Assembly: GCA_945938205.1 (NCBI GenBank)
Contig: CAMEUL010000001.1
Span: 1-33,820, forward strand
Origin: an uncultured Traorella sp.
GTDB taxonomy: Bacteria > Bacillota_I > Bacilli_A > Erysipelotrichales > Erysipelotrichaceae
Direction: 5' to 3'
DNA: 33,820 nt
Part shown: positions 1-33,820 of the stretch, piece after piece
How the letters are laid out: every line of letters starts with the position of its first letter
Numbering within the stretch: position 1 is the stretch's first letter
Notes under the pieces: generated by a model
Told to the model about the DNA's origin: nothing
Seen by the model: only the letters and a program-made list of their open reading frames with translations
The model's database searches: none
Translations under genes and position numbers: made by a program

Positions 1-2
1 TT

Positions 3-185
3 TTTGATCTGAAAGAGAAATTCAAGGTAACCATTATTCTGATTGAACATGACATGTCCTTAGTCATGAGTATTTGTGAGCGTATTTATGTTTTAGATTA
101 TGGGAAATGCATCGCGAATGGGACACCAGATGAAATCAAGAAGAATCCTCGTGTGATCGAGGCTTATCTTGGGGAGGAAATCTGA
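3..185 (+). CDS. livG: 3' end of branched-chain amino acid ABC transporter ATP-binding protein (partial, runs off window)
   Basis: Manual translation from nt 3: [60 protein letters not shown]. Has H-loop IEHDM and the AYLG C-terminus, and precedes livF. Confidence 0.93.
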
Positions 186-884
186 TGCTGGAAATAAAGA
201 ATCTGAATGTATGGCGTGATTCAGGCATTGAAAGGGGTCGATCTGGAAGTAAAAGACGGTGAAATCGTATCTCTGATCGGTGCCAATGGTGCAGGAAAAA
301 CAACCCTGCTTCATGCTATCAGCGGGATCCTGAAAATCAGTGACGGAAGTATTATTTTAGATGGCAAAGAACTCACCAAAACAAGTGCTAAGCAAATTGT
401 GAAATCAGGTATCACGCAGGTTCCGGAAGGAAGAAGAATTTTCTCAGGAATGAGCGTCTATGAGAATCTTTTAATGGGTGCTTATTTAAGAAAAGATAAA
501 AATCAGATCAAACAGGATCTGGAAGATATTTATCAGCGTTTTCCTATCTTAAAAGAAAGAAAGAATCAGGATGCTTCCACTCTTTCAGGTGGTGAACAGC
601 AGATGCTTGCCATGGGCAGAGCATTGATGGCAAAACCAAAAATATTGCTTTTGGATGAACCAAGCATGGGGCTGGCACCAATTCTTGTGAAAGAAATCTT
701 TAAAATCATTCAGGATATCAATGCATCCGGAACGACTATTCTTTTAGTAGAACAAAATGCGCGTATGGCGCTTTCGATCGCCCACCGTGCCTATGTTCTG
801 GAAAATGGAAAAATCGTACTGAGCGGAACAGGTAAAGAACTCAGTGAAAGTGAAGATATACAGAAAGCGTATCTTGGAGGTTAA
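185..884 (+). CDS. livF: Branched-chain amino acid ABC transporter ATP-binding protein; natural N-terminus is out of frame near nt 209
   Basis: Walker A GANGAGKT, QVPEGRRIF, LSGGEQQM, LLLDEPSMGLAP, VEQNA. RBS GGGGAGG and ATG185 give MLEIKNLNV, in a different frame from YGVIQ... (ORF 207-884). Confidence 0.9.
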
Positions 885-887
885 GGT

Positions 888-1532
888 ATGTACGTAAAAA
901 ACGAAATGACAAAAAATCCGATTACTATTGAAGCCAGTGATACTATATCAAAAGCTGCAGATCTTATGAGTGAAAACAATTTGCACCGTTTACCAGTCAT
1001 GAAACAGGGAAAACTGGTTGGGTTGGTAACCAAAGGACTGATTACTTCTAAAGGTGTCGGAGGAGCCACAAGCTTAAGTGTTTTTGAACTTAATTATTTG
1101 TTGAACAGAACCAGTGTAGATACGGTGATGATCAAATTGAAGGATCTGGTGTCTATTTCATCGGACAAGCTTCTTGAAGAAGCAGCGAGTGTTATGTTGG
1201 CTCATGACATTGGTTGTCTGCCGGTTGTTGATAACGGAGAACTGGTGGGCATTCTGACCCAGAACGATCTATTCCGCGCCTTTTTAGGCATTCTTGGATA
1301 TAATCGTAAAGGATCTCGAATTGATGTAAGAGTACCTGATACTCTGGGCATTCTTGGAGAAGTGAGCAAGGTTTTTGTGAAAAACAATGCCAATATCAAG
1401 AATTTTACGGTATATAGAGAAAATAATGACCAGACAGCAGATCTGATCCTTCAGACGGATCTTACGGATACGGATGAACTTGAAAAAGATCTCAATGCTA
1501 GTTTTCATGTCAACAGCATTCTAAAAAGATAG
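888..1532 (+). CDS. CBS-pair + ACT domain protein (AcuB-like)
   Basis: Two CBS repeats (HRLPV..GKLVGLVT; IGCLPVVDNGELVGILT) and a C-terminal ACT-like segment (VPDTLGILGEVSKVF..NANI). Commonly follows liv operons. Confidence 0.85.
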   Translation: MYVKNEMTKNPITIEASDTISKAADLMSENNLHRLPVMKQGKLVGLVTKGLITSKGVGGATSLSVFELNYLLNRTSVDTVMIKLKDLVSISSDKLLEEAASVMLAHDIGCLPVVDNGELVGILTQNDLFRAFLGILGYNRKGSRIDVRVPDTLGILGEVSKVFVKNNANIKNFTVYRENNDQTADLILQTDLTDTDELEKDLNASFHVNSILKR

Positions 1533-1548
1533 GTAACTATCTTTTTTT
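1523..1548 (+). terminator. Intrinsic terminator of liv/CBS operon
   Basis: AAAAAGATAG-GTAA-CTATCTTTTT plus T-run. Confidence 0.75.
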
Positions 1549-1599
1549 CTACACTTTTTTTGTTTCCTTCAGTATATGATTTGCATAAAGGAAAAATGT

Positions 1600-1782
1600 A
1601 TGAGAAAACGAATAGGACTGGTTCTGTGCATCAGTGGTATTCTTCTATTGATTCAACCGGATATTCAGGAAGAACAGTTGATTCTGGTCTTGAATTATGT
1701 GCTGGTTCATTATTGGCCACTAGGCCTGATTATGCTGGGGATCAACATGATGAGCAAAAAGCAAAAACCACGAAGAAAATAG
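1600..1782 (+). CDS. Small two-TM membrane protein (LiaI/LiaF-TM-like)
   Basis: MRKRIGLVLCISGILLLI...HYWPLGLIMLGI + basic tail; YWP motif; AAAGGA upstream of ATG1600. Confidence 0.6.
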   Translation: MRKRIGLVLCISGILLLIQPDIQEEQLILVLNYVLVHYWPLGLIMLGINMMSKKQKPRRK

Positions 1783-1850
1783 AAGAATATCTTTCTTTTA
1801 ATAGTGGGTTGTGCTATACTTGTTGTGTAAAAATTAACAAGGAGGATTAA

Positions 1851-3155
<1,305 letters not shown>

Positions 3156-3165
3156 GTATTTAAGA

Positions 3166-3197
3166 ACGATACAGCGTAAGCTGTATCGTCTTTTTTT
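3166..3197 (+). terminator. eno intrinsic terminator
   Basis: ACGATACAGC-GTAA-GCTGTATCGT followed by CTTTTTTT. Confidence 0.9.
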
Positions 3198-3264
3198 GTG
3201 TATGAAAGAACATTGTATTCATACTAAGATAGGACTATAATGTTTTCCATAAGGAAGTGAATTT

Positions 3265-5055
3265 ATGAAAATCACAAATGATATTGTTTATGTAGGTGTG
3301 AACGATCATGCGATCGATTTATTTGAAGGCCAGTATAAAGTTCCTAATGGAATGTCCTATAATTCCTATGTGATCTTGGATGATAAAATTGCTGTCATGG
3401 ACACTGTGGATATCCATTTTACTCATGAATGGCTGGATAATCTGGCGAATGTACTTAATGGTAGAAAACCAGATTATCTGATTATCCAACATATGGAACC
3501 GGATCACTCTGCCAATTTGAAAAATTTTTTGGATATCTATCCGGATACAACGCTCGTCGGAAATGCGAAAACTTTTACGATGATTCATCAGTTCTTTGAT
3601 CTAAATGATTCCGTAAAATGTATGACAGTGAATAGCAATGACTCTTTAGTTTTAGGTGAGCATGTGTTGACTTTTGTATTTGCGCCTATGGTACATTGGC
3701 CGGAAGTTATGGTGACTTACGATGCGTTGGATAAGGTGCTATTCTCTGCGGATGGTTTTGGAAAGTTTGGTGCCAACGATGTGAAAGAGGATTGGGAGGA
3801 TGAAGCCCGCCGATATTATTATGGCATTGTTGGGAAATATGGAGCACAGACACAGAACTTGCTGAAGAAAGCGAAAGATCTGGATATTGCCATCATAGCA
3901 CCACTGCATGGACCAGTACTTACAGAAAATCTTTCTCATTATTTGAACTTGTATGATACATGGTCGAAATATGACGTTGAAAGTGAAGGGGTGGTAGTTG
4001 CCTATACATCCGTTTACGGAAATACGAAAGAAGCTGCTGAATATCTCTCTGATAAACTAAAGGAAAAAGGATGTCCTCATGTATCTGTTCATGATCTTGC
4101 TAGAAGCGATATGTCAAAAGCAGTAGAAGATGCATTTCGATATCGAAAACTGGTATTGGCTACGACGACCTATAATGCCGATATTTTCCCTTTCATGAAA
4201 GAGTTTATTCATCATTTGACAGAAAGAAACTATCAGAATCGTACAGTCGCATTGATTGAAAATGGTTCTTGGGCACCGATAGCTGTCAAGGTCATGAAAG
4301 GAATGCTAGAAGGATGTAAAAATTTAAGTTTTGTATCCGATACGATTACCATTCGTTCCTCTTTAAAAGCTGAAAATAAAGAAGCAATAAACATACTTGC
4401 GGATGAATTATGCAAGGACTATATTGCACAATCTAATGATAAGGCTAATAAACATGATATGACTGCTTTATTCAAATTAGGATATGGATTGTATGTGGTA
4501 ACAAGTCATGATGGTAAGAAGGATAATGGTCTGGTAGTAAATACGGTAACACAGATCAGTGATCAGCCAAATCGTGTAGCTGTGAATATCAACAAGAAAA
4601 ACTATTCCCATCATGTCATCAAACAAAGTGGAAAAATGAATGTCAATTGTCTTTCAACAGATGCACCATTTGAACTTTTCCAGCGCTTTGGATTCCAAAG
4701 CGGAAGAACGGCTGACAAGTTTGAAGGAATCAATCCTTTGCGTTCTGATAACGGATTAACTTTCCTGCCTCGTTATATCAATGCTTTATTATCATTGGAA
4801 GTAGAACAGTATATCGATCTGGAAACACATGGCATGTTTATCTGCAAAGTGACAGAAGCACGTGTCCTTTCTGATAAAAAAAGCATGACATATGCGGATT
4901 ATCATGATCATGTGAAACCAAAACCACAGACAGAGGGAAAGAAAGGATTCGTCTGCAAGATATGCGGTTATATTTATGAAGGAGATACTCTTCCTGAAGA
5001 TTTCATATGTCCATTATGCAAACATGGCGTAATTGACTTCGAAGAGATCCAGTAA
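3265..5055 (+). CDS. Flavodiiron protein (MBL + flavodoxin) fused to flavin reductase and short rubredoxin domains (class D-type O2/NO reductase)
   Basis: Diiron ligands HMEPDH, HWPE, SADGFG, PLHG; flavodoxin YTSVYGNT; flavin reductase YGLYVVT...FGFQSGR...THGMFI; CKIC..CPLC. Confidence 0.9.
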   Translation: MKITNDIVYVGVNDHAIDLFEGQYKVPNGMSYNSYVILDDKIAVMDTVDIHFTHEWLDNLANVLNGRKPDYLIIQHMEPDHSANLKNFLDIYPDTTLVGNAKTFTMIHQFFDLNDSVKCMTVNSNDSLVLGEHVLTFVFAPMVHWPEVMVTYDALDKVLFSADGFGKFGANDVKEDWEDEARRYYYGIVGKYGAQTQNLLKKAKDLDIAIIAPLHGPVLTENLSHYLNLYDTWSKYDVESEGVVVAYTSVYGNTKEAAEYLSDKLKEKGCPHVSVHDLARSDMSKAVEDAFRYRKLVLATTTYNADIFPFMKEFIHHLTERNYQNRTVALIENGSWAPIAVKVMKGMLEGCKNLSFVSDTITIRSSLKAENKEAINILADELCKDYIAQSNDKANKHDMTALFKLGYGLYVVTSHDGKKDNGLVVNTVTQISDQPNRVAVNINKKNYSHHVIKQSGKMNVNCLSTDAPFELFQRFGFQSGRTADKFEGINPLRSDNGLTFLPRYINALLSLEVEQYIDLETHGMFICKVTEARVLSDKKSMTYADYHDHVKPKPQTEGKKGFVCKICGYIYEGDTLPEDFICPLCKHGVIDFEEIQ

Positions 5056-5122
5056 AAGTTTTAGTTGTAAGTGATGAGTGTTTGTGATAGAATGATATAG
5101 CCAAAGAAAGGAGGATTAAAAA

Positions 5123-5344
5123 ATGCTGAAAATTGTATTGATGATTGTTTCGGTCGCATTGATAATTCTCTCTTTAATGCAAAGTGGGAAGAATGATGGA
5201 TTGTCGGGAGCTTTCACAGGTTCTGAAGGATTAAATCTCTTTGCGAATGTTAAAGAAAGAGGACCTGAAAAAGTGATATCAAATCTGACAATGCTGGTAG
5301 GAGTTGCATTCTTCGTCATTGTAATTATTATGAGTATCAAATAA
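5123..5344 (+). CDS. secG: Preprotein translocase subunit SecG
   Basis: Two TM helices flanking QSGKNDGLSGAFTG..LF..KERG; position before rnr-smpB; RBS AAGGAGG. Confidence 0.93.
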   Translation: MLKIVLMIVSVALIILSLMQSGKNDGLSGAFTGSEGLNLFANVKERGPEKVISNLTMLVGVAFFVIVIIMSIK

Positions 5345-5363
5345 AGACCGAACAGGTCTTTTT
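5343..5363 (+). terminator. Probable terminator/attenuating hairpin after secG
   Basis: AAAGACC-GAACA-GGTCTTT plus T-run. Confidence 0.6.
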
Positions 5364-5389
5364 ATTTAATATTGAAAGGAGGTGGCAGG

Positions 5390-7471
5390 ATGGATTACGA
5401 AAAAATGCTGAAGGATATCATGATGTCACATAAATATCATGGTATGACATTAGATGAGTTTAAGGTAATGTTTGATGTAAAAAGTGCACAGGAATTTACA
5501 GCTTTTATGAAGGCTGTTAATACAGGCTTGGAGGATCTAGCTTTCATTGAAGTAAAAGGAAAACTTTATCTTTCAGAAAAACTGGGATATTTTAAAGGAA
5601 AAGTACGCCTGAATCCAAAAGGATTTGGTTTTGTGGAAAATGAAGATATACAATGTTATACTTCCAATACGAAACATGTTTTAGAAGGGGACGAGGTTTT
5701 GGCTCGTTTCATTCATGAAAAACAGGAAGATCCTGAATGTGAGATCATCAAGGTTTTGCATCACAATCTGACACATCTGGTGGGAAGTGTCAAAATGAAA
5801 AAGGAAAAACGCCCCTTATTCATGCCAGACAGTGCTCTGATTTCTCAAAAGGTCAGAATTCTCAACTGGAATGAATTTAAACTGGTACATGATTCAAAAA
5901 TATTAGTCAGAATTACCAAATATGAGCCTTTAGAAGGACTTATTGAAAAAGTTATCGGATATAAATATGATCCGGGAGTAGATATCACTTCTCTTCTTTT
6001 GGAACATGATGTAACTCTTGAATTCAGTCAGGATGTGGAAAAGGAAATTTCAAGGATTCCAGATCATCTGATAAAAAAAGATAAAGTAGGAAGAGAAGAT
6101 CTCACAGATCAGCTGATCATTACCATTGATGGGGATGATTCTCGTGACTTTGATGATGCCATCAGCATTGAAAAACTGGAGGATGGTTATCGTTTGGGGG
6201 TACATATCGCAGATGTTTCGCATTATGTAAAAGAAAACAGTGCGCTTGATAAAGAAGCCTATGAACGTGGCACTTCTATCTATGTATGCGACAGGGTCGT
6301 TCCGATGCTGCCTCAATACTTAAGCAATGGTATTTGTTCGCTCAATCCGGATGTGGAACGATGTACAATCAGTTGTGTGATGGATATTACACAAAAAGGA
6401 GAAGTGACAAATTATCGTATTTTCCCATCCTATATCCGCTCCAAAGAAAGAATGACGTATAAAAATGTCAATGGCATCATACATAAAGATGAAGCATTGT
6501 GTCGTAAGTATGATCATCTGTTGGAAATGGTGGAAAACATGCTTCGTTTAAGTCATGTGATCCGAAAAAGAAGAGAATCACTCGGATGTCTTGATTTTGA
6601 TACAAAAGAAGGTAAAATAGTATTAGACAACAAAGGAAAAGCCAAAGATGTGGTTGTGCGAGAACGCGGTGAAAGTGAACGAATCATTGAAGATTTCATG
6701 ATTCAAGCCAATGAAGTCGTGGCTTCCCATCTGAAATGGATGGATGTGCCGGGCATGTATCGTGTACACGAACAGCCGGATCCTAAGAAAATGCGTGAAT
6801 TTGTTCAGATTGCTCAGTTAAGCGGATTGAAGTTCAAAGGAAATGTATTGAACGTACATCCTTTGCAATGTCAGAAACTGCTCAATGAAGCGAAAAAGAA
6901 ACCGGATTATTCTGTTCTGTCGACTTCCTTATTACGTTGTATGTCTAAAGCACGTTACGATGCGAAATGTTTGGGACACTTTGGACTTGCCTTGAATGAT
7001 TACACCCATTTCACTTCACCAATTCGTCGATATCCGGATCTTGTTGTTCACCGAATGCTAAGAAAATACTGCTTTGGTGACATGCCGGATAGTAAACAGG
7101 TCAATAAGGATGAAAAATGGGTAGGGAAAGCCGCAATTCATGCCAGTGATGCGGAACGCAAGGCAGTCGAATGTGAACGTGATGTCGATGACATGAAGAA
7201 AGCAGAATACATGGAAAAGCATGTAGGAGAAGTTTATCAGGGAATGATTTCAGGTGTCACTCGTTTTGGTTTCTTTGTGGAGTTGGAAAATACAGTAGAG
7301 GGACTTGTTCATATCTCTACGCTGAATGATGACCATTATGTTTATCAGGAAGCCACCCGTTCTTTAATGGGGATGCATCGGCAGAAGAAATATTCTATGG
7401 GTCAGAAAGTCACTGTTAGATGTGTGAGTGCTTCAAGATTCAAGAAACAAGTAGATTTTATTTTGAAATAG
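5390..7471 (+). CDS. rnr: Ribonuclease R
   Basis: KGFGFV cold-shock domain, TIDGDDSRDFDDA, HIADVSHYV, YTHFTSPIRRYPDL, C-terminal S1; RBS AGGAGGT favours ATG5390 over TTG5372. Confidence 0.96.
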   Translation: MDYEKMLKDIMMSHKYHGMTLDEFKVMFDVKSAQEFTAFMKAVNTGLEDLAFIEVKGKLYLSEKLGYFKGKVRLNPKGFGFVENEDIQCYTSNTKHVLEGDEVLARFIHEKQEDPECEIIKVLHHNLTHLVGSVKMKKEKRPLFMPDSALISQKVRILNWNEFKLVHDSKILVRITKYEPLEGLIEKVIGYKYDPGVDITSLLLEHDVTLEFSQDVEKEISRIPDHLIKKDKVGREDLTDQLIITIDGDDSRDFDDAISIEKLEDGYRLGVHIADVSHYVKENSALDKEAYERGTSIYVCDRVVPMLPQYLSNGICSLNPDVERCTISCVMDITQKGEVTNYRIFPSYIRSKERMTYKNVNGIIHKDEALCRKYDHLLEMVENMLRLSHVIRKRRESLGCLDFDTKEGKIVLDNKGKAKDVVVRERGESERIIEDFMIQANEVVASHLKWMDVPGMYRVHEQPDPKKMREFVQIAQLSGLKFKGNVLNVHPLQCQKLLNEAKKKPDYSVLSTSLLRCMSKARYDAKCLGHFGLALNDYTHFTSPIRRYPDLVVHRMLRKYCFGDMPDSKQVNKDEKWVGKAAIHASDAERKAVECERDVDDMKKAEYMEKHVGEVYQGMISGVTRFGFFVELENTVEGLVHISTLNDDHYVYQEATRSLMGMHRQKKYSMGQKVTVRCVSASRFKKQVDFILK

Positions 7472-7479
7472 GAGTCATT

Positions 7480-8601
7480 ATGAAAAAAATAAGTATGATG
7501 ATGGCAGCGCTGCTTTTGGTGGGCTGCACCGTAAAATCACCAGAAGAACCTCAAGAGGTTCCTCAACCCAATATCTTTATTCCAGATAAAGTAGTATCTT
7601 TTATGGCGGTTGGAGATAATCTGATTCATGGGGCTGTCTATTATGATGCTTATGTGCGTCATAATGGTGTATATGATTTCAATGATATGTATGAGAATGT
7701 GAAAGACTTTATCCAGTCCAAGGATGTCGCTTACATTAACCAGGAGACGATCTTGGGTGGAGTTGAGATGGGATTGTCTCATTATCCTCAATTCAATTCT
7801 CCTCATGAAGTCGGAATGGCAGTTGCAGAGGCGGGATTTGACTGGGTGGCGAGTTCTTCCAATCATTCCATGGATCAGTATGAAGCGGGTATCCTTTCAG
7901 ATCTTAATTTCTGGGATCAATATCCAGATGTGGTGACTACCGGACTAAGCCGAAGCTTTGAAGAGATGAATACACCTAAATATATTGAACGGAATGGTGT
8001 GAAAATCGGAGTGCTGGGTTATACGTATGGAACCAATGGTATTCCAATTCCTGAAGGAAAAGAATATCTTGTAAATCTGTACTCCAAGGAAAGAATTCAA
8101 AAAGATGTGGAAGCCTTAAAGGGTACCTGTGATGTTATCGCTGTCAGCATGCATTGGGGAGATGAATACGCCACAACACCCAATGAAGAACAGCAGGATT
8201 ATGCACAGTTTTTGGCAGATCTAGGCGTTAGTGTCATTATTGGAGAGCATCCTCATGTGATTCAGCCAATGGATATGCTGGAAGGAAAAGACGGCAATCA
8301 GACACTGGTGATTTATTCACTGGGTAACTTCCTTTCTGCACAAGACGAACCTTTGCGTATGCTGGGAGGATGTGCATCCTTTGATGTAAGAGTCAAAGGA
8401 GATGGCACCGTTACGGTCGAGAATGTTCAATGGTATCCGACAGTGAATCATTTCGACAAGCATGTGATGAATTTTAAGATATATCTTTTAAAGGATTATA
8501 CGAATGAACTTGCTGCAAAACACGGTCTGAGTGTATCCCGTGAATATTTTATTCAGGAAACGAATGATATCATGGGAGATCAATTCGAAATCGTATACTA
8601 A
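7480..8601 (+). CDS. CapA/PGA_cap family metallophosphatase-fold lipoprotein
   Basis: Lipobox LLVG-C; AVGDNLIH, NQET, NHSMD, HWGDEY, HPHVIQP, YSLGNF; RBS GGAG before ATG7480. Confidence 0.9.
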   Translation: MKKISMMMAALLLVGCTVKSPEEPQEVPQPNIFIPDKVVSFMAVGDNLIHGAVYYDAYVRHNGVYDFNDMYENVKDFIQSKDVAYINQETILGGVEMGLSHYPQFNSPHEVGMAVAEAGFDWVASSSNHSMDQYEAGILSDLNFWDQYPDVVTTGLSRSFEEMNTPKYIERNGVKIGVLGYTYGTNGIPIPEGKEYLVNLYSKERIQKDVEALKGTCDVIAVSMHWGDEYATTPNEEQQDYAQFLADLGVSVIIGEHPHVIQPMDMLEGKDGNQTLVIYSLGNFLSAQDEPLRMLGGCASFDVRVKGDGTVTVENVQWYPTVNHFDKHVMNFKIYLLKDYTNELAAKHGLSVSREYFIQETNDIMGDQFEIVY

Positions 8602-8616
8602 TGGGAAGGAGGAAAC

Positions 8617-9069
8617 ATGGCTGAAAAATCAGTGGCAGAAAACAGAAAAGCGTTTCATGAATACTTTATTGAAGATCGCTATGAAGCTGGAATTGTCCTG
8701 AAAGGAACAGAAATTAAATCTGTTCGAAAAGGCCATGTACAGTTAAAGGACAGTTATGTCAGTTTTATTGACAATGAGGCGTTCATCAAAGAGATGCATA
8801 TTTCACCTTATGAATATGGAAACATCTTCAATCACGATGAAACACGTCCAAGAAAACTGCTTCTTCATAAAACGGAAATTCGGAAACTGCAGGATAAGGT
8901 CAAGCTGAAAGGTTATACGATTGTTCCAATACGTATGTATCTTTCCAAAGGAAAAGCAAAAATGGAGATTGCTCTTGCGAAAGGAAAAGATCTTCATGAC
9001 AAGCGCAACAGCGAAAAAGAAAAAACAGCAAAGCGTGAAATTGAAAAAGCAATGAAAAACTACAGGTGA
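8617..9069 (+). CDS. smpB: SsrA-binding protein
   Basis: NRKAFHEY, EAGIVLKGTEIKS, RKLLLHK, KGK..HDKR. Confidence 0.99.
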   Translation: MAEKSVAENRKAFHEYFIEDRYEAGIVLKGTEIKSVRKGHVQLKDSYVSFIDNEAFIKEMHISPYEYGNIFNHDETRPRKLLLHKTEIRKLQDKVKLKGYTIVPIRMYLSKGKAKMEIALAKGKDLHDKRNSEKEKTAKREIEKAMKNYR

Positions 9070-9087
9070 GCAATCACCTGACAACAT

Positions 9088-9463
9088 GGGGCTGTCATGG
9101 TTTCGACAGAGATATGTTTGGTATAGACGGCAATCGAGTGGCTACGTAAAAGCTCTTAAAAATAAACGGAAAAAACTTATTTGCTAACTTTGGTGGAAAC
9201 CGCCAGGTTGCATTCGCTGCTTAATTAACCTAACTACTGGTTTGCAGCCGTCCTTCTGATCTGCCGCTCTTAAGATCAGACAGGGTGTCATAAATAAGGG
9301 ATAGTCCATCTGAAAGTCTGAGTTCAGGTGGATGAAATTCATCAGACACATCAGTAGGAGTTTGTTCATCATTACCTGCTGAATAAAAGGTATGAACTAA
9401 ATTGTAGATGTCTATACGTGGGACTATTTTTGGACAGGGGTTCGACTCCCCTCAGCTCCACCA
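9088..9463 (+). ncRNA. ssrA: tmRNA
   Basis: 5' GGGGCTGTCATGGTTTCGACAG and 3' GGTTCGACTCCCCTCAGCTCCACCA with G3:U alanine acceptor; internal tag ORF 9168-9224 GKNLFANFGGNRQVAFAA*; directly after smpB. Confidence 0.97.
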
Positions 9464-9474
9464 AATAAAAAACC

Positions 9475-9519
9475 AAACCTTTAGAAAATGCTGATTGATC
9501 GGCAAATTCTGAAGGTTTT
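9475..9519 (+). terminator. Long hairpin after tmRNA (probable terminator)
   Basis: AAACCTTTAGAA-AA-TGCTGA-TTGA-TCGGCA-AA-TTCTGAAGGTTT imperfect inverted repeat. Confidence 0.6.
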
Positions 9520-9579
9520 ATTGTATAATATAATAGTAAAAAGTCATTTGACAAAAAAAGATAATGAGAGAGAATAATT

Positions 9580-10482
9580 ATGAAAGAATCATTAAAAAGT
9601 CTTGATACAGAAGGGATCAACCCAGATTCAAAGGAAATTGATAAGGTCAGTATTTTAGAAAAAATAAAAATAATCAACAATGAAGACAAAAAAGTAGCTT
9701 ATGCAGTTGAAAAACAATTGTCACAGATTGCAGCGTTCATTGAACATGTTGTCGAAGGCATGAAAAAGGGAGGACGACTGTTCTATGTCGGAGCAGGAAC
9801 ATCCGGACGTTTAGGTGTTTTGGATGCCAGTGAGTGTACTCCCACTTATGGTGTGAGTCCTGAAGTTGTGCAGGGACTGATGGCAGGTGGAGAAATGGCT
9901 TTGAGCGGATCCAAAGAGGAAACAGAAGATGATCCTGAACTGGGAAAACGCGATTTGATGGAGAAGAATCTGACATCAAACGATACAGTTTTAGGTATTG
10001 CTGCTAGTGGAAGAACACCTTATGTGATTGGTGCTTTACAGTATGCCAATGAAATAGGTGCTTATACTGGATCACTAAGTTGCACTCAAAATGCGATCAT
10101 TTCCAAAGAAGCCAAAACAGCCATTGAAGTGATATGCGGTGCGGAAGTCATCAGCGGTTCTACTAGAATGAAAGCAGGTACCGCACAGAAAATGGTATTG
10201 AATATCATCTCTACGGCTTCAATGATTGCTATGGGAAAAGTCTACAAAAACTATATGGTTGATGTTCAGCCATCCAATGAAAAACTGGTGGCAAGAGCGA
10301 AACGTCTCATTCAGTTAGCTTGTGAATGCACTGAAGATGAAGCAGTTGATCTTTATGAGAAAAGCAAGGGAAGTGTTAAATGTGCCATTGTCATGTATGA
10401 ATGTCATGTAACTTTAGAAGAAGCGCAAAAGCTTCTAAAACAATCAGATGACAATATAAACAATGTATTGAATAATCAATAA
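9580..10482 (+). CDS. murQ: N-acetylmuramic acid 6-phosphate etherase
   Basis: GAGTSGRLGVLDASEC, GIAASGRTPYV, GSTRMKAGTAQK, NYMVDV..SNEKL..RA. Confidence 0.97.
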   Translation: MKESLKSLDTEGINPDSKEIDKVSILEKIKIINNEDKKVAYAVEKQLSQIAAFIEHVVEGMKKGGRLFYVGAGTSGRLGVLDASECTPTYGVSPEVVQGLMAGGEMALSGSKEETEDDPELGKRDLMEKNLTSNDTVLGIAASGRTPYVIGALQYANEIGAYTGSLSCTQNAIISKEAKTAIEVICGAEVISGSTRMKAGTAQKMVLNIISTASMIAMGKVYKNYMVDVQPSNEKLVARAKRLIQLACECTEDEAVDLYEKSKGSVKCAIVMYECHVTLEEAQKLLKQSDDNINNVLNNQ

Positions 10483-10483
10483 T

Positions 10484-10512
10484 GACTGACATTCAGGTGT
10501 CAGCCTTTTTTT
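10484..10512 (+). terminator. murQ terminator
   Basis: CTGACAT-TCAG-GTGTCAG core stem plus TTTTTTT. Confidence 0.75.
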
Positions 10513-10523
10513 ATTATGGAGTA

Positions 10524-10555
10524 TTGCACTTATATTGCAAAGGTCGTGTTATGAT
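10524..10555 (+). promoter_or_regulatory. Tandem-heptamer promoter, type B (upstream of GGDEF gene)
   Basis: TTGCACT-tata-TTGCAAA-N8-TATGAT; same geometry at 15860, 26663 and 28038. Confidence 0.65.
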
Positions 10556-10575
10556 TTAAAAAAGGAACAAATATT

Positions 10576-12153
10576 ATGAAAAAGAAATACAAAATTGATA
10601 TTGAAAAATCATTTAAGGTCCATACCGTCTTGCTAATCGCTATGGGTGTTTTGATCAATGTACTGCTCCCTCGAGCCGTTATTGCTTTGAATCTGCCACT
10701 TTACTTGGATAATATCGGCAGTGTCATTGCAGCTGCTTTAGGTGGTCCTATTCCCGGAATGGTAACTGCTTTTACCTCAAATTATTTAGGATATTTTGGA
10801 GAACCATCTGCTATCATGTTTGGTGTGCTCACGGTTACGATGGCATATTTGGCTTCTCTATTATCACAACATGGATTGTTGAGACAGAAAAAAGGATATT
10901 TCCTTTTATGGTCCATGATGGTTCTGATTGGTGGTGCAGTGGGATCTATTATGGGATGGTATTTGTATGGAGAAACGGTAGGAGGAACCATAGCTGCTCC
11001 TTATGTGTTTTATCTTGTTGATTTAGGCGTCGATGGTTTTTGCGCTCAGTTTTTAGGGGATGTCTTCTTAGATGTGATCGATAAGGGAATTACTGTTTTG
11101 CTTGTTGCTTTATTTTTGCACTATTTTCCGAAAAGACTGCGCGAAGTCTTTCCACTTAGTTATGTCTATGGATGTTCAGAAGAGGATTTGGAAAAAGAAT
11201 ATCAAAAAAGAAAAACACCTTATACCGGTATTTCTGTTTTCAACAAGGTCATGATTATTGTTTCAATTGCTTTAGTAATTTTGGCGGTAGTCGTTACCTG
11301 CTACAGTGCCGGTACATATTTGACATATCAATTCAGTGTAAATCATGACACATATGCTCTTTTTGGATATATTGTTCAATTGATAGGACTGGAATTTGTC
11401 ATTATTATCTTTACGGTAATTATTTCCAGTTGGATGACCTATGAAACTCTGACAAAACCTTTGAATGCAATTGTAAGTCATTCTGAACAGTTCAGTCATT
11501 CAGAACAGGAAAAATGGCTCAATACAGAGCAATGGAAAAACCGTTATGTTGTGAAAACAAAGGATGAGATCCAGGTTCTGTATGATACGATCTGTGCTTC
11601 TGAAGAAATGATATCGCAAAAGGTGATCCGTATTCGAGAAAATGAAAGTAAACTGAAAAAACTCTCTGAAATAGATCTCATGACCAATGTGAAAAACAGA
11701 GGCAGTGGAGAAAAAGAGATTATTCATCTTCTGAAAGAAGGCAAAACAGGATTATTTTGTCTTTTAGACTGTGATAAATTCAAGAAAATTAATGATACCT
11801 ATGGACATATTGTTGGGGATAAAGTTTTGATCGAAATCGCCGAAAAACTAAAAAAGGTATGTCATCCACAAGATATCTTGCTGCGTTTAGGCGGAGATGA
11901 ATTCGCAATTTATAAATGTGATATTCATGATGAAAATAAAGCTATGGAGTTCTTTCATTTATTATTTGATTATATTCAGGATATTTCTGTTGAGGAGATG
12001 GCGGATGAAAAAGTATCCATCAGCTTAGGAGCTTCATTTTATACAGGAGATATCAATATTACTTTTGATGATTTGTATCGTCAGGCTGATTTCGCATTGT
12101 ATGAAAGTAAAAAAACAACAGGTTCTGCCGCAAATATTTATCACAAGAATTAA
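10576..12153 (+). CDS. Membrane diguanylate cyclase with N-terminal ECF S-component-like domain
   Basis: LPLYLDNIGS..AALGGPIPG TM domain; HAMP-like linker (KPLNAI...DEIQVLY); DLMT..NR, DCDKFKKINDTYGH..GD, RLGGDEF; I-site is HxxD rather than RxxD. Confidence 0.88.
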   Translation: MKKKYKIDIEKSFKVHTVLLIAMGVLINVLLPRAVIALNLPLYLDNIGSVIAAALGGPIPGMVTAFTSNYLGYFGEPSAIMFGVLTVTMAYLASLLSQHGLLRQKKGYFLLWSMMVLIGGAVGSIMGWYLYGETVGGTIAAPYVFYLVDLGVDGFCAQFLGDVFLDVIDKGITVLLVALFLHYFPKRLREVFPLSYVYGCSEEDLEKEYQKRKTPYTGISVFNKVMIIVSIALVILAVVVTCYSAGTYLTYQFSVNHDTYALFGYIVQLIGLEFVIIIFTVIISSWMTYETLTKPLNAIVSHSEQFSHSEQEKWLNTEQWKNRYVVKTKDEIQVLYDTICASEEMISQKVIRIRENESKLKKLSEIDLMTNVKNRGSGEKEIIHLLKEGKTGLFCLLDCDKFKKINDTYGHIVGDKVLIEIAEKLKKVCHPQDILLRLGGDEFAIYKCDIHDENKAMEFFHLLFDYIQDISVEEMADEKVSISLGASFYTGDINITFDDLYRQADFALYESKKTTGSAANIYHKN

Positions 12154-12157
12154 CCTT

Positions 12158-12191
12158 TAAAGTCTCTGATGCATATTGAAAGAGACTTTTT
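12158..12191 (+). terminator. Terminator after GGDEF gene
   Basis: AAAGTCTCT...AGAGACTTT plus T-run. Confidence 0.65.
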
Positions 12192-12257
12192 AGTTCTTTA
12201 TGAAAGGCATGTTATTTTTTTGCGGAATGTAGTAAAATTAAAAAAACGGAGACTCAT

Positions 12258-13157
12258 ATGAATTTTGAAAAAGCGAAACAGTTTATTTATAGAAATGCCA
12301 GACCGCTTGATTTGGTAAGATGGCAATATCTGTTTGAAAACGGGAGCAAAGAAGATGTGCTGAAAATATTGGCTTCTTATCAGAATGAAGATGGAGGTTT
12401 TGGTCATGGTCTTGAATCAGACAGTTGGAATCCTAATTCTACTCCTGTACAGACATGGGCAGCGACTGAAATCATCAGAGAAATTGATTTAAACGATTCA
12501 GATCATCCGATCATTCAGAAAATCCTGAAATATCTCTCATCAAAAGATGCTTTCAATGGTCATATATGGCTGAATACTGTTTCATCAAATAATCTTTATC
12601 CGCATGCACCTTGGTGGCACGATACCGCAACACCAAAGATCACCTATAATCCAACAGCTTCACTCATTGGCTTTATCATTCATTATGCTGATAAAGAAAG
12701 TGAACTATATGCCAGAGCGATATCTCTGGCAAAAGAAGCTTATGCTTATTTCAAAATGAATTTTCCACTTGATTCCATGCATACTGTTGCTTGTTTTGTG
12801 GAGTTGTATGAGGATCTCAAAGAAAGTGATATTTCAATCATCCATCTGGATGAATATGAAGAGTTGCTTCAACGACAAATCAAATATCTTCTGACATCCG
12901 ATCCCGAACTCTGGGCGAGAGAATATGTATGCAAACCCTCTTTGTTTATTCATTCAAAGAACAGTACTTTCTATTCAAAAAATCAAGAGGTCTGTACATT
13001 AGAATGTGCCTTCATCGACAAAACACAACAAGAAGATGGCAAATGGGAGATAACTTGGAAATGGAATGAATATCCAGAACAATGGAACATTACTAAAAAC
13101 TGGTGGAAAGCTGATCAGATTATTAAAAATATAAAATTCTATCAAACGATGAATTAA
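12258..13157 (+). CDS. Conserved hypothetical protein with prenyltransferase/squalene-cyclase-like QW-type repeats
   Basis: NARPLD, YQNEDGGFGHGLE, HAPWW, QQEDGKW; no function assignable. Confidence 0.6.
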   Translation: MNFEKAKQFIYRNARPLDLVRWQYLFENGSKEDVLKILASYQNEDGGFGHGLESDSWNPNSTPVQTWAATEIIREIDLNDSDHPIIQKILKYLSSKDAFNGHIWLNTVSSNNLYPHAPWWHDTATPKITYNPTASLIGFIIHYADKESELYARAISLAKEAYAYFKMNFPLDSMHTVACFVELYEDLKESDISIIHLDEYEELLQRQIKYLLTSDPELWAREYVCKPSLFIHSKNSTFYSKNQEVCTLECAFIDKTQQEDGKWEITWKWNEYPEQWNITKNWWKADQIIKNIKFYQTMN

Positions 13158-13176
13158 TAATATTGTAAGGAGTAGA

Positions 13177-14979
13177 ATGATGAAGCATTTGCATAAAATA
13201 ACAGGGATACTTTTAATCATACTTGCAACTGTCGTACTGTGCCTGACTTGTATCAACAATCAGCAATCCATGATGGCGTTTCCTCTGAAAGTATCGTTTG
13301 TTGGTGACTATAAGATCGAGGATGGAGACTGGAATCCCATCACAAAAGATAAATTCATTGCTGCTAATCAGGGGAATGTTACCTTGAAAGGATTTTTTCA
13401 GCTGGAAGATCCGGATGGAAATGTTTTAGGTGAAGTTGAAGAAGGAATGATCGTAGATCTGTATTTTAATCATCTTGCAGGAGACGTATTTGTTGAGGGA
13501 GAAGGTTTTCGAGCATTTGATTCTGAAAACAAAATCTATGGAAAAAGCAGCTGTGGTGAACAGTGGATTGCTTATATGGTTCCGGCAGGTGAAGTGGAAA
13601 TAATTTTAAAGAATCCGCATTCTTTTGGAAATGAGAACGCAGTCAATGAATTTCTGGATTCTATGATGCTTTATTCTTCTGAATCAATTGACCAGGCTGT
13701 ACAACAAGGAAATACAGAAAGACTGATAGGTTTTGTGATCCTGATTACATCATTGGGTTTATTGGGAATTGCAATTTTCTCAACGCTGATCCAGGAAATA
13801 CAAAGTGATATGGTCTGGATGCTTGCTTTTTTGCTTTTCTTTGCTGGAGGTTATTTTATACTGAACTCAAAGAATATTTCATTGTGGAGTCCCTTAGTGA
13901 TTTTTAATACAACGGCTTTGCTTTTATGCATGATGCTGTATGTCATTATACTGATGATACTGATGACAAAATCATTCACTTCATATCTTCAAAAAATAGG
14001 AAAGGCTGTTCCTGTTATAATGGGAACCGTTACAGGAGCGCTTCTTTTGTCATCATTATTGAAAGATGTTTATTTGCATGATTTGTTACCTTATTGGACT
14101 TTGGCCTTGGGAATCAGTGATATTTTGATGCTGGGATGCTGTCTGATGAGCCTGAAAGAAACAAAAGGAAAGCATCGGATATTGCTGCTATTCTATATTT
14201 TGTTATTACTTGCTTTTCATATGGATATTCTTGGAACGATATGGGGAAAATGGCAAGGAGGATTTCTTTCAAAAATTCTGTTTTTCTGTTTGTTTGTGAT
14301 TGCTCTTGTCATTGCTTTGAAAGTGATTCCTTCCAATATCAAAAGCAGTATTCATGAAAAGGAACTTGAAGTGGAGCTCCAACAGAGCAGAATATCCATT
14401 ATGCTGAGTCAGATCCAGCCGCATTTCCTGTACAATTCAATCAGTGCTATTCGTGAATTATGCCGTCAGGATCCAAAACGCGCTTTTGATGCTTTAGGTG
14501 TTTTTTCAACTTATCTGAGATCCAATCTGGATTCTTTAGGATCTGAAAAACTGATTCCTTTTTCGAAAGAACTGGCGCATATTCAGGCATATCTAAAGCT
14601 TGAACAACTGCGATTTGGTGATGAACTGAAGGTCGTCTATGATATACAAAAGAAAGATTTTTGCTTACCATCCTTATGTGTGCAGCCTTTAGTTGAAAAT
14701 GCAGTCAAACATGGTTTATGCAAAAAAGAGGGAAAAGGAACGCTGACTTTAAAAACAAGAGAGATAGGCGATAAGATCCTGATTGAAATTCAGGATGATG
14801 GCATTGGTTTTGATGTAGAAAAAATGCATTCAGCCAAAGATAAGAATAAACATTATGGTATTGAAAATGTCAGCATGCGTCTGAAACAAAAAATGAATGC
14901 GGAAATGACCATTGATAGTGAACTTCAGAAAGGAACGACTGTCAGAATACTGATTGATATGCAGAAGGAGGCGTTATGA
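13177..14979 (+). CDS. LytS/YehU-type (His_kinase) membrane sensor kinase 1
   Basis: N-terminal TM + extracellular domain + multi-TM region; SQIQPHFLYN, EQLRF, QPLVENAVKHG, DDGIGF, GTTV. Confidence 0.92.
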   Translation: MMKHLHKITGILLIILATVVLCLTCINNQQSMMAFPLKVSFVGDYKIEDGDWNPITKDKFIAANQGNVTLKGFFQLEDPDGNVLGEVEEGMIVDLYFNHLAGDVFVEGEGFRAFDSENKIYGKSSCGEQWIAYMVPAGEVEIILKNPHSFGNENAVNEFLDSMMLYSSESIDQAVQQGNTERLIGFVILITSLGLLGIAIFSTLIQEIQSDMVWMLAFLLFFAGGYFILNSKNISLWSPLVIFNTTALLLCMMLYVIILMILMTKSFTSYLQKIGKAVPVIMGTVTGALLLSSLLKDVYLHDLLPYWTLALGISDILMLGCCLMSLKETKGKHRILLLFYILLLLAFHMDILGTIWGKWQGGFLSKILFFCLFVIALVIALKVIPSNIKSSIHEKELEVELQQSRISIMLSQIQPHFLYNSISAIRELCRQDPKRAFDALGVFSTYLRSNLDSLGSEKLIPFSKELAHIQAYLKLEQLRFGDELKVVYDIQKKDFCLPSLCVQPLVENAVKHGLCKKEGKGTLTLKTREIGDKILIEIQDDGIGFDVEKMHSAKDKNKHYGIENVSMRLKQKMNAEMTIDSELQKGTTVRILIDMQKEAL

Positions 14980-15812
14980 TGAATATCCTTGTTGTAGATG
15001 ATGAACGTCTTGCATTGGATGGCTTGATCAATGAACTTGAAAAAGTATTTCCCAATGCGAAGATCCATGGCGAAAGAATGGCATTTTTAGTGATGCCATG
15101 GGTAGAGAATCTGAAAGAACAGGAAGAAACGCTTTCCTATGCTTTTTTGGATATTGAAATGGGGTCAATTAGCGGATTAGAACTGGCGCGGCAACTAAAA
15201 GATATTTATCCTCATGTGAAACTGATCTTTTGTACAGCTTACAGTGAATATGCCATTAATGCTTATGGTTTGTGTGCTAAGGGATATTTGTTGAAACCGA
15301 TACAAGCCAAAGATATCGAACATGTATTAGATGAAATGGTAATGGATTGGCGTGAAGAAATCAATTCAAGGGATCGTGACATCCGTGTACAAACATTTGG
15401 ACATTTTGAAGTATTTGTAGATGGAAATCCCCTTGTATTTGAAAGATCGAAAGCAAAAGAACTGTTAGCTTATCTGGTCGATCGTCATGGTTCGTCTGTC
15501 ACAACAGAACAGATTGCCATGATATTATGGGAAGATGCTGTTTATGACAGAAAGCTCAAGAATATGACAACTACCATTATTGCCTCTTTACGCAATACTC
15601 TTAATGCGGCAGGAATTGGAGATATCATCATAAAATCATGGAATCATTTATCTTTAGACGTTTCTAAAATTAAATGTGATGCTTATGATTATGAAAAATG
15701 GGATGTGATTGCAGTAAATTCTTATCATGGAGAATATATGGTGAATTACTCTTGGGCAGAATTCACCAATGGAAAATATGCCACCATGGAAGAAAAAACC
15801 AATAAAGAATAG
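14976..15812 (+). CDS. Response regulator 1 (REC + winged-helix, SARP-like output)
   Basis: VVDDE, FLDIEM, CTAYSEY, YLLKP; output VQTFGHFEV..KAKELLAYL..ILWE..CDAY..YHGEYM..YSWA; overlaps kinase stop. Confidence 0.88.
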   Translation: MMNILVVDDERLALDGLINELEKVFPNAKIHGERMAFLVMPWVENLKEQEETLSYAFLDIEMGSISGLELARQLKDIYPHVKLIFCTAYSEYAINAYGLCAKGYLLKPIQAKDIEHVLDEMVMDWREEINSRDRDIRVQTFGHFEVFVDGNPLVFERSKAKELLAYLVDRHGSSVTTEQIAMILWEDAVYDRKLKNMTTTIIASLRNTLNAAGIGDIIIKSWNHLSLDVSKIKCDAYDYEKWDVIAVNSYHGEYMVNYSWAEFTNGKYATMEEKTNKE

Positions 15813-15838
15813 CTTGATCGAAAGATCAAGTTTTTTTA
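15811..15838 (+). terminator. Terminator after response regulator 1
   Basis: AGCTTGATC-GAAA-GATCAAGTT plus T-run. Confidence 0.85.
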
Positions 15839-15856
15839 TTCACATGTATATTATTA

Positions 15857-15892
15857 TTGTTGTCCTTTTGTTGTCCTTTGTTTTGTATAATA
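15857..15892 (+). promoter_or_regulatory. Tandem-repeat promoter, type A (upstream of alarmone synthetase operon)
   Basis: Perfect 11-mer tandem TTGTTGTCCTT x2 (15857-15878), TATAAT at 15886-15891; 15861-15892 matches 28039-28070 at 31/32 nt. Confidence 0.8.
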
Positions 15893-15918
15893 CTTACATT
15901 TAAAGAGGGAGCTTGGAT

Positions 15919-16998
15919 ATGAACATTAAAGATAGAATGATTATAGAAGAATACAGAAAACAGAAAGCTGATTTTGAGAGATTGGGAGATGTAGTACATC
16001 AGATCATGAAGGACATGCTGAAGGATGCTCATATCATGGTCAATGCAGTCCAGCATCGTGTCAAAGAAGAAAAGAGTCTTCAGGGAAAACTCTATCGAAA
16101 ACCAGATGAACTACAGAAGTTTTCAGATCTTACAGATATTCTCGGTACCCGAATTATTTGTTACTTTGCAGATGATGTGGATCGAATTGGGAAACTGATT
16201 GAAAATACCTTTGAGATTGACTGGGAAAACAGTACCGATAAAAGAGCTCTTTTAAAAGCGGATGCTTTTGGGTATCTATCGCTTCATTATATTTGCTTGC
16301 TGCCAGCCAATGCAGGATATCCTGAAGAACTTTTAGGAAAAAAGTTTGAAGTGCAAATTCGTACCATTCTCCAACATGCATGGTCAGATGTGAATCACGA
16401 TTTGGGGTATAAAAGTGAATTTGGAGTACCAAGAGAAATTGTGCGTGAATTTGCTCGCTTGGCAGGATTAATGGAAATCGCCGATGAAGAATTCATGCAT
16501 GTTCGTGATCATGTGAAAGAATATACGCAGGATACCAGAAAGAAAATCATTGAAGATGAAGCAGAGGATGTTTTGATCAATCTCGTTTCTTTAAGTGAAT
16601 ATATGCTGCATAACAAAAAAATGAGAGCCTTTCTTCAGAAACTGGCAGACATTGAAAACTCTGAGATTACTGAAATAGATCCGGAAAACTATATCAATCA
16701 GTTGAAATGGCTGAAAGTAGAAACGATTGGGGATCTTCACAGAATGCAGGAAAGAAATGAAAAACTGGCTTTTGAGTTAGCCAAGAAAACACTGGAAGGA
16801 TCTGAATTGGATATTCTTTCTTCCAATGTGGCACTGCGTTTCTTATGTCGTGCAGAATTAATTCAAGGAAAATACAGTGAAAATGAAGTAACTGAATTCA
16901 TCATGCTGACAGTCAATATCAGAGAAAGAGCTGAACGTCAGGCCAAACGACTGATGAGAACAGCCGATGCTCTTATGAAGGATGAGAAGAATGGATGA
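15919..16998 (+). CDS. RelA/SpoT-domain alarmone synthetase (SAS-type, with C-terminal extension)
   Basis: HRVK..KSL..K, DILGTRII, FGYLSLHY, EVQIRTILQHAWSDVNHDLGYK; no HD, TGS or ACT domain recognised; RBS GAGGGAG favours ATG15919. Confidence 0.9.
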   Translation: MNIKDRMIIEEYRKQKADFERLGDVVHQIMKDMLKDAHIMVNAVQHRVKEEKSLQGKLYRKPDELQKFSDLTDILGTRIICYFADDVDRIGKLIENTFEIDWENSTDKRALLKADAFGYLSLHYICLLPANAGYPEELLGKKFEVQIRTILQHAWSDVNHDLGYKSEFGVPREIVREFARLAGLMEIADEEFMHVRDHVKEYTQDTRKKIIEDEAEDVLINLVSLSEYMLHNKKMRAFLQKLADIENSEITEIDPENYINQLKWLKVETIGDLHRMQERNEKLAFELAKKTLEGSELDILSSNVALRFLCRAELIQGKYSENEVTEFIMLTVNIRERAERQAKRLMRTADALMKDEKNG

Positions 16999-18835
16999 AT
17001 ATGAAAGAGCATTGAAATTTGCTACCAAGAAGCATGAAGGACAGTATCGAAAAGGTGGAGAACCCTATATTACTCATCCTATAGCCGTTTCCAATATCTT
17101 AAAAGAAAAAGGATATGGTATAGAGTATCAGATTACCGCACTCTTTCATGATTTGTTGGAAGATACCGATGCGACTAGAGAAGAAATTGAAACTCTTGGC
17201 GGTAAAGAAGTGTTGAAAGCAGTTGAACTGCTGACCAAGCATGAGGACTATCAGATGGAAGAATATGTTTCGAATATCCGTAAGAATCCGATTGCCTTTG
17301 CCGTAAAGGGAGCAGACCGTCTGCATAATCTTTTGAGTGCTGTGGACACAGATGAATCCTTCAAACGTCGTTATATTTTGGAAAGTATTGACTGGTATTT
17401 GGATTTTTCAGAAGAAATGCCCAAAGCTGTCAAAGCATTAGTGAAAACATTGGATCAGCCGATCCGCAAAATGTCATTGGAATATGATCCGGTTCATTCA
17501 GCAAAAGAACTCAAGGCCAATGCCTTTGTATTAAAAGGAGATATATGTTACTCAGTTTCACTTACTGAACTAGTTACGGTATCACAGGGATATGTGGTAT
17601 GTATTGAAGGAAAGTCACAGGGTGTGTATGAAATATTACCAGATGAATATTCAAAATTACCGCTCCATGATTATGGACATCGTTTGATTCTTCCAGGTAT
17701 GGTAGATCTTCATATCCATGCTCCTCAGTTTGCTTTTCGCGGATTGGGGATGGATGATGAATTGATGGTTTGGCTTCAGAAACAAACCTTTCCTGAGGAA
17801 TCAAAATATCAGGATCTTGAATATGCCAGAAAAGCTTATACTCAGTTTTGTGATGCAATGCATAAAAGTGCAACGACTCATGCATGTGTGTTTGGAACCA
17901 AGCATCGTGATGCGACCATTCTATTAATGGAACTTATGGAGAAAAGCGGACTTGTCAGCTATGTGGGAAAGGTCAATATGGATCGTGATGCACCGGAAGC
18001 ATTATGTGAGCCGAGTGCTGATTATTCTGCTTATGATACATTTGGTTGGATCAATCAGGTTCATGGAAGATTCCACCATACAAAACCAATCTTAACTCCA
18101 CGCTTTATTCCTTGTTGCACCAACGAACTATTGGAACAGTTAAGAGAAATACAGATTGCTTATGATCTTCCAATACAGTCTCATCTTTCTGAAAACATTG
18201 GTGAAGTAGAATGGGTCCATCAGATACGTCCGGATGTTGCTTTTTATGGGGATGCTTATCATGACTATGGATTGTTTGGAATTGAGCGAAGAAGTGGAAA
18301 GAAAGTTCCAACCATAATGGCTCATTGTGTATATTCAACCGAAGATGAAGTAGATCGTCTCTTAGAAAATGGTGTTTATGTGGCGCATTGTCCAACGTCG
18401 AATGTTAATTTGTCTTCAGGAATAGCACCTGTTCGAAAATATTTGAAAAAGGGTTTAAAAATTGGGTTAGGAAGTGATGTTGCTGGAGGACATACGGAAT
18501 CCATGTTTGAGGTCATGAAAGAAACGATCCAAGTTTCAAAACTTTACTGGCGATATGTTGATCAAAAGGATGCACCGATTACTTTTAAGGAAGCCTTTTA
18601 TCTGGCAACTAAAGGTGGCGGAAGTTTCTTTGGAAACGTAGGAAGTTTTGAAAAAGGATATGATTTCAGTGCCATCGTACTTGATGAAAGCACTCTTCCA
18701 CATCCTCAAGAACTATCACTGATTCATCGGCTTGAAAGGGCTGTTTATGGATCGTTGGATCAAAAAGGTCTTGTAGCCAAATATGTGGATGGCAGTAAAT
18801 TGTTTGATGAAAAGGAGGGATTGGATGAAAAGTAA
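16991..18835 (+). CDS. Fusion: Mesh1/SpoT-type HD alarmone hydrolase + guanine deaminase
   Basis: N-term HEGQYRKGGEPYITHP, ALFHDLLEDT, KGADRLHNL; C-term PGMVDLHIHAPQF, TPRF, QSHLSEN, MAHC, HCPTSN, GLGSDVAGG (GuaD motifs); single uninterrupted frame. Confidence 0.9.
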   Translation: MDEYERALKFATKKHEGQYRKGGEPYITHPIAVSNILKEKGYGIEYQITALFHDLLEDTDATREEIETLGGKEVLKAVELLTKHEDYQMEEYVSNIRKNPIAFAVKGADRLHNLLSAVDTDESFKRRYILESIDWYLDFSEEMPKAVKALVKTLDQPIRKMSLEYDPVHSAKELKANAFVLKGDICYSVSLTELVTVSQGYVVCIEGKSQGVYEILPDEYSKLPLHDYGHRLILPGMVDLHIHAPQFAFRGLGMDDELMVWLQKQTFPEESKYQDLEYARKAYTQFCDAMHKSATTHACVFGTKHRDATILLMELMEKSGLVSYVGKVNMDRDAPEALCEPSADYSAYDTFGWINQVHGRFHHTKPILTPRFIPCCTNELLEQLREIQIAYDLPIQSHLSENIGEVEWVHQIRPDVAFYGDAYHDYGLFGIERRSGKKVPTIMAHCVYSTEDEVDRLLENGVYVAHCPTSNVNLSSGIAPVRKYLKKGLKIGLGSDVAGGHTESMFEVMKETIQVSKLYWRYVDQKDAPITFKEAFYLATKGGGSFFGNVGSFEKGYDFSAIVLDESTLPHPQELSLIHRLERAVYGSLDQKGLVAKYVDGSKLFDEKEGLDEK

Positions 18836-21014
18836 AATGAATCGTTTCAGCATGCCATTGCTCGTCTTTGTGCTAAGCGCAGTTCTCATTTTATCGACGA
18901 CTCTTCCTTTGCGAAATATTCTAGCAGCTGCCAATATTACAGATATCCGGTTTACGACAGCTCTCACGCCTGTCATTGGACTTTTGTTCGGTATTTTTGG
19001 AGCATTGGGATGTGCCACTGGTAATCTGATATCGGATCTAGTTTCCGGTTATGAAACTATGTATATTCTATTCGGCTTTATCCAGCAAATCATTTATGGA
19101 ATGGTTCCTTACTATTTGTGGAGAAAACTGAATACTCAACATGATGGTAATGAATTCCGCTTGGACAGTTTAAACAAAATTCTAAAATTCTGTTTAGTGA
19201 TATTCATCGATGCAGTGCTCATGGTAGTTTCACGAGGATTAATGAATAATGTATTTTCAATAGCGGATTTCTTCTCCATGAACAATCTGTATATTTTCAT
19301 TAACTATTTTGATATAGGATTGCTGTTTGGGTGCCCGGCGATGATTGCCGGAAATCTTCTTCAAAATTATCTGAATCATTTGAAGGATCAAGATGCTTCG
19401 AAAGTAATGACATTCTCACTAAATGAAAGAATGATCATCAATACGATCATCACAGGACTTGGCATCAGTTTCCTGATTGGGCTTGCAGTTTATTTGAGCG
19501 ATAAGATGAGTATTGAAGAATCTATTGTAAGTCTTGGTGGACGTATCTTTCTGTTTGAAACATTTGCTTTAAATTTCTATTTCGCATTGTCCATTGGTTT
19601 TATGTGGTTTACAGAAAAGAAAATATCCAAACCGGTAGAACACTTAGCGGAAATTGCAGGCAATTACTATGAAGAAAATTCAACTGAAACAGGCCGTCAA
19701 CATCTGATCAGTGCCTGTGAAACATATGCCAAGGATACAACGGAAGTTGGCAATCTTGCACGTTCTTATATTTCCATGGTAAAGGATCTAGATTCTTATG
19801 TTGAGAACTTGCAGAAGATCACAGCAGAAAAAGAAAGGATCAATGCTGAACTAACATTAGCCAGCAGCATTCAGGCACATATGTTGCCTTGCATTTTTCC
19901 ACCATTTCCGGATCATGATGAATTTGATATTTATGCTACTATGACTCCTGCCAAAGAAGTGGGCGGAGATTTCTATGATTTCTTTATGGTCGATGATACA
20001 CATCTCGCTGTGGTTATGGCGGATGTTTCAGGCAAAGGAGTTCCGGCTGCTCTGTTTATGGTGATTGCGAAAACACTGATTAAAAATTATGCCCAAATGG
20101 GTTTGCCACCAAGTGAAGTATTCACTACTGTCAATGCTCTTCTATGTGAAGGCAATGATGCCGGATTGTTTGTTACTGCATGGTTAGGCGTTTTAGATCT
20201 TGTCAATGGAAAACTAACCTATGTCAATGCAGGACACAATCCACCGTTACTGATGCATCAGGGCAATTCATTTGAATATCTGAAGTGCCATCCTGGATTT
20301 GTATTAGCAGGATTGGAAACCGTGAAATATCGTCAGAAAGAGATAGAACTGCAGCCAAAAGATCGTCTGTTTCTTTATACGGATGGTATCACAGAAGCAA
20401 CCGACATCAAGAATCAGCTGTATGGTGAAGAAAGACTGCAGTCTTATCTGAATCAGCATCGACAAGATAGTTTGTATGATACCCTTTATGGTTTAGAAGG
20501 TGATATAGATGCTTTTGTGGGTGAAGCAGAACAGTTTGATGATATGACCATGCTCATATTGGAGGTCAAGAAGAGAAAGAGTTCTTTGACTGAAAAGATT
20601 TTTCCTGCAAAAGATGAAGTCTTGCCGGAAGTTTTGAATTTTATAGAAAATGAACTAGAGAAGATTAAATGTTCCAAGAAAACAATCATGGCTATTTCAG
20701 TTGTCATTGAAGAAGTCTTTGTGAACATTGCTCATTATGCCTATAAAGAGGAATCAGGCCATGCGAAAGTTGGATTTGGTTTTGATGAAGCAACCCATAT
20801 GGCAACCTTCAAGATTTCAGATCAGGGCATTCCTTTTGATCCTTTGAAAAAAGAAGATCCGGACATCACTTTGTCAGCGGAAGAAAGAGAAAAGGGAGGC
20901 CTTGGTATCCTTATGATCAAAAAAATGATGGATACCGTTTCCTATTGTTATGAAAACAATGAGAACGTATTGACGATAACAAAAAAGATTGATTCAGAGG
21001 AGGTGATCAAATGA
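18825..21014 (+). CDS. Membrane PP2C (SpoIIE/RsbU) phosphatase with QueT/S-component-like TM domain, HAMP-like linker and C-terminal RsbW-like kinase
   Basis: IRFTTAL..GLLFG..GA.GCA.GNLISD; VGGDFYD, ADVSGKG, NAGH, YTDGITE, DDMT; EEVFVNI..Y, DQGIPFDP, GGLG; RBS AAGGAGG before ATG18825. Confidence 0.88.
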   Translation: MKSKMNRFSMPLLVFVLSAVLILSTTLPLRNILAAANITDIRFTTALTPVIGLLFGIFGALGCATGNLISDLVSGYETMYILFGFIQQIIYGMVPYYLWRKLNTQHDGNEFRLDSLNKILKFCLVIFIDAVLMVVSRGLMNNVFSIADFFSMNNLYIFINYFDIGLLFGCPAMIAGNLLQNYLNHLKDQDASKVMTFSLNERMIINTIITGLGISFLIGLAVYLSDKMSIEESIVSLGGRIFLFETFALNFYFALSIGFMWFTEKKISKPVEHLAEIAGNYYEENSTETGRQHLISACETYAKDTTEVGNLARSYISMVKDLDSYVENLQKITAEKERINAELTLASSIQAHMLPCIFPPFPDHDEFDIYATMTPAKEVGGDFYDFFMVDDTHLAVVMADVSGKGVPAALFMVIAKTLIKNYAQMGLPPSEVFTTVNALLCEGNDAGLFVTAWLGVLDLVNGKLTYVNAGHNPPLLMHQGNSFEYLKCHPGFVLAGLETVKYRQKEIELQPKDRLFLYTDGITEATDIKNQLYGEERLQSYLNQHRQDSLYDTLYGLEGDIDAFVGEAEQFDDMTMLILEVKKRKSSLTEKIFPAKDEVLPEVLNFIENELEKIKCSKKTIMAISVVIEEVFVNIAHYAYKEESGHAKVGFGFDEATHMATFKISDQGIPFDPLKKEDPDITLSAEEREKGGLGILMIKKMMDTVSYCYENNENVLTITKKIDSEEVIK

Positions 21015-21598
21015 AATCAAACGTATGCGAACTGAAAAAAGATGGAAAAGGTATGACAAACATTTTAGATGAAGTGGAAAAAACAGCAGTTTACAATGGA
21101 TTGTCACATCAAGAAAGTCTACGCCTTCGCCTTTTGGCAGAGGAACTGACGGGTATGCTACCATCACTTATTGAACGTTATGATGGAAAACTCTGGATCG
21201 TGGCAGAGAACTTGAAGTTTGAATTGCACGTGGAATTGATTTCGGATGAAATGGATTCTGAAACCAGAGCGAAATTGATATCCGTATCAAAAGAGAAAAG
21301 AAATGCCAAAGCCAATGGTATCCTTGGGCAGCTGATCGATATTGTGGATGAAATGTTTATGAATACCAGTACTATTCCAATGGCACCTACTGAGTATTAT
21401 GCCAATACTCAGTCACCGCTGAATTATTCCTTCACTTGGTCATTGGAACAATATCGTGAATCAGTTAAAAACAAAAAAGAAGATTGGGATGAATTGGAAA
21501 AATCAATCATTGGAAGCTTAAGTGATGATGTGCTGGTTGGAATTCGAGGGAGAAAGATCGATATGATCATCACCAAGAATTTTGAAAAAAGATCGTAA
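21011..21598 (+). CDS. Hypothetical protein, possibly degenerate anti-sigma-kinase-like fold
   Basis: Coupled to upstream gene, RBS GAGGTG; RLRLLAEEL resembles RsbW helix but lacks N-box Asn and DxG/GxG boxes. Confidence 0.55.
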   Translation: MKSNVCELKKDGKGMTNILDEVEKTAVYNGLSHQESLRLRLLAEELTGMLPSLIERYDGKLWIVAENLKFELHVELISDEMDSETRAKLISVSKEKRNAKANGILGQLIDIVDEMFMNTSTIPMAPTEYYANTQSPLNYSFTWSLEQYRESVKNKKEDWDELEKSIIGSLSDDVLVGIRGRKIDMIITKNFEKRS

Positions 21599-21643
21599 AA
21601 AGGCGAAAACCTTTCAAAAAACTAGAATATGAGGTGAAATAAT

Positions 21644-21943
21644 ATGACAATTAATCTTGAAAAGAAAAATAATGAATTATGGATCGAAGTTGAAGGCAGA
21701 TTGGATACCAATACAGCGCCAGCTTTGGAAAAAGTATTTACAGATCTGGATGTTGAAATGAAAGATGTCGTTTTGGACATGAATCAGCTGGAATACATTT
21801 CTTCTGCCGGATTGCGTGTTTTACTGGCTGCTCAGAAAAAAATGAGCAAAATCGGATCACTGAAACTTGTGGGTGTTTGTGATTCTGTCATGGAGATTTT
21901 CGAAATGACTGGATTTGATGATATTTTAACAATTGAAGAATAA
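21644..21943 (+). CDS. STAS-domain anti-sigma factor antagonist (RsbV/SpoIIAA-like)
   Basis: GRLDT..A, LDMNQLEYISSAGLRVLL (phosphorylatable Ser), EIFEMTGF. Confidence 0.95.
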   Translation: MTINLEKKNNELWIEVEGRLDTNTAPALEKVFTDLDVEMKDVVLDMNQLEYISSAGLRVLLAAQKKMSKIGSLKLVGVCDSVMEIFEMTGFDDILTIEE

Positions 21944-21967
21944 AAATAACGGAGGAAAAAGAATAGG

Positions 21968-22450
21968 ATGAGAATGATTAATCAGTTATTTCCTGCATTA
22001 GCAGAGAATCAGGCGCTGGCCTTTGTTGTGGCTTTAGGATTGTTGGTAGCCTATTGGGCACTTTATGCAATCGCAGGATATAGAGTATTTAAGAAAATGG
22101 GAGAAAAAGGATGGGTTGCTTTTGTACCATTCTATAATACGTATGTATTGTATAAGAAAGTTTGGGATATAAAGTTATTCTGGCCATATATTTTGTTAGT
22201 AGCATTGGTAGTAGCCGATAACATGGGACTCTATAAGTTGGCTGGTGAAAACCCTACTCTCATTATGAACTTAAGTTCATTAGGTATTTCGTTAGCAGTC
22301 ATTTATTTTGGAATTCGTCTGAATGTTCGTCTTTCAAAATCATTTGGACATGGATCACTCTTTGGATTAGGTATTTATTTCTTCCAGTTCTTTTTCTTCT
22401 TGATCTTAGGACTTGGAAAATCAGAATTTCATTCAGTGAATGAACAGTAA
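21968..22450 (+). CDS. DUF5684-like membrane protein, copy 1
   Basis: VFKKMGEKGW..FVPFYN.Y...LSKSFGHG..FGLG...LGLGKSE. Confidence 0.75.
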   Translation: MRMINQLFPALAENQALAFVVALGLLVAYWALYAIAGYRVFKKMGEKGWVAFVPFYNTYVLYKKVWDIKLFWPYILLVALVVADNMGLYKLAGENPTLIMNLSSLGISLAVIYFGIRLNVRLSKSFGHGSLFGLGIYFFQFFFFLILGLGKSEFHSVNEQ

Positions 22451-22454
22451 AACA

Positions 22455-22633
22455 ATGATGAAGAATAAAAAGTAGGGATTGTTTTCATTGTTCTTGGAAT
22501 CATGAATGTCGCCATAATTGCAGGATTATTTAATGTTGAAGATAGACAAAATACGACCGATTGGTTAGTATTGTTTATTTCTTGTTTCATGCTAGTGGAA
22601 GGCATCATGATGGTGAAACAAAAAAGTGAATAG
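22455..22633 (+). pseudogene. Small two-TM membrane protein (~59 aa) interrupted by a frameshift in an A-run
   Basis: ATG ATG AAG AAT AAA AAG TAG; adding one A gives MMKNKKVGIVFIVLGIMNVAIIAGLFNVEDRQNTTDWLVLFISCFMLVEGIMMVKQKSE*, filling the intergenic gap. Confidence 0.6.
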
Positions 22634-22644
22634 AGGAAAAGTAT

Positions 22645-23157
22645 ATGACGGATTTAATTGTGAAAGTATTTCCTGAATTAGCAGGACAGCCTTTCCATAT
22701 CGTTTTGATTTCCTTAGCGTTGCTTTGTGGATATCAACTGCTGTATGCAGTCGCAAGTTGGAGAGTTTATGAAAAGATGGGGGAAAAAGGCTGGTATTCG
22801 CTGATTCCTTTGTTTAATTATTATATTTTATTTAAAAGATGCTATAGTGTTAAGGCTTTTTGGAAATTCGTGGTCATTTCTCTGATCGCACTTATATGTG
22901 ATTATGGATCCATGCGTTTTTCTCTTCAGGAAAACATTGAATTATTAGTAAATATTATTTATATTATTTGTTCAATTTGGTTGCTTTATGAACAGATCAT
23001 AATGCTGATCAGACTTTCAAAAGCATTTGATCATGGTGTTTTGTTTGGATGGGGACTTTATCTTTTTCAAATTGTATTTATGCTGATCTTAGCATTTGGT
23101 AAATCAGAATATCTTGAAAACCCTGAAGAATCAAAAAAATGGACGGTTAAATTATAA
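22645..23157 (+). CDS. DUF5684-like membrane protein, copy 2
   Basis: VYEKMGEKGW..LIPLFNYY...LSKAFDHG..FGWG...LAFGKSE; paralog of 21968-22450. Confidence 0.75.
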   Translation: MTDLIVKVFPELAGQPFHIVLISLALLCGYQLLYAVASWRVYEKMGEKGWYSLIPLFNYYILFKRCYSVKAFWKFVVISLIALICDYGSMRFSLQENIELLVNIIYIICSIWLLYEQIIMLIRLSKAFDHGVLFGWGLYLFQIVFMLILAFGKSEYLENPEESKKWTVKL

Positions 23158-23237
23158 GAAGATATATAGATGATGAAAAAGAGTATTTATCAGATGTTTG
23201 ACTGATGAATGCAGAGATTTGAGGACAGAAGGAATGA

Positions 23238-24044
23238 ATGGGTGATAATAGTATGCAGGATCTGCTTTTCTACATTACAAGAAAAGAAACATTATATTCT
23301 ATAGGAATTGTTCTTATTGGCGGCATTGTTTATTTGTGCTGCCGGAAACTGATACGCAGGATCATTATGAAGGATGAAGATAAACATCGTCTTTCAAGAA
23401 AAAACAAAACCTATCTGAAACTGTTTAATAATGTTTTGAAATATATGCTTTTCCTGATTGTGCTGATACTCGTGCTTCAGATCAATGGCGTCAATGTTAC
23501 CTCGATTGTGACAAGCCTTGGGCTGTTATCGGTGGCGTTTGGTTTTGCACTTCAGGATGCATTAAAGGATATCATTATGGGTATCAATATCATTTTAGAT
23601 GATTATTTTTCAGTCGGAGATGTGATAAAGATTGGAGATGTTGAGGGGAAAGTCACTGAAATAGGATTAAAAACAACTCATATGAAAGATGTGAATACAA
23701 ATAATATCTTTGTCATATCCAATCGTAACATTACCGAAGCATTGAAATTGTCCTATTTCCTGGATATTGATCTTCCGCTTCCTTATGAAGAAGATATCAA
23801 TGATATGGAAAAACTGATTGAAAAAATGATCAAAAAGATTGAAAAATTAGATCATGTCATCAGTGTGGAATATAAAGGTATCCAGAAATTTGGATCTTCT
23901 GCAATTTACTATAAAATCCGTATCCTGTCTAAAAATGAATTTAAAAAACAAATCATGCGTGATGCTCATTGCATCATAAAACGTATTTTAGATGAGAATC
24001 AAATTCGAATTCCTTATCAGCAAATTGATATTCATTCAAAGTAA
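23238..24044 (+). CDS. Small-conductance mechanosensitive channel family protein
   Basis: Three TMs, GFALQDALKDII.G, FSVGD.IKIG..EGKV.EIGLKTT, IPYQQ. Confidence 0.92.
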   Translation: MGDNSMQDLLFYITRKETLYSIGIVLIGGIVYLCCRKLIRRIIMKDEDKHRLSRKNKTYLKLFNNVLKYMLFLIVLILVLQINGVNVTSIVTSLGLLSVAFGFALQDALKDIIMGINIILDDYFSVGDVIKIGDVEGKVTEIGLKTTHMKDVNTNNIFVISNRNITEALKLSYFLDIDLPLPYEEDINDMEKLIEKMIKKIEKLDHVISVEYKGIQKFGSSAIYYKIRILSKNEFKKQIMRDAHCIIKRILDENQIRIPYQQIDIHSK

Positions 24045-24059
24045 AAGGAGTATTGGTTT

Positions 24060-24869
24060 ATGAAAATTCTAGTAGCAGATGATGAGAAAATCGCTCTGAA
24101 TGGTTTGGTCAATGAAATCAAAAAAGTTCTTCCGAATGCTGAAATATACAAATTTCATGGAGGAAAAGAAGTCCTGAATTCATGTCTGGACCAAACGTAT
24201 GATATTGCTTTTCTGGATATTGAAATGAGAGATGTGAATGGAATCGAACTTGCGAAAGAATTGAAAGCTATTCATCCCAAAATCAACATCATCTTTACAA
24301 CGGGATACAGTGAATATGCTCAGACAGCTTTTTCAATCCACGCCAGTGGATACGTAATTAAGCCGGTTACTGCCGACAAAATTGCAAAAGAAATCGAGAA
24401 TCTACGTTATTCTATTGTTACTGAGGACGAAGAAACACTTCATATTTAAACTTTTGGAAATTTTGAATGCTTTGTCAATCAGATTCCTGTGAAGTTCAAA
24501 TATACGAAAACCAAAGAACTTCTTGCATATCTGGTTGATCGTGGCGGTGCTCTTTGCAGCAATGGTGAATTGATATCAATTTTATGGGAAGATTGCGCTA
24601 CTTCTAAAAGTCAGTCTTCATATTTAAGAAATCTTTATGCGGATCTGATTCAGTCCTTGAAACAGGTACATTGTGAGAATGTCATCATTCGTCAGAGAGG
24701 AAAAATTGCCATTTGTCCGGATAAGGTAATCTGTGATTATTATGATTGGCTAAAGGGTTATCCCTATGCCATCAATGCATATCGTGGTGAATATATGAGT
24801 CAGTACAGCTGGAGCGTGTTTTCTTTAGGTGTGTTTGATAAAGAAGAAGATGAAATCAACCAAAAATGA
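24060..24869 (+). pseudogene. Response regulator 2 (REC + SARP-like wHTH) split by in-frame TAA at 24447-24449
   Basis: Reads ..LHI*TFGNFECFVNQIPVKFKYTKTKELLAYL.. in one frame, aligning with IRVQTFGHFEVFVDG of regulator 1. Confidence 0.9.
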
Positions 24870-24898
24870 TTCCATCTTTTCTTTTAACAGGAGGGTTT

Positions 24899-26656
24899 AT
24901 GAAAGGACAGAAACTCATTCAGTATCTCTATATAGGACTTGTCATATTGGTCTTGGGATTTTTTGGCTATGTTTTTATGAATGAAAATAGTATCAAAATT
25001 TCTACAAGACAGAATCAGGATTATTTCAAAGTAGAAAATGTCCAGGAAAGAATCATTCAAGATGATATGGCTCCTATAGGTATAAAAAAAGAATACACAT
25101 GGAATCTTCAGAAAGGATCTTCTGAAGGTGAGTGTTTGGGTTTTTATGTGGTGCACCAGTATGTGGATGTGTATATTGAAAATGAACGGGTATATCATTT
25201 AGGATCAAAGGATGATTCACTTGGAAAAACGGTTGGAAGTGACTGGGTATTTGTTCCTTTGAACGAAATGGATCAAGGAAAAAGAATTCGAGTCGTGATA
25301 ACACCTGTTTATAAGAGCGTAGAAAACAGAGAGGTTTCATTTCTGATTGGAGCACAAATGGAAATTTATTCGGATCAGTTAAACAAGGATTTTCCTGAGC
25401 TTTTACTTAGCATGGTGCTCATTCAGTTAGGTATTTTGCTTCTCTTCATTTCTCTGTATCAGATGTTCCGGAAAAAATCAGTGAATGATTTTTTGTATCT
25501 TTCTTGTTTCTCATTGACACTGGGTGTATGGAAACTGTCGGATACAAGGTTTTCACCTCTTTTGTTCCCTCAGCATACCTATCTGCTTTCTTGTTTATCT
25601 TTGGTTACATTGATGATATCAGCGATTCCTTTAATGATGATCATAAAAAACCAGACAAATAAAAAACAAAGTTTTCTTCTAAGTGGACTGACTTTATTGA
25701 TGATTTTAGCCTCTTTTGTTATGATCCTGCTTCAGTTGTTTCATATTCAGGATTTTAGAGAAACTCTGTTTATTACACATATATTGCTGATAATGTCGAT
25801 TTTGTTCATTACAGGTATTCTAATGCAGTTATGGTTTCAAAAGTCTTATACGCATAAAGAAAAAGTAAAAAAAGGATTGTTTCTGTTTTGCATCGTAGGT
25901 GGCATGCTTGATATCATCCATTTCTATGTTCAAGGAAACTCCGTGGGAATTTTCTATACATTAGTTGGATTTGTTTTGTATATTATTATGACCGGTGGAA
26001 TTAAAGTCATAGAAATCAGCGAGCAAGAAAAACGGCTGAAAGAACAGGAAGCAGAATTAGCAAGAAGCAGAGTATCCATCATGCTGAGCCAGATTCAGCC
26101 ACACTTTCTTTATAATGCATTGAATTCCATTTATCATCTTTGTGAAATGGATCCAATGACTGCCAAAAAAGCAATCATTGATTTTTCAGATTATCTCAGA
26201 GTGAATCTGGATTCGCTCAACAGAACTACACTGGTACCTTTTTCGATGGAATTGAAACATATTAAAACATATCTGAATCTAGAAAAAATGCGTTTCGAGG
26301 AAGATCTGCAAGTTGTCTATGATATTCAGACCGTTCAGTTTTCACTTCCATCCTTAACGATTCAGCCTCTTGTGGAAAATGCCATCAAACATGGAATGAA
26401 GGGAATATCATCAGCCCTTACATTAACGATTCAAACCATTGAAAAAGAAGAAACTTATGAAATTCATGTAATAGATGATGGAAAGGGATTTGATATCAGT
26501 CAGAAAAATACGGATACCACAAAAACACATGTTGGAATAGAAAATGTCAGAAACCGTTTGAGTGAAATGTGTCATGGCTCTTTGCAGATCCAAAGTGAAA
26601 TTGGAAAAGGCACTCATGCTATTGTTGTAATACCAAAAAGCAAGAATATGTCATAG
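24899..26656 (+). CDS. LytS/YehU-type membrane sensor kinase 2
   Basis: SQIQPHFLYN, EKMRF, QPLVENAIKHG, DDGKGF; RBS AGGAGG favours ATG24899 (ATG24866 is the alternative). Confidence 0.92.
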   Translation: MKGQKLIQYLYIGLVILVLGFFGYVFMNENSIKISTRQNQDYFKVENVQERIIQDDMAPIGIKKEYTWNLQKGSSEGECLGFYVVHQYVDVYIENERVYHLGSKDDSLGKTVGSDWVFVPLNEMDQGKRIRVVITPVYKSVENREVSFLIGAQMEIYSDQLNKDFPELLLSMVLIQLGILLLFISLYQMFRKKSVNDFLYLSCFSLTLGVWKLSDTRFSPLLFPQHTYLLSCLSLVTLMISAIPLMMIIKNQTNKKQSFLLSGLTLLMILASFVMILLQLFHIQDFRETLFITHILLIMSILFITGILMQLWFQKSYTHKEKVKKGLFLFCIVGGMLDIIHFYVQGNSVGIFYTLVGFVLYIIMTGGIKVIEISEQEKRLKEQEAELARSRVSIMLSQIQPHFLYNALNSIYHLCEMDPMTAKKAIIDFSDYLRVNLDSLNRTTLVPFSMELKHIKTYLNLEKMRFEEDLQVVYDIQTVQFSLPSLTIQPLVENAIKHGMKGISSALTLTIQTIEKEETYEIHVIDDGKGFDISQKNTDTTKTHVGIENVRNRLSEMCHGSLQIQSEIGKGTHAIVVIPKSKNMS

Positions 26657-26662
26657 GCTTTA

Positions 26663-26694
26663 TTGCAGTTATATTGTACTAAGTATACTAAAAT
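26663..26694 (+). promoter_or_regulatory. Tandem-heptamer promoter, type B (upstream of CPBP gene)
   Basis: TTGCAGT-tata-TTGTACT-N8-TAAAAT; TATTGCA(g/c)TTATATTG(t/c)A shared with 10522-10539. Confidence 0.65.
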
Positions 26695-26714
26695 GTAAGC
26701 ATTGAGGAAAAGCT

Positions 26715-27983
26715 ATGAAAAATAGAAATCATTTATTATTAGATAATCCCATACTTAGTTCATTTTTGATGCCAGTTCTTTTTATGGTAATGCTTAACTT
26801 GATGTCTACTTTCACAGCTCTTTTATTTGAGAATGCATTTGGGAAAACAAGCTTGCTTTATATGATCAATGATGATATCGCTTGTTTTTGTGTTTCCATG
26901 CTGTTTATCATTTTTATGAATCAGTTTTTTAAGAAGAACTGTCATTTTGGCATCACCAGTGGAAATTTTAAAAAAGGAATGTTGCTTTCATTGCCCGGTC
27001 TTATTATAGTATTTTGGAATCTTCTGCAGATAATAGTCAATCATCTTCCTCTTGTGAGTGGTACCAATGCTGTCATTGCAGCAATAATTGCAGGAATTGG
27101 TCCAGGTGTTGCAGAAGAAATTATGAGTCGAGGATTTGTCATCTCGAATCTGATGCGTTTATGGAAAGATAAGGACAAGAAATATTTGTATATCCTGTTT
27201 ATTTCCGGTTTCTCATTTGGTTTGTTGCATGCAGTGAACTATTTTGCGACATACGATCTATTGGGAACATTTGTTCAAGTGATTTATGCGAGTGCCATCG
27301 GTATTTTCTATGCAGCAGTTTATTTGCGTTCCAGAAACTTGTGGGGCGTGATGATCGTACATTCTTTAACGGACATCGTTGCAATGATGATTGTTTATGA
27401 AATGGGAAATACGACGATATTGGATGTTATTTTTGCTTTGGTCCTTTCCATTATAATGATTGGCATAGCATTATTGATCATTCGCCCAGGAACTTATCAG
27501 GAAATGGATGAAATCTGGGAAGATAACTGGGAATTAAGTACCGGGATCACAAAAAGACCATTATGGAAAACTATCCGCATTTTTCTATTTGTCCTTTTTA
27601 TTCTTTTTGCTTCTTCTGTTGGGGTGGTGTTGTATAAGTCATACATGGGTTATCAGACAGGAGCTCCTCAAATCACAGATGTTGAATGTGAAATAAATCC
27701 GGAAAAGACACAAATCAAGATCCAGATGCCTAAAGAAATGGGATCAATGATTACTCTTAATAATTCAGATCCAGAAGTGCTGATACAGACAATGGTAACG
27801 GTAGAAGAAAAGAAGACCAGTTATACATTTAAAGTTGGCAATGTTCAAGAAGAAAAAAAGGTTACTTTAAATTTTAAGTCAGTAATCTTAGACAACCAAA
27901 ATGAATTAACCATGGGTACTTATACGATCGTAATATCCATTGATAAAAACGGAAAGATTACAGATTACCATGATGTAAATTAG
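26715..27983 (+). CDS. CPBP (CAAX protease/Abi) family intramembrane protease with extra C-terminal soluble domain
   Basis: EEIMSRG, FGLLH, HSLTD motifs; additional TM then ~110 aa beta-rich domain. Confidence 0.85.
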   Translation: MKNRNHLLLDNPILSSFLMPVLFMVMLNLMSTFTALLFENAFGKTSLLYMINDDIACFCVSMLFIIFMNQFFKKNCHFGITSGNFKKGMLLSLPGLIIVFWNLLQIIVNHLPLVSGTNAVIAAIIAGIGPGVAEEIMSRGFVISNLMRLWKDKDKKYLYILFISGFSFGLLHAVNYFATYDLLGTFVQVIYASAIGIFYAAVYLRSRNLWGVMIVHSLTDIVAMMIVYEMGNTTILDVIFALVLSIIMIGIALLIIRPGTYQEMDEIWEDNWELSTGITKRPLWKTIRIFLFVLFILFASSVGVVLYKSYMGYQTGAPQITDVECEINPEKTQIKIQMPKEMGSMITLNNSDPEVLIQTMVTVEEKKTSYTFKVGNVQEEKKVTLNFKSVILDNQNELTMGTYTIVISIDKNGKITDYHDVN

Positions 27984-27986
27984 TGT

Positions 27987-28028
27987 AATAAAAAATCGTT
28001 ATTTAAACAAAAAAACGATTTTTTTATT
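27987..28028 (+). terminator. Terminator after CPBP gene
   Basis: AAAAAATCGTT...AACGATTTTTT inverted repeat. Confidence 0.65.
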
Positions 28029-28037
28029 TTGAATACG

Positions 28038-28070
28038 ATGTCCTTTTGTTGTCCTTTGGTTTGTATAATA
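28038..28070 (+). promoter_or_regulatory. Tandem-repeat promoter, type A (upstream of EamA-MATE)
   Basis: ATGTCCT-tttg-TTGTCCT-N8-TATAAT; near-identical to 15861-15892. Confidence 0.8.
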
Positions 28071-28282
28071 TTACTAATTAAAAGTTTGGGTGATTTGTTA
28101 TGTGGGCTAGTTGTTTGTTGATTAGTATTTTATTATGGAGCGTTACAAGTATTTTTTATAAAAAAGGTGCATATAAGGATGATTAAAGTGGTCCCCTTGT
28201 CAAGGACAAAAATAAAAAAAGAACTTTAAAAGAATAAATAAAAGAATTATCCTCCTGTTGAAGTGAATAGGAGGAATTTTTT

Positions 28283-28552
28283 ATGGAATATAAATGTAAA
28301 TGGTATTTGTCTGATGGAAGTGTTTTGAGAGGTAAAACAGCTGCTAAATATTTACATACAAAGCTAAAGAACTATGAGAGATTGATTGAAGATGTGGATT
28401 GTGTCCTGTCTAGATCTTTGAAATCCAATCATATTGTAGAAGAAAATACTTTAGCTAATACAGTCATGTCTACCGGCGAAACTTTGTCCATTATTCAAAT
28501 AGAACTTGAATTATTGTTAGAAAGGGTGTCTTGTGTTTTGGAAGATTCCTGA
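28283..28552 (+). CDS. Hypothetical 89-aa passenger ORF inside the IS
   Basis: Strong RBS AGGAGG before ATG; no recognised motif; overlaps the 3' end of orfB on the opposite strand. Confidence 0.5.
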   Translation: MEYKCKWYLSDGSVLRGKTAAKYLHTKLKNYERLIEDVDCVLSRSLKSNHIVEENTLANTVMSTGETLSIIQIELELLLERVSCVLEDS

Positions 28553-29607
28553 TTTCGAGCATCCTTGACCTTTTTGATCTTTTCTTTGATCTTATCAGGT
28601 TCTTTGATATATTCTTTCAGTGGATAGTTTCCTGTCTGATAATATTCATAAAATTCATTTGGAGATAACTTGGCCAAATTGTATTGGTATCTTTCATTAT
28701 TATAGTAGTCAATATAATCATCAATGATTTCCTTAAGTTCTTCAAATGTTTCTATATCCTTGAAATTCTCACCAATCTCATCCTTCATATGTCCAAAAAA
28801 GGATTCTTGTGGTGCATTGTCCCAACAGTTTCCTCGTCTTGACATCGATCGTCGAATTTCTTTATCTTCCAATAGATCGATGAATTGTATTGAGGAATAA
28901 TGTGCCCCTTGATCTGAATGTATTAATGCATCTGTATGTATCTTTTCTTTATGATTTTCAAATAGTTGATTCACTGTTTCTAAAACAAATTCTTCTTCCA
29001 TCGACAGTGACAAGACGTATGCAAGTATCTGCTTTGCAAAGGCATCTTTGATGACCGATAGATAAGTTTTCGTCCTTTTTTGCGAAAAGTAAAAATAAGT
29101 TATATCCGTCAATAAGACATATCCTGGCCCATAATCTTCAAAATGCCTATCTAATAGATTTTCTGCATAATTGGATGTTCTTATCGCTTTCATCATTCTT
29201 CGATATGGATTAGCTTTACGTATCGGGCAGAGCAGATGATATTTTTTCATCAATCTGGATATCTTCTTTTCGTTCATGACGATTCCTTTATGCAATAGCC
29301 GCATTCGTATGCCTCGTCTTCCTTTATCTATTCCTTTATGTTTGTAAGCATCCAATATCAAATCGAAATCTTTTTCATCTTGTTTTTCTTTCTTTTTCAT
29401 GTATGATTCTGGATTTTTCTTTGAGTTTATCCATGCATAATAACCACTTTTGGATACTCCTGCTGCCTCACAAAGATAGGCTATTGTAAGTGTATTGCCC
29501 TTTGATTGCAATGTCCTATTGATCAGTTCGTATTTTTCTCTTGCTCCTTTATCCTTTGCATCTTGGATAGTTGCTTTCTGTTGATAGATCTGACTCTTTT
29601 TAAAAAA
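28495..29607 (-). CDS. IS3-family OrfB DDE transposase (frame open from 29607; TTG at 29511)
   Basis: LLTDITY, HSDQGAHY, SMSRRGNCWDNAPQESFF, YIDYYNNER. Confidence 0.95.
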   Translation of the reverse strand, partial: FFKKSQIYQQKATIQDAKDKGAREKYELINRTLQSKGNTLTIAYLCEAAGVSKSGYYAWINSKKNPESYMKKKEKQDEKDFDLILDAYKHKGIDKGRRGIRMRLLHKGIVMNEKKISRLMKKYHLLCPIRKANPYRRMMKAIRTSNYAENLLDRHFEDYGPGYVLLTDITYFYFSQKRTKTYLSVIKDAFAKQILAYVLSLSMEEEFVLETVNQLFENHKEKIHTDALIHSDQGAHYSSIQFIDLLEDKEIRRSMSRRGNCWDNAPQESFFGHMKDEIGENFKDIETFEELKEIIDDYIDYYNNERYQYNLAKLSPNEFYEYYQTGNYPLKEYIKEPDKIKEKIKKVKDARNQESSKTQDTLSNNNSSSI

Positions 29608-29969
29608 TCATTCTCTTGTTGGAGAATTTTGTTTTTATGTTTCAAACGTGCGATTTGTTCTTCCGGTGTTAGATCTTTTGTGATGGGTCTTCCACTATTG
29701 CCTTTGCGTGTATCCTTGAATCCTGCTGATCGTTCAGCTTCCTTTTTGATGCGATAAGTAAAATTATTTCTTCGCTTATTATCTATAACTTTTAGATCAA
29801 ACCCATATTTATAGAAGATCATCGACGGAGACATTCCACTTTGATAGTCATTCCAGAATAGTTCCTTAAAAGTCTCACTGTAATTGATATAATTCTCAGT
29901 TACACTTGTAACATATGGATTTCCTTTTAAATGTTCAATTTGTTCTTGTGTGAATTTCTTTACTGCCAT
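29523..29969 (-). CDS. IS3-family OrfA (HTH)
   Basis: L..NPYV..V....I.YS..FK, zipper-like EEQIARLKHKNKILQQENDFLK; overlaps orfB in -1 frame. Confidence 0.88.
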   Translation of the reverse strand: MAVKKFTQEQIEHLKGNPYVTSVTENYINYSETFKELFWNDYQSGMSPSMIFYKYGFDLKVIDNKRRNNFTYRIKKEAERSAGFKDTRKGNSGRPITKDLTPEEQIARLKHKNKILQQENDFLKRVRSINRKQLSKMQRIKEQEKNTN

Positions 29970-30956
29970 CTTTATTTCTGCTCCTTACCAATAGTTTACC
30001 AAAAAGAAAGAACCCTGTAAGTAGGGTTCCGTTATTTTATCTCTTTTTTTGGTTGTCCTATTTACAGGGTCCATTTTAGATCGATATATCCATTTAAAAT
30101 TTTCGGTGATTACAGGACTTCTATGTTTTATTATAGCTTTATGTTACATTGTCATTCGAGAAGAATCCTTTTCGATATGGGAAAGTGCAATTCGATTCTG
30201 GCCAATGACTTTGTTTGGAATTATCTATGCTATCGGAAACACTTTTACCTTTAAAGGTTTTTTGTATAATGATGTATTCGTAATTGCTCCTATTGAAAAT
30301 ACAGCCAATGGTTCTTATGTCTTGATCTTGATTATAATGTATGTGTTGCTGGGTCGTGTTAATTCCGTTTGGGAAGTGTTAACACCATATAAAATTATTG
30401 GAATTCTATGTATTTGTGCAGGTATTGCATTCCTTGCTTTTGTTCAGCATCAACAGGCGAAATCTTCGGGTAATTATGAAAGATTTAAAGCAGGGGCATC
30501 AGCACTGATCTTTCCATTGCTTTTTTCAATGATGGATGGTCTTGAAACAGTCGTCAGTGGCTTATGTTTGGATAAAACATTCGGATTCGCCATGCCGGAA
30601 GGAGACAGCATTATTATCGGCGGAATGGAATATGCTTTCTTTGCTTTGATTTTCTGGATCTACATTAGTATCAAGGAAAAGAAATTATTCAATCCTGTCT
30701 CAAAAAAATATATGCTTTTTTTCGGTGGTGCTTTATGTGATAACATTGCCATTGTATCATATTCATATGCAATGGCGATTGATTCTGTGGCAACAGATCC
30801 CATTCTTGCTGTTTATCCCGTGATTACGATATTGCTGTCAAGAATTCTATTAAAAGAGAAACTTTCAAAGAAACAGTATTTGTGTTTGGTGTTGTTGCTT
30901 GTAGGAAGTTTCATGATCGTTATTGAACAGATAATGTAAGTATTGAAAGGGATAGT

Positions 30957-32660
30957 ATGAAAAAGTGTTTTTCCAATAAAAAATTTCGATCGTTGCTCTT
31001 GACGGGATCTTTTACCGTTATCATACAGTATTTGATGATCCTTTCTGATACGATTATCATAGGAAATATATTAGGTGAACAGGAACTTGCCGCCGTTAAT
31101 GTGATCAAGCCTGTTCAATCTTTTGTTATCTTTGTTACTTCTTTGATCAGTATTGGTACGTCAGTTTATTATTCATATGAAATAGGTAAATTCAATAAAA
31201 ATCGAGCTGATTGTATTTTTGGAGAAGGAATTTTTCTTGCGACATTATCAGGCATTCTGCTTTTTTTGGCAGGAGTATATGGAAATGATATTTATTTCAA
31301 TTATCTAAATATTTCTTCTCAAGTGAGAATGGGTGCTTTTAATTACTATTTCTATTATCAGTTTGTAATCCTTCTTCTACCTTTTTATACTGTCTTGCTT
31401 GAACTTGTTTATGCTGATGGTGATGAATGGATCTGTAATATTTCAAGTGTCGTTCAAATCCTTGTGAATATTCTTTTTTCTGTTTTGTTGTGCTATCGAA
31501 TTGGTATTTTGGGAGTAGGATTAGGTTCTTTATTTGGAATGATTTCAAGCATAGCGATCTTGTTAATTCATTTTATGAGAAAACAGAATACTCTTCATTT
31601 TGTCTTACATTTCAATTATCAGGATATTTTAAATATAATAAGATGTGGAATGACAGATTCAAGTGCTTATTTATTTATGGGAATGACTTCTTTTGCTACA
31701 TCAAAATTCGTGCTAACTAATTTTGGTGAATATTATTTACCGATTCTACTTGTTGTTTTTGATATTATTGAATTAACGCTTGTCTTTGATGGAATTGGAC
31801 AGGCAGTCACACCAATCATCAATGTATATCGAGGAGAAAAGAATCATGCTGGTATTCGAAGGATCATGAGGACGTCTTTGATGTATGCAACTGCAGAAGG
31901 AATAGGTCTATCTATATTGCTATACTTTTTTGGCGAGAATGTGGCAGTACTGCTTGGACTTTCAGATGCTGAATTGATTGAAATCAGCAGTGTTGCTATA
32001 CGTTTGGTCAGTCCGTTCTTTTTCTGTTCTGGGATCTTGTTCTTAGGAACAACCTATTACATGATCATTCAGAAAGAAATTCTTGCGACAGTGATTACCG
32101 GTGTGAAAGATGCTCTGATTCCAATTACTTTTATCTGCATATTTGGTCTTTTCTTTGGCATTCATGGAGTATGGATTGGTTTAGGTCTGTCTCCGTTTGT
32201 TTCTGTTGTTTTAATTTCTCTGTATATCTTGATGCGTTATGGAAAAGAAAAGTTTCCTTTGCTTTTGGAGAAAGATGATCGAGAAATCTATATCTATGAT
32301 ATTGAATTGAATTAACAAAATATTCTAGATCTCAGAGATCAAGTAGAACATCTTCTTTTGGAAAAAAATATTCAGCGAAAAAGCATTCATCAAGTTATGT
32401 TGTATATTGAAGAAGTTGGCATACTGATTTATGAAAAAAACAAAGGAAAGAAAACTTTATGTGAATGTAGCATTATTCTTGGTGATGACATTGAAATCAT
32501 TCTTCGAGATGACGGCATTATATTTGATCTGACTGATCCGGATAATTCAATTGAATCACTTAGAGGTTATGTAGTGGCCCATCTCATGTTGCATCTGCCA
32601 AACAGATTTAATCTTATGACAACAGGATATAATCGCAATATGTTTAGATTCAACAAATAG
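30957..32660 (+). pseudogene. MATE family transporter with C-terminal HATPase-like domain, separated by in-frame TAA at 32313-32315
   Basis: DTIIIGNILG..LAAV, NILFS..L, GI.GVW MATE motifs; DIELN*QNILDLRDQVE.. continues in frame into ORF 32358-32660 (IEE, LRDDGIIFD). The transporter part itself is complete. Confidence 0.82.
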
Positions 32661-32677
32661 ATCCGTTTTATGAATAA

Positions 32678-32728
32678 TAAAATCCCATCTTTATAGATAA
32701 TGATATCTACTTTGGTGGGATTGATTTA
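32678..32728. terminator. Hairpin between convergent genes (possible bidirectional terminator)
   Basis: AATCCCATC..TAGATA-ATGA-TATCTA..GGTGGGATT. Confidence 0.5.
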
Positions 32729-32741
32729 TATAGTTTCACTT

Positions 32742-33557
32742 TTAAAGAAGTTTCATCACATGCTTTTCCATGAAGTCAGCCCAACCGTCATCATCACAAG
32801 ACTTTTCTGTGATCATATCAGCAATCGCCTTAGTATCCTCACTTCCATTGATCATACAGACACCTGTACCTGCTACTTTCAGCATTTCATTGTCATTGGT
32901 GGTATCACCAAAAGCCATCACATTTTCCAGTGGTATGTTTTGCATTTCAAAGACATTTTTTAATGCATAGGATTTATTGATTCTCTTATCACAAAATTCC
33001 ATCAGCCCAGGTTGTGTCTTAAATCCCACAAAATGATCCGATGGGTGTTCATTGACCCATTTTTCCACTTCAGGCATGATTTCTTCATCAACACGGAACA
33101 TAATTTTCGCAGTTTCTTCTGCATAAAGATCTTCTTCCTTTTCCACAATTTCTACAGGGAGCGAAGTTAGTGAAGCGTACAGTCGAACCATCTCATCATC
33201 TTTTAGAAATAGCTGTGAATTATTTCGATAGACGGATGGATTGGTATCAAAGTGCGACATCAGATCGATCGTTTCCTTGATCCATTCTTTTTTCAGAACA
33301 TAATAATTGTATTCTTTCTGATGGATACCATCCCATAAGGATGATCCATTTAATGCAATCAGAACATCAAAATCGTCATATCCCCAACTTTTCATTGAAT
33401 AACGGATCTGATAGAGAGGTCTTCCTGAAGCAACTCCAAAATATACTCCATTGTTTCTTAATGTATCAATCATTTCTTTTGCTTTTGGAGTCAATGTCTG
33501 ATGTTTGACAATAAGGGTTGAATCTAAATCGCAGATCACAAGTTTTGGCTTATTCAT
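32742..33557 (-). CDS. Cof-like HAD-IIB hydrolase
   Basis: CDLDSTL, ASGRP, NG, NKSYAL, AFGDTTNDNEML; RBS GGGGTGA favours ATG33557. Confidence 0.92.
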   Translation of the reverse strand: MNKPKLVICDLDSTLIVKHQTLTPKAKEMIDTLRNNGVYFGVASGRPLYQIRYSMKSWGYDDFDVLIALNGSSLWDGIHQKEYNYYVLKKEWIKETIDLMSHFDTNPSVYRNNSQLFLKDDEMVRLYASLTSLPVEIVEKEEDLYAEETAKIMFRVDEEIMPEVEKWVNEHPSDHFVGFKTQPGLMEFCDKRINKSYALKNVFEMQNIPLENVMAFGDTTNDNEMLKVAGTGVCMINGSEDTKAIADMITEKSCDDDGWADFMEKHVMKLL

Positions 33558-33639
33558 ATTATCACCCCAAAGTATCATAGCACAAACATATTTGTTATTC
33601 TTGTCAAAGTTTGAACAGTAGATATTTTATATAAAAATC

Positions 33640-33668
33640 TAGACTGATTGTATGTTTTATGATATCCT
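33640..33668 (+). promoter_or_regulatory. Probable sigma-A promoter of tRNA-Ala
   Basis: TAGACT-N17-TATCCT with TG extension. Confidence 0.5.
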
Positions 33669-33680
33669 ATATAAGTACTT

Positions 33681-33756
33681 GGGGTTTTAGCTCAGTTGGG
33701 AGAGCGCTACGCTGGCAGCGTAGAGGTCAGGGGTTCGAACCCCCTAAGCTCCACCA
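33681..33756 (+). tRNA. tRNA-Ala(GGC)
   Basis: 76-nt cloverleaf; anticodon arm CTACG-CT-GGC-AG-CGTAG; G3:U70; TTCGA T-loop; encoded CCA. Confidence 0.97.
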
Positions 33757-33820
33757 AATTACATATAAGAGGCTGTAACGAAATAGAAAAATTTCGAAGA
33801 TGAAATTCATTCTGTAGAGG

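Follow-up and report, generated by a model that had tools for sequence, protein, structure and literature searches.

The region at positions 10576-32660 of the window (the whole stretch of DNA that was analysed, 33,820 nucleotides from an uncultured Traorella sp.) is not one system; its conserved core lies at 15919-21943, and the rest is a patchwork of passengers. On balance, we consider it probable that this core is a partner-switching cassette without a sigma factor, with a small alarmone synthetase (SAS) and a hydrolase as its likely output; through it, the level of a nucleotide predicted to be of the (p)ppGpp type would respond to an external signal. What was observed is the set of parts with intact catalytic motifs, the recurrence of these parts together and a shared promoter; the mechanistic chain is what we infer.

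The genes named in an earlier sequence-only reading of the region are real, although they do not make up the single 22-kb system proposed there. Domain searches confirmed the RelA_SpoT protein, the HD-deaminase, STAS, two kinase/regulator pairs, MscS, EamA and MATE, and the absence of a sigma factor beside the partner switch was borne out over the whole stretch. The two S-component-like sensor domains were also seen, but that of the cyclase fell below the cut-off (NF045596, E 1.4e-17), that of the phosphatase was weakly QueT-like, and they showed no detectable likeness to each other. The C-terminal tail of the MATE protein had no Pfam match, and its label as a HATPase was a reading of motifs. 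Another gene, orf299, gave no Pfam, NCBIfam or PDB match.

Table 1. Features of the analysed region and of the interval around it.
Feature	Positions	Strand	Remarks
Variable interval, tmRNA to tRNA-Ala(GGC)	9464..33680	.	same-genus comparison
ECF S-component-like/GGDEF diguanylate cyclase	10576..12153	+	separate unit outside the conserved cassette; without repeat promoter
HK1, membrane histidine kinase	13177..14979	+	His_kinase PF06580 and HATPase_c
RR1, response regulator	14976..15812	+	receiver and winged helix
P1 promoter	15861..15891	+	TGTCC-N6-TGTCC direct repeat, 11-bp period, TATAAT 15886-15891; heads cassette
SAS	15919..16998	+	core; RelA_SpoT domain; SYNTH ~1-200, C-terminal domain ~212-359
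HD small alarmone hydrolase (SAH) and guanine deaminase-like amidohydrolase, fusion	16991..18835	+	core; HD_4 (~1-165) and Amidohydro_1
Membrane sensor (weak QueT-like), SpoIIE/PP2C and RsbW-like HATPase_c_2 kinase	18825..21014	+	core
unk195, 195 aa	21011..21598	+	core-associated; predicted SpoIIAB/RsbW-like fold; 5/47 loci
STAS anti-anti-sigma-like protein	21644..21943	+	core
Two DUF5684 membrane proteins and MscS	21968..24044	+	passengers, 0/47 loci
RR2 and HK2, paralogous pair	24060..26656	+	in-frame TAA in RR2, 24447-24449
CPBP (Rce1-like) membrane protease	26715..27983	+	passenger
P2 promoter	28039..28069	+	second repeat copy; upstream of true EamA start 28100
EamA transporter	28100..30939	+	interrupted by IS3 element
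MATE transporter with C-terminal extension	30957..32660	+	split by in-frame TAA 32313-32315

Components of the core

The SAS is 359 aa long and, in the predicted structure, has a folded C-terminal domain of 145 aa beyond the synthetase part (SYNTH). Its catalytic motifs are intact, residues R47, K49, S53, K57, D73, R78, Y119, H123, E144 and Q146 being invariant in the alignment (29 rows). In fold searches with the predicted structure, the SYNTH part was nearest to RelP/RelQ (Z 19.4, rmsd 2.1, 177 aligned), with lower scores for CapRel (12.4), Tas1 (11.6) and FaRel (8.0), and from this fold and the type of the partner hydrolase the SAS is predicted to make (p)ppGpp. Roles of the SYNTH motif residues are described in the accessible part of PMC11782079.

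The C-terminal domain had no Pfam or PDB sequence match; the novelty of its fold is nevertheless not shown, since the whole-chain fold searches barely probe that domain. No longer fusions of it were found, which is weak evidence. It carries a motif, LDILSS[N/S/T]V[A/G]LR, that is specific to the cassette clade and was gained in that clade only. HHalign gives this motif a weak likeness to STAS (probability 3.8%, E 0.011), and the position equivalent to the phospho-site is Asn in 24 of 43 sequences. Two fusions, HATPase_c_2-SAS (P0196) and SAS-HD (P0129), were represented by a single sequence each and could be read-through or assembly artefacts.

The nearest described family is PHROG 9640 (E 5e-68, residues 9-281), prophage SAS of unknown function with 30-44% identity, the same length and a related C-terminal domain. 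These relatives, however, stand alone, and STAS, HD and the cassette-clade motif were absent from all of them (0/80). Forty of the 80 viral relatives have the related C-terminal domain and neither STAS nor HD in their neighbourhood, so the domain did not originally evolve to serve STAS. Sequence searches of plasmid and phage record collections gave no match.

The hydrolase gene overlaps that of the SAS, and its product carries the HD, H-x-x-Q-x-R, PY-x-x-HP and D-R-x-H/N motifs of (p)ppGpp-type SAHs. Its Arg20 is invariant and aligned with Arg43 of TtRel, and the Asp of the Aph1 type is absent there; the enzyme is thus predicted from sequence to be of the (p)ppGpp type rather than the (p)ppApp type of Aph1. 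The deaminase part scored 328 with TIGR02967 (curated cut-off 375), had 2I9U as its best PDB relative (E 5e-117) and retained invariant H241, H243, H398, E401 and D496.

The switch itself contains a PP2C phosphatase, an anti-sigma-type kinase (HATPase_c_2 domain, 20592-21014) and a STAS protein whose invariant Ser54 aligns with the phospho-loop serine of RsbV/SpoIIAA; key motifs were invariant in the SAS, HD and STAS alignments alike. A cognate sigma factor is missing from the operon, and sigma-like genes were found at 3 of 60 SAS loci, two of these being the same locus, with no conserved position. The proposed sensing of a purine or nucleoside found no support, the sensor on the phosphatase being interchangeable between loci (QueT-like here, 5TMR-LYT elsewhere). 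The additional protein unk195 resembles DUF6272/HATPase_c_2 clusters. Its N-box Asn is apparently replaced, and it may be a pseudokinase; the SiaB-SiaC structure came at rank 20 (E 0.05) in a fold search from a low-confidence model.

Promoters, transcription units and the variable interval

A 44-nt promoter-like repeat (TGTCC-N6-TGTCC, followed by TATAAT) is present at 15861-15904, ahead of the cassette, and at 28039-28082, ahead of the EamA-MATE unit; these are the only two perfect copies among four matches at up to one mismatch in the 1.42-Mb genome. The motif was found at all four loci with a regulator 62-66% like RR1 and at none of the 12 with one 35-43% like it. RR1 likely activates both P1 and P2, with the P1 repeat as its candidate site, and HK1 is likely the upstream regulator of the cassette. 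The pattern also occurs in a genome where the SAS was not found (G444) and is therefore not SAS-specific. The suggestion of an inducible promoter common to cassette and export genes was supported; EamA was present at only 2 and MATE at only 3 of the 47 related loci described below.

Hairpins resembling terminators were found downstream of murQ, the cyclase (z -2.6), RR1 (15811-15838, z -4.4) and CPBP, which indicates at least four transcription units. The idea of one same-strand unit with a single promoter architecture was not borne out; the cyclase has no repeat promoter, and the transposase ORFs of the IS3 element lie on the minus strand. Between 15919 and 26656, where no strong terminator had been noticed, no T-tailed one stood out, but the hairpin at 23183-23212 (-12.6 kcal/mol, z -3.9, without a U-run) is stronger than had been stated. 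The DUF5684 and MscS genes probably ride on the cassette transcript. RNA-library contigs from gut samples cover the operon, with starts at 15928 and 15946; low cover over murQ and the cyclase was not counted as evidence, because the runs had been selected with 14900-24800.

The interval between tmRNA and tRNA-Ala measures 4.5 and 6.4 kb in two same-genus genomes and holds unrelated genes there. The segment 26799-32701 is entirely absent from two other strains, and in run X5, from another strain, nearly the whole interval lies on a single contig without the IS element (~28181-30078) that splits EamA here. The stop codon in RR2 was seen in this assembly only, and the MATE counterpart in L024 and L030 is one ORF of 577-580 aa. 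GC and GC3 failed to set the interval apart. A 35-nt repeat of tmRNA and tRNA-Ala was considered as an att pair and rejected, since both genes are whole and are also present in relatives. We propose that the cyclase, MscS, DUF5684, CPBP, EamA and MATE genes are passengers gathered in this variable interval.

Co-occurrence, proposed mechanism and alternatives

Gene neighbourhoods seeded on the hydrolase gave 79 loci, 47 with this SAS and 32 with the hydrolase only. STAS stood beside the SAS in 37 of the 47, as against 1 of the 32 hydrolase-only loci; the corresponding counts were 29 and 1 for PP2C, and 28 and 1 for the kinase. Any switch gene was present at 43 SAS loci, two of the remaining four being short contigs, and the link between SAS and switch held in 17 of 20 lineages (70% identity cut). 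The association of switch and alarmone enzymes was thus upheld across lineages; these counts overstate independence, as the loci share ancestry. The correlation of SAS and STAS distances (Spearman 0.54) was not counted as evidence because kin share it. The class-level genome sampling covered Clostridia.

In a search seeded on the SAS, 10 of 12 new genomes had STAS in the retrieved stretch, compared with none of the 8 SAS relatives whose C-terminus is divergent, and both genomes without a local STAS encode one elsewhere. In a 200-genome sample this STAS family was present in 7 of 7 SAS carriers. Likewise, all five genomes without a local kinase encode one elsewhere (41-49% identity). Four SAS homologues (L194-L197) had no hydrolase in the retrieved stretch, and two of them (L194 and L197) kept STAS and kinase beside the SAS. 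Gene order in the cassette varies; STAS adjoins the SAS in several orders, with and without HK/RR (13/47). Other signalling genes recur near the cassette, namely a dCache-GGDEF protein (in a minority), a STAS-APH kinase, a tyrosine phosphatase and an adenylate/guanylate cyclase.

In the mechanism that we propose, HK1/RR1 would switch on the operon via the TGTCC repeat promoter, and the membrane sensor would tip the PP2C phosphatase against the RsbW-like kinase acting on Ser54 of STAS. The phosphorylation state of STAS would gate the SAS through its C-terminal domain, and the HD enzyme would reset the signal, with the fused guanine deaminase of a minority of lineages draining guanine. For the gating step we lean slightly towards direct binding of STAS to the SAS, by analogy with the activation of SiaD by SiaC; in the other form STAS would pull the kinase off the STAS-like motif, with the SAS in the place of a sigma factor. 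A fuller scenario is tentative and somewhat unlikely: gut Bacillota would have captured a prophage-type SAS into the sigma seat, its C-terminal domain would have gained a STAS-mimic loop, and the kinase would hold the SAS off until dephosphorylated STAS frees it, giving ribosome-independent, membrane-sensed (p)ppGpp control.

Alternatively, the genes could be a co-regulated toolbox under one two-component system: the switch would have its target elsewhere (an unlinked sigma factor, a transporter or a cyclase), and transcription alone would control the alarmone pair. The recurrence of many other signalling genes around the cassette is in line with this, as is the presence of sporulation-type sigma factors elsewhere in the host genome. 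Moreover, in the 200-genome sample the STAS family also occurred in 14 of 192 genomes where this SAS was not found, so the switch has other outputs too. We regard the toolbox as unlikely given that STAS is kept beside the SAS in several gene orders, irrespective of HK/RR and even of the hydrolase, and given the kinase-SAS fusion and the C-terminal motif, a gain confined to the cassette clade.

A toxin or anti-phage module, with a toxic prophage-derived SAS (making (p)ppApp or excess (p)ppGpp, or pyrophosphorylating tRNA), HD as type IV antitoxin and the switch triggering dormancy or abortive infection, would fit the solitary prophage relatives, 12 of 80 of which lie between tail-completion and baseplate genes, and the adjacency of SAS and SAH, which recalls FaRel/ATfaRel as far as they are covered in the accessible part of 10.1101/575399. 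It appears quite improbable, as the fold is nearer to the non-toxic RelP/RelQ, L194-L197 had no hydrolase in the retrieved stretch, the neighbours are metabolic and signalling genes, and the operon is covered by RNA-library contigs in gut samples. The weak PADLOC match to PDC-S33 (E 1e-16) extends only over positions 33-175 of 349, the shared SYNTH part.

That the hydrolase rather than the SAS is the regulated enzyme is very improbable: STAS most often directly follows the HD gene, but the single hydrolase-only locus with STAS is on a contig that ends just upstream of HD, and L194 and L197 keep the switch genes without a hydrolase. The notion of one purine-sensing circuit joining c-di-GMP, (p)ppGpp, guanine deamination and export, although in keeping with the common strand (except the IS), the shared P1 and P2, the contig of run X5 and the presence in both L024 and L030 of EamA, of MATE and of the deaminase fusion, is scarcely plausible and largely refuted by non-co-occurrence, with the cyclase, orf299, MscS, DUF5684 and CPBP at 0/47 loci and the deaminase at 7/47, besides the internal terminators, the strains without 26799-32701 and the interchangeable sensors.

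To our knowledge, the activation of SAS beyond transcription and product allostery is a largely open question. If the cassette model is true, a mobile cassette in which an exchangeable membrane sensor governs enzymes that switch an alarmone on and off would add a new input to the stringent response of gut bacteria and a new class of output to partner switches; the model is tractable, as it involves four small soluble proteins.

Comparison with known systems

In the openly accessible literature, bioRxiv supplements excepted, no description of the cassette was found; a subfamily name may already have been given to the SAS in the subfamily tables of 10.1101/575399. The SYNTH fold, the intact catalytic motifs and the lack of an HD domain in the SAS are those of RelP/RelQ, but these are ~200 aa with no further domain, whereas the SAS adds its C-terminal domain and comes together with the switch genes and a hydrolase. 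It shares with toxSAS the overlapping downstream SAH (FaRel/ATfaRel) and a CapRel-like length with a C-terminal domain, as described in the accessible parts of 10.1101/575399 and PMC11782079; its C-terminal domain, however, did not match CapRel (rmsd 22, whole chain), and it sits within a signalling operon.

The PP2C phosphatase, the STAS with phospho-loop serine and the anti-sigma-type kinase are common to RsbU/RsbV/RsbW-sigmaB and SpoIIE/SpoIIAA/SpoIIAB-sigmaF, from which the cassette differs in lacking a sigma factor, in the frequent fusion of phosphatase and kinase and in its second SpoIIAB-like protein; the accessible part of PMC8256260, which covers these systems, also states that the targets of several non-canonical STAS systems are not known. 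In HenR/All4160 of Anabaena, partner-switch-like phosphorylation likewise acts on an enzyme, but STAS is fused to a glycosyltransferase there, according to the accessible part of PMC13555669, whereas the enzyme here is an RSH and STAS a separate protein. In SiaABCD of Pseudomonas aeruginosa, where SiaC binds and activates SiaD (accessible parts of PMC7647112 and PMC8457831), a sensor PP2C, a kinase and a STAS-like protein also form one cluster in which a nucleotide-messenger enzyme takes the place of the sigma factor. The SiaA model nevertheless scores 64 against a cut-off of 700, and the STAS here is RsbV-like with Ser where SiaC has Thr68. The linked output also differs: the cyclase N-terminus of this stretch occurs at 0/47 loci and a different dCache-GGDEF protein in a minority, and in place of a diguanylate cyclase the cassette carries a predicted RSH synthetase/hydrolase pair.

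Gene company of the alarmone synthetase

The proteins named in the sequence-only reading were all recovered in the window by gene calls and family searches. That reading also expected its components to recur together; this held for the small alarmone synthetase (SAS), STAS, PP2C and kinase genes, but not for the cyclase N-terminus and MscS; DUF5684, CPBP and orf299 were likewise found at none of the SAS loci (table). The locus set came from scanning genomes with only the HD part as query; the best 80 of 411 matches yielded 79 loci, and the same SAS adjoined the HD gene in 47 of them. The HD-deaminase fusion itself was recurrent: among the 120 best clusters listed, 48 had both domains, the window's own counted. 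At least one switch gene was present at 43 of the 47 SAS loci and, when all SAS loci were counted, in 17 of 20 lineages at a 70% identity cut. Seven sigma queries found sigma-like genes at 3/60 SAS loci.

Features of the window and of related loci, with occurrence at SAS loci and at hydrolase loci lacking SAS (bare coordinates refer to the window; C, contigs of the host assembly; L, fetched loci)
Feature	Coordinates	SAS loci (of 47)	Hydrolase loci without SAS (of 32)
Borders, tmRNA and tRNA-Ala	9088-9463 and 33681-33756		
Second murQ copy	9580-10482	0	
Cyclase (N-terminus counted)	10576-12153	0	
orf299	12258-13157	0	
HK and RR		13	0
PP2C		29	1
HATPase kinase		28	1
unk195	21011-21598	5	0
STAS	21644-21943	37	1
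DUF5684		0	
Short hydrophobic frame	22460-22632		
MscS		0	2
CPBP	26715-27983	0	
CPBP deletion, sequencing run X5	26867-27851		
EamA	from 28100	2	0
MATE	30957-32660	3	1
Guanine deaminase		7	2
Stand-alone prophage SAS	L223:7992-9068, others in L223-L302		
Sporulation-type sigma factors	C97:3855-5399, C34:9360-10091		
320-aa protein	L086:7677-8633, L045:7931-8905		
Second HD hydrolase, STAS-APH kinase	L026:7417-9158, L028:6120-7864, L016:4483-6200		
PAS-cyclase group	L024:14084-19082, L030:12994-17920		
HD-deaminase fusion and separate HD gene	L030:612-2498 and 9992-10474		

A SAS-seeded search, meant to remove the bias of the hydrolase seed, matched 16 of 400 genomes; of these, 13 were fetched (two more were seeds, and genome G329 was left out), together with 7 SAS relatives found in the host's order. 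STAS lay inside the fetched stretch in 10 of the 12 loci with the C-terminal domain of SAS. Of the ten, four duplicate loci already in the set and six are closely related to one another, so the additional independent evidence comes mainly from L194 and L197, where STAS and kinase are retained and the fetched stretch has no hydrolase. Two SAS-seeded genomes without a local STAS encode it elsewhere, and STAS was found in 0/8 fetched stretches of SAS relatives with a divergent C-terminus. In a 200-genome sample, drawn on genomes already used in earlier sampling, this STAS family occurred in 7/7 SAS carriers besides the centre versus 14/192 others. SAS goes with the partner switch, yet the switch also occurs without SAS.

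Other genes were seen beside the cassette. In 17 loci, the window not among them, SAS is directly preceded by a conserved protein of 320 aa that has a hydrophobic segment at its C-terminus; it had no match in Pfam, PADLOC or PDB. In three loci another HD hydrolase gene precedes a STAS-APH kinase fusion beside the cassette, and two of these loci (L026, L028) also have a tyrosine phosphatase. In L024 and L030 a PAS-adenylate/guanylate cyclase, an amino-acid ABC transporter and a cNMP-binding protein stand immediately 3' of STAS, and the cyclase may provide a third nucleotide messenger alongside the cassette. In L030 an HD gene on its own is present in addition to the HD-deaminase fusion.

The synthetase, its relatives and the proposed switch

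The predicted structure of SAS was confident (pLDDT 88); residues 1-200 matched RelP/RelQ best, and all catalytic motifs were invariant in the alignment. Residues 212-359 had no sequence match in Pfam or PDB, and form a domain of 317 clusters at 50% identity; among the 52 proteins listed with at least 300 aa, 51 also carry SYNTH. Viral contigs encode 355-aa relatives (PHROG 9640; 80 of 132 kept); of the 80 kept, 40 matched the C-terminal profile and 12 lie between tail-completion and baseplate genes; STAS, HD and unk195 occurred at none of these 80 loci. In a quick tree, the cassette SAS formed a clade within the PHROG 9640-type family (support 99). Since viral relatives without STAS or HD share the C-terminal domain, this domain predates its tie to the switch, and an origin of SAS in toxicity or defence is possible. 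The stand-alone enzymes are encoded in prophages from a range of hosts and have no evident antitoxin gene beside them; they are candidate single-gene defence or lysogen-fitness factors. The motif LDILSS[N/S/T]V[A/G]LR was found by pattern in 43/59 cassette SAS versus 0/80 viral ones; it aligns weakly with the STAS phospho-loop and offers a lead to a candidate partner docking place.

In the HD domain, Arg is present as in (p)ppGpp hydrolases at the position where Aph1 has Asp (PMC10083569). The deaminase part retains its metal ligands and scores below the TIGR02967 cut-off. STAS has an invariant serine, Ser54, that lines up with the RsbV/SpoIIAA loop. The large sensor-PP2C-kinase protein retains the PP2C metal motifs and the kinase N, G1 and G2 boxes; its sensor is QueT-like in the window and 5TMR-LYT in 14 other loci. 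The unk195 model was of low confidence (pLDDT 55), with SpoIIAB and RsbW as top structural matches.

We consider it somewhat probable that the partner switch gives signal-controlled alarmone synthesis: the upstream pair HK1/RR1 would induce the genes, the sensor would set the PP2C/kinase balance on Ser54, the state of STAS would gate SAS, and the HD enzyme would reset the signal. In one form of the model STAS would bind SAS directly, in a SiaC/SiaD-like manner, which is favoured because STAS is the most constant neighbour of SAS. Alternatively, SAS would be released from the kinase. This form is favoured by the LDILSS motif, by the kinase being encoded elsewhere in 5/5 genomes checked whose loci lack it, and by a HATPase_c_2-SAS fusion, which, like one SAS-HD fusion, was a single sequence among 16 proteins scanned.

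The variable interval and its transcription

The proposal of a single unit spanning 10576-32660 is contradicted by T-run hairpins 3' of murQ, cyclase, RR1 and CPBP. Its shared promoter does exist in two copies, ahead of SAS and ahead of the true EamA start, within a region that is not one unit. The SAS operon is preceded by the TGTCC repeat and TATAAT in 4/4 loci with a regulator 62-66% like RR1, against 0/12 loci (10 distinct) with a regulator 35-43% like it; several of the latter carry different 11-bp direct repeats at the equivalent place, as read by eye. The exact pattern occurred in 3/401 genomes, two of them with SAS. RNA-library contigs from one study begin at 15928 and 15946, and those of two studies together bridge most gene junctions as far as HK2; as contigs that possibly include DNA, with no single transcript shown, they give a weak hint of co-transcription up to HK2. 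orf299 has no family match and is likely on one transcript with HK1/RR1.

The EamA gene is split by an IS3 element, which is missing from run X5, and RR2 and the MATE fusion each have an in-frame stop; at the RR2 stop position, 4/4 DNA runs read C. In runs X2 and X9, 26799-32701 is missing and 26799 is joined to 32701. In run X5 the CPBP gene contains a deletion together with a short inverted segment. Between the two DUF5684 genes there is a short hydrophobic frame that has a ribosome-binding site and seems to be interrupted close to its start. The surroundings of the conserved cassette are an ordinary patchwork island.

The host, a low-GC Gram-positive from gut with an Erysipelotrichales-like gene style (assembly 1.42 Mb, 79% complete; the window is its contig C1), carries sporulation-type sigma genes that suggest a spore former; the C97 pair is sigE/sigG-like and the C34 gene, ahead of spoVA-like genes, sigF-like. 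Near-identical DNA turned up in runs from gut and faeces, several of them pig gut by their labels; among the 23 runs listed, 19 contained some of it and 16 at least half the words. Two same-genus genomes have 4.5 and 6.4 kb with different genes between tmRNA and tRNA-Ala; a third lacks the window's genes for 17 kb past tmRNA, and the contig of a fourth ends there. The SAS C-terminal domain occurred in 14/400 genomes of class Clostridia and, among 399 of the host's class, in the host and one marginal match only. Because the same-genus intervals differ, the domain is commoner in the clostridial sample and the window's SAS branches inside the clostridial group, the stretch was likely acquired. 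The second murQ copy, 49% identical to murQ on contig C4, opens the interval.

Comparison with known systems

The sequence-only reading knew of no such combination, and our literature search likewise gave no description of the cassette. In the accessible portion of the partner-switch review PMC8256260 ppGpp is unmentioned, and the toxSAS survey (10.1101/575399) and RSH classification, in their accessible text, do not describe this context. The cassette is a real, conserved and apparently undescribed variant of partner switching. The closest systems found are SiaABCD (PMC7647112, PMC8457831), the Rsb/SpoII switches (PMC8256260) and HenR/All4160 (PMC13555669).

Follow-up and report, generated by a model that had tools for sequence, protein, structure and literature searches.

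A genuine fusion gene, which joins a small-alarmone-hydrolase-type HD domain to a full guanine deaminase (GuaD), was found in the window, the 33,820-nucleotide stretch of DNA from an uncultured Traorella sp., a gut bacterium, analyzed here. As an earlier note on this DNA had claimed, the two halves share one frame: the ORF (16982/16991–18835) was single and stop-free, and Pfam placed HD_4 at residues 10–135 (E 4.9e-15) and Amidohydro_1 at residues 236–576 (E 2.7e-43). The ATG at 16991 is the likelier start of the gene, the resulting 614 aa matching database calls; residue numbers herein are counted from the longest ORF call at 16982 (617 aa), and 3 is to be subtracted for the ATG at 16991. The gene is composed as follows.

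16991..18835, plus strand: HD-GuaD fusion gene, 614 aa from the ATG at 16991
16991..17476, plus strand: small-alarmone-hydrolase-type HD domain, residues 4–165, catalytic set intact, without the Aph1 (p)ppApp signature
17477..17515, plus strand: linker, residues 166–178, pLDDT below 50, length varying among fusions
17516..18814, plus strand: amidohydrolase-type guanine deaminase domain, nearest solved structure C. acetobutylicum GuaD 2i9u (43% identity, TM 0.95 on the target)

When support across the junction (about 17450–17530) was checked, the span was bridged, free of indels, by one contig per run in four runs from four studies (three guessed DNA libraries and one RNA library). No indel appeared in the fusion ORF among the contig differences listed, and the sole change listed within 17450–17530 was a silent G>A at 17458. 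The RNA-library contig covered the upstream synthetase gene through GuaD, a contig being unable to show transcription. In an architecture search (8000 candidates scored), the best 48 of the 120 matches listed carried both HD_4 and Amidohydro_1, giving at least 48 protein clusters, about 40 of them distinct and 51–98% identical, while 8 were truncated or nearly identical copies from a single lineage; one 50% cluster had the full-length architecture when the best 150 out of 1.84 billion representatives were considered. The bridging contigs and the at least 48 clusters of the same architecture thus ruled out an assembly error or a strain-specific lost stop. In the open-access literature, no paper was found on the fusion or on a small alarmone hydrolase together with a guanine deaminase, and those on ppGpp and guanine deaminase or guaD, judged by title or abstract start, included none on a fusion.

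All the HD motifs named in the earlier note were located, namely H18-x-x-Q21-x-R23-K24, P28-Y29-x-x-H32-P33, H56-D57-x-x-E60-D61-T62, and D112-R-L-H-N116. The Mn ligands and catalytic residues (H32, H56, D57, D112, R23, E60, D61, and N116), aligned to T. thermophilus Rel, were invariant in 37 of 37 fusions and in all 52 rows of the stand-alone alignment. The fold was all-helical by the secondary structure of the AlphaFold2 model, and the HD part of the homologue P0053 matched solved small alarmone hydrolases (SAHs) with Z of 17–18.5 (PaSAH, Z 18.5, rmsd 2.0 over 157 residues). Because the catalytic set is invariant in the fusions, the HD domain seems to be catalytically competent and not a dead sensor, a possibility ruled out as the main reading; the pure alarmone sensor that the note had proposed is accordingly unlikely. 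Its label "Mesh1/SpoT-like" held as to the HD type but was loose as to Mesh1, with long-Rel HD domains scoring equal or better (E 1e-22 versus 6e-18 for Mesh1). Two HD motifs from this clade were unmatched in the alignment file of PMC7229694 (Dataset S5).

With regard to the substrate, R23 aligns with R43 of T. thermophilus Rel, where Aph1 has D24, and the Aph1 signature D24, D116, and R119 was absent, its equivalents mapped via the same Rel being R23, L118, and V121. A (p)ppApp-specific Aph1/Apk type was ruled out by the absence of the signatures in both the HD domain and the synthetase; (p)ppGpp is the likely substrate predicted from the guanine-type signature, and SAHs can be promiscuous (PMC9765508). 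The fold and catalytic set are shared, at about 30–40% identity, with PaSAH (6z3n/6yvc), RelH of C. glutamicum and L. levettii, human Mesh1, XccSAH, and the HD domains of long Rel/SpoT. SAHs are single-domain proteins, whereas this HD domain is fused to a metabolic enzyme, so that the HD half is predicted to be SAH-like in function, yet of a new architecture. Long RSH enzymes (Rel/SpoT) carry HD, then SYNTH, TGS, and ACT in one chain, whereas the fusion chain is without SYNTH; the host's own Rel-type HD lies on a separate contig (C83).

In the GuaD half, the metal ligands were present, as the note had said, and were identified as H244, H246, H401, and D499, together with the further active-site residues Q249, P373-R374-F375, E404, and H448; these align with 2uz9 and 2i9u and were invariant in 37 of 37 fusions. 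The best 11 rows among the Foldseek matches listed were guanine deaminases or a redesign of one, and NCBIfam TIGR02967 was still the best family at 328.2 bits, below its curated cut-off of 375.4. The metal ligands, PRF motif, and fold are common to C. acetobutylicum 2i9u, E. coli GuaD 6ohb, and human GDA 2uz9, whereas those three lack an N-terminal HD domain. This half is therefore likely, by its predicted active site, to deaminate guanine to xanthine.

The fusion gene lies among the following genes and elements.

13177..15812, plus strand: two-component pair, a sensor His_kinase (PF06580, 13177–14979) and a receiver plus winged-helix regulator (14976–15812)
15857..15892, plus strand: promoter-like element, a direct repeat with an 11-bp period, then TATAAT
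15919..16998, plus strand: small alarmone synthetase (SAS), RelP/RelQ-like SYNTH plus a helical extension of about 150 aa; ORF call from 15913
18825..21014, plus strand: membrane PP2C (SpoIIE) phosphatase fused to an RsbW-type kinase; its start overlaps the stop of the fusion
21011..21598, plus strand: 195-aa protein of no Pfam family, recurring behind the PP2C/RsbW gene in related cassettes
21644..21943, plus strand: STAS anti-anti-sigma-type protein with an ISSAG motif

The synthetase (Pfam RelA_SpoT), whose stop overlaps the ATG of the fusion, carries the Syn1–Syn4 residues R49, K51, S55, K59, R62, D75, R80, Y121, S123-x-H125, E146, and H162, with N161 in the EH motif where RelQ has E, and with SxH at Syn3 and IR at Syn4 versus GxN and YH in Apk. 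Given this guanine-type signature, it is a likely, predicted maker of (p)ppGpp. RelP and RelQ (SasA/SasB) of Firmicutes were its best matches in sequence and in structure (Z 17–18, versus 7–13 for CapRel, Tas1, and FaRel), and their catalytic residues agree by motif, whereas the C-terminal extension and the G-loop FGYLSLH set it apart. The extension gave no structural match in whole-model searches (Atlas scores below 0.9), and FGYLSLH had two matches in the PMC7229694 alignment file, adjoining mixRel-labelled rows. The coupling to a synthetase gene asserted in the note was borne out here and in two of three other fused loci, where the synthetase is directly upstream, as it is of the hydrolase in 36 of 53 loci; the fused lineage L028/L033 has none directly upstream.

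Around the hydrolase, a cassette of the composition TCS-SAS-SAH-STAS-PP2C/RsbW is conserved, of which the note had overlooked the STAS and PP2C/RsbW members; the constant partner of the hydrolase is the upstream synthetase, while gene order in this signalling island is shuffled between loci. A terminator-like hairpin (15811–15832) precedes the promoter-like element, and a sigma-70 promoter scan gave 22 versus 35.6, below chance; the two-component pair is a candidate activator of the repeat promoter. RsbU-RsbV-RsbW-type partner switches include sigma-less ones such as SiaABCD and SypE-SypA. As in such switches, a PP2C phosphatase, a serine kinase, and a STAS protein stand in one operon here; in contrast to them, no sigma factor was present among the 28 window ORFs scanned, and the alarmone enzymes and GuaD are neighbouring candidate outputs. 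None of the papers listed from the open-access literature joined an SAS with STAS.

Structure prediction suggested that the two halves of the fusion meet at the following surfaces.

17378..17434, plus strand: HD side of the predicted interface, residues 133–151, also 160–163
18011..18058, plus strand: GuaD side of the predicted interface, residues 344–359, also 389–394 at 18146–18163

The AlphaFold2 model of the full fusion had a pTM of 0.84 with a disordered linker (a natural SAS-HD fusion, 0.62), and ESMFold2 docking of HD with GuaD scored 0.65 versus 0.00 for the best of three controls, with at least 83% of contacts agreeing between runs and partner pLDDT of at least 89. The mark applied, which 116 of 157 solved pairs and 2 of 215 mismatched ones had reached, is only approximate here, our own alignment having been used; the docked chains are the two parts of a single natural protein, and although no PDB chain matched both domains, a pass by likeness is possible. 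The models thus predict that HD and GuaD contact each other by a defined pair of helices. On the HD side, the outer face of helix 125–139, which carries the invariant E134 and the near-invariant Y131 and Y139, takes part; SAH homodimers form mainly via the first three helices (PMC9293644), whereas the contact predicted here uses the C-terminal helices. On the GuaD side, it is the helix after the conserved GKVNMD strand, whose surface patch (helix 346–360) is aromatic in the fusion and polar in 2i9u. No paper on the GuaD dimer interface was found in the open-access literature.

This GuaD patch was present in 37 of 40 fusions versus 2 of 146 unfused GuaDs. It was found in all three unfused GuaDs of hydrolase-bearing genomes, plus L086, and also in five unfused GuaDs (L016–L019 and L158) of MAGs without a detected hydrolase of this clade, the patch motif being one of the six patterns in the query that retrieved L016–L019. 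Of 34 stand-alone hydrolases linked to a synthetase, 33 had the HD-side patch, most of them lacking guaD; among loci with no synthetase, it was seen in 3 of 14. Since hydrolases mostly devoid of guaD keep this patch, a different partner may have driven its evolution.

(p)ppGpp controls purine salvage via binding to target enzymes. The note had held that GuaD removes guanine from salvage, which did not stand: the host genome encodes hprT, xpt, guaA, and guaB, and xanthine dehydrogenase was not found in it (79% complete). With xpt, xanthine is not a dead end, and GuaD would hence redirect guanine instead of eliminating it, the disposal reading being weakened by xpt, guaA, and guaB. According to 10.1101/2020.03.04.977603, both HPRT and XPRT are subject to inhibition by (p)ppGpp, and (p)ppGpp-null B. 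subtilis loses viability with guanine and grows less with xanthine. Xanthine too disturbs GTP homeostasis without (p)ppGpp in the same source, which counts against GuaD as protection.

Considering these features, an evenly balanced case can be made for a docked bifunctional enzyme that resets the alarmone pulse of the synthetase and diverts guanine from HPRT, limiting guanine-fed GTP overshoot. The adjacent two-component system would switch the operon on via the repeat promoter, and the synthetase would make (p)ppGpp, by which HPRT and XPRT would be blocked. The HD domain would clear (p)ppGpp so that salvage reopens, and GuaD would convert free guanine to xanthine, imposing the route of XPRT plus GuaA instead of the one-step HPRT. 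The fusion itself would provide fixed 1:1 delivery and a pre-existing contact.

A possible though rather improbable alternative is an allosteric gate: via the docked helices, alarmone bound in the HD site would control the deaminase, or guanine or xanthine would control the hydrolase. GuaD may, in addition, have a competitor for its HD surface within the cassette, either the synthetase or STAS. The location of the predicted interface, on the helix with E134, Y131, and Y139 and on that after the GKVNMD strand, is consistent with it, as are the tracking of cassette membership by the HD patch (33/34 versus 3/14) and the natural HD-STAS and SAS-HD fusions among the matches. However, a rigid interface could be structural only, known SAHs are regulated via product inhibition or oligomer state (PMC9293644), and the natural SAS-HD fusion model (pTM 0.62, only 9 paired rows) gave no confident contact of HD with the synthetase. 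The predicted docking is what gating would need, allostery being allowed and not required. It is doubtful, going one step further, that the hydrolase C-terminal helices serve as a regulatory docking site, occupied by GuaD in the fusion and by STAS or the synthetase elsewhere, with the sigma-less PP2C/RsbW-STAS switch controlling both activities. No triple SAS-HD-GuaD fusion occurred among the 120 matches listed or 7 long matches, which is weak evidence.

It is more doubtful still that a guaD gene merely landed behind the hydrolase in a fluid signalling island and was joined to it by an old stop loss, the enzymes working independently and the interface burying an existing hydrophobic patch. The shuffled gene order of the island suits this account, and so does the GuaD tree, which fits a single origin (a lone branch, SH-aLRT 93 and not starred, holds 42 of 42 fused rows along with 3 unfused ones); on the HD tree, parsimony counts 15 changes of fusion state, of which starred branches force at least 3. 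Split forms occur inside the 90% clusters P0418 and P0432. Fusions also appear cheap here, since both domains have many other partners: among the matches listed, the HD clade is fused to ADP-ribosylglycohydrolase, ACPS, CN-hydrolase, STAS, SAS, and others, and GuaD to GNAT, NTP transferase, and an XDH subunit. Most relatives of the hydrolase are stand-alone genes without guaD. The bifunctional-enzyme reading has the scarcity of GuaD against it: the fusion accounts for a minority of 3 of 53 loci, and among 21 GTDB genomes with this hydrolase (incomplete MAGs), none had the fusion and three had a close, unfused guaD. The pattern scan of genome contigs gave only five loci of unfused guaD. The fusion was absent from 40 relatives and 250 family genomes, no hydrolase of this clade occurred in 399 genomes of the window's class (one not scored), and 0 of 173 matching plasmid records covered 80% of the fusion protein. 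Against mere adjacency, however, about 40 diverged clusters retain the fusion despite saturated synonymous sites between distant copies, and pairs of L022 had dN of about 0.05 versus dS of 0.5–0.6 in both domains; judged by this divergence, the fusion is old and conserved. Likewise, the patch is borne by 4 of 4 unfused GuaDs from hydrolase-bearing genomes and erodes after fission, being gone in the three unfused GuaD rows nested among fusions (P0089, P0110, and P0115), with L133 changed to S on the HD side in P0418.

A toxin-antitoxin or defence role, with a toxic synthetase, the HD domain as a type IV antitoxin as in FaRel/ATfaRel, and GuaD helping to drain guanine nucleotides in an abortive response, is highly improbable: the overlapping SAS-SAH pair resembles toxSAS loci (PMC7229694; overlapping SAS and neighbour in one operon), the synthetase is directly upstream in 36 of 53 loci, its SYNTH part has a weak PADLOC PDC-S33 match (E 1e-16), and a hydrolase gene directly follows the synthetase gene in FaRel/ATfaRel and in Apk2/Aph1 (PMC10083569), whereas here the synthetase is nearest RelP/RelQ and not the toxins, the signatures are of guanine type and not Apk/Aph, natural SAS-HD fusions exist, and the genes sit in a sensor/switch cassette instead of a phage or a minimal TA locus, with 6 of 9 proteins scanned lacking a PADLOC match.

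The fusion is thus a predicted alarmone-degrading enzyme physically joined to a purine-catabolic one, with an interface both predicted and evolutionarily tracked, and as one soluble 614-aa protein amenable to two standard assays it makes the question directly testable. If both halves work and communicate, alarmone turnover would be directly linked to guanine catabolism, and an SAH would be regulated by a non-RSH partner; such regulation by GuaD would bear on how SAHs are controlled, an open question (PMC9293644). If the docking-site reading holds, an alarmone eraser and a guanine valve would be allosterically coupled and run by partner switching. The fusion offers an entry point to an undescribed sigma-less partner-switch/alarmone cassette in gut and rumen Firmicutes.

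The fusion gene is a single open frame on the forward strand, running from 16982 or 16991 to 18835; residues are numbered from the ORF call at 16982, and each number falls by 3 if counted from 16991, the more probable start. Neither domain is of a new kind; they are Pfam HD_4 (residues 10-135) and Amidohydro_1 (236-576), and every motif named in the earlier note was found in the sequence. Guanine deaminase (GuaD) was the top NCBIfam family, under its cut-off (328 vs 375), and C. acetobutylicum guanine deaminase 2i9u was the top solved match (E 1e-118; TM 0.95). The adjoining genes are:

Upstream of the fusion: RelA_SpoT synthetase, its stop overlapping the fusion's ATG
Downstream of the fusion: PP2C phosphatase fused to an RsbW-type kinase, starting inside the fusion's last codons
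After the PP2C/RsbW gene: 195-aa protein of no assigned family, then a STAS protein

The fusion was confirmed as one real gene, since its junction was spanned by one contig in each of four runs from four studies, no indel within the ORF being listed for these contigs, and the architecture recurred in many clusters. The holders were mostly animal gut metagenomes, several of them pig. Both domains were present in the top 48 of the 120 matches listed (51-98% identity over residues 1-260), or 40 after removal of 8 near-duplicates. In 37 aligned fusions, 54-70% identical to that of the window, HD residues R23, H32, H56, D57, E60, D61, D112 and N116 and GuaD residues H244, H246, Q249, R374, F375, H401, E404, H448 and D499 were invariant. 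Among the five fused genes with DNA, synonymous sites were saturated between distant pairs, and the L022 pairs gave dN of 0.04-0.055 against dS of 0.49-0.62, alike in both domains. The family appears small, since only one 50% representative among the best 150 of 1.84 billion covered the whole profile.

As for the nucleotide, R23 of the HD domain aligned with R43 of T. thermophilus Rel, and D24, D116 and R119 of Aph1 (PMC10083569) were missing. The synthetase carries the RelP/RelQ catalytic set (PMC5794853) and has SxH rather than GxN as its Syn3 motif (compare PMC12226406); in its EH motif the E is replaced by N161. The likeliest nucleotide is (p)ppGpp. By analogy with XccSAH, a small alarmone hydrolase described as promiscuous towards ppApp or NADPH (PMC9765508), the HD domain may share such promiscuity.

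AlphaFold2 folded the fusion with a pTM of 0.84 despite a disordered linker (166-178), compared with 0.62 for a natural fusion of a small alarmone synthetase to HD. When HD(1-165) and GuaD(176-612) were folded as two chains, the docking score was 0.65 (best control, 0.00), with contact agreement of at least 83% and partner pLDDT of at least 89. The docking mark, met by 116 of 157 solved pairs and 2 of 215 mismatched pairs, is only roughly valid here. The two chains come from a single protein and shared a paired alignment during folding; the model supports binding without showing it. The predicted contact places HD 133-151 and 160-163 against GuaD 344-359 and 389-394, the HD surface differing from the usual dimer face of small alarmone hydrolases (PMC9293644). 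The GuaD-side patch was present in 37 of 40 fusions versus 2 of the 146 unfused GuaDs showing the region (195 examined); it was lost in three unfused rows nested among the fusions and present in the four unfused GuaDs that occur alongside the hydrolase, in one genome or on one contig. For five patch-bearing GuaDs, no hydrolase was found in their incomplete MAGs. Sequence evolution on the GuaD side agrees with the predicted contact, and the pattern is partly due to shared ancestry. Neither the architecture nor the predicted interface was found in the open-access literature searched.

On the HD side, 33 of the 34 loci linked to a synthetase had hydrophobic residues at both L133 and I136, versus 3 of 14 without synthetase. 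Because most of the synthetase-linked loci keeping these residues lack guaD, the surface probably has a second partner. Ligand gating between the sites, as the earlier note had proposed, or competition between partners is a less likely alternative to our best reading. The fusion observation of that note stood, and its functional interpretation was supported in part.

Stand-alone hydrolases of the same clade (60-70% identical) occupied all 120 short matches listed. From 390 confirmed metagenome loci, 80 were kept in 31 clusters, giving with 22 GTDB loci 53 loci, some possibly of the same species. Three were fused, two of these with the synthetase directly upstream; of the unfused, 34 had it there, 14 did not and 2 could not be assigned. 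STAS, PP2C/RsbW, a 320-aa protein and a two-component pair recurred, and GuaD is an occasional cassette member: L086 has an unfused guaD four genes upstream, a close guaD occurred in 3 of 21 GTDB genomes (in two cases on the same contig, at a distance of about 22 kb), and L016 and L017 carry guaD beside switch genes, with no hydrolase of this clade found in them. A simple fusion of neighbouring genes is an unlikely alternative to our best reading.

The synthetase family is also fused to the same HD in nine clusters. Natural SYNTH-HD fusions, in reverse of the long Rel order, were seen in P0049-P0054, P0059, P0064, P0065 and P0171, P0052 adding STAS, and one HD-STAS fusion occurred. In P0057-P0072 the HD clade is joined to ACPS, CN-hydrolase, metallo-beta-lactamase fold, flavodoxin, homocysteine methyltransferase, ADP-ribosylglycohydrolase, APH and HAD domains, and the docking patch of the HD is gone in most. 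Other guanine deaminase fusions (P0245, P0269, P0280) involve GNAT, MobA-like NTP transferase and molybdopterin dehydrogenase FAD subunit. The 320-aa protein (L086:1733-2683, L021:4862-5893 and 13 more loci) ends in a hydrophobic C-terminal stretch, and its gene in most cases immediately precedes the synthetase or follows guaD; it had no Pfam or PADLOC match and was not found in the window's genome. In L016 (13568-14743) and L017 (13505-14674), STAS fused to an APH-type kinase stands behind guaD, the 320-aa protein, PP2C/RsbW and STAS.

A quick, unrooted tree was built from 42 fused and 45 unfused GuaD domains (87 in all), with near-duplicates, short rows, P0001, P0034 and L002 excluded; every fused row fell in a single branch (support 93), which also contained three unfused rows. 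In an HD tree of 140 domains (a third of the 120 listed stand-alone matches plus picks), fused and stand-alone rows were intermixed, with 15 changes, at least 3 forced. A single fusion followed by fissions and exchange would fit both trees, short of proof. The fusion was not found in the 40 relatives and 250 family genomes searched. Since the hydrolase clade was found in none of 399 other genomes from the class to which the window belongs, versus 14 of 399 from the class of an Acutalibacteraceae MAG, the block was likely acquired horizontally. It sits a few genes downstream of a tmRNA (9088-9463), which follows smpB; an integrase-core (IS-type) gene lies on the minus strand (28495-29969) and tRNA-Ala at the contig end (33681-33756). 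A toxin-antitoxin or defence module (compare PMC7229694) is very unlikely.

The synthetase is preceded by a promoter-like element:

15857-15892: direct repeat of 11-bp period, 8-10 nt before TATAAT
L024-L026, L031, L035, L176: the element conserved, with the same repeat pattern

The genome holds only two copies (15857-15892 and 28035-28070), both on this contig and near two-component genes. The search pattern, drawn from the window itself, turned up 8 times in related loci totalling 382 kb, always with a second repeat, and not once in control loci totalling 119 kb; a further 177 kb gave two more copies, one of them without a clear second repeat. Such 11-bp spacing fits OmpR/SARP-type regulators, so the adjacent two-component regulator is the likely activator. 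A second response regulator copy (24060-24869), with an in-frame stop at 24447-24449, adjoins a second His_kinase gene. In sequencing run X9, one strain carried 8248 extra bases directly upstream of the synthetase, flanked by the 36-mer of 15857-15892 as a direct repeat.

Related islands in L024, L025, L031, L086, L178 and L032 hold a nucleoside phosphorylase-family gene, a 5'-nucleotidase, or a nucleotide cyclase with cNMP-binding proteins, which suggests a wider nucleotide-signalling theme. The host genome encodes hprT, xpt, guaA, guaB and two xanthine/uracil-family permeases, and xanthine dehydrogenase was not found in it. According to 10.1101/2020.03.04.977603, both HPRT and XPRT are inhibited by (p)ppGpp, in the absence of which guanine lowers the viability of B. 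subtilis and xanthine lowers its growth. In our best reading, held with evenly balanced confidence, the hydrolase of the fusion would lift the (p)ppGpp brake on HPRT and XPRT while the co-delivered deaminase would send guanine along the longer route through XPRT and GuaA.
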